Assembly: GCA_016207885.1 (NCBI GenBank) | Contig: JACQZE010000014.1 | Coordinates: 25,724 to 89,723 of the forward strand | Direction of reading: 5' to 3' | Length of the DNA: 64,000 bases | From: Nitrospirota bacterium | GTDB lineage: Bacteria; Nitrospirota; Thermodesulfovibrionia; UBA6902 | Part shown: positions 1-64,000 of the stretch, one piece after another | How positions within the stretch are numbered: the stretch's first letter is position 1 | Layout of the letters: each line of letters starts with the position of its first letter | Program-made: the position numbers and the translations under genes | Notes under the pieces: model-generated | Seen by the model: only the letters and a program-made list of their open reading frames with translations | Databases searched by the model: none | What the model was told of the DNA's origin: nothing

Positions 1-522
1 TTTCAGATCCATAACCGCAATAGGGTCTATACCGGCAAACGGCTCATCCAGAAGTATGAACAAAGGGTCTATGGCAAGGGCCCTTGCAATCTCCACCCTC
101 CGGCGCTCGCCTCCGGAAAGCTGGTATCCAAGCCTGTTTGCAAAAGGGGCAAGGTTGAATTCTTCCATTATGCCGCTCAGTTTTTGCTCTTTATTTTCAG
201 TATCTGTCATCTCAATGACAGCCCTGATATTGTTCTCAACGCTCAACTTTCTGAATATTGAGACCTCCTGGGGGAGGTAGCCGATCCCCTTTCTTGATCT
301 TTTATACATGGGGTATTTGCTCAGGTCTTCGCCGTCGAGATAGATGGAGCCGCTGTCCGGCTCAATAAGGCCGAGTATCATGTAGAATGAGGTTGTCTTG
401 CCGGCTCCGTTAGGCCCGAGAAGCCCCACCACTTCTCCTGAATTGATACTCATGGTTATTCCGGAAACAACGGGTTTGCCGCTATAGCTCTTTTTCAGCT
501 CTGTAATATCAAGAGTATGCAT
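1..522 (-). CDS. lptB: LPS export ABC transporter ATPase LptB (3' end cut by the window edge)
   Basis: Minus-strand translation from ATG at 522-520 reads MHTLDITELKKSYSGKPVV...GLLGPNGAGKTT (Walker A)...LSGGERRRVEIARALA (ABC signature)...LLDEPFAGIDP (Walker B). It lies directly downstream of lptC-lptA in the canonical order. Confidence 0.85.
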   Translation of the reverse strand, partial: MHTLDITELKKSYSGKPVVSGITMSINSGEVVGLLGPNGAGKTTSFYMILGLIEPDSGSIYLDGEDLSKYPMYKRSRKGIGYLPQEVSIFRKLSVENNIRAVIEMTDTENKEQKLSGIMEEFNLAPFANRLGYQLSGGERRRVEIARALAIDPLFILLDEPFAGIDPIAVMDLK

Positions 523-527
523 AATTA

Positions 528-1001
528 TTATTTCTTGTTTTTTATAAGCACCTTGCTGCCTTCTATGACAGCCCGGTCATCCTTGAGGAAATAGATTATT
601 CTGGTTCCTGTTATAGAGTTATCATTCTCAATGACCTTAGGGTTTCCGGTAAAGATGATCTTCTCTTCATCATCATATATATATTCCGCTTCTTCTGAAA
701 AGATCGACATACCCTCTTTCTGTACCCTGATATTTCCGGCTGCGTGTATTTTTGCTATCTTACTGTTCCCGTCACTGTAAAAAACGGTCATCTTATCAGC
801 AAAGATCTTGATATCCTGAGAGGTTGCAGCTACGGAGCCTTCAAATACGGCTGTATCATTTTTGTTGTCAGCGGTCAGTGTATCAGAGGTAATGACTATG
901 GGAGTGTCTTTTTTCAGGGAAGACGCGTGGGAGGCAAATACAGGAATAAAAAATATTGTAATCGCCAGAAATATTTTAACGGTAAAAGGTGCCTTTGACA
1001 T
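528..1001 (-). CDS. lptA: Periplasmic LPS transport protein LptA (OstA-like)
   Basis: 157-aa ORF with an N-terminal signal peptide (MSKAPFTVKIFLAITIFFIPVFASHA) and an OstA-type repetitive beta sequence. It sits between lptC and lptB. Confidence 0.7.
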   Translation of the reverse strand: MSKAPFTVKIFLAITIFFIPVFASHASSLKKDTPIVITSDTLTADNKNDTAVFEGSVAATSQDIKIFADKMTVFYSDGNSKIAKIHAAGNIRVQKEGMSIFSEEAEYIYDDEEKIIFTGNPKVIENDNSITGTRIIYFLKDDRAVIEGSKVLIKNKK

Positions 1002-1491
1002 TCTTAAGTATCCTTACCTTCTCTTGACTTACGTCAGCTACAAGCCCGGTTCCTTCAATTGTGAAATTATCACTTATAAATTCAACATCATCCGGAGCCG
1101 TTATCAGCCCCTCTTCGCTCTCCCATTTAAGCGAATCGGTTTTAAAGACCCCGTCTTTCAGTTTTATCTCTATCTTATCTTCTACAGCAAGGTCTTTCTT
1201 GTTTATATTATATATACCTTTCCCGCCGGTAATATATATGTCATGCCCGTCATGGATCTTCAGCTCAAGTGAATCAATAATGATATCTTTTTTGTCTTCC
1301 GGAAATGTCGCGTTCCTGGCAAACAGCTCCCATTTGAGCGCATTTCCATTTTTGTGGTTCAGGTGAATTCCACGCATTACAGAAGTATGGTATGAGGGGT
1401 TTATAATAATACTTTCTTCATTACTGCCCAGGAGGATTAAGATCCCAAGGGCTGATATTATTGATAATACAATAAAAAACTTACCCTTCAT
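976..1491 (-). CDS. lptC: LPS export protein LptC-like (membrane anchored)
   Basis: 171-aa ORF with a single N-terminal TM segment (FFIVLSIISALGILILLG) and an OstA-like body. It is first in the lptC-lptA-lptB order and overlaps the lptA start. Confidence 0.6.
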   Translation of the reverse strand: MKGKFFIVLSIISALGILILLGSNEESIIINPSYHTSVMRGIHLNHKNGNALKWELFARNATFPEDKKDIIIDSLELKIHDGHDIYITGGKGIYNINKKDLAVEDKIEIKLKDGVFKTDSLKWESEEGLITAPDDVEFISDNFTIEGTGLVADVSQEKVRILKNVKGTFYR

Positions 1492-1730
1492 TCTGCAGCT
1501 ATTCTATCATAGGGACTATGCCAAGTAAAGAGATTGGCAAGGAAAATGCTTACAAAAATCGAATTATTTCATAAAATTACGGCATATTAAATGAATACTC
1601 TTTATATATCAAAAACTATTAATGTTTTTTATTAATTTATAAAATATTTATGAGCACTTTTATTGCTTCTTTCTGTATAATAACCAGGATTTATTCCTCG
1701 AAGACATGAATTTTAAGGATCGATTATTAA

Positions 1731-3047
1731 ATGGTTAGAGCCGATACATTTGAAAGAGGGGTTCATCCCCATGACTCAAAAGGACTTACCGCAGGCAATC
1801 CAACTCAGAATGCCCGTTTGCCTAAAAGAGTGGTAATTCCTTTAAGCCAGCATATAGGCGCGCCTGCAAAGGCTGAGGTGAGCATCGGGGACGAGGTCAA
1901 AAAGTTCCAGATGATCGGCTCTGCGCCGGGTTTTGTATCCGCTCCTGTTCACGCTTCAATATCGGGCAAGGTCGTTGCAATAAGCGACTTTCTTCACCCT
2001 TCGGGCAGAATGGTCCAGTCTGTTGTGATAGAGAGCGATGAGAAAGACGAGGCTATCGCATTAGTTGATACCCCGGATTTCATGGCCCTTGGCGCAGATG
2101 AGATAAAGACACGCATAAAGGATGCGGGCATAGTCGGCCTCGGCGGGGCTGCTTTTCCAACCAATGTAAAGCTCTCTCCTCCAAAAGAGAAACCCATTGA
2201 TGTTGTAATCCTTAACGGTGCCGAATGCGAACCCTACCTTACCGCTGACCACAGGATCATGGTCGAGCAGCCCAAGTCTATTGTTAACGGGCTTAAGCTG
2301 ATAATGAAGGCGGTCGGCGTTACAAAGGGTTATATAGGAATAGAGAAGAACAAGCCTGATGCGATCGAGGCGATGAAAAAGGCATCAGAGGGTGAGCCGG
2401 GCATAGAGGTCAGGCCGCTTACAGTGAAGTATCCGCAGGGCGCTGAAAAGATGCTGATCAAGGCTATCACCGGCAGGGAGGTTCCCGGAAAAGGCGGCCT
2501 TCCGATGGATGTCGGCGCTGTTGTGCAGAATGTCGGCACAGCGCTTGCCGTATATGATGCGGTTCGCTTTGGCAAGCCCCTTATTGAGAGAATAGTCACG
2601 GTAACGGGCAAAGGCGTTAAGGAGCAGAAGAACCTCATGGTCCGCATAGGAACGCTTGTATCAGAGATAATTAAAGACTGCGGCGGCCTTTCCGAGGGCG
2701 CTGTCAAAGTTATAAGCGGCGGCCCTATGATGGGTTTTGCCCAGTGGGACCTTGATGTGCCTGTGGTCAAAGGCACTTCAGGCATACTTGTGCAGAGCGA
2801 AGATGAGTTCATATCAACTGATGAGTATTCGGCCTGTATAAGATGCGGCCGCTGCATAGATGTCTGCCCCATGGGACTCAACCCTTCGATGATAAGCATT
2901 CTTTCCGAGAAGGGGCGTTATGAAGAGACAAAGGATTACAACCTCTTTGACTGCTTTGAATGCGGGTCATGCGCTTTTGTATGTCCGTCAAAGAGGCCGA
3001 TGGTTCAGTTCGTCAGGCTTGCTAAATCACAGACCAAACCCGGCTAA
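1731..3047 (+). CDS. rnfC: Rnf electron-transport complex subunit C
   Basis: 438 aa. Has a GLGGAAFPT nucleotide-binding-type motif and two C-terminal CxxCxxCxxxCP ferredoxin motifs (CIRCGRCIDVCP, CFECGSCAFVCP). It is the first gene of an rnfCDGEAB array. Confidence 0.9.
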   Translation: MVRADTFERGVHPHDSKGLTAGNPTQNARLPKRVVIPLSQHIGAPAKAEVSIGDEVKKFQMIGSAPGFVSAPVHASISGKVVAISDFLHPSGRMVQSVVIESDEKDEAIALVDTPDFMALGADEIKTRIKDAGIVGLGGAAFPTNVKLSPPKEKPIDVVILNGAECEPYLTADHRIMVEQPKSIVNGLKLIMKAVGVTKGYIGIEKNKPDAIEAMKKASEGEPGIEVRPLTVKYPQGAEKMLIKAITGREVPGKGGLPMDVGAVVQNVGTALAVYDAVRFGKPLIERIVTVTGKGVKEQKNLMVRIGTLVSEIIKDCGGLSEGAVKVISGGPMMGFAQWDLDVPVVKGTSGILVQSEDEFISTDEYSACIRCGRCIDVCPMGLNPSMISILSEKGRYEETKDYNLFDCFECGSCAFVCPSKRPMVQFVRLAKSQTKPG

Positions 3048-3079
3048 ACAAGTTTAAGATTGACAATTAAAAGGTAAAG

Positions 3080-4105
3080 ATGTCGGAAGAGAACAAAGAT
3101 AAAAAATTGATCGTATCGGTCAGCCCTCATGTCAGGGATGAGGAGTCTGTATCAAAGATAATGTGGAGCGTCAACTTTGCGCTCTTCCCGGCGCTTATAG
3201 CCTCGTTCTACTACTTCGGCCCGAGGGCGATGTTTGTAACCGCTCTATGTATCGGTTCTTCAGTAGGTTTTGAATATATCTACCAGAGGTCTCTAAATAA
3301 GAAGATATCAGTGCAGGACGGCAGCGCATTCCTGACCGGTCTTCTCCTTGCGATGAACCTTCCGCCTGACCTTCCTTTTTACATTCCCATAGTCGGTTCG
3401 TTTGTAGCTGTAGTAATTGTAAAACAGCTCTTCGGCGGACTCGGATATAATGTCTTTAACCCCGCACTTATAGGAAGGGCCTTCTTGTTGATCGCCTGGA
3501 CAAAATACATGACCGTATGGAAAGAGCCTACTGCCGCGTTTGCTGCTCTTGATGCCAAGACCACTGCAACCCCTCTGGGGATATTAAAGGAAGAAGGCAT
3601 ATCAAAGCTCATTGAGGCGTTCGGAACAAAAAGCGACCTGTACATGAGCCTTTTTACGGGCCACAGGGCAGGGTCTCTCGGCGAGACCTCAGTAATATTT
3701 CTCCTTATCGGCGCTCTTTATCTCCTATACAAGAAGTATATAACCTGGCACATACCGGTCTCTTTTATGGCGACAGTCGGCCTGCTTGCCTGGGCGTTTG
3801 GCGGCAAAAGCGGATTGTTTTCCGGCGACCCCGTTATTCATATGATGAGCGGCGGCCTGGTGCTCGGCGCCTTCTTTATGGCTACTGACTATGTAACATG
3901 CCCAACCATAAGAAAAGGGCAGATAATCTTCGGTATAGGCTGCGGTGCGTTGACCATTCTCATACGTTTGAAAGGCGGCTATCCTGAAGGCGTCATGTTC
4001 GCGATACTGCTTATGAACTGTTTTGCCCCTCTTATAGACAGGGGTGTAAAACCTGACCTCTTCGGGGCGGTCAAGAAGAAAAAAGGCACGGAAGAGAAGA
4101 AATGA
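3080..4105 (+). CDS. rnfD: Rnf complex subunit D (polytopic, flavinylated type)
   Basis: 341-aa polytopic membrane ORF of NqrB/RnfD type, including a TTATPLG motif. Position follows rnfC. Confidence 0.9.
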   Translation: MSEENKDKKLIVSVSPHVRDEESVSKIMWSVNFALFPALIASFYYFGPRAMFVTALCIGSSVGFEYIYQRSLNKKISVQDGSAFLTGLLLAMNLPPDLPFYIPIVGSFVAVVIVKQLFGGLGYNVFNPALIGRAFLLIAWTKYMTVWKEPTAAFAALDAKTTATPLGILKEEGISKLIEAFGTKSDLYMSLFTGHRAGSLGETSVIFLLIGALYLLYKKYITWHIPVSFMATVGLLAWAFGGKSGLFSGDPVIHMMSGGLVLGAFFMATDYVTCPTIRKGQIIFGIGCGALTILIRLKGGYPEGVMFAILLMNCFAPLIDRGVKPDLFGAVKKKKGTEEKK

Positions 4106-4761
4106 AACCTGTAGAGATCATAAAGATAGCCTTTAACCTTGCTGTTGTCTATGTAATAGGCGGGTTATTGATCGCGGTTATATATGCTTATACATCTCCT
4201 GTAAAATTCCAGAAAGAGAAAGAGGAGAAAGAGGCGGCGCTTCAGACGATGATGCCTGAGGCAGATCAGGTTGAGGAATTGGGAATGTGGGAACCGCATC
4301 ATAAACATTCTGAATACTATGCCGCGAGAAAATGCGGAGAAGTAAAGATTGAAAAGGCAACTGATGAAAAGACCGGCAAGCCCAGGGAAATAAAAAGATG
4401 CATAAACGGCACGGATATCGGATATATTGCCGAGAGCTACGGCAAAGGCTATTCCAGCTATATACATGTTTTTGTTTCACTGGGCAATGATCTTCTTGTC
4501 AAGAAAGTAAAGATCCTCGGGCACAAAGAGACCCCCGGGCTTGGTGATGAGGTAGAAAAAGATTATTTTCTTGACCAGTTTGTCGGAAAGGATTCCGACG
4601 GCCTTATTGTTGTAAAGACAGAGACTGACAAGAATATTCAGGCGATAACAGGAGCCACCATATCAAGCCGCGCAGTGGCTGAAGACGCTGTGAGAAATGC
4701 GGTTAATATGCTCAAGGAGAAATTGGGTTCCGGACACAATTCAGGCGAGGTGGAGAAATGA
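4102..4761 (+). CDS. rnfG: Rnf complex subunit G (FMN-binding)
   Basis: 219 aa with an N-terminal TM and the FMN attachment-type motif ITGATISSRAV. It overlaps rnfD by 4 bp. Confidence 0.88.
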   Translation: MKPVEIIKIAFNLAVVYVIGGLLIAVIYAYTSPVKFQKEKEEKEAALQTMMPEADQVEELGMWEPHHKHSEYYAARKCGEVKIEKATDEKTGKPREIKRCINGTDIGYIAESYGKGYSSYIHVFVSLGNDLLVKKVKILGHKETPGLGDEVEKDYFLDQFVGKDSDGLIVVKTETDKNIQAITGATISSRAVAEDAVRNAVNMLKEKLGSGHNSGEVEK

Positions 4762-5387
4762 GCCATGTTCGTGTAAAGAGCAACTGGGAACTTCTGAAGA
4801 ACGGCGTATTCGGCGAGAACACCATCTTCCGGATGGCTATCAGCCTGTGCCCTGCGATCGCTGTTACAAGCAGCCTTAAGACCGGTTTTGCATTAGGGGT
4901 TTCTGTCGTATTTGTCCAGACGATGGTCAATGTCACTGTGTCAGCCATCAGAAACTTCATACATCCGAAGATACGTATCCCGATATTCATGTTCATAATT
5001 GCAGGTTACGTCACTATTATAGATATGACCATGTCCACTTACTTCAGGGATATATATAAGGTGATAGGGCTTTATATTCAGATAATTGTCGCTTTCGCCT
5101 CGATCTTTGCGAGGGCCGAGGTCTTTGCCAGCAAGAATAAGATGTCAAAGGCGTTCTTCGACGGGCTCGGAAGCGGATTGGGCTTTCTTGTGGCCATGCT
5201 GGTCATCAGTTTCTTCAGGGAGCTGATCGGAAAGGGATCACTCTTCGGCTTTCCGATCGTTGACGGCAAACCGCTGCTCATTATGGTATTGCCCGCAGGC
5301 GGCTTTCTCGCGGTTGGTGTTCTAATGGCGTTTTTCAACTGGGTTGATATAAGATTTTTCGGCGGCAAAGGCGCCTCCGGAGTATAA
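4758..5387 (+). CDS. rnfE: Rnf complex subunit E
   Basis: 209-aa six-TM-type ORF, paralogous to the following rnfA. It overlaps rnfG by 4 bp. Confidence 0.88.
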   Translation: MSHVRVKSNWELLKNGVFGENTIFRMAISLCPAIAVTSSLKTGFALGVSVVFVQTMVNVTVSAIRNFIHPKIRIPIFMFIIAGYVTIIDMTMSTYFRDIYKVIGLYIQIIVAFASIFARAEVFASKNKMSKAFFDGLGSGLGFLVAMLVISFFRELIGKGSLFGFPIVDGKPLLIMVLPAGGFLAVGVLMAFFNWVDIRFFGGKGASGV

Positions 5388-5407
5388 GGATTCAGGAGAT
5401 ATAAATT

Positions 5408-5995
5408 ATGGACTTTGGAAAACTCTTTCAGCTGATCATCGCATCATCATTGATCAATAATTTTGTCTTTACCATGTTTCTCGGCCTCTGCATCTTCTTC
5501 GGCGTGTCAAAGAAGATGGAGACTGCGATAGGCATGAGCATTACGTTCACATGTGTCATGGTGGTCAGCGCCGCATTAAGCTGGCTCATCTTCTTCTATA
5601 TAATGATCCCCCTTGATATAGCCTTTCTAAAGATCATGATATTCATAGGTGTTGTTGCATCGTTTGTTCAGTCCGCGGATATAATCATGAAGAAGGTCAG
5701 CCCGGCCTTATATTACAAGCTTGGTGTTTACCTTGCATTGATAACTACGAACTGTATCATACTTGCGGTTCCTCTGATGAGCGCTGACCATGGTTACACT
5801 TTTCTTGAGACGATCGCGTTCGGGCTCGGTTCAGGGCTCGGGTTTGCGCTTGCCTTGATCATAATGGCGAGCATACGTGAAAAACTGGAGCTTGCGGATG
5901 TGCCGGCTCCATTCAGAGGTCTGCCCATAGCGTTTGTTCTTGCGGGGCTTATATCGCTTGCGTTCATGGGGTTCTCGGGATTAATTACACTGTAG
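5408..5995 (+). CDS. rnfA: Rnf complex subunit A
   Basis: 195-aa polytopic ORF of NqrE/RnfA type, positioned between rnfE and rnfB. Confidence 0.88.
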   Translation: MDFGKLFQLIIASSLINNFVFTMFLGLCIFFGVSKKMETAIGMSITFTCVMVVSAALSWLIFFYIMIPLDIAFLKIMIFIGVVASFVQSADIIMKKVSPALYYKLGVYLALITTNCIILAVPLMSADHGYTFLETIAFGLGSGLGFALALIIMASIREKLELADVPAPFRGLPIAFVLAGLISLAFMGFSGLITL

Positions 5996-6007
5996 CTGTC
6001 AGATACT

Positions 6008-7240
6008 ATGAATTTAAAGTTTGACATAAAAAAATATATGTATAATTTCAACGTTACAGAAAAAAGAACCGTATTCATATTAACTTCTGCTCTTCTGCTC
6101 TTCTGCTCTTCCACGCTTTACGCTGGTGTCGGCGGAGGCGTAGAGGCCAAGGAATTTGTTGATATCGGTTCAGTGCTCAAGTTCTCCGCTGTCTTTCTGC
6201 TCGGGATAGGCACTCTCTTCGGGCTTGGGCTTGCCTTTGCCGCAAAAAAGTTTGATGTAAAGACCGACCCGAGGGTCGAGGAGATTCTCGAAGTCCTTGC
6301 GCACGCGCACTGCGGAGCATGCGGTTATCCCGGCTGCCGCCAGTATGCTGAGGCCGTCATTTCAAACCCGGATGTCCCGCCAAATCTCTGTACCCCCGGC
6401 GGTGCGCCTTGCGCTGCTGCTGCTGCTGCAATATCAGGGAAGGCTGCTGAGATAACTGAGCCGAAGATCGCCAGGGTTCTTTGCAACGGCGATGCGTCAA
6501 AGTCATCACGAAGGTTCCAATATGAAGGGATAAGAGACTGCAAGGCGGCTGTGCTTGCAAGCGGTGGAGATAAATCATGTGTCTACGGCTGTCTCGGTTA
6601 TGGAACATGTTTCAGGGCATGTCCTTTCGGCGCGATAACCATGAGTGAAGAGAATCTGCCCATTATAAACCCTGTAAAGTGTACGGCATGCGGAAAATGC
6701 GCAAAGGCCTGCCCGAAACAGATCATTTCCATACTGCCTGTTTCAAAAGAGGTGCTTGTTACATGCCGTTCAAAGGACAAGGGCGCTGACACAAAGAGGA
6801 ACTGCAGGGTCGGCTGTATCGGATGCGGAATGTGCGTAAAGGTATGCCCGTATGACGCGCCTTCAATTACGAATAACCTTTCTGTTATTGATATCGACAA
6901 GTGCAAGGTCTGCGGCTTATGCGTAATAAAGTGCCCGACAGATGCTATAGTTGATAACCTCCCTTTCAGGCCGAAAGCGCTGATTACTGAAAAATGCATC
7001 GGCTGCGGCATCTGCGCAAAGGTCTGTCCGGTTAATGCCGCTTCAGGCGAGCCGAAGAAGCTGCATGTCATTGATCAGGACAAGTGCATCGGCTGCGGCA
7101 TATGCACATCGAAGTGTCCTACGCTTGCCATAGAAGGAACGATCAACTACTCTGAGATCGCGCTTGAGTTTGAGGCGAAAAAGGCTGCCCGTGAAAAGGC
7201 AAAGGCTGAAAAAGCTCAGCAAGAAACTGCCGGAGCTTAA
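6008..7240 (+). CDS. rnfB: Rnf complex subunit B, extended polyferredoxin form
   Basis: 410 aa with an N-terminal hydrophobic segment and a CGACGYPGC motif. Five canonical CxxCxxCxxxCP motifs plus one variant (CVYGCLGYGTCFRACP) follow. The true start may lie downstream of 6008. Confidence 0.85.
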   Translation: MNLKFDIKKYMYNFNVTEKRTVFILTSALLLFCSSTLYAGVGGGVEAKEFVDIGSVLKFSAVFLLGIGTLFGLGLAFAAKKFDVKTDPRVEEILEVLAHAHCGACGYPGCRQYAEAVISNPDVPPNLCTPGGAPCAAAAAAISGKAAEITEPKIARVLCNGDASKSSRRFQYEGIRDCKAAVLASGGDKSCVYGCLGYGTCFRACPFGAITMSEENLPIINPVKCTACGKCAKACPKQIISILPVSKEVLVTCRSKDKGADTKRNCRVGCIGCGMCVKVCPYDAPSITNNLSVIDIDKCKVCGLCVIKCPTDAIVDNLPFRPKALITEKCIGCGICAKVCPVNAASGEPKKLHVIDQDKCIGCGICTSKCPTLAIEGTINYSEIALEFEAKKAAREKAKAEKAQQETAGA

Positions 7241-7373
7241 TATCCCCTACGTTAATACCTCGCAATTTCAGTAAAAACCCATCAGCTTGACCTCAGTTTT
7301 ATATGTGATAGACTTTAAATGTTGCTTTGAGTTTATCCCTATAATTTAAATTGATTCTGCCGATGTTATTGAA

Positions 7374-8954
7374 ATGAACAGCAATTTCTTCAGACAAAAC
7401 AAGGTATTGATATCGGTAGTTTTCACACTGTTTCTTATTGTGGGTTCGGTTGTCTTTATTACTGCTAAGCAGATATATGAGCTTGAGATAACACTTGAGG
7501 AAAAGAACGATAAGGCACGCCTCGAGACTGCGAAAGAGGTGTTGGAGATATTCTTTGCAGGTTTAGCCCGCCAGCTTTTATTTCTTAAGGATATTCCTGT
7601 TACAAGAGCATATGTTGACAGCGGCTTCACATCTTTTCTGAAGAGAGATGAGGTGCTGGGCGCGTTTCATGTCCTGACATTAAACTATCCTTACCTCTAC
7701 CGGATAAGCATTATTGATCCGGCAAATAATGAAATGGTAAAGGTAGAAAATGATCATGACGGGCACCACGCGGTTGCTGCTGACGGCGGCGCTTATAATA
7801 TAATCCCTCTCAATTATATTAACTATCCCTCGGATATGAAAGCAGGCGATGTATATGTCTCTTCCGTAAACCTGAATGCTGAACAAAATGCAGGAGTGGT
7901 GACTTATATCCCGTCCATTGACCTGGCGACTCCTCTTTTTGATTCAAAAGGCGCAAGAAAGGGGTTTCTCGTCATTAATATCTTTCTTTCAAAGGTATTC
8001 AGCCAAATGCCGGAAGATATTTTTCTGAATACAGAAGAGGGCGATATCATCTCATTCAGGCCTGACGGCACACTTGAATTCGATAAGTCCAAATTTACAT
8101 TCGTCGGCAGGCAGGGCAAACTCGATATCTCTGGAAAAGAGAGCATACATTACCTTACCGCTGATATCCTTTCGATAAGAAAAATACTGCTTGGCAATAA
8201 ACATGACCTTTCATTGTTCAGGGCATCCATGATAGGGCTTGCCATGCCGCCCGCCTCGCTTGTTCTTCTCTTTATCTCTCTTATCGGCCTTGTCGCGTAT
8301 TTGAATGTTTCGAGGTATAAAGAGCTTGTTTTATCCCAGAAGACACTGATACATTCTCTTGCCGACCTTACAGAATACAGGGATAACGATACCGGTTATC
8401 ATTTAAAAAGGACAAAACATTACGCTATTGCCTTGACGAGGCAGCTGCGGAAGAATAATAAGTACCGTAATGTAATTACTGAAGAATTCATTCAGGATAT
8501 TGCCGATGCCTCGCCGCTGCATGATATCGGGAAGGTCGGAATAAAGGACGCCATATTGTTGAAACCCGGGAAGCTGACCGATGAAGAATACGAGAAGATG
8601 AAAAAACATGTTTATATAGGGAAAGATGTGCTTGACAGGGATCTTGATGAGTTTAAAACAAAACAGTCATTCCTGATCATGGGCAGGAATATTTGCGCGT
8701 ACCATCATGAAAAATACGACGGCACCGGTTATATCGGTTTAAAAGGAGAAAAGATACCTTTGGAAGCCAGGATATTCGCTCTGTGTGACGCCTATGACGC
8801 GATAAGGGCTTCAAGGCCTTATGAGGGCGAGGTGCCGCATGAGAAAGCTGTTGAAAGAATAATGGCAGACAGAGGCAAACACTTTGATCCGGATATTGTG
8901 GATGCCTTTATGAAATGCAGTACCGGGTTTTTTGAAATAAGCAACAGCTGCTGA
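7374..8954 (+). CDS. Membrane-anchored sensor with C-terminal HD-GYP-type phosphodiesterase domain (GYP replaced by GYI)
   Basis: 526 aa with two TM segments flanking an extracytoplasmic region of about 270 aa. The C-terminal domain carries HDIGKVGI and HHEKYDGTGYIGL. Confidence 0.75.
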   Translation: MNSNFFRQNKVLISVVFTLFLIVGSVVFITAKQIYELEITLEEKNDKARLETAKEVLEIFFAGLARQLLFLKDIPVTRAYVDSGFTSFLKRDEVLGAFHVLTLNYPYLYRISIIDPANNEMVKVENDHDGHHAVAADGGAYNIIPLNYINYPSDMKAGDVYVSSVNLNAEQNAGVVTYIPSIDLATPLFDSKGARKGFLVINIFLSKVFSQMPEDIFLNTEEGDIISFRPDGTLEFDKSKFTFVGRQGKLDISGKESIHYLTADILSIRKILLGNKHDLSLFRASMIGLAMPPASLVLLFISLIGLVAYLNVSRYKELVLSQKTLIHSLADLTEYRDNDTGYHLKRTKHYAIALTRQLRKNNKYRNVITEEFIQDIADASPLHDIGKVGIKDAILLKPGKLTDEEYEKMKKHVYIGKDVLDRDLDEFKTKQSFLIMGRNICAYHHEKYDGTGYIGLKGEKIPLEARIFALCDAYDAIRASRPYEGEVPHEKAVERIMADRGKHFDPDIVDAFMKCSTGFFEISNSC

Positions 8955-9043
8955 AGACGGCCTTCAATCCGCAGGCATATCATTTCTCTTTCCTGTTGTT
9001 TATGCTAAAATTTTCAATCGCATTTCATTGATGGAGGACTTTC

Positions 9044-10300
9044 ATGGATATTAAGGCATATGTATTAAATAAAGCGCATGAGGCAAAGGAAGGGTCGAGG
9101 GCTATTGCAAAGGCATCTTCTGAAGTAAAGAACAAGGCTCTGATAAAGATGGCAGAGGCCATCCTGAAAAGTTCAAAAGGGCTTCAGGCCGCGAATAAGA
9201 AAGATGTCGCAGCCGCAAAAAAGAAGGGGCTTTCAAAGGCCATGATTGACAGGCTCACACTGACGCAAAAGGGGATAGAGCAGATGGCGCAGGGGCTTGT
9301 TGAGATAGCGGCACTGCCTGACCCTTCAGGTGAGATACTCAAGATGCAGACAAGGCCGAACGGGATGATGGTCGGCAAGATGAGGGTTCCTATCGGCGTG
9401 ATAGCTATCATCTATGAATCAAGGCCCAATGTGACAGCGGATGCTACCGCGCTCTGCCTAAAGGCGGGCAATGCGGTCGTGCTCAGGGGCGGCTCCGAGG
9501 CGATCCACTCCAACACCGCTATCGTGAAGGTGCTCAGAGGCGCCATAAAATCTCAGGGCATACATCAGGGCGTCATAACATTCATAAATACTCCTGACAG
9601 GCAGGCTGTAATGGAGATGCTCAAGCTTGAGGGGATAATAGACCTTGTCATTCCGCGCGGAGGAGAGAGCCTCATAAGGGCTGTTACCGAAAACTCGCGT
9701 ATCCCGGTGCTCAAACATTACAAGGGAGTCTGCCATGTATTTGTTGACCGTGACGCAGACCTTAAGATGGCTGAGGAGATATGCTTTAACGCCAAGGTGC
9801 AGCGTCCCGCTACATGCAACGCAATGGAGACGATGCTTGTGGATGAGATGATCGCGGAAAAGTTTCTCCCTTCCATGATAAGGAGGTTCAAGAAGGGAGG
9901 GGTCAAGCTTAAGGGCGATGAGGCTTCAAGAAAATATGACAAAACTATTTCACTTGCTGCAGAGAATGATTACCACACTGAATACATCGACAAGATAATG
10001 AACATAAAGATAGTGAAAGACATCGATGCCGCGATGGACCATATCGCAAAGTACAGCTCTGCGCATACTGATTCAATAGTCACTGAGGACTATAACAAGG
10101 CGATGAGGTTTCTAAAAGAGGTGGACTCTTCCTCTGTAATGGTGAATGTATCAACAAGGTTCAGCGACGGCTTTCAGTACGGACTCGGCGCTGAGATGGG
10201 CATATCAACCGACAAGATACACGCGCGCGGCCCCATGGGGCTTGAGGAGCTGACCTGCACGAAGTTCATTGTAATGGGTAATGGGCAGGTAAGAACCTGA
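9044..10300 (+). CDS. proA: Gamma-glutamyl phosphate reductase
   Basis: 418 aa, aldehyde-dehydrogenase-like sequence with YESRPNVT and LRGGSEA motifs typical of ProA. A GGAGGA RBS lies upstream. Confidence 0.9.
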   Translation: MDIKAYVLNKAHEAKEGSRAIAKASSEVKNKALIKMAEAILKSSKGLQAANKKDVAAAKKKGLSKAMIDRLTLTQKGIEQMAQGLVEIAALPDPSGEILKMQTRPNGMMVGKMRVPIGVIAIIYESRPNVTADATALCLKAGNAVVLRGGSEAIHSNTAIVKVLRGAIKSQGIHQGVITFINTPDRQAVMEMLKLEGIIDLVIPRGGESLIRAVTENSRIPVLKHYKGVCHVFVDRDADLKMAEEICFNAKVQRPATCNAMETMLVDEMIAEKFLPSMIRRFKKGGVKLKGDEASRKYDKTISLAAENDYHTEYIDKIMNIKIVKDIDAAMDHIAKYSSAHTDSIVTEDYNKAMRFLKEVDSSSVMVNVSTRFSDGFQYGLGAEMGISTDKIHARGPMGLEELTCTKFIVMGNGQVRT

Positions 10301-10307
10301 GAAAGCT

Positions 10308-10374
10308 AAAAGGTGCAATTCACAAGTCATGAAGATCGGTATATTCGGCGGCGCGTTCAATCCTGTTCACTATG
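10308..10374. repeat. Left copy of the 67-bp direct repeat (nadD RBS plus first 46 nt of nadD)
   Basis: Aligns without gaps to 12324-12390 at a constant offset of 2016 bp. The last 47 nt (10328-10374) are identical and the first 20 nt carry 5 mismatches. Confidence 0.95.
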
Positions 10375-10478
10375 TAATAACTGGCTATGCATTAAAAAGA
10401 GATCGGCAGATAACAATAATTTTCAGCTCTTATTATTTCTTGCCTATAGAAAGTGGATTTTATACAATAATGCCATGA
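10329..10478 (+). pseudogene. nadD 5' remnant: first 15 codons of nadD fused to 34 unrelated codons
   Basis: ATG at 10329 opens MKIGIFGGAFNPVHY, identical to the NadD N-terminus at 12345, and then diverges. The stop TGA at 10476-10478 overlaps the methyltransferase ATG at 10475 (ATGA). Confidence 0.8.
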
Positions 10479-11419
10479 AAGCATTCGAGACAACAAAGTA
10501 TCTTTTCAGGAAAGAAGAAATAAGTATTGGCAAAACATATCAGATTCAAGCTGAAAGTTCCGGCGTTAGACTGCATTATGAACATCCGAACGGGAAACTT
10601 TATCAAGGAGACAGTATCGCCTGGCTAAATTCTTTAGAGGACGAAAGCGTAGACTTAATATTTGCTGATCCTCCATATAATATTAATAAAGCGGAGTGGG
10701 ACAATTTTGAAAGCCAGGAGCATTATATAGAGTGGTCATTAAAATGGATTGAACCGTCAGCCAGGATTTTAAAGCCGCACGGCTCGTTATACGTCTGTGG
10801 ATTTTCAGAGATATTGGCTGACCTCAAACATCCAACCGCAAAATATTTTAAGTCATGTCGCTGGTTGATATGGCATTATAAAAATAAGGCGAATCTTGGA
10901 AACGACTGGGGGCGCTCCCATGAAAGCATTATCCATTTTCGCAAAGCCTCAAAAGGCAAACTGAATATAGATGAAATTCGTATTCCATACGGAGCGCATA
11001 CCTTAAAATATCCATCACATCCACAGGCTGTAACCAGTCAGTATGGGAATGGCGAGAATAGAGAACATTGGAAGCCGCACCCAAGAGGCGCGAAACCCAA
11101 GGACGTTATAGACATTCCAACTACGTGCAACGGAATGGGAGAAAAAACGCCTCACCCCACGCAAAAACCTGAAGAGCTTGTGCGTAAGTTTGTTCTGGCA
11201 TCTTCCAATAAAGGCGATATTGTCCTTGATCCCTTCTCAGGTTCAGGCACAACACTTGTTGTGGCAGAACAATTAAACCGCCGATGGTTAGGTTGTGACA
11301 TAAACGCGGAGTATAATGAATTGGCAATTGAGCGGCTTGAACACGTTAAGAATATGTCGATAGAAGATTGGATTGAACATGACAGAAAAGTTCAAGAGAG
11401 GCGGGAGTCTATCCGATGA
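10475..11419 (+). CDS. Beta-class DNA methyltransferase (N6-adenine/N4-cytosine family, DPPY type)
   Basis: Motif IV (DLIFADPPYNI) precedes motif I (DPFSGSGTTLVVA), and TQKPEEL is present. This permuted order is typical of the N6_N4_Mtase family. I moved the start from ORF-track 10313 to ATG 10475, because the upstream part reads through the nadD duplicate out of frame. Confidence 0.85.
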   Translation: MKAFETTKYLFRKEEISIGKTYQIQAESSGVRLHYEHPNGKLYQGDSIAWLNSLEDESVDLIFADPPYNINKAEWDNFESQEHYIEWSLKWIEPSARILKPHGSLYVCGFSEILADLKHPTAKYFKSCRWLIWHYKNKANLGNDWGRSHESIIHFRKASKGKLNIDEIRIPYGAHTLKYPSHPQAVTSQYGNGENREHWKPHPRGAKPKDVIDIPTTCNGMGEKTPHPTQKPEELVRKFVLASSNKGDIVLDPFSGSGTTLVVAEQLNRRWLGCDINAEYNELAIERLEHVKNMSIEDWIEHDRKVQERRESIR

Positions 11420-12318
11420 CATTATCAAAAATAGTCAGGATTGTATCAAATAAGGAAAAGTTCTTAACTCTCAAGGATTATATCGAGTTTTGCAAGTTGT
11501 ATTTGGAATTTGCCACTGCCGGACTTCAAGCTGTCATTGTATCTCAGAATGAAAACCACTATCGTTTTTATCAGTATAAAAAAGACGGTCATTTCAACAT
11601 TACACGGCCAATTAATTCAAATCTAATGTATGAATTTCCTGATATCCCAAAGATAGAAAAAGATTTTTTTAAAATCCTCAACTCAGTTAGAGACATTCCC
11701 GCAGATGATAAGCGTAACCGCGAATTAATAAAGCGAGGCATTTACACTATTCAACAATCAATCGGTGCAGCACTTGACGCTTTACCTGCTGGTGCATCGA
11801 ATAAGGCCAGAAAGGTTAATGGAGATCTTTTTGAGAGGTTTATCCAACTGTTGATTAAAGAAATCGGTGTCAAATGCAAAACTGGAACAGTCCAAGTTCC
11901 TGTATATATAAAGAATGAATTTCAGTTTAACATGAGCTATCAGCACGACCTTCTTCTATACAAGGATGAGACTTTGAAAGTCATTGGGTCAGTGAAGACA
12001 TCGAGCAAGGACAGGATTGATAAAATATTTCTTGATAAATTTCTCTACTGCAAACTGACAAATACCATGCTGCCGCATATAGCCATCTTTCTCAATGACG
12101 TGCAGAGAAAAAACAGCAAACGGCAAGATGAATATGGAATTAATGCTACCTTCCTCCCCGGACATTTCAAAGCTTTTACAGTCAAATTAAACCCGCTTGA
12201 TGGAGTTTATTATTGTGACATTAGACCGAATATGGAAATAGACGACCTCTTGAAAAAACATATACGAACAATAGACCACTTCTTTTGTTCCGATATTTGG
12301 TCTTTCATAGAGAGTTAA
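11416..12318 (+). CDS. Putative type II restriction endonuclease partner of the methyltransferase
   Basis: 300-aa ORF overlapping the MTase stop by 4 bp (ATGA). A candidate PD-(D/E)xK-like arrangement is present (LFERF ... QHDLLLY ... GSVKTSSKDR). I recognise no specific family. Confidence 0.45.
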   Translation: MTLSKIVRIVSNKEKFLTLKDYIEFCKLYLEFATAGLQAVIVSQNENHYRFYQYKKDGHFNITRPINSNLMYEFPDIPKIEKDFFKILNSVRDIPADDKRNRELIKRGIYTIQQSIGAALDALPAGASNKARKVNGDLFERFIQLLIKEIGVKCKTGTVQVPVYIKNEFQFNMSYQHDLLLYKDETLKVIGSVKTSSKDRIDKIFLDKFLYCKLTNTMLPHIAIFLNDVQRKNSKRQDEYGINATFLPGHFKAFTVKLNPLDGVYYCDIRPNMEIDDLLKKHIRTIDHFFCSDIWSFIES

Positions 12319-12323
12319 TAGAC

Positions 12324-12390
12324 AAAAGGTAAAATTCATAATCCATGAAGATCGGTATATTCGGCGGCGCGTTCAATCCTGTTCACTATG
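12324..12390. repeat. Right copy of the 67-bp direct repeat (functional nadD start)
   Basis: See the left copy. 62 of 67 positions are identical and the 3' 47 nt are perfect. Confidence 0.95.
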
Positions 12391-13007
12391 GCCATCTGAA
12401 GACTGCTGATGAAGTCCTCAGGGTACTCTCGCTTGATAAGATAATTTTTGTTCCGGCAGGCAGCCCGCCGTTTAATAAACCCGGACTTGCGGAAGCAGGG
12501 CAAAGGTTTGAGATGGTAAAGGCGGCGATCGCGGGCCATCCTGAATTTGAGGTTTCAGATATTGAACTGAGAAGAGAAGGAAAGTCTTATACGATCGAGA
12601 CCGTAGAGAAATTGGCTGAGAAAGGTGCGGCTCTTTTTTTAATTATCGGGATAGACGCTTTCAGGGACATGCCGCTGTGGAAAGAGACGGATAGGCTCTT
12701 CTCCATGGTCAATGTTGTTGTGATCTCAAGGCCGGGTTATTCATTTGCAGGGTTGTCATCATCACCCTATCTGAAAAGAGTATCAATAGAGGTGCTGGAT
12801 GAGCTTGACAGCGGAAAGAGAAGATTGTTTGCGCTTCCCACCTCAGGAGAAAAGGAGATCATCCTCTGCAAGGTGGTCGATGTGAATGTCTCTTCATCGC
12901 ATATAAGAGAGGCGATAAGCAGGGGGATGGATACAGCGAGCCTCTTGCCTGAATCTGTTAAATCCTATATAATTTTGCATAACCTGTATAAAAATAATAA
13001 TAACTGA
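12345..13007 (+). CDS. nadD: Nicotinate-nucleotide adenylyltransferase
   Basis: 220 aa with the N-terminal GIFGGAFNPVHYGH (HxGH nucleotidyltransferase motif) and a C-terminal SSSHIR-type motif. Confidence 0.9.
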   Translation: MKIGIFGGAFNPVHYGHLKTADEVLRVLSLDKIIFVPAGSPPFNKPGLAEAGQRFEMVKAAIAGHPEFEVSDIELRREGKSYTIETVEKLAEKGAALFLIIGIDAFRDMPLWKETDRLFSMVNVVVISRPGYSFAGLSSSPYLKRVSIEVLDELDSGKRRLFALPTSGEKEIILCKVVDVNVSSSHIREAISRGMDTASLLPESVKSYIILHNLYKNNNN

Positions 13008-13065
13008 AGAGTGGGAACCTGCAAATAATGAGCGGCCTGAGGCGTACTCTTTCAAAGGACATCGA

Positions 13066-13440
13066 TTGAAAAAAAGTAAAACTTCCATAGATAAAATAAT
13101 TAAAGAAAGAGCTGTTGAAGCGGCAAAGATCGCTTCCGGAAAGAAAGCAAAAGATATCATCATCCTTCAGCTTGCAGGCCTCACGGCATTCGCTGACTAT
13201 TTTGTGATCTGTTCAGGTGAAAATCCGGTCCAGATAAGAACCATAGCCGAGGCTATTGAGAAGGACTTTAAAACGAATGCCGGCATCATGCCTATGGGCA
13301 TAGAGGGGCTGGCGAACGGGCAGTGGGTATTGATGGATTACGGTGATATAATAATTCATATATTTAATGAGGAGTCCAGGTCTTTCTATAACCTTGAAAA
13401 GCTCTGGATGGATGCGCCGAGGATATCTTTCAAGGGTTAA
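13066..13440 (+). CDS. rsfS: Ribosomal silencing factor RsfS
   Basis: 124 aa, with DYFVICSG and WVLMDYGDIIIHIF typical of the RsfS/IojAP family. It occupies the conserved position after nadD. TTG start. Confidence 0.85.
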   Translation: MKKSKTSIDKIIKERAVEAAKIASGKKAKDIIILQLAGLTAFADYFVICSGENPVQIRTIAEAIEKDFKTNAGIMPMGIEGLANGQWVLMDYGDIIIHIFNEESRSFYNLEKLWMDAPRISFKG

Positions 13441-13461
13441 TGTTCATTTTAAGGAAATAGA

Positions 13462-14778
13462 ATGGGAAAGTTAATAGTTCTCTTTATTTTGATCTTCATC
13501 TCAGCGCTCGGCATGCTTGCGTTCTTAAACAGCAGCACCGTCTCTGTGACAGTCTGGCAGGGGACCACTTTTAAAGATATCCCCATTATCGCAGTTATTC
13601 TCATGTCAACGGCGATAGGTTTCTTCTCAATGTTCATTGTGGCGGTCTTCAGGGATGCAAAGCGCTTTATCGATAACTGGCAGGCGCAGCGCAGCCAGAA
13701 GGAAGAGCAGAAGATAGAGCAGCAATATGCAAAGGGGTTGAACGCGTTCCATGCCTCAAGGTTTGATGAGGCTGCCGAACTTCTTAAGCGCATAAATGAC
13801 GAAGAGCCAAAGCATGCGAACGCCTTTTTGCGGCTTGGAGATGTATATTTCACAAAGGGTGACCTTGTAAGCGCAAGGGACTATTATGCCAAAGCCGCTG
13901 CCCTCAAGCCGAGGGACATAGAGATACTGATGTCTCTGGAAAGGGTATTTGAGAAAGAACAGAAGTGGCAGGATGCCCTGAAATATCTCAACAGGGTGCT
14001 TGATATTGATGAAGGCAACCTTATGGCGCTCCGTAAGAAGAGAGATATCTTTGATAAGACCCGAAGATGGGAGGATGTGATAGATGTCCAGAGCAAGATA
14101 CTCAAGGGTGATCTCTCCGCTGATGAGATAATTAATGAGGAGGATATGCTTCTCGGATATAGATATGAACTATGCCGGCAGCAGATCACATCCGGTAATT
14201 CTGATAAGGCGGTAAAGGCACTGAGGTCGATCATCAAGGCTGACAAGGATTTTGTAGCTGCCCACATCGCCCTCGCAGAGACATGCCTTGAAGAGAATCA
14301 GGATGATGATGCGATAGAGGTACTTATTAACGGGTATCAAACCACGTCATCACTTGTATTCCTTGCCAGGCTTGAGGATCTTTTCCTCTCCATAGGCGAG
14401 CCCGGCAAGATCATAGATTTTTATATTGAGTCTGCTGAAAAGAACTCTGCGGATCCCAGGATACAGTTCCTTCTTGCAAAGCTGTATTATCGTCTTGAGA
14501 TGATCGATGACGCGCTTAATACTCTGACCAATGTTGATTTCTCTGTTTTTGATTCTTCTGACATACATGTGCTGTTAGGCAATATCTACCAAAGGCGCTC
14601 GCAGTACGAACAGGCCGCGGATGAGTTTAAAAAGGCGCTTAAGGTCGATAAACCGATCGTCATACCTTTCTGCTGTTCGAAATGCAGCTATACCTCCAGG
14701 AAATGGGCGGGCAGGTGCCCTGAATGCAAGAGCTGGAACACGCTTGCCTTTGATCTGAATGGCGCCTGTAAAAAATAA
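13462..14778 (+). CDS. LapB/YciM-like LPS assembly regulator with a LapA-like two-TM N-terminus
   Basis: 438 aa: two N-terminal TM helices, a long TPR region, and a C-terminal rubredoxin-type CxxC...CxxC (CCSKCSYTSRKWAGRCPECKSW). Confidence 0.7.
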   Translation: MGKLIVLFILIFISALGMLAFLNSSTVSVTVWQGTTFKDIPIIAVILMSTAIGFFSMFIVAVFRDAKRFIDNWQAQRSQKEEQKIEQQYAKGLNAFHASRFDEAAELLKRINDEEPKHANAFLRLGDVYFTKGDLVSARDYYAKAAALKPRDIEILMSLERVFEKEQKWQDALKYLNRVLDIDEGNLMALRKKRDIFDKTRRWEDVIDVQSKILKGDLSADEIINEEDMLLGYRYELCRQQITSGNSDKAVKALRSIIKADKDFVAAHIALAETCLEENQDDDAIEVLINGYQTTSSLVFLARLEDLFLSIGEPGKIIDFYIESAEKNSADPRIQFLLAKLYYRLEMIDDALNTLTNVDFSVFDSSDIHVLLGNIYQRRSQYEQAADEFKKALKVDKPIVIPFCCSKCSYTSRKWAGRCPECKSWNTLAFDLNGACKK

Positions 14779-15361
14779 AAAAGACAGGCTCGTCCTTGAT
14801 ACAAGCCTCTTTGTAAATCCTGATGTGCGCAATCACTTTGGAAATTCGCCCACCGAGGCCATGGAAAATTTTCTGCGCATGGCAGAGCAGATCCCGTCGC
14901 TTGAGTTTTATATGCCGTCATCTATCTTTAACGAACTCCTGAACTTTGTGGACAAGAAGAAGATACCGGGAGCGCTCCTTGCCGTTATTCATCAGAAATC
15001 GCCGAGTAAACACGAGCTGACCACCCCGGCCTTCTTTCTCTATGAGCTTATTGAAGATATGAGGCAGAGGATAAACAAGGGGCTGAGGGTTGCCGAGACT
15101 GCCGTGAAGAGCGCGGGCAAGCTTGATGAGCGGGAGATCATACAGAATATGAGGAAGGGCTACAGGGAGGCGCTCAGAGAGGGCATCCTCGACAGCAAAG
15201 AAGACGTTGACCTCATACTCCTTGCGAAAGAGCTTGATGCGGTGCTTGTGACGGTTGACCAGGGCGCCATAAAATGGGCTGAGAAGCTCGGCATCAGATG
15301 GCTGATCCCTGAGAAGTTCAAAGAGTATCTTGAAAGTTTTATAGACAATTCAAAAGAATAA
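14759..15361 (+). CDS. PIN-domain-like protein
   Basis: 200 aa with N-terminal LVLDTSLF and C-terminal LVTVDQG acidic motifs in PIN-like spacing. It overlaps the preceding gene's end. Confidence 0.45.
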   Translation: MAPVKNKKDRLVLDTSLFVNPDVRNHFGNSPTEAMENFLRMAEQIPSLEFYMPSSIFNELLNFVDKKKIPGALLAVIHQKSPSKHELTTPAFFLYELIEDMRQRINKGLRVAETAVKSAGKLDEREIIQNMRKGYREALREGILDSKEDVDLILLAKELDAVLVTVDQGAIKWAEKLGIRWLIPEKFKEYLESFIDNSKE

Positions 15362-15531
15362 TCCCCCCTTGAATTCCCCGGTTGTTATTGTATAGTTATT
15401 ATATAACGGGCTATAACATCGCAAAATATATCATCATCGATCCAAACTTGACTCAGGGGAAACCCTGCTATAAATCAGAGGGAACCTGATACATTTTTTT
15501 AAAGGTTTCTGTTAATGTGAGGGCAGCGGGA

Positions 15532-18345
15532 ATGCTGAAAATCAGGTCGCTTACCACGAAATATGTCATCATCGGTTCAATCTTTCTGTTCATTGTGACT
15601 GCCTTCACTTTTACGTCATTCTGGTTCACCGAACATTTAAAGAGCGAGGCAAGGAGGATCAATGTCGCAGGCTCGCTGAAGATGGAGATGATTGAGATAG
15701 CCTGGCTCTTTAACAGGGCAGGGCATGAAGCAGGCGCGGAGCGCAGCCGGACGATTGAAATCGTCATCATAAAAGAGATCGCTGAAATAGACAAGGCGCT
15801 CAATGATATTAAATACGGGGACAAGAGTACCGGGCTTGGCCCCCTGGCTCACAAGCCGTTAATTGTTCCCTTAGATAGTCTTGTCTCAAAATGGCAGACA
15901 GAAGCCAAGCCAATGATAATAGAGACCGCTGACAAGGTTCTAAAAGGGGAGAAGGGCGCTCAGGTGGGATACGATATCAGGAGCAAGAGATGTATTGAAA
16001 CAATTGACTCGTTTCTCAACCGGCTTGTTGAAAATTACGAGTTTGAGTTCAAACTATACAATGATTTGCGTTTTGCCATTATCGGATTTTCTTTTGTTAT
16101 ATTCATGGCGATGGCTGTTTATGTCAGGAAGAAACTCGTCTCACCCATTATGCAATTAAAAGAAATGGCAGGGATGATAGAGAAAGGGTTTTATGATGTG
16201 TCAGCGGCTGTAGATAATAAAGATGAACTGGGAGAGCTTGCGCAAAGTTTTAATCATATGGCGAAAACTCTTGATGTAACATTCGACAGGAACATCGGGC
16301 TTATTCACAGCCTTAACGCGTTATATGACGTCTCCAAAGAGATATTGAGCATTCGTGACATCAACCTGCTTCTTGAAAAAATAGCTGATAACGCCCGCAA
16401 GCTGCTGGGCGCTAAATATGCCGTGATCAGCATTCTGAACAAAGAGGGGAGATATGAATACTTTGTGCCTTCCGGCATCCCGCCTGACCTTTTCAAGAAG
16501 ATGAAGAGAGAACATGGACTACCTGTGGGAAAAGGGCTTCTCGGTTATTTATTAAAAGAGGGCAAATCGGTCCGTGTTTCTGATATATCGAAGCATTCTG
16601 AATTTGTGGGGCTGCCGGCCGGACACCCCCCGATGAAGACATTTCTTGGTGTGCCGGTCAGCCTGCAAAATGAGATCATTGGAAGGCTTTATTTCGCGGA
16701 TAAACTTGACGGGGAACCATTTAATCAGGATGACGAGAATCTGGCGGTCTCCTTTACCGCTATCGTCTCTCTTGCGATAAATAATGTCCGGATGCTGGAA
16801 AAGGTCAATCTTCTTGCCTCATTTCCAGAGAAGAACCCCCATCCTGTGCTTGAATGTGATTCAAGTTGCAATATCACATATATTAATCCGGCAGCGTCTG
16901 ACATTATTAAAGCCCAAGGCATTAGAGGACATGCTTTAATACCTTCAGATATTCAGGAGATCGCGGAAGGGATGAGGCTCTCCGGTGTGCATGTGACGTA
17001 CCATGAAATAAAAGTCGGCGGTATGCTGTTCGGTGAATATATTCACCTCTTGCCGGATAATGAGACTATCAGGATATATGGTTTTGATATAACCGAGCGC
17101 AAGTCTGCCGAAGAGAAGCTCAGAGAGAGTGAATCCAGCCTTCAAAGGGCCCAGTCTGTCGCGCATATCGGAAGCTGGTATCTGGACATAATACATGATG
17201 AACTCTTCTGGTCTGAAGAGACTTACCGCATATTCGGTATCCCGATGGAAGCTACCTTGTCCTATAAGTGTTTTCTTGATGTCGTTCATCCCGATGACAG
17301 GGAATTACTTGATAAGGCATGGGCTGCCGCTCTCAAGGGGGAGCCTTACGATATCAAGCATCGCGTATTGGTTGACGGCAATCTGAAGTGGGTGAGGGAG
17401 ATTGCCGAGATAGAGTTCAACAAAGAAGGCGCTGCTGTAAAAGGGATAGGAACGGTTCAGGATATAACAGCGCTGAAAGAGGCTGAAGATGAGCTTAAAG
17501 AATACAGTGAGAAGCTTGAAGATAAGGTGAAGAAGAGGACGGAAGAGCTTGAAGTGGCAAAGTTTCAGGCAGAGGCGGCAAACACGGCAAAGTCGGAGTT
17601 CCTGGCAAACATGTCGCATGAGCTCAGGACGCCGCTTAATTCCATATTGGGGTTTTCAGATGTTTTAATAAACGGCATGGCCGGCCCTCTGACCGGGAAG
17701 CAGATAGAATTCACGACAGATATAAAAGACAGCGGCAGCCACCTCCTCAGCCTGATAAATGACATTCTCGACCTCTCAAAGGTCGAGGCGGGCAAGATGG
17801 AGCTTGATCCGGGCAGTTTCAACCTGAAGGATTTACTGAACAACAGCCTTGCGATGTTTAAAGAGAAGGCTATGAAACATAAGATAAAGATTAAATTTGA
17901 AGCAGGCCGAGGGGTGGGTGCAATAACTGCAGATGAGAGAAAGATAAAACAGGTAGTCTTTAACCTGCTCAGCAACGCCCTGAAATTCACGCCTGACGGG
18001 GGAAGCGTGAGCGTTGCAGCACGGCTAACGCCCCCGGCTTCGCCACCCCCTCTTAGCTTAAGACCAACAGTAGGTGCTCTTAAGCAGGGGGGCGAGGGGG
18101 AGTTAATCGAGATCAGTGTCGCCGACACAGGCATCGGCATCGCCGCTGAGGACATGGGGAAGCTCTTTCAGCCTTTTCAGCAGATTGAGCACCATCTTTC
18201 CAAGAAGTATGAAGGAACAGGGCTGGGGCTGAGCCTTTGCAAGCAGTTTGTTGAACTTCACGGCGGAAGGATATGGGTTGAGAGCGAGGTGGGCAAGGGC
18301 AGCAGGTTTGTATTTACTCTTCCCTTGACCGGAGGGAACGAATGA
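15532..18345 (+). CDS. Sensor histidine kinase (TM-HAMP-GAF-PAS-HisKA-HATPase)
   Basis: The H-box ([16 protein letters not shown]), N-box ([11 protein letters not shown]), G1 (VADTGIGI) and G2 (GTGLGLSL) are all present. The ORF opens at GTG 15517, but ATG 15532 behind a GAGGG RBS is the likelier start. Confidence 0.88.
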
Positions 18346-18716
18346 AAAAGATCCTTATAATTGATGATAACGAAAAGAACCGTAAACTCTTTAAAGTTAT
18401 CCTTGAGAGCCGCGGGTATGAAACTGTTGAGGCTGATAACGGGAAAGAGGGTATCCGCCTTGCAAGGGAGACTAAACCACTTCTCGTCCTGATGGACATA
18501 CAGATGCCGGGAATGGACGGGATCGAGGCGGCAAAAAGACTTAAGTCGGAAGATGAGACAGCGGGCATTCCGGTAATCGCAGTAACGTCATACGCGATGA
18601 AAGGCGACAGGGAAAAATTTCTTGAGACCGGCTTTACCGATTATGTCTCCAAACCCATAGACGTCAATGAATTTATCGCTGCAATTGATAAATATATGCA
18701 TGGAGAAGGGATATGA
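18342..18716 (+). CDS. Stand-alone CheY-like response regulator
   Basis: 124-aa receiver domain ([10 protein letters not shown] ... [12 protein letters not shown] ... SKP). Overlaps the kinase by 4 bp. Confidence 0.88.
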
Positions 18717-19813
18717 CTGAAAAAAAGAAACAGAAGATCCTGATCGTTGATGATGAAGAGAAGAATGTGAAACTGCTTGACGCACTCTGCGTACACCTCG
18801 GATATGAGATATTGGCCGCAGGCAACGGGGCTGAAGCTGTTGAAAAGGCATTAAAAGATATGCCCGACCTGATCCTTATGGACATAATGATGCCTGTGAT
18901 GAATGGTTTTGAAGCGACGGAGAAGCTCAAAGCTGACGGCCTTACCAAACATATCCCGATAATAATAGTAACAGCGCTTGATTCCAGAGAAGACAGGCTG
19001 ACAGGCATTTCAAAAGGCGCAAGTGATTTTCTGACAAAACCGATTGATTCCGAAGAAGTGGCATTGCGTATCAGGAACAACCTTGAGATAAAGCAGTACC
19101 ATGATTTTCTGAAAGAGCATAATATTATTCTTGAGGCGCAGGTTGCCGAGAGGACAAAAGAGCTGACAGAGGCCTTTGCGAGCCTTGGGAAGGCGCACAA
19201 AAAGATCGAGTCCAGCTATGTAGAATCCGTGCGGAGGCTTACTATCGCCGCTGAGTACAAGGATGATGAAACGGGAGCGCATATAAGAAGGGTGGGATAC
19301 TATACAAAGCTGGTCGCTGAAAAGATGGGCATGGACAGGGATTTCTCAGAGAACATCTTTTATGCCGCGCCGATGCATGATATCGGCAAGGTCGGGATAC
19401 CTGATGCCATTCTTTTGAAACCGGGCAAACACACCGGAGCGGAATGGAAGATCATGATGACTCACACGATAATCGGTTCAAATATCCTCAAAGGCGCGGA
19501 ATCTCCGTTTCTCAGGATGGGCGCTGAAATAGCCATTTCTCACCATGAAAAGTGGAGCGGCGGGGGATATCCCAACGGCCTGAAAGGAGATGCGATACAC
19601 TTGGCAGGCAGGATAATGAATATCGCTGACCAGTATGACGCACTGAGAAGCAGGCGCCCTTACAAACCTGCTTTTGACCATGATAAAGCGGTCGAGATAA
19701 TAACCATAGGCGACGGCAGGACGATGCCTGAGCACTTTGACCCTGATGTGCTTGAGGCGTTCAAAAAACTGACTGATGACTTTAATGAAATATTTGAGAC
19801 ACATCAGGATTAG
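18713..19813 (+). CDS. Response regulator with HD-GYP c-di-GMP phosphodiesterase output (RpfG-like)
   Basis: 366 aa: a REC domain ([10 protein letters not shown] ... [12 protein letters not shown]) followed by HDIGKVGI and [14 protein letters not shown]. Confidence 0.85.
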
Positions 19814-19860
19814 AAGGAATCAGTAAGATATCTTTCCCGACATCAGGCGTGTATAAATAT

Positions 19861-19895
19861 AAAAGGCCGGCAGGAAAATATCCTGCCGGCCTTTT
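19861..19895. terminator. Bidirectional intrinsic terminator between convergent genes
   Basis: Perfect 14-bp stem (aaaaggccggcagg / cctgccggcctttt) with a 7-nt loop, flanked by A/T runs on both sides. Confidence 0.8.
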
Positions 19896-19908
19896 GTCAA
19901 CTGATCAA

Positions 19909-20808
19909 TTACTCAGGATTATTACACCTTGCATCCCACCTTGGATCTACCTGCTCAAAGCAGTAAATATGATAATAGTTGTCACAATACTCCCAGTCGT
20001 AATCAGTCCAATCTTCATAATAAGCACTTGAATAACCTATATTGGCTTCATTATTATCGCTTGTCCAGTCATCACAGAATTCCGATGCATCACCAAAACT
20101 GCCGGCAGGATAGCCGTCGTATTCTGTCCCTGTCCAGACGTAGTCATCGCTTTGTCCATTAGCATATTGATTGAGCCAGATCGAAGTATTTAACTCTCCA
20201 TCGGCAAGGTCATACCAGTCGTAAGCAATTATTGTTTCGTCAGTTAATACATAGTTCTGGTCTGAATGGTCCCAGGAATCTGCAGGGCTGTAGCCTCTGC
20301 TTGTTGAGAGCCATGCCTTGTATGTTCCGCTAAGCCCTGCATCATCAGCAAGTTCCTGGCATGTCCGGTCAGCGCCGGTTATACCGTTGAGGTCACCGGA
20401 GTAGGAGTCGCTTGAAACAAAGACCGTGAGGTCTTTATCGCAGTCTACGCAGGTAATGGCATCAATGAGATCATCAGCCTGTTGAAGCAGGTCAGCGCCG
20501 TCCTCTCCGTTAATATCATTTGTTTTCACATACTTCTGAATGTACATCTTTAACTGTTCAACGTATCTTATGGCATAATTTTCCGATCTGATGTCTCCCT
20601 GAAGAGCGCCCGGAATCTTCTTTTCACAATTGTCCAACTGGCCATTAAGGCGGGATCTGACGGTGCGGCTGTTAACCCAACTGTTAATGTCCCCGGACAT
20701 CTCATCAATGAGCTGATAAGGGTCATCGCATCCTATCGCATAAGCAGAAGAGACAAACAGTGCTAAGGAGAAGCAGAAGATAAGAGCTAAGAATACTTTC
20801 TTGTACAT
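19909..20808 (-). CDS. Secreted protein with an endostatin-like/C-type-lectin-fold (DUF1554-like) domain
   Basis: 299 aa with a signal peptide (MYKKVFLALIFCFSLALFVSSAYA). The pattern VFVSSDSYSGDLNGITGADRTCQELADDAGLSGTYKAWLSTS ... VWTGT ... C..W ... YCFEQ is present. Confidence 0.45.
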   Translation of the reverse strand: MYKKVFLALIFCFSLALFVSSAYAIGCDDPYQLIDEMSGDINSWVNSRTVRSRLNGQLDNCEKKIPGALQGDIRSENYAIRYVEQLKMYIQKYVKTNDINGEDGADLLQQADDLIDAITCVDCDKDLTVFVSSDSYSGDLNGITGADRTCQELADDAGLSGTYKAWLSTSRGYSPADSWDHSDQNYVLTDETIIAYDWYDLADGELNTSIWLNQYANGQSDDYVWTGTEYDGYPAGSFGDASEFCDDWTSDNNEANIGYSSAYYEDWTDYDWEYCDNYYHIYCFEQVDPRWDARCNNPE

Positions 20809-20897
20809 ATTACACCTCCAATTTATTAGATTTACTTCCTTAAGGAAATATCATTTATACCGGGATATTGCAATTATGCTTCAATCTGCCGGTTGTG

Positions 20898-20932
20898 TCA
20901 AGAATTATTTCATCAATCAGCAGAATTCTTGA
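20898..20932. promoter_or_regulatory. Inverted repeat (candidate operator) in the divergent region upstream of the hydrogenase operon
   Basis: tcaagaatt (20898-20906) and aattcttga (20924-20932) are perfect 9-bp inverted arms separated by 17 nt. Confidence 0.3.
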
Positions 20933-21037
20933 TTTATCATGAATTTGATATACAATTATTAAAGTCGCAGGTATTATTTCAAGTTGTTCTGTGCGGAATA
21001 ATATATCAATCAATGGATGAAAGGCGATTGTTAATTT

Positions 21038-22051
21038 ATGCTCTTTTTCACTTTAAGAAAAGACAGGCTTCCTGAGTTCCTCGATGCTGTTAGTAAACAT
21101 TACAGCCTTATCGTCCCTGAGCAGAAGGGAAGTAAAACATATACGTTCAGGCAATATACAGAATTTTCAAAAGTAAGCCTTGAATTTATACGGACGATCA
21201 TCCCTCCTAAGAAATTCATCTTCCCGCCTGTGGAGAAGCTCTTCTCTGCGGATAAGGAATGCAGGATAGATGCATCTTATGAAGATGCGCCCTTCAGCAT
21301 TATCTTCGGGCTTCATCCATGCGACATCCACGGCATAGAGATTTTGGACAAGGCATTTTCATACGGCGGACGGGACTCATTTTACTGGAGACGGCGGGAG
21401 AAGTTTGGATTTATTGGGCTGAGCTGCCTGCCTGATAAATACTGCCTCTGCAAATCAATGCATACCGATTTCATAGAGAGCGTTTATGATATCTTTCTCT
21501 ACACCCTTGACGATGTGTATATGGTGAGTGTGCGCACTGCTCTCGGAGATGACATGCTGAGGCTCTGCCCTGACTTATTTAATAAACCAGCCAAAGAAGA
21601 GATACTTGAATACAAGGAAAGGATACAGATAAGAGACTCGATGTTCACGCGCATAATGGATACGACAAATCTTGCGGACCTTCTGACGCTTGAGTATAAA
21701 AATGATATATGGGAAGAGTACAGCAGGAGATGCCTCTTCTGCGGGAGCTGCGTAATGGTCTGCCCCACATGCCAGTGCTTTGATGTCTATGACTCTCCGG
21801 ATGTTATCGCAGGAAGCAGCCTCAGGATAAGGAGATGGGATGCCTGCATGCGCAAGGACTACGCGCTTGTTACAGGCGGGCACAATTTCCGCGGCGGCCG
21901 TCCTGAGAGGTTCAGGTTCAGGTATCTGCATAAGGAAACGGGATTCGGCGAGATGCACGGCAAGGCCTCATGCACAGGATGCGGACGATGCAGCGAGACC
22001 TGTCCGGCAGGCATAGACATGGTCGAGGTTGTAAGGAGGATACGCGAATGA
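21038..22051 (+). CDS. hydB: Group 3b NiFe hydrogenase (sulfhydrogenase) beta subunit, AsrA-like FeS protein
   Basis: 337 aa with CLFCGSCVMVCPTC and CTGCGRCSETCP cluster motifs. It is first in the beta-gamma-delta-alpha order. Confidence 0.7.
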   Translation: MLFFTLRKDRLPEFLDAVSKHYSLIVPEQKGSKTYTFRQYTEFSKVSLEFIRTIIPPKKFIFPPVEKLFSADKECRIDASYEDAPFSIIFGLHPCDIHGIEILDKAFSYGGRDSFYWRRREKFGFIGLSCLPDKYCLCKSMHTDFIESVYDIFLYTLDDVYMVSVRTALGDDMLRLCPDLFNKPAKEEILEYKERIQIRDSMFTRIMDTTNLADLLTLEYKNDIWEEYSRRCLFCGSCVMVCPTCQCFDVYDSPDVIAGSSLRIRRWDACMRKDYALVTGGHNFRGGRPERFRFRYLHKETGFGEMHGKASCTGCGRCSETCPAGIDMVEVVRRIRE

Positions 22052-22875
22052 GCCTTGTGCCTGTGATAGCGAGACTGGAGGAGAAGAGGGCGCTTGACCC
22101 TAATCACAGCCTCTTCAGATTTATATTTGAAGAAGAGCATGCAAGAGATAAATTTCATTTTCAGCCGGGACAGTTTGTAATGCTCAGCATATTCGGTGTT
22201 GGAGAAGCTCCCATATCCATCACATCAGGGCCTGATGAAAAAGGCTTCATAGACCTGTGCGTGAGAAAGGCAGGCAGGGTCACCACCGCTCTGTACAGCC
22301 TTGAGGCGAATAGCAAAGTCGGCATCCGCGGCCCTTTTGGCAACGGATATCCGGTAGATACAATGAAAGGCGGCAACCTGCTTATAGTTGCAGGAGGCCT
22401 CGGCATAGCTCCGCTCAGGTCTTTGATACGTTATGTGCTGTGGAGGAGAGGATCTTTTAAAGAGGTCGGCATCGTCTATGGAACGAAAAATCCCGCAAGC
22501 CTTCTCTTTGGCGAAGAGATGCGGGAACTCGTCACGAGGGCTGATATAAAATGCATGCTCACAGTGGACAGCGCGCAGGATGATGGATCATGGAAAGGGC
22601 ATGTGGGTTCTGTCACAGGCCTTATCGATATGACAGGTATGCCTCTCGTGGATACATCTGTCGCAGTCTGCGGGCCGCCCGGTTTTTATAAATATGTTCT
22701 TGAGAAACTTCTCATGCTCGGCTGCTCAAAGGGAAAGATCTACATGTCTCTTGAGAGAAGGATGGAGTGCGGAGAGGGAAAGTGCGGACACTGTGTCATA
22801 GGGCATAAGTACACCTGCATTGACGGGCCGATATTCACATATTGGGATGCTATAAATCTTCCGGAGATATTTTAG
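22048..22875 (+). CDS. hydG: Sulfhydrogenase gamma subunit (FAD/NAD(P)-binding, 2Fe-2S)
   Basis: Ferredoxin-reductase-type fold (GQFVMLSIFGVGEAPISI, LIVAGGLGIAP) with a C-terminal CGEGKCGHC. The start is set at ATG 22048, overlapping the hydB stop; the ORF-track start at 21970 lies inside hydB. Confidence 0.75.
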   Translation: MSLVPVIARLEEKRALDPNHSLFRFIFEEEHARDKFHFQPGQFVMLSIFGVGEAPISITSGPDEKGFIDLCVRKAGRVTTALYSLEANSKVGIRGPFGNGYPVDTMKGGNLLIVAGGLGIAPLRSLIRYVLWRRGSFKEVGIVYGTKNPASLLFGEEMRELVTRADIKCMLTVDSAQDDGSWKGHVGSVTGLIDMTGMPLVDTSVAVCGPPGFYKYVLEKLLMLGCSKGKIYMSLERRMECGEGKCGHCVIGHKYTCIDGPIFTYWDAINLPEIF

Positions 22876-23606
22876 TGGGAAAACCAAAGGCAGGCTTTTA
22901 CTCTCTGACATCATGCTCAGGCGATATCCTTGAGATAACAAATCTCGGCGAGGATATTCTCAAACTATTTGACCTCGTTGAGGTTGTCCACCTCAATGTT
23001 GCCATGCCGTCAACAGGCAAAGACCCTGACATCGCCTTTGTTGAAGGGGCTGTGACATCTTTGGATGATGAAAAATTTCTCAAAACCCTCCGCAAGAAAG
23101 TTAAACAGATTGTAGCCATCGGAACATGCGCGTGCACAGGCGGTGTGATAGCGCGCGGGCCGGAAGATAGAAGGAACTGGTTAATCGATGTCTATCCTGA
23201 ATCAGGCGCAGGTTTTGATATACACTTTCCAAGGCCCGTAAAGGATATCGTCTCTGTGGACTTCTCCATACCCGGGTGCCCGATAGAGAAGAAGTATCTT
23301 CTTCACTGCCTCGGTTATCTGCTCAAAGGCGTTCTGCCTGAGGTTCCTGCATATTCGGTCTGCATGGAGTGCAAGATGAAGGGCAATGAATGCCTTTTGA
23401 GATACAGGGGATCGGCATGTCTGGGGCCTGTTACCAAAGCGGGATGCGGAGCGAGGCAGCCTTCTCTCGGAAGGCCGTGCGACGGATGTTTCGGTTTTTA
23501 TGATGACGCAAATAAGGAATCGCTCATTGAGATATTCAGGGAGATGGGGCTGAGTGAAGATGAGATAAAGAAGAGGTTTGACCTCTTTCTGGAGCGAGGG
23601 CGATGA
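22875..23606 (+). CDS. hydD: Sulfhydrogenase delta subunit (NiFe hydrogenase small subunit)
   Basis: GFYSLTSCSGD proximal-cluster motif and further Cys clusters (GTCACTGG, CMECK, CDGCFG). The GTG start at 22875 abuts the hydG stop. Confidence 0.7.
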   Translation: MGKPKAGFYSLTSCSGDILEITNLGEDILKLFDLVEVVHLNVAMPSTGKDPDIAFVEGAVTSLDDEKFLKTLRKKVKQIVAIGTCACTGGVIARGPEDRRNWLIDVYPESGAGFDIHFPRPVKDIVSVDFSIPGCPIEKKYLLHCLGYLLKGVLPEVPAYSVCMECKMKGNECLLRYRGSACLGPVTKAGCGARQPSLGRPCDGCFGFYDDANKESLIEIFREMGLSEDEIKKRFDLFLERGR

Positions 23607-24853
23607 AAGAAGAATTGATAACCAGGATAGAAGGCCACGCAAATGTAAAGATCAATGTAAAAGGCCAAAAGCTCGAGTCTATAAAACTTGATGTGCTCAC
23701 TCCGCCCAGATTATTTGAGAAGCTGATCGTCGGAAGGCGCTTCAATGATGTGCCGACGATAGTCTCAAGGATATGCTCAATATGCGCTGCCTCCCACAGG
23801 ATAGTCTCGGTCATGGCGATAGAGTCTGCCTTTGGAGTAAAGATCCGTGAAGAGGCAAAACTGCTGAGAGAGCTTCTCCTGCACGGCGAGTCGCTTCAGA
23901 GCCACGGGCTTCATCTCTTTATGCTCGCATTGCCTGATTACTATGGCAAAAATTCTTTTGTCGAATTAGCAACAGATATGCCTGAGGTCGTCTCTCTCGG
24001 GTTTAAGATCAAGGGTCTTGGGAATGAGATTCAGCAGACTATCGGCGGCAGGGCTATCCATCAGATAATTCCTGTAGCCGGCGGCATGAGCGCGGCGCCG
24101 TCGCGTGAAGATCTCAAGGCGATCAGGGATAAGGCTGAACCTCTGATAGATGCCGTTGCTGAATTTCTCAAACAGATTCCTCCGATGAAGTCTTCATCAC
24201 TTGTTCAGGTTAAGAATTGGGTTTCACTTGCAGGCAATTCCGCAGGCGATGTGTTAATTAACGGCAAAGAGCAGGCCGGGGTCGAGAAGTTCTGGCAGCG
24301 GATGAATGAATCATCTCTGCCTCCTTCATATACAAAACATACGCTCCTTGAGAATGAGCCCTTCATGGTCGGCCCGCTTGCGAGGATGCTGAATGCAGCT
24401 CCTCTTCCCATAGGGCGTGCGGCTGATCTCATCGAAAGGATTGGAGTGACCAAAGACAGGTCTGTTTATATGAATAATCTTGCGCGCGGTGTTGAGATAG
24501 TGATATTTCTGGAGGAAGTGACAGAGATTATAAATAAATTGCTGGAGATGAATATTCCTGAAGACAGCGGTATAATAGTTGATGTCATCCCCAAGGCAGG
24601 TAAGGGATTCGCTGCTGTCGAGGCGCCGAGAGGGCTGCTGCTTCATACTTATACCTTTGACAGTAACGGCTATATTACAGAGGGCGACATAGTCACGCCT
24701 ACAGCGCTTAACCTTGCCGAGATGGAGCGTGGCCTGAGCATAATGGCAGAGGCGCTGCTGAAAGAGAAGGCGGATATAATACCTGAGCTTGAGACGCTGA
24801 TACGCGCCTTTGATCCATGCATATCCTGTTCCGTGCATGTTGTGAACCTCTAA
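23603..24853 (+). CDS. hydA: NiFe hydrogenase large (alpha) subunit, group 3b type
   Basis: 416 aa with N-terminal RIEGH, then RICSICAASH, and C-terminal DPCISCSVH followed by a 4-residue tail. Confidence 0.88.
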   Translation: MKEELITRIEGHANVKINVKGQKLESIKLDVLTPPRLFEKLIVGRRFNDVPTIVSRICSICAASHRIVSVMAIESAFGVKIREEAKLLRELLLHGESLQSHGLHLFMLALPDYYGKNSFVELATDMPEVVSLGFKIKGLGNEIQQTIGGRAIHQIIPVAGGMSAAPSREDLKAIRDKAEPLIDAVAEFLKQIPPMKSSSLVQVKNWVSLAGNSAGDVLINGKEQAGVEKFWQRMNESSLPPSYTKHTLLENEPFMVGPLARMLNAAPLPIGRAADLIERIGVTKDRSVYMNNLARGVEIVIFLEEVTEIINKLLEMNIPEDSGIIVDVIPKAGKGFAAVEAPRGLLLHTYTFDSNGYITEGDIVTPTALNLAEMERGLSIMAEALLKEKADIIPELETLIRAFDPCISCSVHVVNL

Positions 24854-24920
24854 ATTCCCGATCTTCGTTTCCTCAGGAAGTCCCGCAGGATCTGGCCGGA
24901 TTTATTTTTTTATATGTTAA

Positions 24921-25970
24921 ATGATAATAGGGGGTTCTATGAGAAAACAAGGAACGATGACGTATATTATGTTTGCCATGCTTGTTTGCAATTTTGTTTC
25001 TCTCTTTTTTGTAGGTGAAGCGGCTTGGCCGCATGATGCTTTGAAGGACGCGCGCGGACAGACTTTTACAGATCCGTCAAAGACATTTCCAATGCCCGAT
25101 AAATGGATAAAGCAGCCGATTAAATATGATAAAGAGAATAAGGGCGCTGATATCGTAATAATGATGGACCAGGATATTTACCATACTCTTTTGCCGGCCG
25201 TACAGAAATATGCAAAAGAGAAAAATCTGAAGATCAATATGATAGAAGGGACCTGCGGCATTGCTGCAGGTATGCTTTCAAAAAAGACAACGGACATGGG
25301 AGGTTTCTGCTGCCCCGCAGGAGCGGAGGACCGTCTGCCAGGGCTCAGGTTCCATACTATCGGAATTGTAGCCAAGGCTTTTTTTGTCAATCCTGAAAAT
25401 CCGGTTGATAATATTTCAGAGACCCAGCTTAGAGACTTATATCGCGGCAAGTTAGTTAGCTGGTCGGGGGTGATGACACAGGAAGGACAAAAGGGGCCGG
25501 ATAGGCCGATAAAAACTTTCGCAAGGCTTCATTGCCCGTTAAGACCCGGACATTGGAGACAGTTGCTGGACGATAAGACAAAATTTGGTCCGGGAGTTTC
25601 AGAGGTAGGTTCAATACCTGACATGATCTCGCAGGTTGCCTCAATAAAAGACGCGATTGGATGGGAAGTGCTTTCTATGGCTGAGAGAAATAAGAATTTG
25701 GGTATGGTTAAGCCGCTGAAGATCAATGGGTACCGGCCTAATGATTCCGGCGCGCTTGCTTTACTTAAGTATCCATTCTACAGGACTTACCAGGTCACAA
25801 CATGGGAGGGTAAGGGTGTTGAGAACCCTTATGCCACACAATTGGTGGAATATTTGATTAAAGAGTTTGAGAAACTTGATCCTGATAAATTCGGCTTTGT
25901 GTCGCAGAGCCGGCTCAGGAAGGCAGGGTGGCAATTCAGCGGAGATGAATTGACCGGAGAACCTAAATAA
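24921..25970 (+). CDS. Periplasmic substrate-binding protein, PstS/PBP_like_2 family
   Basis: 349 aa with a signal/anchor and ISETQLRDLYRGKLVSWSGV, typical of PstS-like binding proteins. It ends 4 nt before the GGDEF sensor gene. Confidence 0.6.
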   Translation: MIIGGSMRKQGTMTYIMFAMLVCNFVSLFFVGEAAWPHDALKDARGQTFTDPSKTFPMPDKWIKQPIKYDKENKGADIVIMMDQDIYHTLLPAVQKYAKEKNLKINMIEGTCGIAAGMLSKKTTDMGGFCCPAGAEDRLPGLRFHTIGIVAKAFFVNPENPVDNISETQLRDLYRGKLVSWSGVMTQEGQKGPDRPIKTFARLHCPLRPGHWRQLLDDKTKFGPGVSEVGSIPDMISQVASIKDAIGWEVLSMAERNKNLGMVKPLKINGYRPNDSGALALLKYPFYRTYQVTTWEGKGVENPYATQLVEYLIKEFEKLDPDKFGFVSQSRLRKAGWQFSGDELTGEPK

Positions 25971-25974
25971 GATT

Positions 25975-27942
25975 ATGAAAAAGGACTCTCGTATCGACAG
26001 GATCCTTTCCCATATCCCGCTTACACCAAAGTTTCTGATTATTACTTTATTGGCAGGTGTGGTGGTATGGGGAATCCTTGAATATTCCCAGGCGAACCGC
26101 CTGAAAAAAATAACTGATACTCAACTTACTTACCTGCTTCAGCAGCAGGCAAGAGAAGACAGGATACGTTTCGACAACTATGTAATGGCATACCATGATA
26201 TGGCGAGGTTGATCGTATCTCAAAAGGCCTTTATTGATCACATGCGAGAGTATTCAGGATTTTCAGATGAGAGCAAAGATGTTAAATACTATACCGAAAT
26301 TCCTTCCTGGCTTCCTGATGCCTCGGTGATGCGGCATTTTGTCAGAATCCATAATGCTGTCTTGATAGATGGAAGGGGCAGGGTCCGAGAGGTTTATAAT
26401 GGAATATCCAGGACTATACCGCAGTCGCTTCTTCCGCCATCGGCTCATCTATTGCAGATAAGCCGGGGACAGAGCATATTGACGATTGTTGACGGAGTCC
26501 ATTATCTGATCGTCTCGGAGGTTGTTAAAGACCATAATGGGGTTGTTACGTCTGTGCTTGTGCTTATCTCACCTCTTGACGATGAATTCCTCTCTAACAT
26601 GCAAGGTGTAAAATCAGATAAGGGCATAATAGCGCTGGTGGAGCCAATGCGTGAGCGGGTCGTTGCCAGTAATGTCCCTGACCTGATACCGGAGGGCACA
26701 CCGCTTGATACATTGACAGACCGTTATTTAATTACCTACAAGGAGTTCTTTGACTGGGGTGGGTCTGAAATATATATACAGTTTACTACTTTTGTATCTA
26801 AAGATGCCCTGAAAGAGATGAGCAGGTCTATGCTTTTTGAGGGAAGACGCCAGCGTTTCTTCATATCGCTTGCTCTTCTACTTTTATTTACAATGATAAT
26901 GCTTTCGATCACCAGGAAAATCCATCTGCTGGTCGAAAACATCGAGGATTCCTCGCGTAATATTTTGAACATGCGCCTCCCGATCGTCAGCAAGGGAAGA
27001 GATCAACTCCGGATTCTTGAAGAGCGCTTTGCCATGTTTACAGGCGAAATTATTGAATCGCATGAAAGGCTAAAGAAACTCAGCCGTAAGAATGAATCAA
27101 TTCTGGCTGCTGCCGGTGAAGGTATTATAGGTTTAGATACCGGCGGGCATCATACATTTGTTAATCCCGCTGCTGCAAGAATGCTCGGGTATTCTGTTGA
27201 AGAACTTATCGGGAAACGGTCTCATGAATTGTGGCATCATACAAAACCGGATGGAAGCCATCATCCATCCAAGGAATGTCCTATATATGCGGCGTTTACA
27301 GACGGAGTGGTTCACCATGAAACTGGGGATGTCTTCTGGAGGAAAGACGGAAGCAGTTTTCCCGTTGAATATAAAAGCACACCAATTGTTGAACAGGGGA
27401 ATGTAATTGGAGCAGTTGTAGCTTTTAGTGATATCACCGAGATGATTAAATTAAGAGAAGAACTGAAAAAACTTTCAATTACCGATGCCCTTACAGGTTT
27501 TTATAATCGCAGGGGATTTATTGCTTTCGCCACGCCAAAGTTGAAGCTTTCCCTGAGAAAAATGGAGAAGATATTATTGATTTATGCAGATATGGACAAC
27601 CTGAAGCCGATCAACGATAACTACGGTCATCAGGAAGGTGATAAGGCGTTGGCTGAAATAGCAAATATATTAAAGAGCACATTCAGGGAATCTGATATTC
27701 TTGCCCGGCTCGGTGGAGATGAATTTGCCATTTTGGCAATAGATGCCTGTGATGAAAAGGTTATTCATGAGCGTATTCAGAAAAATATAGACGCCTATAA
27801 TAAAACAGTAAATCCAGTTTATAAATTGTCTCTGAGCATCGGAATTGTCTGCTATGACCCGGGAAAACCATGTACGTTAGATGAGTTATTAAGCAAGGCA
27901 GATACATTGATGTATAACAACAAGTTGAGCAAAAAAGGATAA
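25975..27942 (+). CDS. Membrane sensor diguanylate cyclase (periplasmic domain-TM-PAS-GGDEF)
   Basis: 655 aa with a PAS region (ILAAAGEGIIGLD...). The GGDEF active site (RLGGDEFAIL) is preceded by an RESD I-site 5 residues upstream. Confidence 0.88.
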   Translation: MKKDSRIDRILSHIPLTPKFLIITLLAGVVVWGILEYSQANRLKKITDTQLTYLLQQQAREDRIRFDNYVMAYHDMARLIVSQKAFIDHMREYSGFSDESKDVKYYTEIPSWLPDASVMRHFVRIHNAVLIDGRGRVREVYNGISRTIPQSLLPPSAHLLQISRGQSILTIVDGVHYLIVSEVVKDHNGVVTSVLVLISPLDDEFLSNMQGVKSDKGIIALVEPMRERVVASNVPDLIPEGTPLDTLTDRYLITYKEFFDWGGSEIYIQFTTFVSKDALKEMSRSMLFEGRRQRFFISLALLLLFTMIMLSITRKIHLLVENIEDSSRNILNMRLPIVSKGRDQLRILEERFAMFTGEIIESHERLKKLSRKNESILAAAGEGIIGLDTGGHHTFVNPAAARMLGYSVEELIGKRSHELWHHTKPDGSHHPSKECPIYAAFTDGVVHHETGDVFWRKDGSSFPVEYKSTPIVEQGNVIGAVVAFSDITEMIKLREELKKLSITDALTGFYNRRGFIAFATPKLKLSLRKMEKILLIYADMDNLKPINDNYGHQEGDKALAEIANILKSTFRESDILARLGGDEFAILAIDACDEKVIHERIQKNIDAYNKTVNPVYKLSLSIGIVCYDPGKPCTLDELLSKADTLMYNNKLSKKG

Positions 27943-28051
27943 AAGCCGGGAAGGCCTAAAAGTCCAGATGCGGACAATGTCATAATGCCTCTATAACGCA
28001 AGCCGGGCTCAATTTTTATTACTCATAAAATATTTTTCTCTGAGGTGATAT

Positions 28052-29941
28052 GTGGCATTGGTCAGTCTACAGGATGTAATACTTTCTTTCGGCGGCCCGG
28101 AACTGCTTGACGGCGTGACGCTTCAGATAAGCGGCAATGAGCGGGTCTGTCTTGTCGGAAGGAACGGGGCAGGAAAGTCCACGCTTATGAAGATAATCAC
28201 CGGCGAGATAACACCTGACGCAGGCGAGGTCATATATGAACAGGGTGTGAGGATAGCATCTCTTTCTCAGGAGGTGCCGCAGAATTTAACAGGAACGGTA
28301 TTTGATCTTGTATCAGGCGGGCTCGGCAATATGGTCGAGCTGCTTTCGGAATACCACTCAATAAGCGTGAGGCTCGCGCATGGCGAAGACGCAGCCCTGA
28401 TGGCGGAGCTTGAACGCGTTCAGCACCTGATAGAGTCCGCCGGAGGCTGGCAGATACAGCAGAGGGTAGAGACTGTGATATCACGTCTCAGGCTCGACCC
28501 TGATGCTCAGGTTGCTGAGCTTTCAGGCGGAAATAAACGGCGAGTGCTGCTTGCGCGCGCGATCGTAAATGAGCCGGACCTGCTTCTCCTTGATGAGCCT
28601 ACTAACCATCTCGACATAACCTCGATCGCATGGCTTGAGGAATTTCTCCTCGGGTTCCGCGGCTCTATACTATTCATAACGCACGACCGCAGATTTCTCC
28701 AGACACTGGCAACACGGATCATAGAGCTTGACCGTGGACGGGTCACAGACTGGCCCGGCGATTATGCGACATATCTCAGAAGAAGGCAGGCGGAGCTTGA
28801 TGCAGAGGCGACACACAATGCTCTCTTTGATAAGAAGCTCTCGCAGGAAGAGGCGTGGATACGGCAGGGCGTCAAGGCGAGACGCACACGCAACGAAGGG
28901 CGCGTGAGGGCGTTGAAGGAGATGAGAAACGCTCGCAGCGCAAGGCGTGAAGAGGTTGGCAGCGCCGCGATGAGCCTTAACGAGGCAGAACGGTCAGGCA
29001 AGCGGGTCTTCCAGGCGATGCGCGTAGGGCACACATACGAGGGGATTCCTGTGATAAATGACTTCTCCACGACGATCATGCGCGGCGACAAGGTCGGCAT
29101 CATCGGCCCGAACGGCTCAGGCAAGACCACACTTCTTCGGATACTGCTTGGCGAGATGAAGCCTCACAGCGGTTCTGTGCGCAGGGGAACGAATCTCAAT
29201 GTCGCTTATTTTGACCAGCACCGCGCACAGCTTGATGATGAGAGTTCTGTCATGCAGAATGTGTCAGAGGGAAGCGACCACGTGACGGTCAACGGCAAGG
29301 CAAGGCACATAATCAGCTACCTTGGCGATTTCCTCTTCCCGCCGGAGAGGGCGCGCTCACAGGTGAAGTATCTCTCAGGAGGAGAACGCAACCGCGCGCT
29401 CCTTGCCAAGCTATTCACAAAACCATCCAACGTATTGGTTATGGACGAGCCCACCAACGATCTTGACACAGACACGCTGGAGCTTCTTGAAGAGATGCTG
29501 ATGGAGTATGAGGGCACGGTACTTATCGTGAGCCATGACAGAGAGTTCCTCAATAATATCGCAACGAGCACAATAGTCTTTGAAGGCGGCGGAAGGGTTG
29601 AAGAATATGTAGGAGGCTATGACGACTGGCTGCGGCAGCGCAGGCCCGTAGTTCCCGAAAAAACTGAAAAGCAGGTAAAGCCCCGTCAGAAGCAGGAGCG
29701 GCCGCGCGTAATGACATTCAAAGAGAAGAAGGAACTTGCGTCATTGCCCGCGCTGATAGAATCTTTGGAAACAGAACACAGCAAACTATATGAGTCTCTC
29801 GCAGATCCTGAATTATATAAGCAGGACGGAAGCAGGATACCTGAGATAAAGGTGCGGGTCAGTGAGATTGAAAAAGAGATTGCTGAAGCGTATAAGCGCT
29901 GGGAAGTCCTGGAAGCGATCTTGAGGTCTGTAACTGTTTAA
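28052..29941 (+). CDS. uup: ABC-F family ATPase, Uup-like (two ABC domains plus C-terminal coiled coil)
   Basis: 629 aa. Two Walker A motifs (GRNGAGKST, GPNGSGKTT), two signature motifs (LSGGNKRRV, LSGGERNRA), no TM domains, and a charged C-terminal helix. GTG start. Confidence 0.8.
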   Translation: MALVSLQDVILSFGGPELLDGVTLQISGNERVCLVGRNGAGKSTLMKIITGEITPDAGEVIYEQGVRIASLSQEVPQNLTGTVFDLVSGGLGNMVELLSEYHSISVRLAHGEDAALMAELERVQHLIESAGGWQIQQRVETVISRLRLDPDAQVAELSGGNKRRVLLARAIVNEPDLLLLDEPTNHLDITSIAWLEEFLLGFRGSILFITHDRRFLQTLATRIIELDRGRVTDWPGDYATYLRRRQAELDAEATHNALFDKKLSQEEAWIRQGVKARRTRNEGRVRALKEMRNARSARREEVGSAAMSLNEAERSGKRVFQAMRVGHTYEGIPVINDFSTTIMRGDKVGIIGPNGSGKTTLLRILLGEMKPHSGSVRRGTNLNVAYFDQHRAQLDDESSVMQNVSEGSDHVTVNGKARHIISYLGDFLFPPERARSQVKYLSGGERNRALLAKLFTKPSNVLVMDEPTNDLDTDTLELLEEMLMEYEGTVLIVSHDREFLNNIATSTIVFEGGGRVEEYVGGYDDWLRQRRPVVPEKTEKQVKPRQKQERPRVMTFKEKKELASLPALIESLETEHSKLYESLADPELYKQDGSRIPEIKVRVSEIEKEIAEAYKRWEVLEAILRSVTV

Positions 29942-29951
29942 GATGTAATTA

Positions 29952-30026
29952 TGGTGGGCGATGTAGGTTTCGAACCTACGGCCTCTGCCGTGTGAAGGCA
30001 GCGCTCTCCCCCTGAGCTAATCGCCC
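29952..30026 (-). tRNA. trnV: tRNA-Val (anticodon CAC), CCA encoded
   Basis: The minus strand folds by hand into a cloverleaf: GGGCGAT-TA-GCTC-AGGGGGA-GAGC-G-CTGCC-TTCACAC-GGCAG-AGGCC-GTAGG-TTCGAAA-CCTAC-ATCGCCC-A-CCA (75 nt). Confidence 0.9.
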
Positions 30027-30286
30027 TGCGGTTGTTTTTCGGATAAGTTGGATATCAGTTCATTTATGTATTTACGGCTTTTCATCTTCTTTATTTGTAT
30101 CTCTCTGATAACAGCTTCACTCCGAGTTTTGTAAGATTCATGATACGCTATTTGCCAGGGCCTTTTTGCTTTTGTTGATTTTGTATATCCATTATTATGC
30201 CGAAGTACTCTTTCCTGAATATTTTGGCACTGTCCGGTGTAGAACGAGCCATCTACTTCACTTTTGAGGATATAAATGTAAAACAT
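30017..30286 (-). CDS. Small GIY-YIG (URI-domain) nuclease family protein
   Basis: 89 aa: FYIYILKS...GSFYTGQCQNIQERVLRHNNG...E, i.e. GIY / YxG / R / H-N / E in the expected order. The last codons (CAG GGC GAT TAG) lie inside the 5' end of tRNA-Val. Confidence 0.8.
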   Translation of the reverse strand: MFYIYILKSEVDGSFYTGQCQNIQERVLRHNNGYTKSTKAKRPWQIAYHESYKTRSEAVIREIQIKKMKSRKYINELISNLSEKQPQGD

Positions 30287-30299
30287 ATATTTTTATGTC

Positions 30300-30367
30300 A
30301 CGGCCTTCCCGACGCGTCGGGACGCTCTCCCCGTGCCTGCCCCGAAGTATCGGGGAGCTAATCGCCC
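30300..30367 (-). pseudogene. Rearranged partial copy of the tRNA-Val 5' two-thirds
   Basis: The minus strand reads GGGCGATTAGCT[CCCCGATACTTCGGGG CAGGCAC]GGGGAGAGCG[TCCCGACGCGTCGGGA]AGGCCGT. Unbracketed blocks match tRNA-Val acceptor-5'/D-arm, D-arm 3' and variable loop/T-stem start. Bracketed blocks are an inserted hairpin and a perfect 16-nt palindrome in place of the anticodon arm. Confidence 0.7.
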
Positions 30368-30445
30368 TTATTTTCTTTACAGGATATTCTATCTTAAAAC
30401 CAACTCTTAATTAAATCAAATGCGTCTCTTGTTTATTTCCGGGAA

Positions 30446-30474
30446 TTGAAAATTACGCCTTTACATTGTAAAAT
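30446..30474 (+). promoter_or_regulatory. Candidate sigma-70 promoter for the two-component operon
   Basis: TTGAAA (30446-30451), a 17-nt spacer, then TAAAAT (30469-30474), about 40 nt upstream of the regulator ATG. Confidence 0.35.
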
Positions 30475-30514
30475 TATAAAACTTTATTTCAGTTAAGTTA
30501 CCTGAGGTCATTAT

Positions 30515-31117
30515 ATGGCTGTAAAAGTTCTGATCGTTGATGATGATGTTGCTCTTGCTACCCAGCTCAAATGGTTTTTGCCGAAAAAATATGTGTCTGT
30601 ACTTGCGCATACTGCTGAAGATGCCCTCGCCTTTTTCTGTAATAATGGCATTGACATAGTTCTGCTGGATCTCGGGCTTCCTCCATATGAGAACACGCCT
30701 GAGGTAGGCCTTAAGCTTCTTAATGATATGCTGGCTGCGAAGCCAGGTATAAAGATAGTTGTTGTGACAGGCCAGAAGGAGAGGAACGTGGCTGTAAAGG
30801 CGATATCCCAGGGGGCGTTTGATTATCTCATGAAACCGGTTGGAGAGAGCAAGCTTGTTGATTCTTTGAAAAGAGCTGAGTTTTTTGCTGATATAGAGAG
30901 TGATATACCTGCTGAAGAAAAGTCGATCAAGATAAATCCGCAGAGCCTTAATGAGGGCTTCGAGACGCTTAAGGAGGACATGAAGAAACATATAATCATT
31001 GAAGCTCTGCAGAAGACTGAAAACAACGTATCAAAGACCGCCAGGCTCCTTGGACTGAGAAGAACATCCGTCTATTACTACATCAATAAGTATAATCTGA
31101 GAACCAGGGATCAATGA
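30515..31117 (+). CDS. Response regulator, PrsR-like receiver plus Fis-type HTH, without a sigma-54 AAA+ module
   Basis: 200 aa. The REC domain has QLKWFL...LLDLGLPP...IVVVTGQKERNVAVKAISQGAFDYLMKP, resembling PEP-CTERM-box regulators as I recall them. The C-terminal HTH is NVSKTARLLGLRRTSVYYYINKY, and no Walker/GAFTGA region lies between. Confidence 0.75.
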   Translation: MAVKVLIVDDDVALATQLKWFLPKKYVSVLAHTAEDALAFFCNNGIDIVLLDLGLPPYENTPEVGLKLLNDMLAAKPGIKIVVVTGQKERNVAVKAISQGAFDYLMKPVGESKLVDSLKRAEFFADIESDIPAEEKSIKINPQSLNEGFETLKEDMKKHIIIEALQKTENNVSKTARLLGLRRTSVYYYINKYNLRTRDQ

Positions 31118-33033
31118 AACCCCTTATCCTGTTTACGATTGCCTGCGCAGTCGGGCTGCTTTCGCTGATCGTAACACGGACGTACACGAAGAACAGGGCC
31201 GCAATCATTTTTTTCACTGCTGATATCGCTCTGCTTATCGCCATTTATTACTTCATGATCAATTTGTTCTATATCTTTGCATATCTTGTGCTGCTCTTTC
31301 TCTTTCTCTTTATCCTCTCAATTATGAGGGTCACTTCAAAAAACAGTTCTTTTCTGATCAAGGATTCTTTGATCTCTCCGGATACGAGACGTTCCAGTTC
31401 CTCATCGGTTCGTGAAGGGATCAATGCTGCTATCAAATATGCGTCTTTCGGGCATTTGGCGCTGTCTTCTATTCTTGTGTCTGTCTTTATGCTCCCTGAG
31501 ATATATCACTCTATCGCCATTACCGCCGGAGTCGGCATGGCGTTTTTCTCTCTGATCAATCTCAGCCTGGTCCGTCAGAGAAGAAATCTGCTGGCGTATG
31601 ACAAGGCCTTTCTTCATGTGCTGTATATCAAGGTCATTGTCCTTGCATTGTCAATGAACCCTTTCTTTCTCTGGAACTATTCTTTTGTTGCTCCTTTGTC
31701 TTCGCTGCTTGTCATAGCAGCCGGTTACGGGGTGCTTTTTAAAGGGGAACTTTTCATCTTCAGGGTCAGGGCCTCCGCGGATATGTTATGGAAGGCGCTG
31801 CTCCTCATCAGCCTTATTATCTACGGCGTTATTCTTGTTTATCTTGACCGCTACTCTCCACAGGATGCGTTCGCGTTTTATATCAGGATATTCCTGGTAT
31901 CGGCATTCATTATTATTTCAGGGACGCTGTTTTACAGCCGTGAGGCAAGGCTTAAGGTCAAGTTCTTTATCTTACGCCATTTATATGTCAGCAGATATAA
32001 CCTCCTTGAGCTGCTGACCCGAATATTCTCACTGTACCAGAAGAGCAATGAAAGCATGAACTTCTTTATTAAAGAGGTGATGAATTATTTCTTTGAGAAT
32101 TATCCGTTTTCCTGCATAACGTTCATGTTTTCAGCTAAAGATAATAAGATTGAAGAAAAGATAGGCGAGCAGGGAGAGGGAAGCTTTCCTCTCAGGTTTA
32201 GAGATGAAACGAGTACCGCTAAGATCGAGATCGTTTTTTACAGCAAAGTGATCTTTGATGAAGACGACAGGATGAATCTCAGGCTTATTGCTGAACTTCT
32301 ATTCCGGATGACATATGACATGTACCTTACCCGCAGCAAAGTCTTCAGGGAGAAACTGGAGATAGCCGAGAGGCTTAAGCTCTTTCTCATCCATGACCTG
32401 AAGAACATATGCCATACGCTTAATATGCTTGAGAAGAACATATCAAGGGTGCAGCCCTCGGAGGCCGAAGAGTTTCTTAATGATTTTCGCCTTACAGTGC
32501 CCCATCTGGTCAAAAGGGCTGAGAAGATACTAAATACCATCGGTATATTGAGAGAGGGGAATAATCCCACTATATTTTCATTGAAGGATGTAATCGATGA
32601 GATACTCAAGCTCTTTCATAAGAAGCAGATCTTTATAACAAATTTTGACGGTGATGACAGGATATATGCCGACAGGGCGGCAGTAATGGTCGCTCTTGAG
32701 AATATCCTGCGGAACGCGCATGATAAATCTTTTGAAGACGCCCGGCTTGAGATAAGCATACATGGCAGCAGGGTTGATGAGAATTATGTCCTCACAATAT
32801 GTGATGACGGCATTCCCATGCCGGAAGAGGTTGCCGGAAGGATATTTGAACCCTTCTTTACGACCAAGAAAGGCGGCATAGGGGTGGGGCTTTATCAGAC
32901 AAAGGAATTTATTGTATCACAGCACGGAACTGTGGAAGTGCAAAACTCGCCGTCAGGCGTATGTTTTATTATCAAACTTCCTGTGGGACAGCATGATCTT
33001 TTTCATTCAGATGTAAATAATTTAGACAGTTGA
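31114..33033 (+). CDS. Polytopic sensor histidine kinase, PrsK-like
   Basis: 639 aa with about 300 aa of multiple TM helices, a central domain, an H-box (LFLIHDLKNICHTL), and an ATP-binding region (CDDGIPMP...FFTTKKGGIGVGLY). It overlaps the regulator by 4 bp. Confidence 0.75.
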   Translation: MKPLILFTIACAVGLLSLIVTRTYTKNRAAIIFFTADIALLIAIYYFMINLFYIFAYLVLLFLFLFILSIMRVTSKNSSFLIKDSLISPDTRRSSSSSVREGINAAIKYASFGHLALSSILVSVFMLPEIYHSIAITAGVGMAFFSLINLSLVRQRRNLLAYDKAFLHVLYIKVIVLALSMNPFFLWNYSFVAPLSSLLVIAAGYGVLFKGELFIFRVRASADMLWKALLLISLIIYGVILVYLDRYSPQDAFAFYIRIFLVSAFIIISGTLFYSREARLKVKFFILRHLYVSRYNLLELLTRIFSLYQKSNESMNFFIKEVMNYFFENYPFSCITFMFSAKDNKIEEKIGEQGEGSFPLRFRDETSTAKIEIVFYSKVIFDEDDRMNLRLIAELLFRMTYDMYLTRSKVFREKLEIAERLKLFLIHDLKNICHTLNMLEKNISRVQPSEAEEFLNDFRLTVPHLVKRAEKILNTIGILREGNNPTIFSLKDVIDEILKLFHKKQIFITNFDGDDRIYADRAAVMVALENILRNAHDKSFEDARLEISIHGSRVDENYVLTICDDGIPMPEEVAGRIFEPFFTTKKGGIGVGLYQTKEFIVSQHGTVEVQNSPSGVCFIIKLPVGQHDLFHSDVNNLDS

Positions 33034-33034
33034 C
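33022..33034 (+). promoter_or_regulatory. TTAG-N4-TTGAC promoter-proximal motif, copy 1 (ttagacagttgac)
   Basis: The motif overlaps the kinase stop codon. TTGAC at 33030-33034 is followed at 17-18 nt by TATCAT (33053-33058), upstream of the 33128 gene. Confidence 0.5.
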
Positions 33035-33127
33035 CTGAGCCGGTACATCGTATATCATCTTCTTAACCCTATATTTATATAATAATTCGAAGTAGTTTCA
33101 GCTATTCCACAGTTAAGGTTATTTCTA

Positions 33128-33760
33128 ATGATATGTGACAGCAGGAACAGGAAAAAATCAGGGGTTAGCATAATATTTATTGTTATTTCGATCACAGCGG
33201 TATGTCTTGCCATTTTTGCCTTCTTTGCCGGCGGCAAGTTAATGGCTGACATGCATGCAAAGAATGTTGTTCAATGGTGCAGGAAGTGGGAGTCAGCCGA
33301 GCTGACCTACTATTTTAAACGTGATAAACTTGCCGGTGATAAAAACGGCAACGGCATTATTGCTGATGAAGGCGGCCCGGGGTCGCCTGTAATGGAGCTT
33401 GTCGGATCCAAAGTTATCTCTGAATCCATGAAGAAGATCGAGGAAGGTGATTCCATATTTTATATAAATATAGGATTCAATACCGTTAAAAACAGGAAGA
33501 GAAATGTATTTGTCATATGCCCTTCTGCAAAATGTGACAGGACGCTTAACAAGGACGAGGCTGCAATGATGGTGAAGATAGACAAGCTGATGGATGGCGA
33601 GGCTATCGCTTCAGAGGGGAATTTAAAGGGAGCTACAGGTGTTACCCTGGTTTCAGAGGGGGATACAGTGACTGATGTCAGGGAGGCGGCGGCATCAGCA
33701 GACTGGAACGGATCATCATTAATAGGAGCTGTTTATTATTTTGAGGATTCCGGCAAGTGA
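33128..33760 (+). CDS. Pilin-like paralogue with a degenerate N-terminus (generic TM anchor, no G-F-x-x-x-E motif)
   Basis: 210 aa. The body aligns by eye with 34748, 35540 and 36279 (GDKNGNGIIADEGG; KRNVFVICPSAKCD; KIDKLMDGEA; AVYYFE). The N-terminus is KKSGVSIIFIVISITAV, without Glu at +5. Confidence 0.6.
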   Translation: MICDSRNRKKSGVSIIFIVISITAVCLAIFAFFAGGKLMADMHAKNVVQWCRKWESAELTYYFKRDKLAGDKNGNGIIADEGGPGSPVMELVGSKVISESMKKIEEGDSIFYINIGFNTVKNRKRNVFVICPSAKCDRTLNKDEAAMMVKIDKLMDGEAIASEGNLKGATGVTLVSEGDTVTDVREAAASADWNGSSLIGAVYYFEDSGK

Positions 33761-33814
33761 TATTTCCATAGCAATAACCCTATGTTTTATTTGTATAAAT
33801 TTTTTGTTTAATTC

Positions 33815-33827
33815 TTAGACAGTTGAC
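33815..33827 (+). promoter_or_regulatory. TTAG-N4-TTGAC motif, copy 2 (attcttagacagttgac)
   Basis: The 13-mer is identical to copy 1. TATATA lies 16 nt downstream of TTGACG, about 65 nt upstream of the 33893 pilin ATG. Confidence 0.55.
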
Positions 33828-33892
33828 GGATTGAACAATCCATTATATATACTAATGTACTGCGGCATTATCTTAAGCATAAGGAAAATAAA

Positions 33893-34531
33893 ATGTTATC
33901 TATTTTTAAACTGAATAAGAAACAGGGCTTTTCTTTAGTTGAGCTTTCAATTGTCCTGGTCATAATAGGCCTGCTTATCGCCGCGCTTGTCAAGGGCAAG
34001 GCTGTGCTCGAGAATGCGAGGATCAAAAGGGTCATAGGAGATGTCGAGACCATCGTTTCCGCCTATAATACATACTATGACCTCTACAGCGCTTATCCCG
34101 GAGATGACCGGTTCGCAAGCGGAAGATGGCCTACTCTTGTTGTGAGTGGTGATGCAGACGCTTTGATCGAGGGCGCAAATTGTAACATTGGCCCGGCAGA
34201 CGGGCAGGAGTGCAATGAGGCGTGGCAGGAATTAAGGGCGGCGCTTATGGTGCAGGGAGACCCGCTTGCTACAGGTGCGTCTGTTCTGCCTACGCATACT
34301 CTTGGCGGTATAATATGGATATGGAATAGTTCGAGTGACGGAGCCGGTATGGCTGAATTCGGCATAAGCGGGAACAGGAATTACATAGGTGTTACAAATT
34401 TAAGGAGCGAGGTCGCTGAAGTAATAGATAACAAATTTGATGATGGTGTCTTTGATTCAGGTAGCGTGCGCGGCAGCGCTGATTACAGTATAGATCCCGA
34501 AGCTGTTGTGGAGATATATTACGCGTTATAG
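33893..34531 (+). CDS. Type IV prepilin-like protein (candidate major subunit)
   Basis: 212 aa with the class III signal MLSIFKLNKKQG|FSLVELSIVLVIIGLLIAALV (Gly-1, Phe+1, Glu+5) and a C-terminal Cys pair. Confidence 0.78.
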   Translation: MLSIFKLNKKQGFSLVELSIVLVIIGLLIAALVKGKAVLENARIKRVIGDVETIVSAYNTYYDLYSAYPGDDRFASGRWPTLVVSGDADALIEGANCNIGPADGQECNEAWQELRAALMVQGDPLATGASVLPTHTLGGIIWIWNSSSDGAGMAEFGISGNRNYIGVTNLRSEVAEVIDNKFDDGVFDSGSVRGSADYSIDPEAVVEIYYAL

Positions 34532-34561
34532 GCTTATGGGACAGCTTATTCTGTTTTAGAG

Positions 34562-34591
34562 TTAGACATGTTGAAATCTTAGTCAGTTGAC
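34562..34591 (+). promoter_or_regulatory. TTAG-N4-TTGAC motif, tandem copies 3a/3b (ttagacatgttgaa; ttagtcagttgac)
   Basis: Two adjacent variants are present. The second ends in TTGACA (34587-34592), followed by a TATAAA/TAAAGT -10 candidate, upstream of the 34748 pilin. Confidence 0.5.
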
Positions 34592-34747
34592 AGGACAGCG
34601 GTTTTTTTATAAAGTTTAGTCAGGTCAGGAGTTAAAATTTTTTTAAAAGGAGGGATCAAGGGGCTTACCGGTTTTATTTGACTTACAAACTTTAACAACC
34701 ATGAAACCATAAAGGGCATGGAAAATCAAAAAGGAGGAGTAAAGAGC

Positions 34748-35389
34748 ATGAAAACATTTCAGAAGATGAGAGAGCAAAAGGGCTTCACACTGATCGAACT
34801 TGCGATCGTCCTTGTCATCATCGGCATCATCATCGGCGCCGTTTTGAAGGGGCAGGATCTTATCGAATCAGCCCGTATCAAGAAGTTTGACAACAGCCTC
34901 AGGGAGTGGGAGACCGCTGTATGGACCTATGTTGACAGAAAAGGGACCTTCCCCGGCGACACTAACTCAAACGGCATCATAGGCGACACTGCGGCGTCAG
35001 ATTATTCTGCAGGAGAGGATATTGTTAATGCCAACTTCATCAATAGTCCTGATACTAATCCTTTGACCGTAGGCAGTTTACAGTTCTATGTATTTTTTGG
35101 TAATGACGATGACACAGTGGACAAGAATGTTATGGTCATATGCGCAAATGTTGATTGCGATCAGACTTTTGATGATTCTTACGTCAAATATGCCGAGTCT
35201 TTTGACACGGTAATTGACGGTTCTGTTGGTGTTGGAGGTACTGTAGCGTGTAGCGATGGCGCAATAGCTGTAACCGCAAGTAACAGCGGCGATGCCGATG
35301 AAGGGTTTATAGATGCGGCAATAACACCGGCAGCCTGTTCTACCTCTTCTGAGGCTATGGTGTATTATTTTGACAGAGGCAACAACTGA
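34748..35389 (+). CDS. Type IV prepilin-like protein, small paralogue family
   Basis: Start moved to ATG 34748 behind AAAGGAGGAG. Class III signal MKTFQKMREQKG|FTLIELAIVLVIIGIIIGAV. Family motifs are GDTNSNGIIGD, NVMVICANVDCDQ, SFDTVIDG and a C-terminal MVYYFD. Confidence 0.8.
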   Translation: MKTFQKMREQKGFTLIELAIVLVIIGIIIGAVLKGQDLIESARIKKFDNSLREWETAVWTYVDRKGTFPGDTNSNGIIGDTAASDYSAGEDIVNANFINSPDTNPLTVGSLQFYVFFGNDDDTVDKNVMVICANVDCDQTFDDSYVKYAESFDTVIDGSVGVGGTVACSDGAIAVTASNSGDADEGFIDAAITPAACSTSSEAMVYYFDRGNN

Positions 35390-35430
35390 TAGCAGGATTG
35401 ATAACAAAGTAACATTAGATGTTAGTTTAT

Positions 35431-35461
35431 TAATGGGGGCTAAGGCCCCCATTAATTTTTT
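35431..35461 (+). terminator. Intrinsic terminator after the 34748 pilin
   Basis: 10-bp perfect stem (taatgggggc / gcccccatta), loop taag, then a T-run. Confidence 0.8.
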
Positions 35462-35464
35462 ATT

Positions 35465-35477
35465 TTAACTGCTTGAC
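35465..35477 (+). promoter_or_regulatory. Weaker TTAG-N4-TTGAC-like motif (ttaactgcttgac) with a TATAAT -10
   Basis: TTGACT (35473-35478), a 16-nt spacer, then TATAAT (35495-35500), upstream of the 35540 pilin. Confidence 0.5.
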
Positions 35478-35539
35478 TTTATATCATTTAATGCTATAAT
35501 TATTTTATTCAATATTATTTGTTAATAGGGCGGTAAATA

Positions 35540-36190
35540 ATGAAACTCAGGGAAGAAAGAGGTTTTACACTTATTGAACTTGCTCTTATTCTTATCATAA
35601 TCGGCATAATTATCAGCCTTGTGCTAAAAGGGCAGGATGTAATTGAGTCTTCCCGCATGAAGAAGTTTGAGACAGATGTAAGGCACTGGAGGACATCAGC
35701 CTGGCTTTTTTTAGAGAGAAAGGGTGCTTTCCCAGGTGATGGGGATAGCAATGGCATCATAGGTGATGAGGCAACGGCAGTACTCGTACCAGGGTCAACT
35801 GTCATACTGAATGCTAATCTAATAAATCCGCCAAAGGCGAACCCGGTTAGTGCCGGCAGTTTGAATTTCTGGCTCTACTGGGGAACTAATGACGCTTCTG
35901 GAACCTTAGGGCGCAAGAGAAATGTCATGGTTATCTGCGCTAACAATGATTGCACCCAGCCTTTTGAAGGGGATGACTCTGGCGGTAATATGAAGTATGT
36001 TGAGTTCCTTGATACGGTTATTGACGGTGCGAGAGACGGCACAGTTGGCCTTATAAGGGCGGTATCTACTTCTCCGTTACTGGAAGGTTCAGGTGATGAC
36101 AGGACTGTCAGGGAAGTTTCTGAGGCTGGTACAGCATGGACCTCAGGTTCGACAGTGGCATTAGTCTATTATATAGACAAGAATTTGTAA
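35540..36190 (+). CDS. Type IV prepilin-like protein, small paralogue family
   Basis: 216 aa with MKLREERG|FTLIELALILIIIGIII. Family motifs are GDGDSNGIIGDE, KRNVMVICANNDCTQ, FLDTVIDG and a C-terminal ALVYYID. Confidence 0.8.
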   Translation: MKLREERGFTLIELALILIIIGIIISLVLKGQDVIESSRMKKFETDVRHWRTSAWLFLERKGAFPGDGDSNGIIGDEATAVLVPGSTVILNANLINPPKANPVSAGSLNFWLYWGTNDASGTLGRKRNVMVICANNDCTQPFEGDDSGGNMKYVEFLDTVIDGARDGTVGLIRAVSTSPLLEGSGDDRTVREVSEAGTAWTSGSTVALVYYIDKNL

Positions 36191-36228
36191 TAATTAATCA
36201 ATACGTCAGGTTTAAATATACTGTTTTA

Positions 36229-36257
36229 AGGGGCGATGGATCGCCCCTATTTTTTTG
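36229..36257 (+). terminator. Intrinsic terminator after the 35540 pilin
   Basis: aggggcga / tcgcccct stem, loop tgga, followed by T7. Confidence 0.8.
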
Positions 36258-36278
36258 ATATTTTAATATGGACAAGAA

Positions 36279-36899
36279 ATGAAAGACCAAAAGGGATTCG
36301 GCCTGGCCGAGATCGCGATTATCATTACGATCGTAGTTATACTCTCATTTTCATTACTTAAGGGATGTGAGATGATAGAAGACGCCAAGCTTAAGAAGTT
36401 TGAGAAGAGCGTTCTTAAATGGAAAGAGAGCGCAAAAGATTATTACAATATTAAAGGCCATCTTCCGGGTGATACAAATTCTAATCTTATAATAGGGGAT
36501 GAAGGATTTCCGTCACCGGGAACTACTCTGATACAGAAGGCGGATTTTATCAACAACCCGCCGTCAAACCCCATGGCGGTTGGCAGCCTGAGTTTTTGGG
36601 TCTATTACGGCAATGACGGCAATACAGTCAGGCCGAGAAATGTCCTTGTCATATGCTCTGATAATGCCTGTATGAAAACTTTTGCCAGCAATGAGCTGAA
36701 ATATGTTCAATCGTTTGATACAGTGATCGACGGCGAAGCAGACGGCAAAGCAGGTGAGGTAAAGGCCTTGTCTGCGGTCACAGTCTATGGTTCAGGAGAT
36801 AACAGGGTTGTCACTCATCTGGATACTGCTAATGCAGTTGAGTGGGGTTCAAACAACGGCGTAGCGCTCGTATACTATTTAAAGGGGCGTTTAAAATAG
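36279..36899 (+). CDS. Type IV prepilin-like protein, small paralogue family (G|FGLAE variant)
   Basis: 206 aa with MKDQKG|FGLAEIAIIITIVVIL. Family motifs are GDTNSNLIIGDE, RNVLVICSDNACMK, SFDTVIDGEA and a C-terminal ALVYYLKG. The first O-OTase-like gene follows after 18 nt. Confidence 0.75.
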   Translation: MKDQKGFGLAEIAIIITIVVILSFSLLKGCEMIEDAKLKKFEKSVLKWKESAKDYYNIKGHLPGDTNSNLIIGDEGFPSPGTTLIQKADFINNPPSNPMAVGSLSFWVYYGNDGNTVRPRNVLVICSDNACMKTFASNELKYVQSFDTVIDGEADGKAGEVKALSAVTVYGSGDNRVVTHLDTANAVEWGSNNGVALVYYLKGRLK

Positions 36900-36917
36900 T
36901 GAAAGTCTTTTTCCGGT

Positions 36918-38687
36918 ATGAATAAAGACACCTTTAAAAATCTCTGCCTCGTCGTATTATATCTTCTTTTCCTGGCCATTATACATATTAATATCAGGAA
37001 CCTCGGCGGTTCTGTTGTTAATCCGGTTGCTTACATGGTATGGATGGCGGTTTCAGCTGTTGTCCTTCTTGCTTTGATGCAGGCCTTTCTTCAGGATGTC
37101 GGCATTCTTGTCATTCCTAAAATAACGGCCTATATTCTGCTCTTCGCAGCTCTCTTTCTTTTGCCGGCCATATTCAATCCGATAACTGACGCGCACTCCT
37201 TTATCTTTAAGAACCTGGGACTGGCAGGCGGCATTATATTTTTTATCTCCCTGCATCAGTTTAATTTCTCTGATGAGCAGAAGGAAAAACTTTTATATGT
37301 GATATTTTTGTCGGCTGTTATTGAGGCAGGCATCGGACTTGCGCAGTATCTTGCTCCGTGGGCAAGGATACCGATGCTGGCATTCTCTACAACAGGTGAT
37401 GTTTTTGGTAATTTTCAGCACCAGAATGTGCTTGCCTCTTTTCTTGCCACCTCAATCGTTATCTCTCTCTATGCGCTGACAGCGCCTTTATTCCGCAGAG
37501 CTGACAGATGGGGTAAGGCGGGATTTTTTATTGCCGTTACAGTCATTTCCTTTATCCTGTTTATCACAGGGTCAAGGGCAGGGCTCATAGGATTGTTTCT
37601 GGGTTGCGTAACGCTATTAATAACGAGGTACAGGCTTTTCAAGACAGCGCCTCTCTATCTTTTAATATGGACGCTTGCAGTGACTGCAGGGCTGGGACTT
37701 AACCTTTCTTCCGAGAAATATCTTTATCAAAAAGAGCGCGGCGTCTTCTCTGCCGCAAAGAAACTTCAGACCGCGTCAGAGAGCTTTATGGCTGAAAAAG
37801 CAGGCGACCCGAGAATACTGATGTACAGGGTATCACTTGAGATGATCAAAGACAGTCCTGTTTTCGGGCATGGGCCTGGCGGGTTCAAGAGCAAGTATGT
37901 ATTTTTCAGGCGGCAGTTTACCGAAAATATGAGCAGCCGCCCGAGCCTGAATACATTTACATATTATCCGCACAGCGAAACACTCTTTATCCTCATAGAA
38001 TCAGGTTTGGCAGGAGGCTTGGGACTGATAATAATATCTGCGGCCTTTCTGATGTATATATTCAGGCTTGGCATGGAGAGAGGCGGCTTGTATGCCTCTC
38101 TTTTATTGCCGTTAACTTTTCACTCTCAGGTCGAATTTCCGTTCTATCAATCTGCTGTTCATTGGGCGCTCTTTTTGTTTTTATGCTATCTTGTGTCTTC
38201 TCACTTCGTGCGTGAAGTGAATTTTAAGATTGAACGCCGGCTGCGGATCGCGTTGTTAACTGCATCTGTATGCGTATTCATGCTTACAAATATTTTTATG
38301 GCAAGGACGCTGAGCGCGAATATCAAACTGACTGAGTATTACAGGCTTTTGACTTCAGAGGGTGTGAGCCGCATGAAGCTTGCTGAACCTGCGCTGAATA
38401 ATCTGTATCTTGGCCAGTCTGCCCAGAGGATGCTGATGGATTTCGGGCTTGGGATGGCGCTCGGTAAGGATGATAAAAAATTCCTGAATGAGTTTGTCCA
38501 ATGGGCTGAGGAGGAGAGAACCCGCTTCCCGCATTTTATGCTTTACGAAGGCGAGGCAAGGGCTTTGTCCGCGCTTGAAAAAAAAGATGAGGCATTTAAA
38601 CTCCTTGATGAGGGGCTGAGTCTTTATCCTGACAATGAAACATTACTAAATGCGAAGAAAGAATTGGAGTTAACGAGCGGGCTTTAA
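36918..38687 (+). CDS. Wzy_C / PglL / TfpO-like O-antigen-ligase-family membrane protein with a TPR-like C-terminal domain (copy 1)
   Basis: 589 aa, about 10-12 TM helices. GSRAGLIG and YYPHSETLFILIESGLAGGLGL match the O-antigen ligase signature region. A soluble C-terminal helical-repeat tail follows. Confidence 0.7.
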   Translation: MNKDTFKNLCLVVLYLLFLAIIHINIRNLGGSVVNPVAYMVWMAVSAVVLLALMQAFLQDVGILVIPKITAYILLFAALFLLPAIFNPITDAHSFIFKNLGLAGGIIFFISLHQFNFSDEQKEKLLYVIFLSAVIEAGIGLAQYLAPWARIPMLAFSTTGDVFGNFQHQNVLASFLATSIVISLYALTAPLFRRADRWGKAGFFIAVTVISFILFITGSRAGLIGLFLGCVTLLITRYRLFKTAPLYLLIWTLAVTAGLGLNLSSEKYLYQKERGVFSAAKKLQTASESFMAEKAGDPRILMYRVSLEMIKDSPVFGHGPGGFKSKYVFFRRQFTENMSSRPSLNTFTYYPHSETLFILIESGLAGGLGLIIISAAFLMYIFRLGMERGGLYASLLLPLTFHSQVEFPFYQSAVHWALFLFLCYLVSSHFVREVNFKIERRLRIALLTASVCVFMLTNIFMARTLSANIKLTEYYRLLTSEGVSRMKLAEPALNNLYLGQSAQRMLMDFGLGMALGKDDKKFLNEFVQWAEEERTRFPHFMLYEGEARALSALEKKDEAFKLLDEGLSLYPDNETLLNAKKELELTSGL

Positions 38688-38688
38688 T

Positions 38689-40464
38689 ATGATAAAGAGG
38701 ACATATTTTTTGATACTCGGGCTGCTCTTTCTGGTGGTTTTCCACATAACTATCAGGAACTTCGGTTCCCCGCTTGTCCTTCCTGTGGCTTATTTTATCT
38801 GGATAACGATATCAGGGCTTGTGCTTCTCTCAGTGATACAGATATTCAATGAATGGAAGATAACATTTCCGCGCGCTTCCATATATATTCTTATTTTTCT
38901 GCTATTAGTGCTTCAGTCTGCCTTGTTCAACCCTATCATAGACAGCCATGCATTCATATTTGAGACGGCCGGGTTCATTGGCGGGATAATATTCTTCATA
39001 TCCCTGCATCAGTTTGAACTTACGGATGATGATAAGGAGAGACTGTTTTATGTGATATTTATCTCCGGCATGATAGAGGCGCTGATAAGCCTGTTTCAAT
39101 ACTTTAACCCAAACACAGGCATCTTTTTGATAGTTATCCCTGCTGCAAAGAAGATCTATGGCAATTTCCAGCATCAGAACCTTTTAGCCTCGTATCTTGC
39201 GACATCCGTTGTGATATCGTTCTATCTCATAACCGGGGAGATTTTCAAGGGATTTAACAGATGGCTTAAGGCTATGTTTTATCTTGTTGTTCTGCTCATG
39301 TGCTTCATCATCTTCCTCACAGGCTCAAGGGCAGGAGTGATAGAGGCAGGGGCCGGAGTGATTATACTCCTGGCAGCGAGGTATGGGCGTTACAGGGAGA
39401 GGTTGCTCTACCCTGCCGTATGGATGCTGATGATAGTATTTGGAATATCCGGAAGTGTGGCTGCTGAGAAGTATTACTACAAAAGGGATTCCGCGCTCAG
39501 CTCTGTAGGGCATAAGATCGGCATGACGATGGAGAGCGTGGCAGGTGATGAGGTCACGGACGCAAGAGTGCCGATGTATCTTACCGCTGTAAACATGATT
39601 GAAGATAAGCCGCTAACAGGACACGGGCCTGGCAGCTTCGGCAGCAAGTTCATGCACTACCGAAGCAGGCTTGCCAAAGAGCATCCTGAATATCCTTATG
39701 AAGTTGCATTTATATCACATCCGCACAACGAGTTTTTATACAGGACTGCTGAGTCCGGCCTGCTGGGCGGTGCGGGGCTGCTGGGTGTCGGGGTTGCGTT
39801 TATGGTATGCCTTATCAAACTCGGCAGAGAACGGGGCGGAACTTATGCGGCTTTTTTATTTCCGATGGCATTTGATACTCAGGTGAGTTATTCCCTTTAC
39901 CAGTCCATGCCGCATTGGGCGCTCTTTCTGTTTCTGCTTTACCTGCCGTCATCGTACTTCATAAAAGAAGTTAAAATAAGACCTGCCGGACTCCTGAAGA
40001 CGGGCGCATTGACTGCCGCTGCTACGCTATTTGTGGTCATAACCTACCTCTCAATAACAACTCTCAATGCGCAGATAGCTATGAAAAAATATCAGGATCA
40101 TCTTTTAAAGGAAAATATCATAAGACCCGAGCTCTTAATACCGTCTCTCAATAATCTCTATCTCAGACAGATAGGCATAAGGCTTTTGATGGATGCAAAG
40201 CTGAGGGCAGGGCTCATGCGGGGCGACAAAAAGATGCTTGAGGAGTTTGTCGAGTTTTCCAGAGAAGAGCGGAAGGTATATCCGCGTAGCGTGCTGTATT
40301 TGAGGGAGGCGAGGGCGCTCTTTGACCTCGGCAGAAGAAAAGAGGCATACAGACTTCTTGAGGAAGGACTGAGTCTTTATCCGGGCAGAGCTGATCTGAC
40401 AGATACAAAAAAGGAGTTTCTTATTGAAGAGACAGAAGAGGTTATGCGCAGCAGGATGAACTAA
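38689..40464 (+). CDS. Wzy_C / PglL / TfpO-like protein (copy 2)
   Basis: 591 aa, colinear paralogue of copy 1 (GSRAGVIE, SHPHNEFLYRTAESGLLGGAGL). Starts 1 nt after the copy 1 stop. Confidence 0.7.
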   Translation: MIKRTYFLILGLLFLVVFHITIRNFGSPLVLPVAYFIWITISGLVLLSVIQIFNEWKITFPRASIYILIFLLLVLQSALFNPIIDSHAFIFETAGFIGGIIFFISLHQFELTDDDKERLFYVIFISGMIEALISLFQYFNPNTGIFLIVIPAAKKIYGNFQHQNLLASYLATSVVISFYLITGEIFKGFNRWLKAMFYLVVLLMCFIIFLTGSRAGVIEAGAGVIILLAARYGRYRERLLYPAVWMLMIVFGISGSVAAEKYYYKRDSALSSVGHKIGMTMESVAGDEVTDARVPMYLTAVNMIEDKPLTGHGPGSFGSKFMHYRSRLAKEHPEYPYEVAFISHPHNEFLYRTAESGLLGGAGLLGVGVAFMVCLIKLGRERGGTYAAFLFPMAFDTQVSYSLYQSMPHWALFLFLLYLPSSYFIKEVKIRPAGLLKTGALTAAATLFVVITYLSITTLNAQIAMKKYQDHLLKENIIRPELLIPSLNNLYLRQIGIRLLMDAKLRAGLMRGDKKMLEEFVEFSREERKVYPRSVLYLREARALFDLGRRKEAYRLLEEGLSLYPGRADLTDTKKEFLIEETEEVMRSRMN

Positions 40465-42266
40465 TGTTACAGCCACCCTCCTTATCCAGCCGTTACCTAT
40501 TTGTTTTTATATCCATAATATACTTATTTTTAATGCATATCCCGATTCCGGGGATAGGCGGTATAACTGCCACCCCGCAGGAGTATCTTATCTGGGTCGT
40601 GATACTGACAATTATTCTTTTTTCTCTCTTCAGGGCCATAAAAGATAATGCGTTTGTCACACCGTCATATCTCAGGTATTTTCTTGTTTATCTGGTACTT
40701 ATTTTATCAACAGCAATATTTAATCCGATAATGAATACCGGCATCTTTGTAATAAATGTACTGCGGCTATTAGCTGCTTTTATAATCTGGCTCAGCCTGC
40801 ATCAGTTCAGGCTCGGGGAGAAAGAGAAGGAAGATATTTTATTGCTAATACTTGTTTCCGCTGTTATCGAATCATTGATGGTGATTATCCAGCCTTATGC
40901 ATTTACAGAATACATACCGCCTGTCGGCGGGGCGTTTGCGCAGAAGAACCTCTTTGCCTCATGGACAGCAACAGGAATTGCCATCAGCTTGTATTTTATA
41001 ACAACTAAACGGTTCAGCGGATATGAAGATATAAAGAAGGCGCTGATTTTCTCTTCCGCGGCATTGATGTCTGCCGGCCTTATTCTCGCAAGCTCACGCG
41101 CCGGGCTTCTCGGAGCATCTCTTGCCATCATGATACTACTCACAACAAATTGGAGAAGATACTCAGCTATAAGAAAACATCTTGCAATATGGTTTCTGGT
41201 CTTTGCTCTTGGGATCGGGGGAGGGTTTTATCTTTCGGCCTCGTCGTCTCATAGCCTGAAGAAAGAGGCTGAGCAAGGGGTAAGGTGGCTTGCAGATACA
41301 GGGCAGAGGTCATATGCGGAGCGGCTTCTGATGTACAGGACTTCGTATGAGATGTTTAAGCAGAGGCCGATATCCGGTCAGGGTTTCTCAAATTTCGGAA
41401 GTCTCTACATGTACCACCAGGCAGAAGCTGCGAAGGAGAATGCCGGAGACAAGGCGCTCATTCATGATTATATATCCCATCCGCACAATGAGTTTATTTA
41501 TATATTGGCGGAGTGCGGGATTGTCGGGATATCGGCACTTATCATTGCGCTTTTCGGTATCTGGAGGATACTCAGAAGGACAGGTGCAGGGCAGGCAGGG
41601 ATATATGCCGCGCTGCTCATGCCGTTGATTGTGCATATGATGGTTGAGTATCCGCTTAAGTTATCGACTGTACATTATCTTCTGTTTATTATCCTTTTAT
41701 ATATGGTTACATCCAATGAGACAAAGGTTAGGGAGTTGAAGGCAGGCAAGGGCGCAGCAGCGGCTGTCATGGCAATTGCCGGAGCGCTATATCTCGGAAC
41801 AACAGCATATACATTCAGGACATTCGAGGATTATATGAACCTTGTTGCCTTCAATATCAAGTTCAATGAAGAAAAGGGAAGAATTTCTGAAGAGCACATA
41901 AAGCCTGCGATGGAGAATAGATATCTTCGGGAGACTGCTGTGCCAGATTACATGTATAAAAAGGCGATCGCCGCAGCTTCTGATCCTGAGATGAACAAAG
42001 GCTTTATAGATAAATTTCTGACATGGAATGAGGCTGAGAAGCTGAGAAGGCCTGTGATGAGATCGTTTTATACAGAAGGCCTGCTCTTCTATTATATTGG
42101 AAGCCGTGACACAGACAAGCCCCTTTTTTATTTGAATAAGGCTTTGAGTGCTATTAGACAAGGGCTGTATCTTTATCCTAATGACAGATACCTGACCACA
42201 TTAAAAGAGAGGTCATCACCCAAATATGTGACCGGGAGCATGGGCTTGGAGCCACATCCCCGGTAG
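40464..42266 (+). CDS. Wzy_C / PglL / TfpO-like protein (copy 3)
   Basis: 600 aa, colinear paralogue (SSRAGLLG, SHPHNEFIYILAECGIVGISAL). Its start overlaps the copy 2 stop by 1 nt. Confidence 0.7.
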   Translation: MLQPPSLSSRYLFVFISIIYLFLMHIPIPGIGGITATPQEYLIWVVILTIILFSLFRAIKDNAFVTPSYLRYFLVYLVLILSTAIFNPIMNTGIFVINVLRLLAAFIIWLSLHQFRLGEKEKEDILLLILVSAVIESLMVIIQPYAFTEYIPPVGGAFAQKNLFASWTATGIAISLYFITTKRFSGYEDIKKALIFSSAALMSAGLILASSRAGLLGASLAIMILLTTNWRRYSAIRKHLAIWFLVFALGIGGGFYLSASSSHSLKKEAEQGVRWLADTGQRSYAERLLMYRTSYEMFKQRPISGQGFSNFGSLYMYHQAEAAKENAGDKALIHDYISHPHNEFIYILAECGIVGISALIIALFGIWRILRRTGAGQAGIYAALLMPLIVHMMVEYPLKLSTVHYLLFIILLYMVTSNETKVRELKAGKGAAAAVMAIAGALYLGTTAYTFRTFEDYMNLVAFNIKFNEEKGRISEEHIKPAMENRYLRETAVPDYMYKKAIAAASDPEMNKGFIDKFLTWNEAEKLRRPVMRSFYTEGLLFYYIGSRDTDKPLFYLNKALSAIRQGLYLYPNDRYLTTLKERSSPKYVTGSMGLEPHPR

Positions 42267-42517
42267 CAGCACTCGGGGATGGAAGAAACAGGATGTTCTA
42301 AGGTTTTTAGTCTCTCTAAATCAGTAACCTGCCCTATTTGTTTTACTCTGTCATTTTTTCTATAATTAAATATAATAGCTTCTCATCTTGAAATGGTATT
42401 AACACACTGAAAAATAATAAAAATCAGGAATATCATTTTTGCCTTCCAATACATTTGCAACACATAATTTTATGTAGTATCCTCTAATTAAGATTAGAAT
42501 TAATAATATAATCAGTT

Positions 42518-43780
42518 ATGGCCAATATGAAGAATAAGGGTTTCAGCCTGGTTGAATTATCAATAGCCATCGTTATTGTCGGCATCCTGATTGCTATGGG
42601 CATGAAGATGCTGGTTCCGCTGGTTGAGAGGACAAAGCGGTCTGCGACAAGAGAGACGGTAGATGCGGCTGTAGAGGCTGTTATAGGTTTTGCCGAGACG
42701 AATGGCCGGCTTCCCTCTGATTTAGAGTTCCCCGGCTTAGTGAGAAATTCCAAGGATGTATGGGGCAACGACCTTATTTATCTTCATGATGTTAACCTCG
42801 AAGTTGCCGACAGTGTCTGCGCGAGAAACACGACAGATATTTCTTTGAGAACATGCGGGGATTCGGGGTGCAGTTCATATGAAACTACAAGTGATATCGC
42901 ATTTCTCGTGCTGAGCGCCGGGTCAAATCAGAATGTCCAGACAGATACGGCAACGGTTCCTGTCAAGGTCTATACTTTGGGACTGTCAGGTATTGATGAC
43001 TATGCTTCAGGGCTTAACAGGGCTGAGGCTTATGATGATATTGTAGAGAGGGTGGTTTTATCCGAGCTTAGGGTAAAGGCGGGCTGCTTAGGAAGCCTGC
43101 TTAATATCCTGACACTTGAGATACCTTCCGGTTTCGTGCTTTCAAATTACATGACAAATATTTTTGCCAGCGGCGGGGTGCCTTGGGCTGATGATAATGC
43201 ATCACCGGGTGATGATGATGGCTCAGTAAATCCCCCCCCTGATTACAGATGGTGCGTTACAGGAACACTTCCTATTGGCTTAAGTTATGTATGCAACGGC
43301 TCCCTCGCTGTATCTGTATCCTGCGCCTGGGATGCTGATACAGATACAGAGACAGGAACATGGCAGCAGTGCACCAGCCTTGAGATCTCATCAGGAACAG
43401 ATGGGCCCACAGAGGACGGGGCATTCAACCTTCCTGTATTTGTAAGGGATAATGCTGACAACACGGCGCAGAGGACATTCGGCTTGAGCATAAGCCAGGT
43501 AGTCGGGCTGCACATCTGTCAAGACTACAGGGTATGGAATAATGACTCGACATCAAGGTATTTTGTTAATGGAGGCGGCTGTTATCAGATTGCAACCGGC
43601 GGCGAGATAACAACCGTTAGTACCGGCGGACTGCTTCAAAATGGTGAAGTCATTGTGCGGCATACCGGCGGCGGATGCGGGGGTTCTGATACTGCGATAA
43701 ATTATAATCAGGCGATCTTTGCCGATAATAACTCTGATTGCTGTATCAACCATGACCAGTCTGACAAGACCTGTCCCTGA
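42518..43780 (+). CDS. Giant modular prepilin-like protein P1
   Basis: 420 aa with MANMKNKG|FSLVELSIAIVIVGILIA. Shared module motifs are DVWGNDLIY, CARNTTD, AFLVLSAGSNQNVQTD, GLSGIDDY and AYDDIVERVVLSELRVKAGC. An Ig-like LP.G...ISG...V.VRDN segment and a Cys-framed C-terminal module ending KTCP follow. Confidence 0.75.
   Translation: MANMKNKGFSLVELSIAIVIVGILIAMGMKMLVPLVERTKRSATRETVDAAVEAVIGFAETNGRLPSDLEFPGLVRNSKDVWGNDLIYLHDVNLEVADSVCARNTTDISLRTCGDSGCSSYETTSDIAFLVLSAGSNQNVQTDTATVPVKVYTLGLSGIDDYASGLNRAEAYDDIVERVVLSELRVKAGCLGSLLNILTLEIPSGFVLSNYMTNIFASGGVPWADDNASPGDDDGSVNPPPDYRWCVTGTLPIGLSYVCNGSLAVSVSCAWDADTDTETGTWQQCTSLEISSGTDGPTEDGAFNLPVFVRDNADNTAQRTFGLSISQVVGLHICQDYRVWNNDSTSRYFVNGGGCYQIATGGEITTVSTGGLLQNGEVIVRHTGGGCGGSDTAINYNQAIFADNNSDCCINHDQSDKTCP
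43232..43239 (+). repeat. C8 homopolymer inside P1 (codons NPPP)
   Basis: tcccccccct read directly at 43231-43240. Confidence 0.95.
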
Positions 43781-43848
43781 TCTGTCAGACGGCTGATATT
43801 GAGATTTAAAGACTTTAATATGCGATGTCATTTTTCAGGAGGTGTATT

Positions 43849-45375
43849 ATGTTAAAAGACAGGAGAGGCTTTAACATAGTGGAGATGGCGCTGGTTCTTG
43901 TTGTAGTGGGCGTGCTCATTGCTGTTGGTATTGCGATGCTGATACCTTTGACAAACAGGGTGAAGCATAAGTCGACAGAGAAGATAATAGCAGACGCCGC
44001 AGAGGCGGTCATAGGTTTTGCGGATATAAATCACCGGCTGCCGACCGCTGACGAGTTCAATGATGTCTCGGGCAATTTAACTGATACATGGGGGAATCCC
44101 CTTGTTTATATCCCGGATCTGAACCTTGTAATTGAAAATAGTATCTGTCTGAGAAACGTGTCAGATACAACAGTGAATGTATGCGGGGATTCTTCATGCG
44201 CATCTCCCATAGCTAATGCGGATAATTCAGCATTTCTTATCCTTAGTCCCGGCCCGAATCTTAATATTCAGACAGATATATATGGCAGCTCTAACAGTAA
44301 TGGGAACTCAAACTCTAACGGCAACTCTAATGAGAATGAGAATATGAACGGCAACTCAAATACTAATGATAATGATAACTCAAACTCCAATGGCAATGGC
44401 AATGAGAACGGCAACTCTAATGAGAATGAAAATGATAACCTGAACTCCAATGGCAATGGCAATGAGAACGGCAACTCTAATGAGAATGAAAACTCAAACT
44501 CTAATAGCAATGGCAATGAAAATAGCAGCACTGACGCCCTTATAAATGTATATACCGAGGGATTAGCCGGGATAGATGATTACGCCGATGAACTGGACAG
44601 GCCGGAAGCATATGATGATATCGTCAAGTGGGTAGTGCTTCCTGAGCTAAGGCTCAGGGCAGGATGTGAGGGGAGCCTGTTGAGGATACTTGAAAATCCG
44701 CTTCCTTCAGGGCTTATATCTCAGGCATATGATACTGATATCTTTGCCACAGGCGGAGTGCCCTGGGCTGACGGGGCGGATGCTGATACTGCAGATGATT
44801 ACAGATGGTGCGTGACCTCAAGCCTGCCTGACGGCTTAAGCTACAGCTGCAACGGCGCTCTTGTTTCCTCTGCATCATGCGGCTGGAATGCCGAAACCGC
44901 TACAGAGACCGGGACATGGCAGCAGTGCACCAGCCTTACGATATCAGGTTCACCCGCAACAAGCGGTTCTTTCAGCCTGCCGGTATATGTGAGGGATAAT
45001 GGCGACAATACTGACATGAGGTCATTTGCCTTTACAATAAGCCAGATCTCAGGGTTGCATATCTGTCCTCAATACAGGGTATGGAATACTGACCCCGGCA
45101 CTGATACGGATTATCTTATAAGGGCTGGCAGTGAGCCCGGCGATCCCATTCCTTCAGGAGGTGAATGTGATAATGTTCCACTTGATAATGAGATAACCGC
45201 TGATCTCAAAACCCTTATACGGGGAGAGGTGCTGGAGCAGCATTCTACTGCAAACGGTTCCTGTGGGGGCATGGAGGCTCGTTTGACCTATAACCAGGCG
45301 ATAGCATTGGATACAAACGGTGACTGCTGCCTTGATTTTGATAATAATGTTGTTATTGAAAAGATCTGCCCGTGA
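43849..45375 (+). CDS. Giant modular prepilin-like protein P2 with an Asn/Ser-rich insert
   Basis: Start set at ATG 43849 behind CAGGAGG, giving MLKDRRG|FNIVEMALVLVVVGVLIA. Same module as P1 (TWGNPLVY, AFLILSPGPNLNIQTD, GLAGIDDY, AYDDIVKWVVLPELRLRAGC). The C-terminus ends EKICP. Confidence 0.75.
   Translation: MLKDRRGFNIVEMALVLVVVGVLIAVGIAMLIPLTNRVKHKSTEKIIADAAEAVIGFADINHRLPTADEFNDVSGNLTDTWGNPLVYIPDLNLVIENSICLRNVSDTTVNVCGDSSCASPIANADNSAFLILSPGPNLNIQTDIYGSSNSNGNSNSNGNSNENENMNGNSNTNDNDNSNSNGNGNENGNSNENENDNLNSNGNGNENGNSNENENSNSNSNGNENSSTDALINVYTEGLAGIDDYADELDRPEAYDDIVKWVVLPELRLRAGCEGSLLRILENPLPSGLISQAYDTDIFATGGVPWADGADADTADDYRWCVTSSLPDGLSYSCNGALVSSASCGWNAETATETGTWQQCTSLTISGSPATSGSFSLPVYVRDNGDNTDMRSFAFTISQISGLHICPQYRVWNTDPGTDTDYLIRAGSEPGDPIPSGGECDNVPLDNEITADLKTLIRGEVLEQHSTANGSCGGMEARLTYNQAIALDTNGDCCLDFDNNVVIEKICP
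44287..44529 (+). repeat. In-frame Asn/Ser/Gly/Glu low-complexity tract with about three tandem 60-bp units
   Basis: Sequence lines 44341-44400, 44401-44460 and 44461-44520 align in register (for example aatgagaacggcaactctaatgagaatgaa appears twice). The tract encodes SNSNGNSNSNGNSNENEN... Confidence 0.9.
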
Positions 45376-45423
45376 TCTTTGTGTTAACGGCATATAAAGG
45401 ACAAGAGTTTTAAGAGGTATTTC

Positions 45424-47301
45424 ATGAGTTTTATAAAGGATACAAAAGGGATTGCTCTTATTCAACTGGTTCTATTAGTTATATTGATAGGCGTGCTCGT
45501 GGCTTATGGCATCAGGCAGTTAGGGCCGGAGGTCGCAAAGGAAAAGCGGCTCAATACGAAGAATAAAATAGACGCGGCTGTTCAGGCTGTCGTAGGTTTT
45601 GCAGCAGCAAATGACCACCTTCCAACCATTGCTCAGTTTCCCGGGGTGGTAAGGGATCCGCAGGATGTATGGGGGAATGACCTTGTCTACCGTCCTGATG
45701 ACAATCTTGACAATGATGACAGCACTATCTGCGGAAGAAGCACGACCGATACTGTTGTCAATGAATGCGGGGAAGACGGGACATGTGTTTCCTATAAAGG
45801 AAATGCAGATGTTGCATTTTTAATATTCAGCATCGGGGAGAACCTGAACAGACAGACACGCGTTAATGTGGTTGGAGCAAGCGCGACCGTCCAGACATAT
45901 GAGTATGGATTAGCGGGAATCGATGATGATACCGGAGGCATTAACAGGCCGGAGCCATATAAGGATATCGTTGTCTGGATGGGACTTAATGAATTAAAGA
46001 TAAAGGCGGGCTGCCTCGCCGATCAGTTCAAGATAGTCAATAGCTCTCTGCCTTCAGGAACTATTAACCTTCCATATATTATAAATTTATATGCCCAGGG
46101 AGGGGTTTCCCTGACAGACGGGGGCGATTCAGAAACCGAACCTGATTATGAGTGGTGTGTGACAAGAGACCTTCCAAACGGCCTGAATTATCTGTGTAAC
46201 GGCAGTCTCGCTGTTTCTGCCGACTGCCGCCTTTCAACCGCCACATGGAATCAGTGCACAAACCTTACAATCTCCGGGACACCGGATGTGGAGGGTGTTA
46301 CCAATCTTCCCATATATGCAAGGGATGGTGACAGTAACATTACACAAAAGGTTTTTGGCCTGCTCATAAGGCCGACCCCCGGATTGCATGTATGTGAAGA
46401 AATCGATGGCTGGTACAGGGTATGGAATAATACAGGTAACAAACATGATTTTCAACTTACAGGAGAATCATGTTATGAGATTGCAGAAGGGGATGAAATA
46501 ACTGTTGACGGCAGTTCCAGGACGCTTAGCCGGAACGAAGTAATAAATCAATACGCCACATCAAACGGGGCATGCAATAATCTGGCGAATATCGCAAGCT
46601 TTAATCAGGCGGTTCTCGCTGATATCAATGCTGATTGCTGTATAAAATTTACTGACTATGACTCGCCTGATTATGTGATATTTGTAGACAGAACATGTCC
46701 AGGTGCAGCCGATGATAATGACCATGACGGATATACAACCGAAACTGACTGCAATGACAGTGACCCGGACATTAATCCGGGAGTTTCTGACATCGACTGT
46801 GACAATGTAGACGAGGACTGTGACGGCACTCCGGATGATGGTTATGTTGAAACCCCAACGAGCTGTGGAGTGGGCGTATGTGCTTCAACTGGACAGATGC
46901 AGTGCCAGAGCGGAAGCGTGGTGGATACCTGTTCAGTAGGGTCTCCTTCAGAATCACCTGAATCTTCATGCTCTGACGGCTTTGATAACGACTGCGACGG
47001 TTTAACTGATGGTGCAGACCCGAATTGCATTACAGATATCTGCGCGGCCGGCGGTATGACTGTATTAAATAGTACAGGCTCAAATAAGAAATATAAGATA
47101 AATCTCGAAACCAGTTGTAACACATGGACGAAGAACACCACAAATATTGTGGGATCGACAGCTACCTGGAAAATTTATTCAGGGAGTGGCAGCTGCTCTA
47201 CTCTTCTCTGTACAAAAACATATTCAGATTTCAGGGCAGTCGATGTGAACAATAATTGCAATGCAAGGATCACCGGCTCATGTACGCTGGGTGATAATTA
47301 A
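45424..47301 (+). CDS. Giant modular prepilin-like protein P3 (variant signal G|IALIQ; Cys-rich metal-binding-type repeats; duplicated C-terminal module)
   Basis: 625 aa with MSFIKDTKG|IALIQLVLLVILIGVLVA. Shared module motifs are DVWGNDLVY, AFLIFSIGENLNRQT, GLAGIDDD and PYKDIVVWMGLNELKIKAGC. It then carries DHDGYTTETDCNDSDPDINPG...CDNVDEDCDGTPDD...CSDGFDNDCDGLTDGADPNC. Confidence 0.72.
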   Translation: MSFIKDTKGIALIQLVLLVILIGVLVAYGIRQLGPEVAKEKRLNTKNKIDAAVQAVVGFAAANDHLPTIAQFPGVVRDPQDVWGNDLVYRPDDNLDNDDSTICGRSTTDTVVNECGEDGTCVSYKGNADVAFLIFSIGENLNRQTRVNVVGASATVQTYEYGLAGIDDDTGGINRPEPYKDIVVWMGLNELKIKAGCLADQFKIVNSSLPSGTINLPYIINLYAQGGVSLTDGGDSETEPDYEWCVTRDLPNGLNYLCNGSLAVSADCRLSTATWNQCTNLTISGTPDVEGVTNLPIYARDGDSNITQKVFGLLIRPTPGLHVCEEIDGWYRVWNNTGNKHDFQLTGESCYEIAEGDEITVDGSSRTLSRNEVINQYATSNGACNNLANIASFNQAVLADINADCCIKFTDYDSPDYVIFVDRTCPGAADDNDHDGYTTETDCNDSDPDINPGVSDIDCDNVDEDCDGTPDDGYVETPTSCGVGVCASTGQMQCQSGSVVDTCSVGSPSESPESSCSDGFDNDCDGLTDGADPNCITDICAAGGMTVLNSTGSNKKYKINLETSCNTWTKNTTNIVGSTATWKIYSGSGSCSTLLCTKTYSDFRAVDVNNNCNARITGSCTLGDN

Positions 47302-47313
47302 ATACTCCCCTTA

Positions 47314-47346
47314 TCTCCTCTCCCATGACGGGAGGGGAGATATTTC
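47314..47346 (+). terminator. Candidate intrinsic terminator after P3
   Basis: tctcctctccc / gggaggggaga 11-bp stem (one G-T pair), loop atgac, followed by tatttc. Confidence 0.45.
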
Positions 47347-47445
47347 GCAGTCTCTTGGAAAGAGCAGGTTCCACCTTTGACATGAACGGTCAATTTTGCT
47401 ATTCTTGCATTATAATCAGCTTGAAAGATAAGGCGGGAGAAGACT

Positions 47446-47694
47446 GTGTTACTCTTTATTGCATTTTTCCTCATAGGTTACGGCTTTTATTTATTAACGC
47501 ATATCCCTCCTGACGCTTCAGAAGAGATCATTGCCTTGATGGCGATGGCAGGGAAATTCGCCATTTTGATAGGGTGCGCAAAGGTGGCATTCTTTGCGTT
47601 GAGATACAAAACCCGTTCAACACATCTGACCCTGGTAGAGAGGATCAAGGCAAGGTTTACCAAAAATTTCGTTTCCAAGCGTGTAAAGCGGTGA
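47446..47694 (+). CDS. Small two-TM membrane protein (hypothetical)
   Basis: 82-aa ORF with a GTG start about 8 nt after GGGAGAAG, two hydrophobic helices and a basic tail. No family recognised. Confidence 0.3.
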   Translation: MLLFIAFFLIGYGFYLLTHIPPDASEEIIALMAMAGKFAILIGCAKVAFFALRYKTRSTHLTLVERIKARFTKNFVSKRVKR

Positions 47695-47762
47695 GATTCT
47701 GCTAAAATATAGACATGCAACAGGCCACACAGGCCGGTTAATGTATTATTCCTTGAGGAACC

Positions 47763-49043
47763 ATGCAGATAAGAGATAGAGAAAAAGGGTTCAGTCTGGT
47801 CGAGCTTGCTATCGTAATGATAATAATCGGGCTGCTCTTCGCATTAGGGCTTAAGATGCTGGGGCCCTTGGTGAACAGGCTGAAGCATACCGATACCAAA
47901 GAGACCATTAATGCCGCTTATGAAGCGGTAATAGGCTATGCCGCAACACATGATAAATTGCCTACAGTTGATGAATTCAAATCTATAGCTACGACTTCCA
48001 AGGATGTATGGGGAAACGATATTATATACAGGCCTGCTGATGAGCTTACAGTAGATGGTACTGTTTGTGCGAGAAGCACAACCAATTTATATGTTTGTGA
48101 TAAAGATGCGGGATGCGACACAGGTACGGATATAGATAATGTTGCCTTTTTTATTCTAAGCCGAGGAGCTAACTTAAATATCCAGACAGATGTTTTTGAT
48201 GTTGTTGATACTTCGGCTACATCGGCTACAATTCAAACGTATTCACGTGAGTATAATAATACTGATAATTCAGGTATTGACGATTTTTCCGGTTCCGCTG
48301 AGTGGCCTGACCCTGTCGGTACAAGATCCGAGCAATATAAAGATATTGTCAAGTGGATCACACTTTCTGACCTGAGGACAAAGGCAGGCTGTTTGGGCGC
48401 CGAGCTTAAGATCAGCACTACTTCACTTAATGCGTGTGATAATAACTTGCCATACAGTTCAACTGTCTTTGCCGACGGCGGGATACAGTTTGCAGACAGT
48501 GCAGATGCCGGCACTGCCCCTGAATATAAATGGTGCAGGGAGCAGAGCGGTGATTCAGGCCTCATATTTACCCCTGATCCTTTGAGTGTTAATTGTGCAA
48601 GTGAAAGTGAGGCTTTCTATTCCCAGTCTGACAGCATTGTCATATCAGGACGGCCTAATAGCGCGCCTGACTCTTATAAACTCACATTCTATGTAAGGGA
48701 TAATAACGATCCTGTATTAAATGGCCGTGATAAGATTGTAAATAAATCATTTGTGCTCTCAATCGCTCCGGACTGTACCTCTCAGGATGTTGTAAATGCG
48801 ACTGGAAGTAACTCCAGATTTAAGATTGACAGCGGTTCCTGTATATCATGGCCGGATAGTGATATTATGAATATCAGCTACGGGCAAACTGCCCAAATAT
48901 ATGGCGAATCCGGTTGCAGTGGAACGCCATGTGATATAACATATAATGATATTTCCGCTATAGATACTAATGGTGACGGTATTACTGATATGGCTGCCTG
49001 GACTGCCGGCGCCCCCCCCACCTGTACCTTTGTAGAGCATTGA
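47763..49043 (+). CDS. Giant modular prepilin-like protein P4
   Basis: 426 aa with MQIRDREKG|FSLVELAIVMIIIGLLFA and a GAGGAA RBS. Shared module motifs are DVWGNDIIY, CARSTTN, AFFILSRGANLNIQTD, GIDDF and QYKDIVKWITLSDLRTKAGC. The C-terminal Cys-framed module resembles the last module of P3. Confidence 0.75.
   Translation: MQIRDREKGFSLVELAIVMIIIGLLFALGLKMLGPLVNRLKHTDTKETINAAYEAVIGYAATHDKLPTVDEFKSIATTSKDVWGNDIIYRPADELTVDGTVCARSTTNLYVCDKDAGCDTGTDIDNVAFFILSRGANLNIQTDVFDVVDTSATSATIQTYSREYNNTDNSGIDDFSGSAEWPDPVGTRSEQYKDIVKWITLSDLRTKAGCLGAELKISTTSLNACDNNLPYSSTVFADGGIQFADSADAGTAPEYKWCREQSGDSGLIFTPDPLSVNCASESEAFYSQSDSIVISGRPNSAPDSYKLTFYVRDNNDPVLNGRDKIVNKSFVLSIAPDCTSQDVVNATGSNSRFKIDSGSCISWPDSDIMNISYGQTAQIYGESGCSGTPCDITYNDISAIDTNGDGITDMAAWTAGAPPTCTFVEH
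49012..49019 (+). repeat. C8 homopolymer near the 3' end of P4 (codons APP)
   Basis: gcccccccca read directly at 49011-49020. Confidence 0.95.
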
Positions 49044-49109
49044 TGTTTTGTTGTTTTCGGTATTGCCTGCCCTGTAATAAAAAGTAAAATAATCCCGGAT
49101 GTCTAATTC

Positions 49110-49122
49110 TTAGACAATTGCA
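49110..49122 (+). promoter_or_regulatory. TTAG-N4-TTG motif, copy 4 (attcttagacaattgca)
   Basis: Shares ATTCTTAGACA.TTG with copy 2. TATTAT (49141-49146) lies 18 nt downstream, about 250 nt upstream of P5. Confidence 0.45.
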
Positions 49123-49311
49123 CCCTTCCTATTAATCAGTTATTATGAAGTTGTAAATAGGGTTATTTCACCCATGAATATAAGGGATAATACTGAGATA
49201 TTTGATCTGAGATAAACAAAAAGCCCATTGGTTTATAAAAGAAACATATATTTTAAAGCAGGTTAGATTATTTTGCTGAAACATATTTCAAAATAAGCAA
49301 ATTGCTTTATT

Positions 49312-49327
49312 TGGTATGGGATTTGCA
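49312..49327 (+). promoter_or_regulatory. Candidate sigma-54 (-24/-12) promoter upstream of P5
   Basis: TGGTATGGGATTTGCA matches TGGCACG-N4-TTGCA in spacing, with GG and GC both in place. It ends 69 nt before the P5 ATG. Confidence 0.35.
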
Positions 49328-49395
49328 TATCTGTTAATAACATAGTTGTTACATCAATAACAAATGACATTTGATAAGGTAAATAGGAGGTTATT

Positions 49396-50850
49396 ATGGA
49401 TACTTTAAAAAAAGAGAAAGGATTTTCACTTGTTGAACTGGCAATAGTCTTTGTCGTTATGGGTGTGCTTCTGGCTGTCGGTATAAAGATGCTGGCTCCG
49501 ATGCTCGGCAGGGCAAAACTGAATGAGACCGATAAGATAGTTCAGGCAGCAGTGGACTCGATAGTAGGCCACGTTGCGATAGAGCATGAGTTTCCTGATG
49601 ACTTCAAAACAGTTGTGACAACTTCTGAAGATATCTGGGGGAATGATCTTATCTTCCGTGCCGCTAATATGAATCCAATTGATATCTGCAACCAGAGTAC
49701 AACTGATATGTCAGCAACAAACTGTTTCAATCCTGACTGTTCTAATAACGTCATAATTCCAAATGTTGCCCTTGTTGTATTCAGTAAAGGTGAGGACTTA
49801 AATAAGCAGACTGATGAGGCGGATGTCAAGGTTTATCCTAAGGGCACGGTTATTGGGACTCCCCCTAATACTGAGATTTATGATGACGTTGTCAAATGGG
49901 TATCTCTCAATGAACTCAGGGTAAGGGCGGGCTGTTCCGGCGCTCCTCTTAAGATACTTAATAATGAGCTTCCGTTGTGCGGGCAGAACATCTCAGGCGA
50001 TTCCACTTATAAGGCAACCATATATGCAGACGGCGGGGTAGGAAGTTATAAATGGTGCAGGCAGGAAAGCTCCTCTACAGGTTTATTATTTACTCCTAAT
50101 TTTTCTTCATCAGATTGCACGTCTGAGCCTGTGGATAACTGGATGGAGGCTAATAGCCTTACGATCGATGCAACGCCTGTTATTGTGCAGGGCTCTTTTA
50201 ATATTACATTTTTTGTCCGTGACGATGAAGGCAATGTGGCATCCAAATCATTAGTCACAACACTTGATCCTAAATGTTCACCAACGGTTATTATTGCTGA
50301 GACAGCTGAAAATCTTGAGGAAGCTGAGGGTACGCCTGATGTATATGTCTGCCACCAGACATGCACGACTTCATGTGAAACTGTAGCTCACACATGCCCG
50401 TCTGATAACTCTAATAGCAACGGCAACGGCAATATGAATGGCAACTCTTCTGGCTGGGATAGCAATTCCAACTCTAACTCTAACGCCAATGGCAACGGTA
50501 ATGAAAATGGCAACTCTAACTTAAATGCCAATGACAACGGCGCCTGGGGTTATGACGGCTGTGTAGAGTGGACTGAAGAAGTGTGTGCTGCCCCTGTTTG
50601 TACTTCAGGTGATCTGCAGATTGATGTAGCTGATCTTGCGGAACATATGGGACATGGCGATACACTCGGCGCATGTGATTCAGGTATTGTAGATATTGAC
50701 GGCGATAGTGACAACGACAATTATAGCGATAAAGATGAATACGACTGTGGCAGCGATAAAGACAATTCAAACAGTGCACCGCCTGATAGCGACAAAGACG
50801 GATGGTGTGACGGCAAAGACGCATATGACAATGACAACAGCCGTCATTAA
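49396..50850 (+). CDS. Giant modular prepilin-like protein P5 (Asn/Ser-rich tract plus Asp-rich calcium-binding-type tail)
   Basis: 484 aa with MDTLKKEKG|FSLVELAIVFVVMGVLLA and a TAGGAGG RBS. Shared module motifs are DIWGNDLIF, CNQSTTD, VALVVFSKGEDLNKQTD and IYDDVVKWVSLNELRVRAGC. The C-terminal sequence is DIDGDSDNDNYSDKDEYDCGSDKD...DSDKDGWCDGKDAYDND. Confidence 0.75.
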   Translation: MDTLKKEKGFSLVELAIVFVVMGVLLAVGIKMLAPMLGRAKLNETDKIVQAAVDSIVGHVAIEHEFPDDFKTVVTTSEDIWGNDLIFRAANMNPIDICNQSTTDMSATNCFNPDCSNNVIIPNVALVVFSKGEDLNKQTDEADVKVYPKGTVIGTPPNTEIYDDVVKWVSLNELRVRAGCSGAPLKILNNELPLCGQNISGDSTYKATIYADGGVGSYKWCRQESSSTGLLFTPNFSSSDCTSEPVDNWMEANSLTIDATPVIVQGSFNITFFVRDDEGNVASKSLVTTLDPKCSPTVIIAETAENLEEAEGTPDVYVCHQTCTTSCETVAHTCPSDNSNSNGNGNMNGNSSGWDSNSNSNSNANGNGNENGNSNLNANDNGAWGYDGCVEWTEEVCAAPVCTSGDLQIDVADLAEHMGHGDTLGACDSGIVDIDGDSDNDNYSDKDEYDCGSDKDNSNSAPPDSDKDGWCDGKDAYDNDNSRH

Positions 50851-50892
50851 GATCGTCTGAGGCCTGCCGGTCTCATAGTATCTGATCAATTT

Positions 50893-50928
50893 AACAACCC
50901 CGCTCAGTTTTGAGCGGGGTTGTTTTTT
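50893..50928 (+). terminator. Intrinsic terminator after P5
   Basis: 14-bp perfect stem (aacaaccccgctca / tgagcggggttgtt), loop gttt, then a T-run. Confidence 0.85.
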
Positions 50929-50960
50929 AGCCAGTAAACTCTTATCATAAATTTCTATTT

Positions 50961-53786
50961 ATGTCTAAAACCTCAAACAGGCCTGATATCCTTGTCATTG
51001 GAATAACGCTATTCCTCTCCGGCTTCTGCGGCATCTCCTACGAGGTTATCTACTCCCGTATGCTCGGGAATCTGATAGGCGACCATTTCATCGTCAACGC
51101 GTCGCTTCTGCTCACATTTCTCCTCGGCATCGGCATCGGGACAAAGCTGGCTCACAGGATATCACGCTTCCTTTGGGCGGTTGAGATCTGTATCGGTTTT
51201 TATGCCATAGGCTTTACTTTATTAACGCCGTATCTCGAGGCATTTCTTTATAATATTCTGCCTGCCGGTTCCATCGCTATGAGCATTCTGGCATCAAGTG
51301 TCCTTCTTGCGATCCCTGCCTGCCTCGTCGGTGTGAGCCTGCCTTTGTTCTCTGCATACCTGAAGCGCCTTCGCAAAGGAAATGTCTTTGCGACAACTTA
51401 TATGATCTACAACTTTGGCGCGGCTATAACCGCCATAGTGATAGAGTTCTATCTCATCAGACATCTCGGCATAAGGAACACGGCATTCTTGATAGGAGAG
51501 TTCAATCTGCTCATAGGCCTTGCGCTCTTTCTGAGGCGCAGGCACATCGTCCCGGAGATTGTAAGCGTCAAAGAGGTGGTATATCCTCTGAGAGTGATCC
51601 TGCCACTGATAATCCTGAGCATAGCGAGCGCTGTGTTTCAGCTTCTGGGGCTTAAGATTGCGGAGTTTCTCTTCGGCCCGTTCAATGAGACCTTTGCAAT
51701 GGTGCTTGGGGTGGTCTTGTTCGGCATCGCTTTCGGCACATTGCTCGGCCGGATGCTCGATATAAGTTTTGCATCGCTTCTTTTCTTCAATCTGCTGTAT
51801 CTGACCTTGCTGATACCCGGCTTTTCTTATTTTGTGAAATTGTATGCCGATTATTTCAGCGTGTTCAACCCATTCTCTCCTCTTCTCTGGAAGGTAACGA
51901 TACTCTTTCTGATAATGGGGCCAAGCGCGATATGTTTCGGCGCTGCAATTCCTTCACTTATGAAACAGGAGGAGAATGTTGCAAAGGAGTCGGGGCATCT
52001 GCTCTTTGTTTCGAGCCTTGCCAATGCCGCAGGGTATCTTTTGATGGTGCTCTTCATACACCCTAATTTTGAGTACGGGCAGATAATCGTTCTGATAATC
52101 TTTATGCTGTCAACCGCCTTTTTCATTATAAAATGGCAGGCTAAAAAGGCTGTGGCAATTGTTTGCGTGGCGGCTGTTGCAGGGGTCTTTCTGCTTCATG
52201 CCTTCTGGAATGAGGACATCCTGTATCTCGATTACCTCTCCTTCACCTCTAAAGACAGGTATGCAAAAGAGCTCAAGTCCTATGAAAGCGGGAAGAGGTT
52301 TAAGAAATATGATGAAACCTTTGCGATTAATAAAATAAACGGGCAGGAACTTTTCTTTATAAATGGTTTCACCAGTATCGCGCTCAATACTGCGGCTGAA
52401 TATATAGTCGGGGTGCTCTCAAGCCTCCCGTCACCTTCAACCGAGAGCGCGATGGTGCTCGGCCTCGGAAGCGGGGCTACCGCAGGAACGGTCAGCCGGA
52501 TATTCGACCATCTTGATGTGGTGGAGATAAGCCCTATCATAATTGAGAAGCAGATGCTGTTGAGCAAACATAATTTTGATATTGCTTCAAGGAAGAATGT
52601 CAATATTATAAGCGATGACGGGATAAGGTATACAAAGATCACTGACAGGAAATATGACCTTATACTTAATACAGTTACCTCTCCGCTCTACTTCAGCTCA
52701 AGCAAGCTCTACACAGTTGATTTTTTCCGGGATGTCAAGTCAAAGCTGAAAGATGGAGGGATATACACAACATGGCTTGATTCGAGGGTGGGTAATGACG
52801 GGACGGATATAATTCTGAAGAGCCTGCGCTCTGAGTTCAAGTACTGCTGGGTGGCGATAATGAGGCCGTCATATTTTCTGCTTCTCTGTTCGGATGAACC
52901 GCTGCAACTGCGTCAGGAGGATAATATCTCCTCAAATAAAGGGCTTAAGGATTTCTTCCTGCGAGAGCACAGTATTGATATAAAGACATTGAGGTATGCT
53001 TTTGTTTCTGCGAATGCCTTTGATCATATCTCTGCCGGTTCAAAGGTTCCCCTTAACTCGCTTGACCATCCTGAGCTTGAATTTGAGATATCAAGGCTGA
53101 AGCGCCGCGGCATTCAAAAATTTGTGGACAGCCTGATTAATAATTATTCTGCGGAGAAGGCCGAAAGGGATATCTTTACCGGATTGCCTATTGACTGGTA
53201 TAGCCTGGTCACCTATTATTATCAGATCAACCGTGAATTTCCTTACAGCAAGAGTTTCTTTAAGATGGCAGAGAAACATGTTGAAGGGTTTAAGGATAAA
53301 TTCCCGGAGCACTTTCTTTCAAGCTATCGCGCTGCGGCTTCCGAGTTTCCGTCATCAGACAGAAAAAACAGCCTGGGGAAATGGCTCATTAGTTATGATA
53401 TGTACGCTGAGGCAGAGGCTGTGCTCAGAGAGATACTTAAAGATGACCCCGGCTACCATTATATAAGGTACAAAATTGCCAAAGCAGTTTACTGGCAGGA
53501 GAGGTACGATGAAGCCGAGCTGCTCTTCAATGAAGAACTTAAGACCCATCCGGATGCTGCTGACGCTATGTATTGGCTGGGCCTGACCTATTACAAGCAG
53601 AAAGCCTATGCTGACGCAGTCAAGTGGTTCAGAAAATGTCTTGAGAAAGACCCGCAGTTCGACAATGCCAATTACTATGCCGGGCTTGCGAGTATGGGAG
53701 TTGGAGAGATGGATGATGCGAAGGTTTTCTTTAAAAAAGAGCTGATAGTGGATCCTGAAGACAAGAAGCCTCTAAAATTTCTTTAG
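50961..53786 (+). CDS. Polytopic membrane protein fused to a spermidine-synthase-like (SAM/aminopropyl-transferase fold) domain and C-terminal TPRs
   Basis: 941 aa with about 430 aa of TM helices. The next region reads VLGLGSGATAGTV...LDVVEISPIIIE...ISDDGIRY...YDLILNTVTSP...DGGIYTTW, a spermidine-synthase-type motif order. The C-terminus has TPR repeats (WLGLTYYKQKAYADAVKWFRKCLEKDP). Confidence 0.65.
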   Translation: MSKTSNRPDILVIGITLFLSGFCGISYEVIYSRMLGNLIGDHFIVNASLLLTFLLGIGIGTKLAHRISRFLWAVEICIGFYAIGFTLLTPYLEAFLYNILPAGSIAMSILASSVLLAIPACLVGVSLPLFSAYLKRLRKGNVFATTYMIYNFGAAITAIVIEFYLIRHLGIRNTAFLIGEFNLLIGLALFLRRRHIVPEIVSVKEVVYPLRVILPLIILSIASAVFQLLGLKIAEFLFGPFNETFAMVLGVVLFGIAFGTLLGRMLDISFASLLFFNLLYLTLLIPGFSYFVKLYADYFSVFNPFSPLLWKVTILFLIMGPSAICFGAAIPSLMKQEENVAKESGHLLFVSSLANAAGYLLMVLFIHPNFEYGQIIVLIIFMLSTAFFIIKWQAKKAVAIVCVAAVAGVFLLHAFWNEDILYLDYLSFTSKDRYAKELKSYESGKRFKKYDETFAINKINGQELFFINGFTSIALNTAAEYIVGVLSSLPSPSTESAMVLGLGSGATAGTVSRIFDHLDVVEISPIIIEKQMLLSKHNFDIASRKNVNIISDDGIRYTKITDRKYDLILNTVTSPLYFSSSKLYTVDFFRDVKSKLKDGGIYTTWLDSRVGNDGTDIILKSLRSEFKYCWVAIMRPSYFLLLCSDEPLQLRQEDNISSNKGLKDFFLREHSIDIKTLRYAFVSANAFDHISAGSKVPLNSLDHPELEFEISRLKRRGIQKFVDSLINNYSAEKAERDIFTGLPIDWYSLVTYYYQINREFPYSKSFFKMAEKHVEGFKDKFPEHFLSSYRAAASEFPSSDRKNSLGKWLISYDMYAEAEAVLREILKDDPGYHYIRYKIAKAVYWQERYDEAELLFNEELKTHPDAADAMYWLGLTYYKQKAYADAVKWFRKCLEKDPQFDNANYYAGLASMGVGEMDDAKVFFKKELIVDPEDKKPLKFL

Positions 53787-53831
53787 CCTGCTTCAAATTC
53801 CGGGAAGTGCTGTTATAATAACATTCATATT

Positions 53832-55331
53832 ATGGAGACAAAAAACTGGTATACGAAGAGAGATTTTTTTAAAGAGGTGCCGTTTTTTATCAAGGCGTTA
53901 TTCTTTTTTATCATTACATTCTATATCTTTTTTTATATCCAGTTCTCAGTCCCGTGGCTTGTAGGTTATGACGGCTTCTTTCACATCAAATACAGCGCTA
54001 TCCTTGCAGAAAAAGGGTTTATAGATAAGCTTCCCTGGCTTCAATATACTATCCACAAAGACGCGTACAGGGATCATCATCTGCTGTTCCACTATCTTGT
54101 AGTCCCGTTCACATATGGGAACCCTATGATCGGAGGCAAGTATGCCACAGTGCTCTTTGCATCGTTCATGGGGCTTGCCCTGTATATCCTCTTAAATTCT
54201 GCCGGAGTACGGTTGCCCTCATTGTGGAGCTTTGCCGCTATCATGTCGTCACATCCCTTTCTCTTCAGGATGTCGCTATTGAGGGTACAGAGCCTGTCGC
54301 TTGCAGCCTTACTCCTGATATTCCTTTTCTGTATGAAGAGGCAATACCTGATGATATATATCAGCTCCGTAATCTTTGTCTGGCTTTATGACGCATTCCC
54401 TCTTCTCATCATCTTTTCGCTTGTTTTCATTCTTTCAGGGTGGCTTGTAGAGAAAAGGCCGGATATTAAGATATTCCATATGACGCTTCTGGGGATAGTG
54501 ACAGGCCTTGTCGTAAACCCTTACTTTCCCGGCAATGTAACTTCAATTATCTATAATATCTCACGCACATTCCTTGAAAATCCTTCAGGAATACAGCTTG
54601 GAAGCGAATGGAAGCCTTATCAGACGTGGGATTTCGTCAGAAACTCGCTCCCTGTCTTTCTGGTATTCCCGCTGACTATCCTTTTCCTGCCTCTGGTAAA
54701 GAAAATTAAACGTGAGGAGTATGCTTCTGTCTGTCTCAGCCTGCTCTTTCTTTTTATGACTCTCAAGTCAAGGCGGTTTGTCGAATACTGGCCTGTCTTT
54801 GCATTTCTTTCCGCGTCTCTTGTGGTCGGGCGCAGGGTCTCATGGCAGTTTATTCTTGCAGGGTTTATTCTATTACTGCCTTTAATGAACTTTAATTTCA
54901 AAGAGGCTGTCAGCGAAAGCAGTACATCCACAAGCCCTGAGAGCTATTTAGGCTCGGCAAAGTGGCTCGAGAAGAACACCTCAGCGGGTGACATAGTATT
55001 TAATGCCGACTGGGATGACTTCCCGTTCCTCTTTTACTACAATGCTAAAAATTATTACATAGTGGGGCTGGATCCCATGTATCTCTATTCATATGACAAG
55101 GATAAATCAGCTCTCTACAGGAAGATAACAAAGGGGCAGAAGGATGAGACGGGTAAACTTATCATGGAGGAGTTTAACTCAAGGTATGTCTTTCTCGATA
55201 GAGACCATGATTCCTTATATGAAAGACTTTCAGAGGATCCCCTCGCAAAAAAGGTATTTGAGGACTCCGGTGGATATGTATTTAAGCTGTCTCCGGAAAA
55301 AGATGAGCCTCAAACTAAGCAGAAAAATTAG
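53832..55331 (+). CDS. Polytopic membrane protein with a C-terminal soluble domain, possible GT-C-type glycosyltransferase
   Basis: 499 aa, about 10 TM helices, with YDGFFH in the first predicted loop. The architecture parallels the next gene. No firm family motif recognised. Confidence 0.4.
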   Translation: METKNWYTKRDFFKEVPFFIKALFFFIITFYIFFYIQFSVPWLVGYDGFFHIKYSAILAEKGFIDKLPWLQYTIHKDAYRDHHLLFHYLVVPFTYGNPMIGGKYATVLFASFMGLALYILLNSAGVRLPSLWSFAAIMSSHPFLFRMSLLRVQSLSLAALLLIFLFCMKRQYLMIYISSVIFVWLYDAFPLLIIFSLVFILSGWLVEKRPDIKIFHMTLLGIVTGLVVNPYFPGNVTSIIYNISRTFLENPSGIQLGSEWKPYQTWDFVRNSLPVFLVFPLTILFLPLVKKIKREEYASVCLSLLFLFMTLKSRRFVEYWPVFAFLSASLVVGRRVSWQFILAGFILLLPLMNFNFKEAVSESSTSTSPESYLGSAKWLEKNTSAGDIVFNADWDDFPFLFYYNAKNYYIVGLDPMYLYSYDKDKSALYRKITKGQKDETGKLIMEEFNSRYVFLDRDHDSLYERLSEDPLAKKVFEDSGGYVFKLSPEKDEPQTKQKN

Positions 55332-55378
55332 GTAGCAGGAAGAATTACTAATCTGAAAAATAGATCTGCCGTTTTTCT

Positions 55379-56914
55379 ATGAACAAAGATAAAAAAAACG
55401 ACTTTATTATTATTTCCTCTTTATTCCTGCTGGTGATCATTGTCAGGCTCCCGTCTTTCTTTTATTCAGTCTTTGACTGGGACGAAAGCACATTTATACT
55501 TATGGGGCAGAGCATCCTTGACGGCAATCTGCCGTATGTTGATGCATGGGTGATGAAACCACCCGGAGCATTCTATATTTACTCACTTTTCATCTATTTT
55601 TTTGGCAAGACTATTTTTGCGGTACGGCTGGGAGGAATACTCTTTATTTTTCTTGCTTCCGTACTCTTATATATGGCCGGGGAGGCGCTTTACAATAAGG
55701 CTTCAGGGGTTATTGCCGCGGTATTTCTTATAGTCTTTGTCAGCGCAAGAAAATGGGGATTGAGCACTATGATAGAGCACCTGATGCTTGTGCCTATCTC
55801 CCTTGTATTGTTTATCGTTTTAACCAGAAAACCTGATAATAAAATGGCCCTTGTGACCGGCCTGATACTTGGTACAGGGATACTGATGAGGCAGAATATG
55901 GCCTTTGACAGCGTGGCTGTTCTGGCAGTGTTTTTAACGGGCGTTACAATGCCGGGCACAGATATTTCAGGGCGTCTAAAAAGATGCGCCTTTCTTGTAT
56001 CAGGAATCGCTATCCCCCTGTCTGCAATGGTCTTTTATTACGCTTTAAACGGGGAACTTCAGCTTTTTTTAAATACCAATATATCATCGGTAGTTGCGCA
56101 TGTCAGCGAGAACGTATTGATATCCAGAAAGTTAAGATTGCTGTTTGTAAATATCAAGCATGAGTTTACAGGCGGCTATATGCTTTTCTGGATCTTTTTC
56201 GCGAACGCAATTTTGTTCCTGTTGTTTTCTCCGGGGAGCGGGGTTCTCAAGAGGCCTGCGGCTGCTATGCTGATAATCTTTTCTGCTCAGATATTTTCGA
56301 TCTTTTATACCGGGACTAATTTTGGTTATCACTATCTTATTATGGTCATACCTGTAACAGCTTTAGTCTGCGGGATCTCCATACCCTTGTGGCTCTCAAG
56401 CGAAGCGGGAAAAAGAAAGGCAGTAAAATTTGCTGCTGTTTTTCTTATTGCATCCGGACTTGTCTTGCCATTGCATAAAGAAATTTACCCTCTTTACAGT
56501 GATGTTTTTTCAAAAGTCATGCTTCGTGAACCGTTACAGGATGATACCTGCTATGAGATCGCTGAATATCTCAAAAAAGAGTATGTCAAAGGTAAATATA
56601 TTTATATGCTTAACAACTGTCATATAGTCTATTTTTTGACAGACAGTAAATACCCAACAAGGTATATTCATCCAACCGACATCATAAAATATGATTATAT
56701 GCTGAAGGCGGTAGACGGCACTGAAGCCACGGATGAGAAAGAACTGCAGAAGATACTCTTGAAAAATCCGGAATTTATCGTCTATAAGGATGGTAGCTGG
56801 CCGACTCCGGATGACAGCTTCAGGGAGATGCTTTTTATTGAGCTGGAGAAACAATACAGGTTGGTAAAGGTGATCAGTGATGATCATTCTATTTACAAGA
56901 GGAAGCGTTCTTAA
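55379..56914 (+). CDS. GT-C fold glycosyltransferase, ArnT/PMT_2 (GT39/GT83)-like
   Basis: 511 aa. The first loop reads FDWDESTFILMGQSILDGNLPYVDAWVMKPPG, typical of ArnT/PMT_2-type enzymes. It has multiple TM helices and a C-terminal soluble domain. Confidence 0.6.
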   Translation: MNKDKKNDFIIISSLFLLVIIVRLPSFFYSVFDWDESTFILMGQSILDGNLPYVDAWVMKPPGAFYIYSLFIYFFGKTIFAVRLGGILFIFLASVLLYMAGEALYNKASGVIAAVFLIVFVSARKWGLSTMIEHLMLVPISLVLFIVLTRKPDNKMALVTGLILGTGILMRQNMAFDSVAVLAVFLTGVTMPGTDISGRLKRCAFLVSGIAIPLSAMVFYYALNGELQLFLNTNISSVVAHVSENVLISRKLRLLFVNIKHEFTGGYMLFWIFFANAILFLLFSPGSGVLKRPAAAMLIIFSAQIFSIFYTGTNFGYHYLIMVIPVTALVCGISIPLWLSSEAGKRKAVKFAAVFLIASGLVLPLHKEIYPLYSDVFSKVMLREPLQDDTCYEIAEYLKKEYVKGKYIYMLNNCHIVYFLTDSKYPTRYIHPTDIIKYDYMLKAVDGTEATDEKELQKILLKNPEFIVYKDGSWPTPDDSFREMLFIELEKQYRLVKVISDDHSIYKRKRS

Positions 56915-57016
56915 TCGTTAAGGTTCTCACTTAGGGATTTTTTAAGTAATCATAAGAAGCAGTCATATGTCAGAAAACAGCCGCCTGATTTATTTATAAC
57001 ATATGGAATTTATTGA

Positions 57017-57029
57017 TTAGCCTCTTGAC
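57017..57029 (+). promoter_or_regulatory. Weaker TTAG-N4-TTGAC motif (ttagcctcttgac) upstream of the assembly operon
   Basis: TTGACA (57025-57030), a 17-nt spacer, then CATAAT (57048-57053), about 140 nt upstream of the 57192 gene. Confidence 0.4.
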
Positions 57030-57191
57030 ATACTTCATTATTTAAGACATAATTTTTGTAATTAACACAATAACCTATATATATATTTAGTATCATATAG
57101 AGAAGTTATTTGTTTTGTCATTAAATATGAATTATAATTTTAATTAATTGCTGCGGATATTATTTATTAGTTCTTCTTTCTGAGGGGATTT

Positions 57192-58541
57192 ATGGGAAAA
57201 AATGTGATAGTCAGCTTTGAGGGAGACATTGTCAAGGTTGCCTATATCTCAACAAAGGGTAAGCAGATTGTTGTTAATGACGCCCTCACATGCAAGAAAG
57301 AGGATTTTGACAGCTTTCTCGAAAAAGAGAAGGCTAAAGAGTTTATAGTTGTAAATAACTTCAAAGACGCATTTCAGGACATATTTCTTATCCCGCCTGT
57401 AAAAGCCAAGTACGCGAAGAGCCTTATCGAATCCGAGATCAAACAGAAATCCCCTTTTGAGGACTTCACCTATACCTACAGGGTTGTTGGTGAAAAGCTT
57501 GAAGGGAACAGAAAGATGCAGGAAATATCGGTCTATGTTGTCAAGACTGAAGATGTAAAGAATATTACAGAGAGATTTATCGAGAAGGGTAAGCTGGTCA
57601 AGGCTGTTTTCCCTCATATCTATGCGGTTGCATCTGAAATGCATTTTGATGATGAGAGCGTTTTATGTGTATCTGAATCCGGACAGAGCAGGGTGCTTTT
57701 TTTAATAAAGAACGGCAAAATAGAGTTTGTCAGGTCTGTGCAGGCAAGTGAAAATGGTATAAGTGATGCTGATATACAGAGTATTAATGTAACCGTAAAC
57801 TACTGCAAACAGGTTCTTAAGGCCAGTCCCTCTTATATAGTCCTGGTAGGTAATCTTTGCGGAAATTATAATGCGACTACGCAGATAGATATCCCCATTG
57901 TATGCCCTCTTAAACCCAAAAACCTGAAAGTTCAAAATGATATCTATCTTGATTTTATTTTTGCCATATCAGCACGCAGCGCTTTAAAAGAAGCAAACGT
58001 CTCCCCTAAAGACTATAAGTCGTTTTATTCAACATGGAAATTATTCCAGTATTCTACTGTCGCCTTCATCATTATTTCACTCGCAGGCGGGCTCTATGCA
58101 AGTTACGGGATTTTTAATGTTTTGAGTTCAAGAGGGAAAATGAGCTCTTTAAAAAAAGAGATCACAGGCATGGATAAAAATACTTTAACCATGTATAACA
58201 AGAGAAAAACTGAATTTGAAAGCTATAAGGGATTTATTGAATCAAGCAGCAAGACTGCCGCAATGCCTGTAATTAAAAATTTTTTAACCTCCTTTGCTGA
58301 TGCAAATACGAAGAACGTAAGTATCGGCACCATTACTATGAAGATAAACGGCGACACACTGAATGTAAGCATTTCAGGGCTTGTAAATGAAGCTGAAGAT
58401 GATGGAAAAGAGGGTTTTCAGAAATACACCTATTATCAGGAGTTCATAGACTCGGTAACAAAGTTAAACGGTATCTCAATAATAAAACATGAGCTGACCC
58501 CCAAGCAGAGGGATTTCATAATTGAGCTGGAGTCTAAATGA
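57192..58541 (+). CDS. Fused PilM-PilN-like (MshI-like) pilus assembly protein
   Basis: 449 aa: a cytoplasmic region of about 290 aa, one TM (YSTVAFIIISLAGGLYASYGIF), and a periplasmic tail. It is first in an I-J-K-L(secretin) order. Confidence 0.5.
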   Translation: MGKNVIVSFEGDIVKVAYISTKGKQIVVNDALTCKKEDFDSFLEKEKAKEFIVVNNFKDAFQDIFLIPPVKAKYAKSLIESEIKQKSPFEDFTYTYRVVGEKLEGNRKMQEISVYVVKTEDVKNITERFIEKGKLVKAVFPHIYAVASEMHFDDESVLCVSESGQSRVLFLIKNGKIEFVRSVQASENGISDADIQSINVTVNYCKQVLKASPSYIVLVGNLCGNYNATTQIDIPIVCPLKPKNLKVQNDIYLDFIFAISARSALKEANVSPKDYKSFYSTWKLFQYSTVAFIIISLAGGLYASYGIFNVLSSRGKMSSLKKEITGMDKNTLTMYNKRKTEFESYKGFIESSSKTAAMPVIKNFLTSFADANTKNVSIGTITMKINGDTLNVSISGLVNEAEDDGKEGFQKYTYYQEFIDSVTKLNGISIIKHELTPKQRDFIIELESK

Positions 58542-59092
58542 TGTTTTACAATGAATTAAAAAAGGCGGTATTGAAGCACCTCATCGGAGGAATAGCATTT
58601 GCTGTTGTTCTTTTCGTGATCATATTTTCCGGCAGATATAGCGAGAGCCTGGTGAGCACAGTTAAACAGTTTGAGAAACAAAAGGAAAACTATAAGAAGA
58701 TGAGCGAGTCTGTGGCTGAGCTTGAGAAGGTAATGGGCCAGATAGACGCAATGGTACCGGCAGACTATTATGATAAGGGTAACCGTGAATTTATTCTTCT
58801 TGCCATCGGCAGTATAAAATCCAAACTGCGATATGCAGAAGTGAAGATAGAAGACTTCAGGGAAGAAGGCGGTGAAGTTTCAATGCCTATGGAGATTCAT
58901 TTTCCTGTCGACGACTATACGGTCATGACAGAAAGTATAGCGTATATTCAGTCCTTCAAGTTTCCTTATTTTATTTTTGATGGTATAGATGTTGCGAGAT
59001 CAAAAGACAACTCTGAGATAACCTGTAATATTAAGGGTTCAATGAGGATGCCTGCCGGAAGGTTAAGTAAACGTTCGGGTGAGAGTGAATAA
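58538..59092 (+). CDS. PilO/MshJ-like assembly protein
   Basis: 184 aa with an N-terminal TM, a coiled-coil segment and a globular tail. It overlaps the upstream gene by 4 bp. Confidence 0.45.
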   Translation: MMFYNELKKAVLKHLIGGIAFAVVLFVIIFSGRYSESLVSTVKQFEKQKENYKKMSESVAELEKVMGQIDAMVPADYYDKGNREFILLAIGSIKSKLRYAEVKIEDFREEGGEVSMPMEIHFPVDDYTVMTESIAYIQSFKFPYFIFDGIDVARSKDNSEITCNIKGSMRMPAGRLSKRSGESE

Positions 59093-59576
59093 TATGGGAT
59101 TTACCTTGAAATTAAAACTGCTGGCTCTTTTGCCTTTTATTTTAATAATTGCTGCGGGCTATGCGGCGTATAAGATCGATGTTGAGTATAAAATGACTCC
59201 GGAAGATAAGGAGATACTCGGGTTTGAGGTCACAAAAGTGAGCCTTCCTGAAAGAAAGGTAGTTACAGACAAGACTTTGGCAATGCCTACCTTGATTGAG
59301 AAAGTCATGGGTTACAGGGAGGCCGTTCCATCTGAAGAGGACAAGAAGAAGGCTTCTGAGCAGGTTCAGCTTGTTGTTACGATGATCATTGTCAGTGATA
59401 AAGGGAACATGGCAATAATAAACGGCACGGTGGTAAGGGAAGGGGATATCGTCGCCAATCAAACGATACTTCAGATAGAGGCCGACAAGATCTTAGTCGA
59501 ATATGCTTTAGCACCCGGGGATAAGGGCAAAACCAAGACTAACACTAAGGGGACAAAATGGGTAAATCTACTATGA
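59079..59576 (+). CDS. MshK/PilP/GspB-like small periplasmic assembly protein
   Basis: 165 aa with an N-terminal anchor and a C-terminal AIINGTVVREGDIV...ILQIEADKILVEY pattern, typical of this class. It lies immediately upstream of the secretin. Confidence 0.45.
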   Translation: MRVNNMGFTLKLKLLALLPFILIIAAGYAAYKIDVEYKMTPEDKEILGFEVTKVSLPERKVVTDKTLAMPTLIEKVMGYREAVPSEEDKKKASEQVQLVVTMIIVSDKGNMAIINGTVVREGDIVANQTILQIEADKILVEYALAPGDKGKTKTNTKGTKWVNLL

Positions 59577-61204
59577 AAACAATAAAAAGGGTGAAAATTA
59601 TGTATCGGCTTTTTTCCATGTTTCTAACATTGTTTTTATTAGCCTTTGCTGTTACAGGCCTTATAAATGAGGCATCAGCGGCGCAGAATGATGCTGCATC
59701 TGATGAAGCATCAGGCGTTCTTGTTTCAGAAGTTCCTGATGTGCGTATTGAAAAGGCGGACACAGTAAAGTTTGAGAAGGAAACCTCAAGGTCAAGCCTT
59801 GCGTTTACCCCGGTCACTGAGGAACTTTTGCCGCTTAAGACGAGGATCATTTCCATTTCAGTGAGAAATGCGCCGCTTAAAGATGTTCTTTTCGCAGTCG
59901 GTGAAAACACCGGGTTGAATATAATTATGGAAACCGGTGTAAACCCTGAACTGCCCATGACCATAACACTGAAGGAAGTTGCCGCTGATGAGGCTCTTGA
60001 TATTATATTCTCATCCCTTGATTATTTTTATGATCTGGAAGGCAATGTTCTCATAGTGAGAGTTATGGCCACGAGGATGTTTGAATTCGGCCATCCCAGT
60101 ATCTCACAGGAATATTCATCTGATGTCGGCGGAGATCTCTTCGGCGCGACTGAGGACATAAGCAACATAAAAGGCGGTGTTAAACAAAATATCAAAGCGG
60201 ATGGTGTAGCGTTAAACCTGTGGGATTCTCTGGAGTCAACGCTTAAAGGTATTGTTGGAACCGGTATGATTCCCGGTACGATTGATATAAATAGAATGTC
60301 AGGGACGATACTTGTAACCGCCACAAAGAAGAATATGATAAAAGTTGATAATTATCTTACTAAACTTAAGGAAGTCCTGGGCAGGCGCGTTCTTGTTGAG
60401 GCAAGGATAGTGGAGGTTACACTGGCAGATAATCTTAAGTACGGAATTAATTGGGCATTTCTTGATAATCTCAAGGGAGTCGGGCAGGTTGTTTCAGGCG
60501 CCATGAACTTTAATAACAAATTGGTTTCTGCTACAATTGACCCTTTAACAGGCGAAGCAGATTTCTCTTTGGATCCGGCACAAGATTCCGGTTTCTTTGT
60601 GGCTACATTAGGAAATGATTTTGCTGCTATTATTAGCGCTCTTGATGAGCAGGGTGACACGACAGTGCTGTCAAATCCGAGGCTCGGCATAATGAATGGA
60701 CAGACAGCCCTTCTGAATGTCGGAAGGAAGACCGATTATGTAAGCGAAGTTGATGCAACTACAACTGAGACTACTACTACTCCCCCAACTACAAAAACCA
60801 CATTTGATGTTACTACAAAGAGTATATTATCAGGAGTTATGCTGGGTATAGTCCCTAATATCAATGAGAATGGTGAGGTGACATTGACTATAACTCCGAT
60901 AGTTTCTGATCTTGTAGAATTACTTGAACAGCCTTTTGGCAGTACAAATACGGGTAGTGAATTTACAATATCTTTACCAGTTATCGACCTTAAGGAACTA
61001 AGCACAGTTGTCAAGGTCAGGGATGGCGAGATGATAGTGCTTGGCGGGCATATAGACAGAACCGAAGGAGTGGAGGATAAGCAGGTGCCGTTTCTCGGGG
61101 ATATTCCTTACTTGGGCTACCTGTTTAAACAGCATGCAAAGACCCATGAGAGCAAGGAGCTTGTGATACTTCTTAAAGCAACTGTGGATAAGGTAGGTTT
61201 GTAA
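59558..61204 (+). CDS. Secretin (MshL/PilQ type)
   Basis: 548 aa with a signal peptide. The secretin core is LSNPRLGIMNGQTALLNVG ... VPFLGDIPYLGYLFK ... ELVILLKATV. The true start is probably ATG 59573 or 59600. Confidence 0.85.
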   Translation: MGKSTMKTIKRVKIMYRLFSMFLTLFLLAFAVTGLINEASAAQNDAASDEASGVLVSEVPDVRIEKADTVKFEKETSRSSLAFTPVTEELLPLKTRIISISVRNAPLKDVLFAVGENTGLNIIMETGVNPELPMTITLKEVAADEALDIIFSSLDYFYDLEGNVLIVRVMATRMFEFGHPSISQEYSSDVGGDLFGATEDISNIKGGVKQNIKADGVALNLWDSLESTLKGIVGTGMIPGTIDINRMSGTILVTATKKNMIKVDNYLTKLKEVLGRRVLVEARIVEVTLADNLKYGINWAFLDNLKGVGQVVSGAMNFNNKLVSATIDPLTGEADFSLDPAQDSGFFVATLGNDFAAIISALDEQGDTTVLSNPRLGIMNGQTALLNVGRKTDYVSEVDATTTETTTTPPTTKTTFDVTTKSILSGVMLGIVPNINENGEVTLTITPIVSDLVELLEQPFGSTNTGSEFTISLPVIDLKELSTVVKVRDGEMIVLGGHIDRTEGVEDKQVPFLGDIPYLGYLFKQHAKTHESKELVILLKATVDKVGL

Positions 61205-61216
61205 AACGACTATAAT

Positions 61217-62869
61217 ATGCCTCCATTAAAACTTGGTGAACTATTACAGCAGAAAGGCCTTCTCAAAGACTCCCAGTTTAAAATAGCTCTAGCCGAGCAG
61301 GCTATAACAGGTGAGCGTCTGGGAGAGGCTATAATAACTCTTGGATTTGTATCATCTGCCGATATAGCCCAGTGTCTTGCTGAACAGGCAGGCATCCCCT
61401 TTCTCGATATCACCGGATATAACATCTCCGAGAATGTGCTGCGAATTGTGCATCGCGAGATGGCTCAGAATATGAGCTTTATTCCACTCAGTATCGATGA
61501 CGGTGTTCTTACCATAGGCATTACCGATCCTGAAAACCTCCATGCAATTGATAAAGCTGCAAACATCAGCAATAAACCGCCAAAGGTCTATATGGTAGAT
61601 ACAGACCTTTTTCAGGAGACGCTCGAAAAAGCATATTACTTTCTTGAGAACCCGATTCTTCAAGGTATATCCAGGTTGATAAACATATTGAGGCATGAAG
61701 TTTCTCCAGAAGGCAGTAATATATCGTCGCTTCTTGACTATGTTATGCAGGATGCTATCAGAAGAAATGCCAGCGATATTCATATTACCCCGTCACAGAA
61801 GACAATTCATGTTTACTACCGTATTGATGGTGTCCTTCAGTACGGCCATTGCCTGCCTCTAAATGTGCGGCAGGGGATCATTTCCAGGGTCAAGATTCTG
61901 GCAAAACTTGATATTGCCGAGCAGAGAGTTCCGCAGTTCGGGCTTTTTTCATTTACTTTTCTCAAGAGGGAATATAACATGCGTGTCTCTACTATCCCCA
62001 CTATTTATGGAGAGGACATCTCACTGAGGGTTCTGATAAGATCAGGATTTTTATTCAGAATAACTAATCTCGGTTATTATGAAGATGATGTTCAGAGGGT
62101 GAAGTCCCTTTTCTTAAAACCCCATGGCCTTATTATAGTTTCCGGGCCGACAGGGGGGGGGAAAACCACTACGCTTTTTGCCGCATTAAGGGAAATGGAT
62201 CTCATAGAAAAGAATGTCCTTTCTGTGGAGGATCAGATAGAATACAGACTGAGTATGATCAAGCAGACAGAGGTCTCGGAAAAGGTGGGATACACCTATG
62301 ACCTGGCAGGAAAAAGTTTTTTGAGGCATGACCCGGATGTCATCCTTGTTGGTGAGATAGTTGATGATGAGACGGCAAAAATGGCGGTTAGCGCATCCAG
62401 CACAGGCCATCTTGTTTTAAGCACTCTTCATACTAATGACGCCGCAAGCTCAATTCCAAGGCTATGCGGCTTCAACGTGGATAAAAATAATATTGCAGCA
62501 ACTTTGATCGCTGTCATAGGGCAGAGGCTCGTGAGAAAGATATGTAATAATTGTAAAACAAGCTACTCTTTGAAACCCGGGGAACTCAGCGCCATGGGTT
62601 TCCCCGATATTGAAGGAAAGATAACGACTGCTTTTAAAGGCTCCGGATGTTCTTTATGCAATAATTCGGGTTATATGGGCAGGACCCTGATTGGCGAGAT
62701 ACTTATCGTTGATGATGAAATGAAGGTGCTGATAAGTTCCGGGGCTGCGGTAACAGAGCTGAGAATTAAGGCAAAAGAGAATGGTTTAAAGACTATCAGG
62801 GACAATGGCATCAGAAAGGCTGAGGAAGGGATAACTACTTTTTCAGAAGTATTAAGGGTCACAGGTTAG
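61217..62869 (+). CDS. GspE/PilB/MshE-family secretion ATPase with an N-terminal MshEN (c-di-GMP-binding type) domain, paralogue 1
   Basis: 550 aa. Two 24-residue RLGxxLLxxGLLxxxxLxxxLxxQ-type motifs are separated by 5 residues (KLGELLQQKGLLKDSQFKIALAEQ-AITGE-RLGEAIITLGFVSSADIAQCLAEQ). Also present: Walker A GPTGGGKTT, a His box STLHTND, and a tetra-Cys CNNC...CSLC. Variant motifs are EDQIEY and GEIVDDET. Confidence 0.85.
   Translation: MPPLKLGELLQQKGLLKDSQFKIALAEQAITGERLGEAIITLGFVSSADIAQCLAEQAGIPFLDITGYNISENVLRIVHREMAQNMSFIPLSIDDGVLTIGITDPENLHAIDKAANISNKPPKVYMVDTDLFQETLEKAYYFLENPILQGISRLINILRHEVSPEGSNISSLLDYVMQDAIRRNASDIHITPSQKTIHVYYRIDGVLQYGHCLPLNVRQGIISRVKILAKLDIAEQRVPQFGLFSFTFLKREYNMRVSTIPTIYGEDISLRVLIRSGFLFRITNLGYYEDDVQRVKSLFLKPHGLIIVSGPTGGGKTTTLFAALREMDLIEKNVLSVEDQIEYRLSMIKQTEVSEKVGYTYDLAGKSFLRHDPDVILVGEIVDDETAKMAVSASSTGHLVLSTLHTNDAASSIPRLCGFNVDKNNIAATLIAVIGQRLVRKICNNCKTSYSLKPGELSAMGFPDIEGKITTAFKGSGCSLCNNSGYMGRTLIGEILIVDDEMKVLISSGAAVTELRIKAKENGLKTIRDNGIRKAEEGITTFSEVLRVTG
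62153..62161 (+). repeat. G9 homopolymer encoding the Gly triplet of the Walker A loop of ATPase 1
   Basis: ca-ggggggggg-aaaacc read directly. Codons are ACA GGG GGG GGG AAA ACC (TGGGKT). Confidence 0.95.
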
Positions 62870-62969
62870 TTAACATAAGATGCGATTATTTTTTTCTCTT
62901 TTTGAAGCCAGACAAGCTGTTTTCAATATCATCAGAATTTATTATTTCTTCTAAAGGCCTAAAGATAAT

Positions 62970-64000
62970 ATGCCGCCATTAAGACTTGGAGAACTTTTAC
63001 AGCAGAAAGGTCTCGTTAAGGAATCACATGTTAAGATAGCGCTGGCAGAGCAGGCTATTACCGGCCATCTTATCGGGCTTATACTCGTAAAGCTGAGCTT
63101 TGTCTCTTCGAAAGATATTACTCAGACCCTTGCTGAACAGGCCGGGATGACCTTTCTGGATCTTACCCAGTACAATATACCTGAGGATGTTTTGCGCCTT
63201 GTGCCTCGGGACGTTGCCTCCAAGCTTGGCTTTGTGCCTGTCAAAATTGAAGATGGCGTGATAACTATAGGTATCTCAGCTTCTGAAAATTTGCGCGCTG
63301 TTGACGCGGCTACAAGGATCGGGGGACACCCTCCCAAGATATTGATGGTTGACGGCTCTATAGTTGAGGCGACACTTGAGAAGGCATTTTATTTTCTTGA
63401 GAACCCCATACTTGAGGGCATTGAAAAGATCGTCGAGAGCGTTAAGACCGGTGAACTTACCGGCACAAAAGTGTCTCAACTTACAGACTTTCTGGTAAAA
63501 GATGCCATCAGAAGAAAATGTACTGATATTCATGTAACGCCTACTCCTGAAACCGTGCATGTTTTTTTTCGTATAGACGGTGTGTTGCAACAGGCGCACT
63601 GCCTGCCTAAAATTGTGCATAACGGCATTATTTCCCGGATAAAGATATTGTCTAAGCTTGATATAGCTGAAACAAGGGTGCCCCAGGACGGCTCCTTCTC
63701 ATTCACATTTCTTAACTCAAGATATGATATGCGTGTTTCCACAATGCCTACCATTTACGGCGAGAACCTTGTCATAAGGATACTGGGTAGCGGCGGCGCG
63801 ATACTCAGGCTGGCTTCACTTGGTTTTGATAAAGAGGATACGGAAAAGCTGAGGCGCTTATTTTTAAAGCCATATGGAATGATACTTATATGCGGGGCAA
63901 CCGGAAGCGGTAAGACCACTACGCTATATGCCGCTTTAAGGGAGATAGACCTGATAGAGAAGAATGTGCTTACTGTTGAAGACCCTGTAGAATACAGGCT
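62970..64000 (+). CDS. GspE/PilB/MshE-family secretion ATPase, paralogue 2 (3' end beyond the window)
   Basis: My translation from ATG 62970 reads MPPLRLGELLQQKGLVKESHVKIALAEQAITGHLIGLILVKLSFVSS... It is colinear with paralogue 1, with Walker A GATGSGKTT and a canonical EDPVEY. It is open to the window end, so it is absent from the ORF track. Confidence 0.85.
   Translation, partial: MPPLRLGELLQQKGLVKESHVKIALAEQAITGHLIGLILVKLSFVSSKDITQTLAEQAGMTFLDLTQYNIPEDVLRLVPRDVASKLGFVPVKIEDGVITIGISASENLRAVDAATRIGGHPPKILMVDGSIVEATLEKAFYFLENPILEGIEKIVESVKTGELTGTKVSQLTDFLVKDAIRRKCTDIHVTPTPETVHVFFRIDGVLQQAHCLPKIVHNGIISRIKILSKLDIAETRVPQDGSFSFTFLNSRYDMRVSTMPTIYGENLVIRILGSGGAILRLASLGFDKEDTEKLRRLFLKPYGMILICGATGSGKTTTLYAALREIDLIEKNVLTVEDPVEYR

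Follow-up and report, generated by a model that had tools for sequence, protein, structure and literature searches.

The window analysed here, a 64,000-nucleotide stretch of the genome of an uncultured Thermodesulfovibrionia (Nitrospirota) bacterium, carries from position 30,515 to its end a cluster of regulatory, pilin, membrane-enzyme and filament assembly genes. Every gene listed in the original prediction was found at its claimed coordinates, all on the plus strand. The content is unusual in comprising ten pilin genes, three Wzy_C enzymes, two further membrane GT-C proteins and a duplicated motor ATPase. The locus begins directly after a tRNA-Val gene (29952-30026, minus strand), absent from the original description, and the window stops inside the second ATPase gene, so that it shows no platform protein, MshM or prepilin peptidase for the source genome.

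A core of small pilin(s), one or two large modular pilins, three small assembly proteins, a secretin and an ATPase recurs in 67 genomes or loci from four phyla (Nitrospirota, Thermodesulfobacteriota, Aquificota and Campylobacterota). Among close relatives, the portions of the locus available from another MAG and a Logan contig show complete synteny with the source locus; in L069, everything from the histidine kinase through the 941-aa protein, where that stretch stops, is syntenic at 64-90% amino acid identity.

The cluster opens with a two-component pair:

30515..31117, plus strand: response regulator, 200 aa (REC plus Fis-type HTH; Pfam Response_reg 72.7 bits, HTH_8 40.6 bits)
31114..33033, plus strand: polytopic sensor histidine kinase (HATPase_c 64.4 bits; 8 predicted TM segments)

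The two genes overlap by 4 nt, and the response regulator has an ActR/RegA-like architecture with no sigma-54 AAA+ domain in its 200 residues. The pair had been called PrsK/PrsR-like and of PEP-CTERM type. We reject this membership, as the NCBIfam scores fall far under the equivalog cut-offs (best regulator match PrsR, 124 bits against 503; PrsK C-terminal match of the kinase, 104 against 300); in addition, no exosortase occurs among the 20 annotated upstream ORFs of the window. Homologous pairs adjoin pilin genes in four related loci (L019, L054, L065 and L067), and the kinase orthologue in L069 is 90% identical. We propose that the pair would control pilin transcription without sigma-54.

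Five small pilin-like genes follow, with their putative expression signals:

33128..33760, plus strand: small pilin-like 1, 210 aa (hydrophobic N-terminus, G/VSIIF, no Glu5)
33893..34531, plus strand: small pilin 2, 212 aa (canonical class III signal; N_methyl 29.6 bits; separate subtype)
34718..35389, plus strand: small pilin 3, candidate major pilin (N_methyl 34.3 bits)
35429-35456, plus strand: terminator-like hairpin with 12-bp stem after small pilin 3 (sequence scan)
35473-35500, plus strand: near-consensus sigma-70 promoter before small pilin 4 (TTGACT-16-TGnTATAAT)
35540..36190, plus strand: small pilin 4, candidate major pilin (G/FTLIE signal; N_methyl 20.0 bits, cut-off 21.2)
36229-36248: terminator-like hairpin after small pilin 4 (sequence scan)
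36279..36899, plus strand: small pilin 5 (G/FGLAE signal)

That these are five paralogues holds for four of them (1, 3, 4 and 5), which align over their full length at 28-48% identity (28-29% for the first against pilins 3-5; 48% for pilin 4 against pilin 3), whereas small pilin 2 resembles the others over the first ~70 aa only, the N-terminal helix. Both subtypes, represented by pilins 2 and 3, occur together in related loci, for example L008, L018, L042 and L047. The true start of small pilin 3 is probably the ATG at 34766; its L069 orthologue begins MREQKG/F. Small pilin-like 1 gave no match to Pfam N_methyl, and its Phe5 is also present in the L069 orthologue.

Downstream of the first three membrane enzymes lie the large pilin genes:

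42518..43780, plus strand: large modular pilin 1, 420 aa (N_methyl 29.4 bits; AlphaFold pLDDT 85.8)
43825..45375, plus strand: large modular pilin 2, 516 aa (G/FNIVE signal; alignment)
45424..47301, plus strand: large modular pilin 3, 625 aa, candidate tip subunit (G/IALIQ, no Glu5)
47446..47694, plus strand: 82-aa two-TM ORF inside the pilin block (conserved)
47763..49043, plus strand: large modular pilin 4, 426 aa (N_methyl 26.1 bits; alignment)
49396..50850, plus strand: large modular pilin 5, 484 aa (N_methyl 25.2 bits; alignment)

Alignment confirmed the predicted common N-terminal module of ~190 aa in all five proteins (420-625 aa, encoded within 42518-50850), and their modular build is borne out by the AlphaFold model of large pilin 1, which consists of a pilin helix (residues 11-62, 52 residues), an alpha/beta head to about residue 190, a beta-sandwich (195-330) and a Cys-rich C-terminal domain, with Foldseek matches to Ig-like adhesin domains. 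Large pilin 2 has an Asn/Ser/Gly/Glu repeat insert at residues 154-237, and DNA tandem repeats lie in its gene at 44317-44522; large pilin 5 contains a short Asn/Ser repeat and is Asp-rich at its C-terminus. Large pilin 3 has an extra Cys/Asp-rich C-terminal extension with a weak Cu-binding_MopE motif match. Its orthologues in L069, L074 and L073 have Gln or Tyr at position 5, so the absence of Glu5, a hallmark of tip subunits in other systems, is conserved.

Inspection of all ten proteins, each predicted to bear a class III signal, upheld the canonical Gly-1/Phe+1/Glu+5 pattern in eight; the first small and third large proteins lack Glu5. Pfam N_methyl scored above threshold in five of the ten. 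Pilin profiles match the N-terminal regions of PilE, PilA, MshA and GspG in the PDB, and MshA-specific models gave no match to the pilins of the locus. The repertoire is indeed inflated, five small plus five large genes against one to two small and one to three large in related loci.

We propose that a prepilin peptidase encoded elsewhere would process the eight canonical prepilins and that at least one of the small pilins would form the filament shaft. The strongest candidates are small pilins 3 and 4, since both genes are followed by a terminator-like hairpin of their own and a separate near-consensus promoter precedes that of pilin 4; this candidate assignment of the major pilin is drawn from those promoter and terminator scans only. 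The large pilins may be minor subunits bearing Ig-like and Cys-rich adhesin modules, with the Glu5-less 625-aa protein capping the tip, like GspK-type subunits.

Six membrane enzymes are encoded in two groups, before and after the large pilins:

36918..38687, plus strand: putative O-oligosaccharyltransferase 1, Wzy_C/PglL-like (Wzy_C 69.2, Wzy_C_2 68.0, PglL_A 23.7 bits, cut-off 25)
38689..40464, plus strand: putative O-oligosaccharyltransferase 2, Wzy_C/PglL-like (Wzy_C 77.9, Wzy_C_2 33.5, PglL_A 26.8 bits, cut-off 25, passed)
40464..42266, plus strand: Wzy_C-family enzyme 3, more divergent (Wzy_C 71.8, Wzy_C_2 43.5 bits)
50961..53786, plus strand: 941-aa polytopic protein, spermidine-synthase-like with C-terminal TPR (Spermine_synth 37.2 bits, cut-off 22.9; TPR families)
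53832..55331, plus strand: GT-C-fold glycosyltransferase, 499 aa, undescribed family (AlphaFold pLDDT 94.2, pTM 0.92)
55379..56914, plus strand: GT-C glycosyltransferase, PMT_2/ArnT-like (PMT_2 48.0 bits, cut-off 26.1; 11 TM segments)

The call of three tandem Wzy_C/PglL/TfpO-like enzymes is well founded: all three exceed the Wzy_C cut-off of 31.7 bits, at 69-78 bits, as well as that of Wzy_C_2, and the second also passes PglL_A. They share the catalytic-His motif H[NSQ]x9Gxx[GTY], which in enzyme 1 (about 12 TM segments) reads HSETLFILIESGLAG at residue 352 and lies at residues 346 and 341 in enzymes 2 and 3. Enzyme 2 is 44% identical to enzyme 1, and enzyme 3 is 28-30% identical to both. Wzy_C is carried by all known pilin O-OTases (PMC9829042). 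The small pilins of the locus do not end in Ser/Thr, whereas TfpO substrates do.

The spermidine-synthase-like/TPR assignment of the 941-aa protein also stands; the protein has about 15 TM segments and scores 96.6 bits against PRK03612, under its cut-off. An orthologue occupies the same place in L069 (86% identity), and a 941-aa Spermine_synth/TPR protein was called at the corresponding place in L074. Both GT-C-like proteins were likewise recovered, one by its PMT_2 family match and the other by fold. The latter, the 499-aa protein, has no sequence match in Pfam, NCBIfam or the PDB, and its model adds a new detail, a predicted STT3/PglB-like GT-C fold, with STT3 as best Foldseek match (6s7t_A, E 5e-10, TMq 0.72) besides DPY19, PglB, AglB, ArnT and AftD. 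Its family comprises 2875 representative homologues, in which D47, H51, H87, R146, E259, R315 and a DWD[DL]F[PT] motif are invariant.

These six proteins might instead be general envelope enzymes (O-antigen ligase or polymerase, lipid or glycan GT-Cs, a polyamine-related enzyme) embedded by chance in an MSH-type pilus locus and with no part in pilin modification. The Wzy_C family also takes in O-antigen ligases and polymerases, and being common to WaaL and Wzy is consistent with such a role; the sole PDB sequence match, a weak one of enzyme 1, is to the WaaL structure 7TPG. No Wzy_C gene occurs within 10 kb in 65 of the 67 core loci; in relatives L071 to L073 the pilus genes come without the GT-C block; the 499-aa family occurs in 80 other genomes, mostly Chloroflexota, with no pilus genes nearby; and the single relative of the 941-aa protein retrieved elsewhere has no pilus neighbour. 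Because their homologues elsewhere lack such neighbours, the 499-aa and 941-aa proteins are linked to the pilus only by their position in the locus of this lineage. Against a chance placement, however, the six genes lie on one strand with gaps of 1-110 nt, set between pilin and assembly genes, with only 18 nt separating small pilin 5 from the first Wzy_C gene, and this arrangement is kept in L069 and L074. Besides this locus, L069, L073 and L074 have Wzy_C genes flanked by pilin genes, and Aquificota loci L042 and L045 provide independent instances, with relatives of enzyme 3. The PglL_A match of enzyme 2 also speaks for pilin modification, and a single LPS pathway would hardly call for three ligases in tandem. 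We therefore regard the envelope-enzyme explanation as unlikely.

Pilin glycosylation by the three Wzy_C enzymes is, judging from sequence, the likely alternative. They would transfer lipid-linked glycans to pilins in the periplasm, and the two GT-C enzymes may add further sugars from polyprenyl-phosphate donors; the locus contains no sugar-nucleotide or lipid-carrier priming genes.

The assembly genes occupy the end of the window:

57025..57053, plus strand: near-consensus sigma-70 promoter-like site (TTGACA-17-CATAAT), in the 277-nt gap ahead of the assembly genes
57192..58541, plus strand: bitopic protein at the MshI/PilM-N/GspL position, 449 aa (one TM, 290-308; by position and topology)
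58538..59092, plus strand: protein at the MshJ/PilO position, 184 aa (N-terminal TM; by position, size and topology only; conserved in relatives)
59079..59576, plus strand: protein at the MshK position, 165 aa (N-terminal TM; conserved in relatives)
59558..61204, plus strand: outer-membrane secretin, MshL type (Secretin 127 bits; TIGR02519 MshL equivalog 264.1 bits, cut-off 250.2)
61217..62869, plus strand: MshE-type ATPase 1 (T2SSE 370 bits; MshEN (PF05157) 52.6 bits; NF053729 52.4 bits, cut-off 38)
62970..64000, plus strand: MshE-type ATPase 2, canonical motifs (T2SSE, MshEN; NF053729 47.7 bits; 343 of about 548 aa inside the window)

The MshI, MshJ and MshK labels follow position only, HMM and PDB sequence searches having yielded no support. 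The 449-aa protein has no significant HMM or PDB match (T2SSL at E 0.06 in three of nine orthologues) and is kept beside the secretin in ~20 related loci; the 165-aa protein has a weak T2SSB match (21.5 bits, below cut-off) and none in a profile search of the PDB. The predicted MSH-type machinery is carried by the genes that follow. The secretin passes the MshL cut-off alone, scoring 264.1 bits against 156 for GspD and well above PilQ too, and both tandem ATPases have T2SSE, MshEN and the c-di-GMP motif NF053729, the last two above cut-off. ATPase 1 departs from two family motifs (PQFG and GEIVD), with changes common to its L071 and L072 orthologues; orthologues of ATPase 2 have 548 aa and 81-92% identity. 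The two are non-equivalent, an asymmetry conserved in three genomes (source, L071 and L072).

As had been presumed, a platform protein lies downstream, directly after ATPase 2 in both close relatives that reach past it (L071 and L072). In these and in L004 and L020, genes for a T2SSF platform and for an AAA_22(+YfiO/TPR) protein, the latter an MshM/N-like ATPase-TPR, come directly after the ATPase gene(s). A peptidase, expected there too, is encoded in none of these stretches, nor anywhere in the locus of L071 or L072. Prepilin peptidases are reported to be missing from all MSH loci (Denise et al. 2019, PMC6668835), and the TXSScan definition of MSH has mshA, E, G, L and M as mandatory and no peptidase (PMC6668835), with which the locus and its relatives' downstream genes agree.

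The roughly 37-kb cluster builds an MSH-type adhesive pilus, elaborating on a known machine rather than forming a new kind of system. The five plus five pilins, three Wzy_C enzymes, spermidine-synthase/TPR and two GT-C proteins and second ATPase are a lineage-specific expansion. On balance we favour, with some confidence, the full reading that this pilus belongs to a widespread uncharacterised clade and that this Thermodesulfovibrionia lineage has greatly enlarged its set of pilins and modification enzymes.

The paired ATPases could also serve filaments of at least two distinct structures, one thin and made of small pilins, another thick with large modular pilins as its repeating subunit, each with its own motor. 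The wide and narrow pili of Thermus thermophilus consist of different pilins, and the top PDB sequence match of the large-pilin profile, at the N-terminus only, is PilA5, the narrow-pilus pilin. The equal numbers of both pilin classes, the Glu5 kept in four of the five large pilins, which could polymerise, and the conserved non-equivalent ATPases would all fit; yet single-ATPase relatives still carry both pilin classes, which therefore need not have two motors, and the motif departures of ATPase 1 suit a regulatory role at least as well. We find this arrangement improbable. Least credible is a type II secretion-like apparatus whose short small-pilin pseudopilus exports or displays the large 'pilins' as cell-surface adhesins: the best named NCBIfam matches of the small pilins (GspG and GspH, N-terminus only), the best platform score in relatives (GspF, 277.8 bits, under cut-off), the faint T2SSL/GspL similarity at the MshI position and the adhesin-like Ig and Cys-rich modules hint at it, but the secretin scores, the MshEN domains and higher PilB than GspE scores of both ATPases and the failure to find GspC, GspM or a GspH/I/J/K set make it very improbable, and the large proteins, given their canonical class III signals and pilin head, are built for insertion into a filament.

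For the MSH-type pilus that we favour, c-di-GMP binding to MshEN would gate extension, with the canonical ATPase 2 as motor and the divergent ATPase 1 specialised or regulatory in function. Overall, the locus would yield a set of alternative adhesive filaments, glycosylated and serving attachment to surfaces or between cells; substrate range and/or phage pressure are plausible drivers of the diversity. The 82-aa ORF inside the pilin block, missed in the original prediction, has orthologues in the corresponding position in L069 and L074, whereas that of L073 lies upstream of the pilin genes.

The main reading of the original prediction holds: from position 30515 to the end of the window lies an MSH-type filament locus whose repertoire of modular pilins is inflated and in which putative glycosylation enzymes are embedded. 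All of its gene-like ORFs of at least 150 aa lie on the + strand, with intergenic gaps of -19 to 461 nt. Profile searches bore out the gene list first drawn up for it, subject to four corrections. All ten of the pilin-like proteins listed are present, and two of them (small pilin 1 and large pilin 3) lack Glu5; the five small pilins had been taken as paralogues, which is correct for four, while small pilin 2 has only the N-terminal helix in common with the others; a short membrane-protein ORF had been left out; and a tRNA gene directly upstream is to be added to the inventory. These two features are as follows.

47446-47694, + strand: 82-aa ORF with two transmembrane segments within the block of large pilin genes, conserved in the related loci (same position in L069 and L074, ahead of the pilin genes in L073)
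29952-30026, - strand: tRNA-Val(CAC) gene (Rfam match) separating an ABC-F gene from the pilus locus

The type of the machine can be read from its assembly block, which comprises three small proteins that each have a single membrane segment, a secretin, and two MshEN+T2SSE ATPases. The secretin passes the cut-off of the MshL equivalog model TIGR02519 (264.1 bits; cut-off 250.2), and its scores against GspD (155.8 bits) and PilQ (140.7 bits) fall below the respective cut-offs. Both ATPases score above cut-off for the MshEN domain PF05157 (52.6 and 45.6 bits; cut-off 23.1) and for NF053729, the MshE-related motif for c-di-GMP binding (52.4 and 47.7 bits; cut-off 38). ATPase-2 ends in the window at residue 343, before any platform gene is reached, and the downstream end of the locus was inferred from relatives. 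In the related loci L004, L020, L071 (GCA_016213935.1), and L072 (GCA_003358065.1), the last two being MAG contigs with tandem ATPases, a T2SSF platform gene (404-406 aa) directly follows the ATPase or ATPases. A gene for an AAA_22 protein, whose top NCBIfam match is TIGR03015 at a score under the cut-off, comes after the platform and is fused in L071 and L072 to a YfiO/TPR part (496-499 aa, MshM/MshN-like); in both of these contigs, a divergently oriented TPR gene and then unrelated aromatic-amino-acid genes complete the downstream order. Platform and AAA_22 genes are likewise present in more distant relatives with a single ATPase. A prepilin peptidase had been expected downstream; none was found among the annotated ORFs of the window or after the MshM/N-like gene of L071 or L072.

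In the MSH class as defined by Denise et al. [quoted passage not shown] Support for the labels MshI, MshJ, and MshK was sought among the window proteins with Pfam, NCBIfam, and phmmer against the PDB, and with profiles of nine orthologues against the PDB and Pfam on all orthologues, and nothing significant was returned. The proteins at these places agree with the labels in order, size, and single-TM topology only, and it is from position, size, and topology that we infer the names.

Like the MSHA pilus of Vibrio cholerae and Shewanella oneidensis, the system has an MshL-type secretin, ATPases with an N-terminal MshEN c-di-GMP receptor domain, and three small inner-membrane proteins encoded before the secretin, in a single locus without a prepilin peptidase and, as seen in relatives, with a platform and an MshM/MshN-like AAA_22/TPR protein. 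It differs in gene order, which, with the relatives included, reads I-J-K-L-E-E-G-M/N with the ATPases in tandem, whereas the order in Vibrio is I-J-K-L-M-N-E-G-F. It also differs in the two-component system, three Wzy_C enzymes, and GT-C enzymes encoded inside the locus, and in its pilin families, made up of small pilins of ~210 aa and modular pilins of 420-625 aa. None of the models used in searches for MshA/B/C/D/O/P/Q, a set that held no MshA-specific model, matched these pilins. To our knowledge, nearly all work on MSH-type pili concerns Vibrio and Shewanella, and a literature search returned no description of the present clade or architecture. Outside Gammaproteobacteria, MSH has been reported only in Epsilonproteobacteria and Chrysiogenetes, and not in Nitrospirota (Denise et al. 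2019, PMC6668835).

Scanning 185,579 species-representative genomes with the large-pilin module identified 67 loci in Nitrospirota/Thermodesulfovibrionia, Thermodesulfobacteriota, Desulfobacterota, Aquificota, and Sulfurimonas/Helicobacteraceae, including cultured carriers of a simpler core system (Thermodesulfobacterium thermophilum DSM 1276 and T. hveragerdense DSM 12571). The host groups (Nitrospirota, Aquificota, Thermodesulfobacteriota, and Campylobacterota) consist largely of anaerobes or thermophiles that are attached to minerals or form part of biofilms. The recurring core, defined by tblastn of all window proteins against the 67 loci, has one or two pilins of the small and one to three of the large class, along with the three small assembly genes, the secretin, a single ATPase, and sometimes the regulator/kinase pair. 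Wzy_C genes occur in two of the 67, both from Aquificota and again between pilin genes; the 941-aa polytopic protein, the two GT-C proteins, and the second ATPase were found in none of them by tblastn. The expanded architecture is not a one-off. It recurs in L069 (GCA_030646035.1, contig JAUSMY010000030.1), a Thermodesulfovibrionia MAG in which every gene between the kinase and the 941-aa protein, these two included, is syntenic (64-90% amino acid identity), and in L074, a 39-kb Logan contig that shares the stretch from the Wzy_C genes through five large pilins to the 941-aa protein. The GT-C block is absent from the relatives L073/L071, in which Wzy_C and the tandem ATPases are found together with three large pilins of 416, 442, and 1086 aa; the expansion of pilins and O-OTases and the duplication of the ATPase are thus older than the insertion of that block.

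The pilin-like proteins of the window fall into five small (206-223 aa) and five large ones (420-625 aa). On inspection, eight of the ten show Gly-1, a hydrophobic residue at +1, Glu+5, and a hydrophobic helix of ~20 aa; Pfam N_methyl exceeds its 21.2-bit cut-off in five, and a sixth scores 20.0. In the PDB, the profiles of both families match PilE, PilA, Shewanella MshA, and GspG over their N-terminal regions; for the small-pilin profile, the match to Shewanella MshA (9lab; E 3.6e-4) is restricted to the N-terminal region and is weaker than that to PilE. Position 5 is Phe in small pilin 1 and Gln in large pilin 3, and it is Gln or Tyr in three orthologues of the latter, which also bears an extra Cys/Asp-rich extension. 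In GspK of the T2SS and similar subunits, a missing Glu5 marks the subunit at the very tip, and large pilin 3 resembles such tip subunits in this respect. Strong terminator-like hairpins after small pilin 3 and after small pilin 4, together with a near-consensus promoter at pilin 4, all from a consensus scan, form a pattern that would be expected of highly expressed major pilins.

An AlphaFold model of large pilin 1 (27 sequences; pLDDT 85.8) consists of a 52-residue N-terminal helix, an alpha/beta head extending to residue ~190, a beta-sandwich at 195-330, and a small Cys-rich C-terminal domain. Foldseek matched the sandwich to Ig-like domains of the adhesins SiiE, SraP, and SrpA at low TM-scores; with the whole model, the sandwich alone was recognised and no specific homologue of the pilin head was returned. 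Tandem DNA repeats of period 18-60 at 44317-44522 and 50476-50531 encode low-complexity inserts of Asn, Ser, Gly, and Glu in large pilins 2 and 5. The insert of large pilin 2 falls inside the shared N-terminal pilin module, and its length could vary between strains. Still larger family members are encoded in L071 (701-3961; 1086 aa) and in L072 (1-3960; at least 1319 aa visible on a truncated contig, with a called product of 1780 aa), and both contain repeated segments resembling the C-terminal extension of large pilin 3.

Large minor pilins known elsewhere include CofB/TcpB of type IVb pili and GspK of the T2SS. As in these and in PilB and PilC, the modular minor pilins of S. sanguinis (PMC8179133, PMC9934059), adhesin-type modules are grafted C-terminally onto an N-terminal pilin module. 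Unlike in known modular pilins, there are five paralogues in a single locus, the modules are Ig-like beta-sandwich and Cys-rich domains, and the family of the head module is confined to Nitrospirota, Aquificota, Thermodesulfobacteriota, and Campylobacterota.

The three Wzy_C proteins (589-600 aa) all exceed the Pfam thresholds for Wzy_C (69-78 bits) and Wzy_C_2, and PglL_A is above threshold in enzyme 2 and slightly under it in enzyme 1. Each contains the ligase motif H[NSQ]x9Gxx[GTY], at residues 352, 346, and 341, respectively. The Wzy_C family also takes in O-antigen ligases. Pilin genes flank the Wzy_C genes on both sides in the window and likewise in L069, L073, L074, and the Aquificota loci L042 and L045. 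Given this placement between pilin genes, conserved across four Thermodesulfovibrionia contigs (the window, L069, L073, and L074) and arisen independently in Aquificota, putative pilin O-glycosylation is the most likely role of these enzymes. All known pilin O-OTases (PglL, PglS, TfpO, and TfpM) have a Wzy_C domain with an essential His (PMC9829042). Like these enzymes of Neisseria, Pseudomonas, Acinetobacter, and Moraxella, the proteins described here are polytopic, are encoded next to pilin genes, keep the catalytic His, and have PglL_A and Wzy_C_2 domains; unlike them, they occur as three tandem divergent copies (28-44% identity) instead of one, and they have a C-terminal TPR-like extension. 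TfpO uses a C-terminal Ser/Thr, which is absent from the pilins described here, the small ones ending in ...DSGK, ...YYAL, ...RGNN, ...DKNL, and ...GRLK. N-glycosylation sequons occur in the pilins in unremarkable numbers, with no N-x-S/T in the Asn-rich repeats, and were not used as evidence.

The block at 50961-56914 encodes three further membrane proteins. The 941-aa polytopic protein combines a spermidine-synthase-like domain with C-terminal TPRs, and the 511-aa protein (55379-56914) belongs to the GT-C family PMT_2 (48.0 bits; cut-off 26.1). The 499-aa protein (53832-55331) matched nothing in Pfam or NCBIfam, and neither a PDB profile search nor Pfam on 46 members of its family yielded a match. 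This family is large (2875 representative clusters at 50% identity, 780 at E<1e-30) and common in Chloroflexota, Acidobacteriota, Planctomycetota, and Aquificota. Its structural model (pLDDT 94.2, pTM 0.92) was matched by Foldseek to STT3 first (E 5e-10, TMq 0.72), then to DPY19, ALG12, PglB, AglB, ArnT, and AftD, with E 5e-10 to 7e-6 and TMq 0.57-0.72 across STT3, DPY19, PglB, AglB, ArnT, and AftD; the predicted fold is that of an STT3-like GT-C protein. Residues D47, E259, and R315 are invariant in the family and DWD[DL]F[PT] is a conserved motif, a combination that may recall active-site elements of oligosaccharyltransferases.

We rejected the idea of a recurrent mobile cassette for pilin modification. 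In 80 loci of other genomes with the 499-aa family (L075-L154), none of the pilus-locus genes were neighbours, apart from chance matches to two-component systems in three, and the one relative of the 941-aa protein retrieved by a pattern scan of species-representative genomes, from Sericytochromatia, likewise has none of the other pilus-locus genes nearby. It is consequently the co-linear, tight spacing of the three genes in this lineage that suggests a role in pilin modification, and the substrates are those that we infer from it. A precedent is TfpW, a GT-C pilin arabinosyltransferase acting on group IV pilins of Pseudomonas (bioRxiv 10.1101/2020.04.19.049825). As with TfpW, the pilin locus encodes polytopic enzymes of GT-C fold, and this likeness of fold and gene context suggests that pilins are glycosylated in the periplasm with sugar from a polyprenyl-phosphate donor. 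Unlike in the TfpW system, one enzyme is PMT_2/ArnT-like and the other, nearest in fold to STT3, DPY19, and PglB, represents an undescribed family; genes for D-Araf biosynthesis or the arabinose pathway were not seen in the locus, and the GT-C families are not linked to pili in other genomes.

The two ATPases are 59% identical to each other. The motif GEIRD is kept in ATPase-2 and in all single-copy orthologues, as is PQDG, except for PQGG in L004. In all three genomes with a tandem pair (window 61217-62869, L071 8261-9913, and L072 8243-9895), ATPase-1 instead has PQ(F/V)G and GEI(V/I)D, and its identity between genomes is 71-80%, against 85-86% for ATPase-2. These motif departures and the lower conservation point to sub- or neo-functionalisation of ATPase-1.

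Upstream of the pilins, the genes for a 200-aa response regulator and a 639-aa histidine kinase, predicted to span the membrane eight times, overlap by 4 nt. PrsR and PrsK, the PEP-CTERM-type label given to them in the original prediction, are indeed the top-scoring NCBIfam models, and the scores are three to four times lower than the equivalog cut-offs (TIGR02915, 123.8 vs 502.6 bits; TIGR02916, 103.9 vs 300 bits). The kinase shares a polytopic N-terminus, and the regulator a Fis-type HTH, with PrsK/PrsR of XrtA/PEP-CTERM loci, but the regulator consists only of REC (5-118) and HTH_8 (156-193) and lacks the sigma-54-activating AAA+ domain that defines PrsR. No exosortase or PEP-CTERM protein was found in the locus or among 20 annotated upstream ORFs (1.7-30 kb). 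Sigma-54 promoter matches upstream of the pilins were not in excess (three against 5.1 expected), and the idea of sigma-54 promoters there was rejected. The PEP-CTERM reading of the pair was rejected; a polytopic kinase plus a regulator of ActR/RegA architecture is a better description. Several related loci have homologous pairs flanking the pilins, and the two proteins thus probably do belong to the pilus system.

Taken together, the locus and its 67 relatives form an MSH-type clade that is distinct, has pilin families of its own, and is spread across Nitrospirota, Aquificota, Thermodesulfobacteriota, and Campylobacterota. The expanded locus is a natural experiment on how one machine handles many pilins, and it offers material on the diversification of pilin glycosylation, through three putative O-OTase paralogues and the GT-C proteins, and on the division of labour between duplicated c-di-GMP-gated motors; it also gives a genomic context to a large GT-C family of STT3-like fold that has no Pfam model. 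Current understanding is not overturned by these results, and their value lies in breadth and in testable leads, with cultured relatives carrying the simpler core system. A bolder joint reading, to which we give little credence, is that the locus may specify a pilus system of several filaments and several glycoforms, unusual in three respects. The large modular pilins may be true repeating subunits of a second, thick, adhesin-studded filament; the STT3/PglB-like 499-aa protein, with its conserved Asp/Glu/Arg set and DWDDF motif, may be a protein oligosaccharyltransferase acting on pilins; and the motif-divergent ATPase-1 may be a c-di-GMP-sensing regulatory partner of the canonical ATPase-2 and not a motor. 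If this were true, the 499-aa protein would be the first functionally defined member of a family whose uncharacterised homologues number in the thousands.

Islands commonly insert at tRNA genes; GC content shows no sharp shift across the boundary between the tRNA-Val gene and the pilus locus. This tRNA was the sole Rfam match, and no riboswitch, c-di-GMP-binding ones included, was detected by Rfam. The genes upstream of it are unrelated to the pilus; among their products are an Rnf complex, HD-GYP proteins, a NiFe hydrogenase, a PAS-GGDEF protein, and an ABC-F protein. The PAS-GGDEF diguanylate cyclase gene (25975-27942, + strand) lies 2.5 kb upstream of a locus with c-di-GMP-binding MshEN ATPases, and two HD-GYP-type proteins (HD_5) are encoded in the window at 7374-8954 and 18713-19813. 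At 10313-12318 (+ strand), a gene for an N6/N4 DNA methylase is followed by a 300-aa ORF without a Pfam match, possibly a restriction-modification pair and unrelated to the pilus locus. The only sizeable minus-strand gene of the window (19909-20808) encodes a 299-aa protein with an Endostatin/DUF1554-type match, which is unusual in bacteria.

Follow-up and report, generated by a model that had tools for sequence, protein, structure and literature searches.

Three tandem genes for proteins resembling PglL/PglS-class oligosaccharyltransferases in an MSHA-type pilus locus of a Nitrospirota bacterium

Three genes for membrane proteins of the Wzy_C family lie in tandem among pilin genes in a 64,000-nucleotide stretch of DNA from a Nitrospirota bacterium (the window). 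Are their products ligases or polymerases of surface polysaccharides, or protein O-oligosaccharyltransferases (O-OTases), and why are there three? Bioconjugate-vaccine glycoengineering relies on O-OTases, of which, to our knowledge, only four classes have been characterised. The products of the three genes, termed A, B and C, most likely glycosylate pilus proteins.

The gene array and the locus around it

ORFs A, B and C (Table 1) are collinear over their full length, with identities of 44 % between A and B (E 7e-157), 30 % between A and C (E 2e-74) and 28 % between B and C (E 1e-69). These values far exceed chance similarity and identify the three as paralogues. Neither a recent duplication nor an assembly artefact accounts for the array, because identity among the paralogues is 28-44 % and other genomes contain separate orthologues of each. 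The A/B junction, read directly, is TAA-T-ATG with a 1-nt gap, the B/C junction is TAATG with a 1-nt overlap, and 18 nt separate the stop codon of the upstream pilin gene (ending at 36899) from the start codon of A (36918). These readings agree with the first-pass annotation, in which three collinear paralogues of 590-600 aa with such junctions were described 18 nt after a pilin stop. The public gene call places the start of C at Met24, giving a protein of 577 aa. The longer start at 40464, adopted in the first-pass annotation, is favoured, because the first TM helix is homologous with those of A and B.

Table 1. Features of the pilus locus in the window
Feature	Coordinates	Strand	Remarks
Two-component system at the locus head, conserved	30515..33033	+	Response regulator and multi-TM histidine kinase
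Four further small pilin paralogues	33128-33760, 33893-34531, 34718-35389, 35540-36190	+	
Terminator-like hairpin	35429-35456	+	12-bp stem and T-run; between pilins 34718 and 35540; consensus scan only
Promoter-like site, best of the region	35473-35500	+	After hairpin 35429-35456, before pilin 35540; consensus scan only
Terminator-like hairpin	36229..36248	+	After pilin 35540; consensus scan only
Fifth small pilin, 206 aa	36279..36899	+	KG/FGLAE class-III signal; 18 nt upstream of A
ORF A, O-OTase-like paralogue	36918..38687	+	589 aa; Wzy_C and Wzy_C_2; PglL-type residues all retained
ORF B, O-OTase-like paralogue	38689..40464	+	591 aa; Wzy_C, Wzy_C_2 and PglL_A; R/R/H retained, H-x3-E-x-P changed to D-x3-S-x-S
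ORF C, O-OTase-like paralogue	40464..42266	+	600 aa; Wzy_C and partial Wzy_C_2; clade single-copy and pilin-linked across Nitrospirota
Five large pilin paralogues, 420-625 aa	42518-43780, 43825-45375, 45424-47301, 47763-49043, 49396-50850	+	
Three membrane-protein genes	50961..56914	+	Between pilins and assembly genes
Pilus assembly genes	57192..62869	+	449-aa, 184-aa and 165-aa (weak T2SSB-like) proteins, then secretin and ATPase
Secretin	59558-61204	+	MshL equivalog cutoff passed
PilB/MshE-type ATPase	61217-62869	+	c-di-GMP-binding MshEN domain

A consensus scan detects no terminator-like site with a strong stem and T-run from 36249 to 42266. This result and the 18-nt spacer suggest that the pilin gene at 36279 and A-B-C are probably co-transcribed as a single transcription unit, of which the hairpin at 36229..36248 would be the 5' boundary. 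The sequence is present in groundwater DNA metagenome runs only, and no RNA-seq runs were found for the organism.

The ORF at 36279-36899 has no Pfam or NCBIfam match of its own. It is regarded as a pilin, because it carries a class-III signal, is 42 % identical to pilin 35540 (E 4e-50) and belongs to the five small paralogues whose profile matches Neisseria PilE (E 1e-7). A-B-C thus sits between five pilins of ~210 aa, which end in K, L, N, L and K, and five pilins of 420-625 aa, which end in P, P, N, H and H. The gene content identifies the locus as an MSHA-type type IV pilus locus. Clustering of the proteins with WaaL or Wzy polymerases linked to an LPS/EPS locus elsewhere had been named in the first-pass annotation as one finding that would speak against pilin glycosylation. 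No LPS/EPS genes are found around A-B-C within 64 kb; its neighbours are pilin and assembly genes, and the lptA/lptC-like genes (528-1491) lie at a distance of 35 kb.

Domains, fold and diagnostic residues

Pfam detects Wzy_C (PF04932) in A, B and C with 69, 78 and 72 bits (cutoff 31.7) and Wzy_C_2 (PF11846) with 68, 33.5 and 43.5 bits (cutoff 28.5). PglL_A (PF15864, cutoff 25) is detected above threshold only in B (26.8 bits), A scoring 23.7 bits and C giving no match. Wzy_C together with Wzy_C_2, with or without PglL_A, marks protein O-OTases of the PglL/PglS class as opposed to WaaL (PMC12645811), and all three proteins carry both domains above the gathering cutoffs, although O-OTases, ligases and polymerases of the Wzy_C family are not assignable by sequence alone (PMC12645811, PMC3643930). 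The Pfam PglL_A model aligns to a Q-x-N region (residues 163-185 of A), and therefore a match to it is uninformative on the H/E/P motif described below; the text of Schulz et al. places 'PglL_A' at residues 395-420. C has the Q-x-N residues of this region (FAQKN), and the reading in A and B is FQHQN. NCBIfam offers no family specific to A, B or C, and its glyco_rpt_poly model gives 20.5 bits with B (cutoff 40).

The AlphaFold model of A (pLDDT 88.7) has 13 long hydrophobic TM helices, slightly more than the 10-12 first estimated, and the C-terminal TPR-like domain proposed at the same time is present as about six helices resembling 3 TPRs. The only significant match of this model in the PDB is WaaL (7tpg; E 8e-6, TM 0.67 normalised to target). 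O-OTase structures are absent from the PDB, and none has been solved (PMC12800693). The model of A thus has a 13-TM GT-C(B)/WaaL-like fold, in which, by the helix count, the catalytic loop and the C-terminal domain would face the periplasm. It matches the published model of PglS, whose C-terminal domain is likewise periplasmic and which also has 13 TM helices (PMC12800693).

The O-antigen-ligase signature noted at first reading is present as GSRAG in A and B, as SSRAG in C and as the YYPHSE/SHPHNE motifs. All orthologues of A, B and C, like the three proteins themselves, have R220, R299, P314 and H352. Three of these residues, R220, R299 and H352, are shared with WaaL, as are R224, R298 and H349 (and also P313) of NmPglL (PMC3643930). 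All three proteins retain the equivalents of NmPglL R224, R298, P313, G316, G318 and H349, together with that of N180, and G317 and G319 are present in each. In contrast, the equivalents of H400, E404 and P406 of NmPglL are kept only in A and C: the H402-x3-E406-x-P408 motif is HSQVEFP in A and HMMVEYP in C, but DTQVSYS in B. E406 is equated with NmPglL E404 by motif spacing and near-identical numbering, not by direct alignment with NmPglL. The Glu is missing in all nine B-type proteins and the His in eight of them, and mutation of this Glu is reported to cripple NmPglL.

The loss of this PglL-specific motif from B indicates that A, B and C are not equivalent. A and C look like canonical enzymes, whereas the acceptor-side motif of B appears to be remodelled and its specificity is probably changed. 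B is not a decaying pseudogene, because its ORF is intact, its dN/dS is 0.18, the catalytic R/R/H are retained and the B type is conserved in all nine examples from related genomes and metagenome contigs. The dN/dS values of A, B and C against an 86 %-identical relative are 0.17, 0.18 and 0.20, and all three genes are under purifying selection.

Conservation and expansion among relatives

Ten other Nitrospirota loci (L009, L011/L018, L013, L016, L017, L020, L021, L022, L024 and L025) contain one C-type gene after one or two homologous small pilins, and four of the ten have a large pilin downstream. The enzyme gene adjoins the pilin gene in the same orientation in the window, its relatives and these single-copy loci, and the adjacency, often with a ~20-nt spacer, is kept across many species. 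The linkage of a Wzy_C enzyme to a pilin, noted at first reading in the window, is therefore conserved in at least ten other loci. A single copy is the rule in the wider phylum, and A- and B-type proteins are confined to the clade of the window, which suggests that this clade multiplied a conserved module. The ancestral Nitrospirota unit, as reconstructed from these loci, would combine a single C-type enzyme with one small pilin and often with one large one, and all three parts would have been multiplied in the Thermodesulfovibrionia clade of the window to five small pilins, three to four enzymes and five large pilins.

At least four genomes contain these three orthogroups, and A, B and C are anciently duplicated. 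Relatives have three or four tandem copies and a separate B+C pair, five to six copies per genome in total, in the orders A-B-C, A-C-B-C and B-C beside cytochromes. A B-type gene always has a C-type neighbour. The B+C pairs in L001, L006, L007 and L012 adjoin genes for multihaem cytochromes and NHL/beta-propeller proteins, so that pilins may not be the sole targets of these enzymes. A homologue in Magnetococcales adjoins cadherin/Big_9 adhesin genes. Scans of the genome collection with A or with an A/B profile gave one locus only.

The three tandem copies were regarded as unusual at first reading, and the single copy elsewhere in the phylum supports this. A phrase search of the open literature retrieved 'two functional oligosaccharyltransferases' for Acinetobacter, but none for three or more, and a literature search for pilin glycosylation in Thermodesulfovibrionia found no report. 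The type of enzyme is already known; the array of three to four copies and its co-amplification with ten pilin genes are not known to have been described.

Comparison with known enzymes and proposed function

PglS of Acinetobacter baylyi ADP1 (formerly PglL-ComP) has PglL_A as well as Wzy_C and Wzy_C_2, and resembles A, B and C in the latter two domains, in its modelled 13-TM WaaL-like fold with a periplasmic C-terminal domain of ~110 aa and in the position of its gene, which directly adjoins comP, the pilin-like gene whose product it modifies. It glycosylates an internal serine, not the C-terminus. However, PglS is encoded by one gene and modifies one acceptor, whereas the array has three to four tandem paralogues amid ten pilins and belongs to an MSHA-type locus in another phylum. 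PglS is too distant to appear among the sequence matches. The general O-OTases NmPglL and Burkholderia PglL share Wzy_C and Wzy_C_2 with all three proteins and the diagnostic residues with A and C, and the equivalents of NmPglL R224, R298, P313, G316, G318, H349, N180, H400, E404 and P406 are numbered nearly identically in A and C. B differs from NmPglL in lacking the H/E/P motif. PglL has many substrates, and its gene usually lies apart from theirs, whereas linkage to pilins is tight and conserved here.

TfpO (PilO) of P. aeruginosa 1244 and Acinetobacter and TfpM of Moraxellaceae are dedicated to pilins, and their Wzy_C gene lies co-oriented directly downstream of the pilin gene, as here. 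However, they lack Wzy_C_2 and PglL_A and modify a C-terminal Ser/Thr of the pilin (PMC12645811), whereas A, B and C have Wzy_C_2 and a C-terminal Ser or Thr is absent from all ten pilins. The TfpO/TfpM class is therefore rejected, and of the initial label 'Wzy_C/PglL/TfpO-like' the TfpO part is not supported. WaaL O-antigen ligase (Cupriavidus metallidurans, PDB 7TPG) shares the catalytic Arg/Arg/His with A, B and C, but it has ~400 aa without a 13th helix, TPR-like C-terminal domain or PglL-specific residues, is encoded among LPS core genes and uses lipid A-core, not protein, as acceptor. A WaaL or Wzy of an LPS/EPS locus is rejected on the size of A, B and C (589-600 aa), their extra domain, PglL-type residues and context of pilin and pilus assembly genes. 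According to Harding et al. 2015, as cited in PMC12645811, Acinetobacter has two O-OTases per genome, one pilin-specific and one general. These belong to different classes and separate loci, whereas the array consists of three to four tandem paralogues of one class, with a further pair elsewhere.

A, B and C are rather likely inner-membrane O-OTases of the PglL/PglS class that act on the surrounding pilins and divide the labour among them. Each would have 13 TM helices and expose its catalytic loop and TPR-like C-terminal domain to the periplasm. The donor would be a glycan pre-assembled on undecaprenyl pyrophosphate, and its en bloc transfer to Ser/Thr of the pilins whose genes surround A-B-C would precede the assembly of these pilins by the MSHA-type machinery that the locus also encodes. 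Genes to make or flip such a glycan were not found in the window. Division of labour, by acceptors and/or glycans, is preferred to redundancy, because the paralogues have long been maintained. A bolder version is unlikely: a programmed 'glycan code' for a heteropolymeric pilus, in which three to four enzymes have non-overlapping acceptor specificities for two amplified pilin families, and in which the B type is an unrecognised O-OTase subclass with different acceptor chemistry or partner dependence, recruited also as the B+C pair for extracellular multihaem cytochromes or NHL-repeat proteins.

There is little probability that the three are general O-OTases, acting on many proteins of the periplasm or surface like the PglL of Neisseria or Burkholderia, and lie among pilins for co-regulation only. 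The B+C pairs beside cytochrome and NHL/beta-propeller genes, the adhesin neighbours in Magnetococcales and the typically general action of PglL-class enzymes (PMC12645811) are consistent with this, but it gives no reason for keeping three to four copies inside a pilin array, and the adjacency conserved across many species is the pattern reported for the pilin-dedicated PglS, TfpO and TfpM (PMC12645811). Similarly improbable are mixed functions, with C and perhaps A as the only protein O-OTases and B as a Wzy-like polymerase or WaaL-like ligase with a glycan or lipid acceptor, lengthening, for example, the Und-PP-linked glycan used by C. The loss of the Glu and His from B-type proteins, their constant C-type neighbour and the name 'Wzy polymerase domain-containing' given to some relatives by NCBI would fit such a role. 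However, B is 44 % identical to A over the full length, Wzy_C_2 domain included, and alone has PglL_A above threshold; its His-to-Asp and Glu-to-Ser changes co-occur, which suggests a remodelled rather than a lost site; and wzx, wzz and glycosyltransferases of polysaccharide clusters are absent from the window and from the flanks of the related loci of both types. An obligate hetero-oligomer, in which A- or B-type and C-type subunits split catalysis from acceptor or donor recognition, is very unlikely: every A- or B-type gene seen shares its array with a C-type gene and the 1-nt junctions suggest translational coupling, but C-type enzymes stand alone in most Nitrospirota, the O-OTases characterised so far are reported to work on their own in E. 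coli (PMC9829042, PMC12800693), A, B and C all keep the catalytic Arg/Arg/His, and the gene after A in the window is B, not a C-type gene.

If A, B and C are O-OTases that divide the labour on pilins, three to six diverged paralogues per genome, including a clade with a remodelled acceptor-side motif and with candidate acceptors encoded alongside, provide a natural comparison set for the determinants of acceptor and glycan specificity. The locus points to a multi-pilin filament of MSHA type with heavy and differential glycosylation in uncultured groundwater Nitrospirota, and predicted pilin O-glycosylation is extended to a phylum where it is unstudied. If the enzymes are redundant, the array is a plain gene-family expansion of a known enzyme.

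The response regulator at the head of the locus has a receiver and a Fis-type HTH domain without an AAA+ domain, and the nearest NCBIfam likeness of the two-component system is PrsR/PrsK, below the cutoffs. The three genes between the large pilins and the assembly genes encode a 941-aa spermidine-synthase-like protein with TPRs, a 499-aa protein without a family match and a 511-aa PMT_2 glycosyltransferase of GT-C fold.

Tandem enzyme genes and the pilus locus

Three O-oligosaccharyltransferase (O-OTase)-like genes, A, B and C, are located in tandem at 36918-42266 on the plus strand, as reported in the first-pass annotation. The A/B junction reads TAA-T-ATG, with a 1-nt gap, the B/C junction reads TAATG, with a 1-nt overlap, and 18 nt separate the stop codon of ORF 36279-36899 from the start of A; these spacings are also those reported previously. 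The proteins are collinear paralogues, as had been claimed, with full-length identities of 44 % between A and B (E 7e-157), 30 % between A and C (2e-74) and 28 % between B and C (1e-69) upon pairwise protein comparison. The genes thus go back to old duplications and are no repeat artefact. In the public gene call (P0031, 577 aa), C begins at Met24 (window position 40533), a start that would cost the protein its first TM helix. When C is aligned with A and B, the start at 40464 is supported, and this start overlaps with the stop codon of B.

Of the Pfam models proposed for classification of these proteins, Wzy_C and Wzy_C_2 exceed the gathering cutoffs in A, B and C. PglL_A exceeds its cutoff only in B (26.8 bits); A scores just under it (23.7 bits) and C gives no match. 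NCBIfam contains no specific model for A, B or C.

ORF 36279, located directly upstream of A, was previously called a pilin gene. It gives no family hit itself. Its sequence nevertheless identifies it as a pilin, because it has the prepilin motif KG|FGLAE, is 42 % identical to the neighbouring pilin 35540 (E 4e-50), and belongs to five small paralogues whose profile matches Neisseria PilE, geopilin and MshA chains in the PDB. In a consensus scan, strong terminator-like hairpins are detected 3' of pilins 34718 and 35540, and a near-consensus promoter 5' of pilin 35540, but no comparable terminator-like or promoter-like site is detected from 36249 to the end of C. This pattern match suggests that pilin 36279 and A-B-C probably form one transcript. 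A, B and C lie within one co-oriented block of ~33 kb.

Features of the enzyme genes and the pilus locus (window positions)
Feature	Position	Strand	Remark
Response regulator + multi-TM histidine kinase	30515-33033
Five small pilin paralogues	33128-36899		~210 aa
A	36918-38687	+	589 aa
B	38689-40464	+	591 aa
C	40464-42266	+	600 aa
Five large pilin paralogues	42518-50850		420-625 aa
Spermidine-synthase-like/TPR membrane protein	50961-53786		941 aa
Protein with no family hit	53832-55331		499 aa
PMT_2 glycosyltransferase	55379-56914		GT-C fold (ArnT/PMT-like)
Three small assembly proteins	after PMT_2 gene, before secretin
Secretin	after small assembly proteins		MshL equivalog cutoff passed (264 bits vs 250)
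ATPase	61217-62869		c-di-GMP-binding MshEN domain

Fold and diagnostic residues

In the AlphaFold model of A (24 homologues as input, mean pLDDT 88.7), there are 13 long hydrophobic helices, the ninth of which leads into a helical loop region (residues 265-353), and then about six C-terminal helices. Its sole significant PDB match in Foldseek is the O-antigen ligase WaaL (7tpg; E 8e-6, TM 0.67 on target), and its C-terminal domain is similar to 3-TPR domains. The architecture is shared with the model of PglS, the pilin-linked O-OTase of Acinetobacter, for which 13 TM helices and a C-terminal domain in the periplasm are described; the same paper states that the structure of an O-OTase has yet to be solved (PMC12800693).

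Schulz et al. (PMC3643930) listed residues common to WaaL and PglL (R224, R298, H349 and P313 of NmPglL, the Neisseria meningitidis enzyme) and residues conserved in PglLs only (Q178, N180, G316, G318, H400, E404 and P406). The equivalents in A are R220, R299, H352, P314, N170, G317, G319, H402, E406 and P408, numbered almost as in NmPglL, with E406 mapped to E404 by motif spacing. A and C retain all these WaaL-shared and PglL-only equivalents, with the single qualification that the Q-x-N segment is FQHQN in A and B and FAQKN in C. B retains Arg/Arg/His and P/G/G, and its H-x3-E-x-P position reads D-T-Q-V-S-Y-S. Among the B-type proteins (the B orthogroup), the Glu of this motif is absent in all nine (S, G or A instead) and the His in eight of nine (D or Q instead). 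Mutation of NmPglL E404, which is matched to the B position by motif spacing, reportedly reduces activity dramatically (PMC12800693).

Related loci and proposed function

Homologue names and records assign the window to Thermodesulfovibrionia (Nitrospirota), and its DNA is found in groundwater metagenomes only. The same locus with A-B-C is present in GCA_030646035.1 (L002), where the A orthologue is 86 % identical. The four enzymes of GCA_003358065.1 (L004), two of them C-type, are arranged A-C'-B-C''. In GCA_016213935.1, A lies at a contig end (L005) and a 3.7-kb contig (L014) carries a C-type and then a B-type gene. The same genomes contain a second, pilin-free locus with a B-type and C-type pair (L001, L006, L007 and L012, from GCA_016213935.1, GCA_030646035.1, GCA_003358065.1 and one contig from run SRR22387877), so that each relative genome has five to six O-OTase-like genes. 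This pair is divergent from two multihaem cytochrome genes (Paired_CXXCH_1) and genes for NHL/SBBP and YNCE/lactonase beta-propellers, which may encode glycosylated extracellular redox proteins. A sigma-54 two-component system flanks the second locus.

The three orthogroups are resolved in a neighbour-joining tree, and comparison of the window with L002 gives a dN/dS of 0.17 for A, 0.18 for B and 0.20 for C, close to the values for the pilin and kinase genes nearby. No A- or B-type protein is found outside the window's clade among 5.8 billion clustered proteins. A profile search of GTDB species representatives with C-type proteins gave 12 loci, and protein look-ups gave three further contigs. 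The C-type enzyme is single-copy in L009, L011/L018, L013, L016, L017, L020, L021, L022, L024 and L025, and the full Q-x-N and H-x3-E-x-P motifs are present in all these enzymes. In each of these loci, one or two small pilins with 39-49 % identity to window pilin 34718 precede the enzyme gene, in many cases separated from it by ~20 nt. In L013, L016, L020 and L021 a homologue of the window's large pilins comes next, and a secretin is close by in several of the loci. These loci indicate that small pilin, O-OTase and large pilin form a conserved module, each part of which has been amplified specifically in the window's lineage.

A, B and C most likely glycosylate the locus pilins as enzymes of the PglL/PglS class. 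They would transfer glycan en bloc from undecaprenyl pyrophosphate-linked donors to the pilins, O-linked, on the periplasmic face. PglS is the closest functional analogue: its gene is linked to a pilin gene, it modifies an internal Ser, and it contains Wzy_C_2 and PglL_A. That three orthogroups have long been retained, together with two amplified pilin families, supports a putative division of labour among the enzymes. B is under purifying selection, retains the WaaL-type catalytic residues and shows the His-to-Asp and Glu-to-Ser changes together, which favours remodelling of the acceptor-side site over decay. A C-type gene adjoins every B-type gene seen, and B-type enzymes may depend on a partner or use a different acceptor.

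Three rival readings are considered. A, B and C may be general O-OTases, with the cytochromes among their targets too, or A/B-type and C-type proteins may form a hetero-complex. Alternatively, B may be a polymerase or ligase. Clustering of the proteins with WaaL or Wzy polymerases linked to an LPS/EPS locus elsewhere was named in the first-pass annotation as evidence against pilin glycosylation; nothing resembling an O-antigen, core or exopolysaccharide cluster is present within the 64-kb window. The previous TfpO-like label is rejected, because TfpO lacks Wzy_C_2, which all three enzymes have, and requires a Ser/Thr at the pilin C-terminus, a feature absent from all ten window pilins.

The enzyme family and its pilin linkage are known already, with 21 of 31 PglL homologues adjoining pilins (PMC3643930). 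The only multi-enzyme precedent obtained from the searchable literature is the two O-OTases of Acinetobacter. Tandem arrays of three to four O-OTase paralogues, their co-amplification with pilins, five to six copies per genome, a Glu-less B clade and a cytochrome-linked O-OTase pair were not found there.

Other features of the locus and the window

The two-component system at 30515-33033 shows its highest similarity to the PEP-CTERM regulators PrsR and PrsK, far under their cutoffs, and its regulator consists of a receiver and a Fis-type HTH alone, without a sigma-54 AAA+ module. The system is conserved alongside the amplified locus of L002, L004 and L005, and is not detected in the available stretches of single-copy loci. 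A PAS-GGDEF diguanylate cyclase gene (25975-27942), ~3 kb upstream of the locus, is consistent with c-di-GMP control of the pilus. A second T2SSE-type ATPase gene (62955-64000; Walker A GATGSGKTT) directly follows the MshEN ATPase gene and extends past the window end.

The first small pilin (33128-33760) has neither Glu at +5 nor a GF cleavage motif (KKSG|VSIIF). It is nevertheless conserved at the head of the array in L002, L004 and L005, and may be unprocessed or an atypical minor pilin. Imperfect 30/60-nt tandem repeats (44317-44522) in large pilin 43825-45375 and 18-nt tandem repeats (50476-50531) in pilin 49396-50850 encode Asn/Ser/Gly/Glu-rich low-complexity inserts (NSNGNSNENEN...), which are absent in paralogues 42518, 45424 and 47763 and could be length-variable surface spacers. 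The C-terminal extension of the 625-aa pilin 45424-47301 is rich in Cys and Asp and contains a MopE-like metal-binding motif (residues 442-472) that scores below threshold. In locus L026, the same 625-aa pilin occurs with the same motif, and the gene for the 941-aa protein likewise comes after the large pilins. Pilins could also be glycosylated by the PMT_2 enzyme through a second route that depends on polyprenyl-phosphate sugars, in the manner of TfpW; at the equivalent place, L013 has a GT2 and a PTPS_related membrane protein.

Elsewhere, a minus-strand tRNA-Val(CAC) overlaps by ~10 nt with the end of an 89-aa GIY-YIG ORF (30017-30286; region 29952-30286), and the same small GIY-YIG gene is located at this place in L002. 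An N6/N4 DNA methylase gene (368 aa) and a following 300-aa ORF without a Pfam hit, which overlap by 4 nt (10313-12318), may be a restriction-modification pair.

Follow-up and report, generated by a model that had tools for sequence, protein, structure and literature searches.

Five large tandem genes, here called P1-P5, probably encode minor modular type IV pilins that show binding domains at the tip of an MSHA-type pilus. They lie in a 64,000-nt stretch of a Nitrospirota genome (hereafter the window) and are shown to be a conserved component of a cluster with small pilins, an MshL secretin and an MshE ATPase. Their pilin domain is an unannotated family absent from Pfam, NCBIfam and the PDB. 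The first-pass annotation of the window had described all five as large prepilin-like proteins, and the ORFs are indeed real and paralogous, with the following coordinates and parts:

42518-43780, + strand: P1, 420 aa, Glu5 present (ORF list, Pfam, NCBIfam, AF2 model)
42518-43087, + strand: P1 pilin part (class III signal and module), residues 1-190
43088-43507, + strand: P1 Ig-like domain, residues ~191-330 (AF2 model)
43508-43777, + strand: P1 Cys-rich C-terminal domain (CTD), residues ~331-420 (CTD HMM)
43849-45375, + strand: P2, 508 aa, Glu5 present
43849-44667, + strand: P2 pilin module, residues 1-273, followed by an Ig-like domain and then the CTD
45424-47301, + strand: P3, 625 aa, the only one of the five without Glu5 (G↓IALIQ)
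45424-46014, + strand: P3 pilin module, residues 1-197, followed by an Ig-like domain
46375-46704, + strand: P3 CTD copy 1, residues ~318-427
46747-47043, + strand: P3 MopE-like, acidic double-disulfide repeats, residues ~442-540
47038-47298, + strand: P3 CTD copy 2, residues ~539-625
47763-49043, + strand: P4, 426 aa, Glu5 present
47763-48392, + strand: P4 pilin module, residues 1-210, followed by a divergent Ig-like domain
48774-49040, + strand: P4 CTD variant, residues ~338-426 (CTD HMM)
49396-50850, + strand: P5, 484 aa, Glu5 present
49396-49935, + strand: P5 pilin module, residues 1-180, GIDD loop missing, followed by a divergent Ig-like domain

A public gene call starts P1 at Met4 (42527). 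For P2, we favoured the ATG at 43849 over the ORF-maximal start at 43825 because AGGAGG lies 8 nt upstream of it. A loop of the P2 pilin head holds an insert of ~83 aa rich in Asn, Ser, Gly and Glu, which is encoded by an imperfect tandem repeat (~44317-44522) and is absent from the 423-aa ortholog in the corresponding locus of another species (L071). P4 is the fastest-evolving of the five, with 71% identity to its ortholog, and P5 has a sigma54-like -24/-12 element upstream, at 49312. The number of Cys residues is even in every paralog (14, 14, 30, 12 and 18 in P1 to P5).

Prepilin N-termini and the pilin domain

The short basic leader, Gly and hydrophobic stretch described in the first pass are present in all five proteins. 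Pfam N_methyl scored above its cut-off in P1, P4 and P5, and TIGR02532 in P1, P2 and P4. Neither model matched P3 (KG↓IALIQ), in which the leader, Gly and hydrophobic helix are nevertheless present. The canonical G↓FxLxE N-terminus is kept in P1, P2, P4 and P5, whose mature position +5 is Glu, and P3 has Gln at this position. Glu5 is found in 124 of 146 family members, and P3 falls in an E5-less subclade with the N-terminus G↓(I/V/M)AL(I/L)x. The window ORFs that were scanned included no prepilin peptidase gene; MSH loci typically lack a peptidase of their own and borrow one from another system (PMC6668835).

Downstream of the signal, P1-P5 share a region of ~190 aa that had been described as a novel module added onto a pilin and recognised by a series of colinear motifs. 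The motifs are present with small deviations, in that P5 has CNQSTTD in place of the C.R motif and lacks GIDD, and P1 has NQN in place of LN. The five module sequences have 37 invariant columns, the paralogs are 42-51% identical to P1 in this region, and the module profile matches P1-P5 with E-values of 1e-52 to 1e-69, so the resemblance reflects homology and not chance. However, the module proved to be the pilin domain itself, as indicated by AF2 and by short family members. In the AF2 models (pLDDT 86.7 for P1 and 81.9; full-length pTM 0.49), a 52-residue alpha1 helix (residues 11-62) is followed by a five-stranded sheet (85-90, 108-113, 121-133, 149-152 and 175-180). Family members of 187-205 aa stop 0-4 residues past the conserved terminal Cys, and the module is then the entire protein. 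An exhaustive profile search placed the module always at about residues 50-200 of proteins of 187-1151 aa, with more than 100 extra C-terminal residues in 123 of 146 members. A profile search of the PDB matched pilin alpha1 helices, including those of Thermus PilA5 (E = 9e-6) and gonococcal pilin. The models show the module as an alpha1 helix with a predicted disulfide-stapled beta-sheet head that has a GspG-like core, and four Cys are conserved across the family.

The only fold neighbours of the module in the PDB were the EpsG/GspG pseudopilins. The best Foldseek matches (4lw9, 3fu1 and 3gn9) were weak, with E = 1.2-8.6, probability <=0.6 and TMt 0.40-0.51, and ~70-73 columns could be superposed on GspG structures at 1.9 A. 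Module and GspG also have the strand motif D-x-W-G-N-x-x-x-Y in common; the first pass had found it correctly but called it unfamiliar, whereas it is a signature of GspG pseudopilins (KDPWGNDYQY in EpsG). The P1-P5 module exceeds GspG by ~60 aa and also differs from it in its Cys-bridged hairpin and the four conserved Cys. Clean mapping onto a known pilin head was not obtained: Foldseek E-values were at best ~1, and an hhalign comparison with GspG aligned 17 columns with 8% probability, the DxWGNxxxY stretch being the only one to align. PF08334 (T2SSG) matched neither P1-P5 nor any of 116 family representatives, and TIGR01710 reached 14-23 bits on P1-P5 (cut-off 88.85), on the alpha1 helix only. 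Because all GspG and pilin-head sequence tests failed, the module is treated as a separate family.

Ig-like and C-terminal domains

Beyond the pilin module, P1-P5 carry another 230-428 residues, made up of an Ig-like domain and a CTD, with a different tail in P5. The AF2 model of P1 has a beta-sandwich at residues ~195-330, and Foldseek matched the Ig-like segment to Ig/cadherin-like modules with a probability of 0.99-1.0. The first-pass guess of a He_PIG-type Ig domain was borne out at the family level, where 32 of 116 representatives had a significant He_PIG (PF05345) match in the corresponding position (best E = 1.9e-29), with 28.7 bits in a 681-aa relative (locus L001). Within the array itself, the Pfam model scored below threshold in P1 (12.1 bits, cut-off 24, E = 0.27) and had no match in P2-P5.

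The C-terminal domains had been described as different in each protein. This holds for P5 only, whose Cys-rich, Asn/Ser-rich (repeat at 50476-50531) and Asp-rich tail replaces the CTD; a Cys-rich CTD of ~90 aa is common to P1, P2, P3 (twice) and P4. Searches with this CTD returned no homolog of known function and no database signature. The repeats of P3 fell below the cut-offs of both MopE (PF11617; 20.5 bits, cut-off 27) and NF033662 (28.9 bits, cut-off 41). P0032 (1086 aa), the closest long relative, holds six MopE repeats (190.8 bits, E = 3.4e-57), and the P3 repeats are probably degenerate copies. Cargo domains elsewhere in the family include legume lectin, Laminin_G_3, Lcl_C, PKD, Big_9 and MopE, and cargo length varies between 0 and >900 aa.

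The surrounding pilus cluster and related loci

The genes around P1-P5 include a second set of pilins, candidate glycosylation enzymes and pilus assembly components:

33128-33760, + strand: sp1, small pilin without Phe1 and Glu5
33893-34531, + strand: sp2, small pilin
34718-35389, + strand: sp3, small pilin, major-pilin candidate
35540-36190, + strand: sp4, small pilin, major-pilin candidate
36279-36899, + strand: sp5, small pilin
36918-42266, + strand: three tandem PglL/TfpO-like O-oligosaccharyltransferase candidates (Wzy_C + PglL_A + Wzy_C_2, with or without TPR)
47446-47694, + strand: 82-aa predicted membrane ORF with a GTG start, between P3 and P4
50961-53786, + strand: spermidine-synthase-like protein with TPR repeats, 941 aa
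53832-55331, + strand: polytopic protein, 499 aa
55379-56914, + strand: PMT_2 / ArnT-like GT-C glycosyltransferase
57192-58541, + strand: MshI-like (PilM/N-like) protein
58538-59092 and 59079-59576, + strand: two small proteins
59558-61204, + strand: MshL-type secretin (TIGR02519)
61217-62869, + strand: MshE-type ATPase with c-di-GMP-binding MshEN domain (PF05157 MshEN + T2SSE)
~62971 to past the window end, + strand: second MshE paralog

By its profile matches, this is an MSHA-type pilus cluster. The secretin passed the equivalog cut-off of TIGR02519 pilus_MshL (264.1 bits, cut-off 250.2) and scored below the cut-offs of the GspD model (156 bits, cut-off 351) and the PilQ model, and the MshE ATPase reached 52.4 bits against NF053729 (cut-off 38). 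MshM (AAA), MshN (TPR) and MshG (platform) were not found within the window, which ends in the second MshE paralog. In a related locus (L002), genes for T2SSF, a TPR (MshN-like) protein and an AAA_16+SPOR (MshM-like) protein adjoin MshE. The cluster resembles the MSHA locus of Vibrio cholerae (mshIJKLMNEGF / mshBACDOPQ) in its MshL-equivalog secretin, its MshE with a c-di-GMP-binding N-domain and its organisation as a single locus without prepilin peptidase. However, the V. cholerae system is proteobacterial and its pilin set differs, whereas the hosts here are Nitrospirota, Aquificota and Thermodesulfobacteriota and the cluster contains inserted glycosylation genes.

The five small pilins (206-223 aa) are paralogous and have N_methyl matches, and a module-profile search found the P1-P5 head module in none of them. 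The small-pilin profile matched Neisseria PilE with E = 1e-7, extending into the head domain, and MshA with 3.6e-4. A consensus scan detected terminator hairpins after sp3 (35429-35456) and sp4 (36229-36248) and no strong terminators after any of P1-P5; a promoter-like site (11/12) lies at 35473. Compared with L071, sp3 and sp4 evolve fastest of all genes in the locus, with 66-70% identity, and most others have 78-87%. Because of the strong terminators and the faster divergence, sp3 and sp4 are our candidates for the major pilin; these two features and protein size are indirect signs of which pilins are major and which minor.

The PglL-like trio sits between the small and large pilin genes and is kept in L071, where every gene of the 5+3+5 array has its conserved counterpart. 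Apart from L071, PglL-like genes were found in two Aquificota loci only, directly downstream of the small pilin. L071 also has a gene in the same position as the 82-aa ORF (85% identity) and the 941-aa spermidine-synthase-like gene. The membrane-enzyme genes at 50961-56914, which separate the pilin genes from the assembly genes, had no counterpart in 70 related loci (L001-L070).

The pilin family comprises 565 clusters at 50% identity, with hosts in Nitrospirota, Aquificota, Thermodesulfobacteriota and Campylobacterota. Genes in related loci are ordered as small pilin, module gene, MshI-like gene, secretin and MshE; 49 of these loci have a secretin homolog and 43 an MshE homolog. Most combine a single small pilin with a single E5-bearing module protein and lack an E5-less partner. 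Among the 12 multi-copy loci, 10 have an E5-bearing member followed by an E5-less and usually larger one.

Position in the pilus and relation to known systems

As prepilin-type proteins with grafted C-terminal modules, P1-P5 are modular pilins in the sense of Raynaud et al. 2021 (PMC8179133). PilB (vWA module) and PilC (lectin module) of Streptococcus sanguinis have the same layout of class III signal, small pilin module and grafted C-terminal modules (PMC8179133, PMC9934059). The 15 commonest modular-pilin architectures include IPR012902 (N_methyl) with PF05345 (He_PIG) and with PF13385 (Laminin_G_3) (PMC8179133), both of which are also found in the P1-P5 family. However, the pilin module of P1-P5 comes from another family, which is unannotated, has a GspG-like core and conserves four Cys. 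S. sanguinis is a monoderm with T4P and the host of P1-P5 a diderm with an MSHA-type machine; P1-P5 are also distinct as five tandem paralogs, one of them E5-less, and in the ~90-aa CTD that lacks a database signature.

CofB (ETEC CFA/III) and TcpB (V. cholerae TCP) are likewise large pilins beside a much smaller major pilin, with a pilin domain, a beta-repeat or Ig-like stalk and a terminal beta-sandwich, an architecture similar to that of P1-P5. Both are located at the tip and start assembly (PMC5207764, PMC8179133, PMC10191384), and the minimal related loci, with one small pilin and one module protein, follow the same logic. No sequence relationship between CofB/TcpB and P1-P5 was detected, and their machine is T4b, unlike the MSHA-type (T4a-derived) machine here. 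P3 and its subclade also resemble the GspK and PilK(PilX) caps in lacking Glu5 and in their size, which is usually greater than that of the E5-bearing paralog they pair with. GspK has its extra domains inserted into the pilin sheet and P1-P5 have theirs at the C-terminus (PMC8179133), and the likeness appears to lie in Glu5 absence and size, not in homology of the head.

Modular pilins have been proposed to be tip-exposed (PMC8179133), and tip complexes have a cap subunit without Glu5 (PMC10191384). In the arrangement that we favour, a prepilin peptidase encoded elsewhere would cut P1-P5 after Gly and the alpha1 helix would then place them into the filament, as low-abundance subunits at the tip that probably prime it. 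The E5-less P3 would form the cap, with the E5-bearing paralogs underneath it or as alternatives to one another. The Ig-like stalk would present the terminal domains outward to bind surfaces, glycans or metals, with P3 contributing extra repeats of a metal-binding type. The small pilins, with sp3 and sp4 as candidates, would make up the shaft, and the neighbouring PglL-like ligases probably O-glycosylate them. Since sp1 likewise lacks Glu5, the cap is not necessarily P3, and a capped heteromeric tip is not a general rule of the family, since most related loci have no E5-less partner. We put forward only tentatively, as a rather doubtful extension, that the tip complex of the MSHA-type pili in these anaerobes consists solely of modular pilins, with P3 as the cap over up to four E5-bearing paralogs and without a PilY1-like protein.

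Of the functions raised in the first pass, interchangeable or tip adhesins are the best supported, by the pairing with E5-less members and the adhesin-type cargo. Lateral display, in which P1-P5 would be minor pilins along the shaft, like Neisseria PilV, PilX and ComP, and would decorate its sides with Ig-like and Cys-rich domains, seems unlikely to us. The G↓FxLxE N-terminus needed for mid-filament packing is kept in four of the five, and Raynaud et al. allow a shaft location if the linker is flexible (PMC8179133), which the undefined inter-domain arrangement in AF2 (pTM 0.49) makes possible. The module also ends at a Cys directly before the Ig domain, which would suit such a side position. 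However, 230-430 aa of C-terminal cargo per subunit would be hard to accommodate in the shaft lattice. The recurrent pairing of E5-bearing and E5-less members suits a capped tip complex better, and the known large modular pilins CofB, TcpB and GspK are at the tip (PMC8179133, PMC10191384). The first pass had also considered a bulky filament subunit, whereby one or several of P1-P5 polymerise into thick, Ig-sheathed filaments and the paralogs represent alternative filament types. We consider this improbable: the strong terminators follow sp3 and sp4 and none of P1-P5, these two small pilins diverge fastest, and it is the small pilins, with their PilE match, that resemble known major pilins, whereas P3 lacks Glu5. 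Four of the five do combine Glu5 with a complete pilin domain, five large and five small pilins with two tandem MshE ATPases could serve more than one filament, and P5 has its sigma54-like promoter; but most genomes have one small pilin and one module protein, and cargo of 0 to >900 aa suits an accessory subunit and not a helical lattice.

It is very improbable that P1-P5 are not pilus subunits at all, their N-termini serving as inner-membrane anchors or export signals of periplasmic or cell-surface proteins or of T2SS-like piston pseudopilins. In fold and motif, the head comes closest to the T2SS pseudopilin GspG, but the GspG family tests fail. The window lacks a peptidase gene and the MSHA-type assignment comes from secretin and ATPase models only; however, that secretin passes the MshL equivalog cut-off and fails GspD, in four phyla the genes of the family are flanked by a pilin gene and by genes for pilus assembly, and lectin, Ig and adhesin cargo is sensible only if displayed extracellularly.

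P1-P5 are a further example of the known modular-pilin design, not a new kind of protein. The analysis outlines a sizeable pilin family that Pfam, NCBIfam and the PDB do not contain, and links it to MSHA-type clusters far beyond the Proteobacteria, the source of most descriptions of such pili. The recurrent pairing of E5-bearing and E5-less members offers a specific model for the way in which a simple pilus, with one small and one or two modular pilins, could build an adhesive tip. If the tip in this lineage were all-modular, it would be a multi-headed adhesive tip, each paralog with an Ig-like stalk and a Cys-rich terminal domain, and would use a pilin-head family and a terminal domain described in no database. 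The five-fold expansion and the embedded glycosylation genes suggest a broadened surface specificity in this lineage. Conceptually, this extends the modular-pilin principle, already formulated for S. sanguinis and surveyed across bacteria, without changing it.

Gene cluster and the five large pilins

The pilus genes of the window form one long co-oriented cluster of the MSHA type, arranged as follows:

30515-33033, response regulator and histidine kinase
33128-36899, five small pilin paralogs (sp1-sp5)
36918-42266, three PglL/TfpO-like ligases of the O-antigen-ligase family (Wzy_C + PglL_A + Wzy_C_2, with or without TPR)
42518-50850, + strand, five large modular pilin paralogs (P1-P5; starts at 42518, 43849, 45424, 47763 and 49396)
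50961-53786, spermidine-synthase-like protein of 941 aa, polytopic, with C-terminal TPR repeats
53832-56914, two GT-C-like proteins: a 499-aa polytopic protein with no family match and a PMT_2/ArnT-like GT-C enzyme
57192-59576, MshI-like protein and two small proteins
59558-61204, secretin, passing the MshL equivalog model (264 bits vs 250)
61217-62869, ATPase with an MshE c-di-GMP-binding domain
62971-64000, running past the window end, second MshE-type ATPase paralog whose N-terminus, MPPLRLGELLQQKGL..., closely echoes the first

The position of three PglL-like genes between the small and the large pilins suggests pilin O-glycosylation by three distinct ligases, and pilin modification is one possible role of the membrane enzymes encoded at 50961-56914. 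No prepilin peptidase was found among the window ORFs scanned. Since MSH loci characteristically carry no gene for this enzyme (PMC6668835), its absence from the window was not counted against processing.

The five open reading frames described in the first-pass annotation, which a model had made from the sequence alone, were all present. The P2 start at 43849 is supported by an AGGAGG box, and the public gene call for P1 begins at Met4, three codons downstream. When aligned, P1-P5 are colinear over their N-terminal 180-273 residues, with 42-51% identity with P1 and 37 invariant columns; the shared motifs listed in that annotation recurred, P1 and P5 departing slightly from them. All five N-termini have the short basic leader, Gly and hydrophobic segment that it had reported. 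Pfam N_methyl scored above the cut-off in P1, P4 and P5, and TIGR02532 in P1, P2 and P4. P3 (KG↓IALIQ), which has Gln at residue +5, matched neither model. Cysteine numbers are even in every paralog (14, 14, 30, 12 and 18 in P1-P5), in agreement with fully disulfide-bonded extracytoplasmic proteins.

Tracts rich in Asn, Ser, Gly and Glu in P2 (44317-44522) and P5 (50476-50531) are imperfect tandem repeats (30/60-nt and 18-nt periods). In P2 the tract forms an 83-aa insert within a pilin-head loop; it is a recent expansion, because it is missing from the ortholog in the nearest related locus (L071). We considered whether these inserts are arrays of N-glycosylation sequons, and rejected this idea as N-x-S/T triplets, judged by eye, were few. 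A sigma54-type -24/-12 element, TGGTATGGGATTTGCA, lies at 49312-49327, 84 nt before the start of P5. This is the single match in 18 kb, against ~0.14 expected by chance, and may give P5 a regulated promoter of its own.

Further 5' in the window are an Rnf complex operon (RnfC/D/G/E/A/B-like, 1731-7240) and a module for a NiFe-hydrogenase, including Fe-S and FAD/NAD subunits (21038-24853), both of which fit an anaerobic Thermodesulfovibrionia-type host. A 299-aa protein on the - strand (19909-20808) matches the Endostatin/collagen NC10 domain, which is unusual in bacteria (31.7 bits vs a cut-off of 29.4), and DUF1554.

Identity of the shared pilin head

The module common to P1-P5 comprises ~190 aa, with an alpha1 helix and a beta-sheet head. 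Its profile matched solved pilins in the PDB over the alpha1 helix only (Thermus PilA5, 9e-6; gonococcal pilin; geopilin; GspG, 0.67). A profile of the globular post-helix part (P1 residues 51-190) gave zero PDB sequence matches, and no Pfam or NCBIfam model covers this part. AlphaFold2, supplied with 26-28 family sequences, reached a pLDDT of 86.7 for the full-length protein and 81.9 (pTM 0.72) for the isolated module, and in both models a 52-residue helix (11-62) is followed by five beta-strands, with a short helix at the C-terminus. As modelled, the module is a type IV pilin fold. The full-length model had a pTM of 0.49 and does not fix the inter-domain geometry. In the full-length fold search the Ig-like domain dominated, which left the head without information; the module was therefore modelled alone. 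Foldseek found no match to the isolated module at E <= 1e-3. All 27 listed matches had E between 1 and 10, and eight of them, including the top five, were the T2SS major pseudopilin EpsG/GspG, which superposed with a TMt of 0.40-0.51 (~70 columns at 1.9 A).

The WGN motif raised the suspicion that the module is a member of the GspG/T2SSG family. In a profile-profile comparison of 154 modules of the family with GspG (four PDB sequences), hhalign aligned 17 columns around DxWGxxxxY only, with a probability of 8%; the EpsG sequence is KDPWGNDYQY. Family membership was rejected, since neither Pfam nor NCBIfam gave a qualifying match, the globular profile had none in the PDB, the hhalign agreement was limited to the 17-residue motif, and GspG headed the Foldseek matches at E ~1. 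The motif that the first-pass annotation could not place is nevertheless the GspG strand motif, within a predicted GspG-like core fold, but the region has no clean map onto any known pilin-head family.

The same annotation had regarded the module as an addition to a pilin. The module is instead the pilin itself, as its short relatives stop at the module end. When the HMM of the post-helix part was run exhaustively against 1.84 billion cluster representatives, it retrieved 565 clusters at E <= 1e-3 (304 at E <= 1e-10), with the match always at ~residues 50-200 in proteins of 187-1151 aa. Five independent members, each 187-205 aa long, terminate 0-4 residues from the conserved terminal Cys (P1 C190). 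Among 146 members with intact N-termini, 4 had no C-terminal extension, and the extension measured 16-100 aa in 19, 101-250 aa in 89 and >250 aa in 34.

Domains carried behind the head

P1 residues ~195-330 were predicted by AlphaFold2 to form a beta-sandwich, and the Foldseek neighbours of this Ig-like domain were Ig/cadherin-like adhesin modules, e.g., SraP (4m02, 4m03), with probabilities of 0.99-1.0. The proposed likeness to He_PIG was sub-threshold in P1 (E = 0.27), but one relative exceeded the cut-off at the same position (28.7 bits vs 24). Of 116 family representatives, 32 have He_PIG (best 1.9e-29), and other cargo in the family includes legume-lectin, Laminin_G_3, Lcl_C, PKD-like, Big_9, fn3, RTX and MopE repeats.

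The C-terminal domains had been thought to differ among the five proteins. This is true of P5, whose tail is Cys-rich, Asn/Ser-rich and Asp-rich, whereas P1, P2, P3 and P4 have in common a Cys-rich terminal domain (CTD) of ~90 aa with the consensus YRVWN..G...F....C....EIT......C.....YN.A...D.N.DCC....TCP. P3 has two CTD copies, separated by MopE-like/acidic double-disulfide repeats. The CTD was modelled with a pLDDT of ~90. It is present in 55 of 173 family proteins, in 53 of them at the extreme C-terminus. Its profile had a best E of 0.69 against the PDB and no match in Pfam, and a search of 5.8 billion proteins returned five fragments only, all from the same pilin family, with no relatives outside it.

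The architecture of P1-P5 is that of the modular pilins of Raynaud et al. 2021, a catalogue of >1,200 proteins and 264 architectures in which N_methyl+He_PIG and N_methyl+Laminin_G_3 are already among the 15 commonest (PMC8179133).

Related loci and the probable place of P1-P5 in the filament

A pattern scan in which each species was represented by one genome detected 67 loci in Nitrospirota, Thermodesulfobacteriota, Aquificota, Campylobacterota (Sulfurimonas) and Desulfobacterota. The Thermodesulfobacteriota include two cultivable isolates, Thermodesulfobacterium thermophilum DSM 1276 and T. hveragerdense DSM 12571, in whose loci (L023 and L029) a small-pilin-like ORF, a single module gene and a gene for an MshE-type ATPase follow one another. 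MSH was earlier reported from Gamma- and Epsilon-proteobacteria and Chrysiogenetes (PMC6668835). The loci usually contain one module copy, sometimes two and once three, and the five copies in the window are the maximum. Genes usually follow the order small pilin, module protein, MshI-like gene, two small genes, secretin and MshE, with a secretin homolog in 49 loci and an MshE homolog in 43. Apart from L071, PglL-like genes occur in two related loci only (L018 and L037, Aquificota), as a single copy directly 3' of a small pilin, an order resembling the pilA-tfpO arrangement known in Pseudomonas and Acinetobacter.

The spermidine-synthase-like, 499-aa and GT-C genes had no counterpart in the 70 loci L001-L070; the 941-aa spermidine-synthase-like gene is present in L071. 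This nearest relative, from the Thermodesulfovibrionia MAG GCA_030646035.1, has the identical array of five small pilins, three PglL-like genes and five large pilins. Ortholog identities are 78-84% for P1-P3 and P5, 71% for P4, 85-87% for sp1, sp2 and sp5 (sp1 87%), 66% and 70% for sp3 and sp4, and 81-86% for the flanking enzymes. These gene-by-gene identities indicate that P1-P5 are old and individually conserved, and not a recent or decaying amplification. The L071 array also has an 82-aa ORF between P3 and P4. Its counterpart in the window (47446-47694, GTG start) is hydrophobic, probably membrane-spanning, and probably a real gene because it shares 85% identity and the same position.

The head module of P1-P5 was looked for in sp1-sp5 and not found. 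Strong terminator-like sites (hairpin and T-run) lie 3' of sp3 (35429-35456) and sp4 (36229-36248), and an 11/12 sigma70-like promoter-like site with an extended -10 lies between the two genes (within 35429-35500), 5' of sp4; none of P1-P5 has a comparably strong terminator. These signals suggest that sp3 and sp4 are separately and highly transcribed. They are also the fastest-evolving genes of the locus in the L071 comparison, and exposed major pilins typically evolve fast. The small-pilin profile matched Neisseria PilE (E = 1e-7), in an alignment that reaches the head domain, as well as MshA (3.6e-4).

P3 falls within a subclade, G↓(I/V/M/L)AL(I/L)x, that lacks Glu at mature position +5 (E5). 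In 10 of the 12 loci with at least two module genes, an E5-less and usually much larger member comes after an E5-bearing one of ~290-350 aa. Single-copy loci had no E5-less partner 3' of the module gene, and a capped-pair model would therefore be restricted to some of the lineages. In type IV filaments the tip complex has a cap subunit without Glu5 (PMC10191384), and modular pilins were proposed to be tip-exposed (PMC8179133). The large minor pilin of the CofB/TcpB type starts assembly and sits at the tip (PMC5207764, PMC10191384), and the minimal loci, in which a small pilin is combined with a single large module pilin, parallel the T4b pairs CofA/CofB and TcpA/TcpB. Among the small pilins, sp1 (33128-33760) has a degenerate class III N-terminus (KKSG↓VSIIF) without Phe1 and Glu5; it may act as another cap subunit of the E5-less kind, or may escape pilin processing altogether.

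With the domain composition, family membership and genomic association of P1-P5 established, indirect evidence from sequence features and analogy with these systems leads us to infer a tip or minor placement of P1-P5 on a shaft of small pilins. A prepilin peptidase encoded elsewhere would cut after Gly, and the alpha1 helix would insert each subunit into the growing filament at the MshE/platform machine. P1-P5 would enter first or in low numbers and finish at the tip, with the E5-less P3 as the probable cap, and the Ig-like domain would serve as a stalk for Cys-rich terminal domains touching the substrate. The small pilins are the probable targets of the adjacent PglL-like putative O-oligosaccharyltransferases.

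The relevance of these findings is moderate and mainly to pilus specialists, and their general surprise is low. What is new is the definition of the pilin-head family on which these proteins are built, the conserved CTD, the recurrent pairs in which one member has E5 and the other lacks it, a connection with MSHA-type clusters of deep-branching anaerobes and thermophiles, and a five-fold pilin expansion with embedded glycosylation genes.
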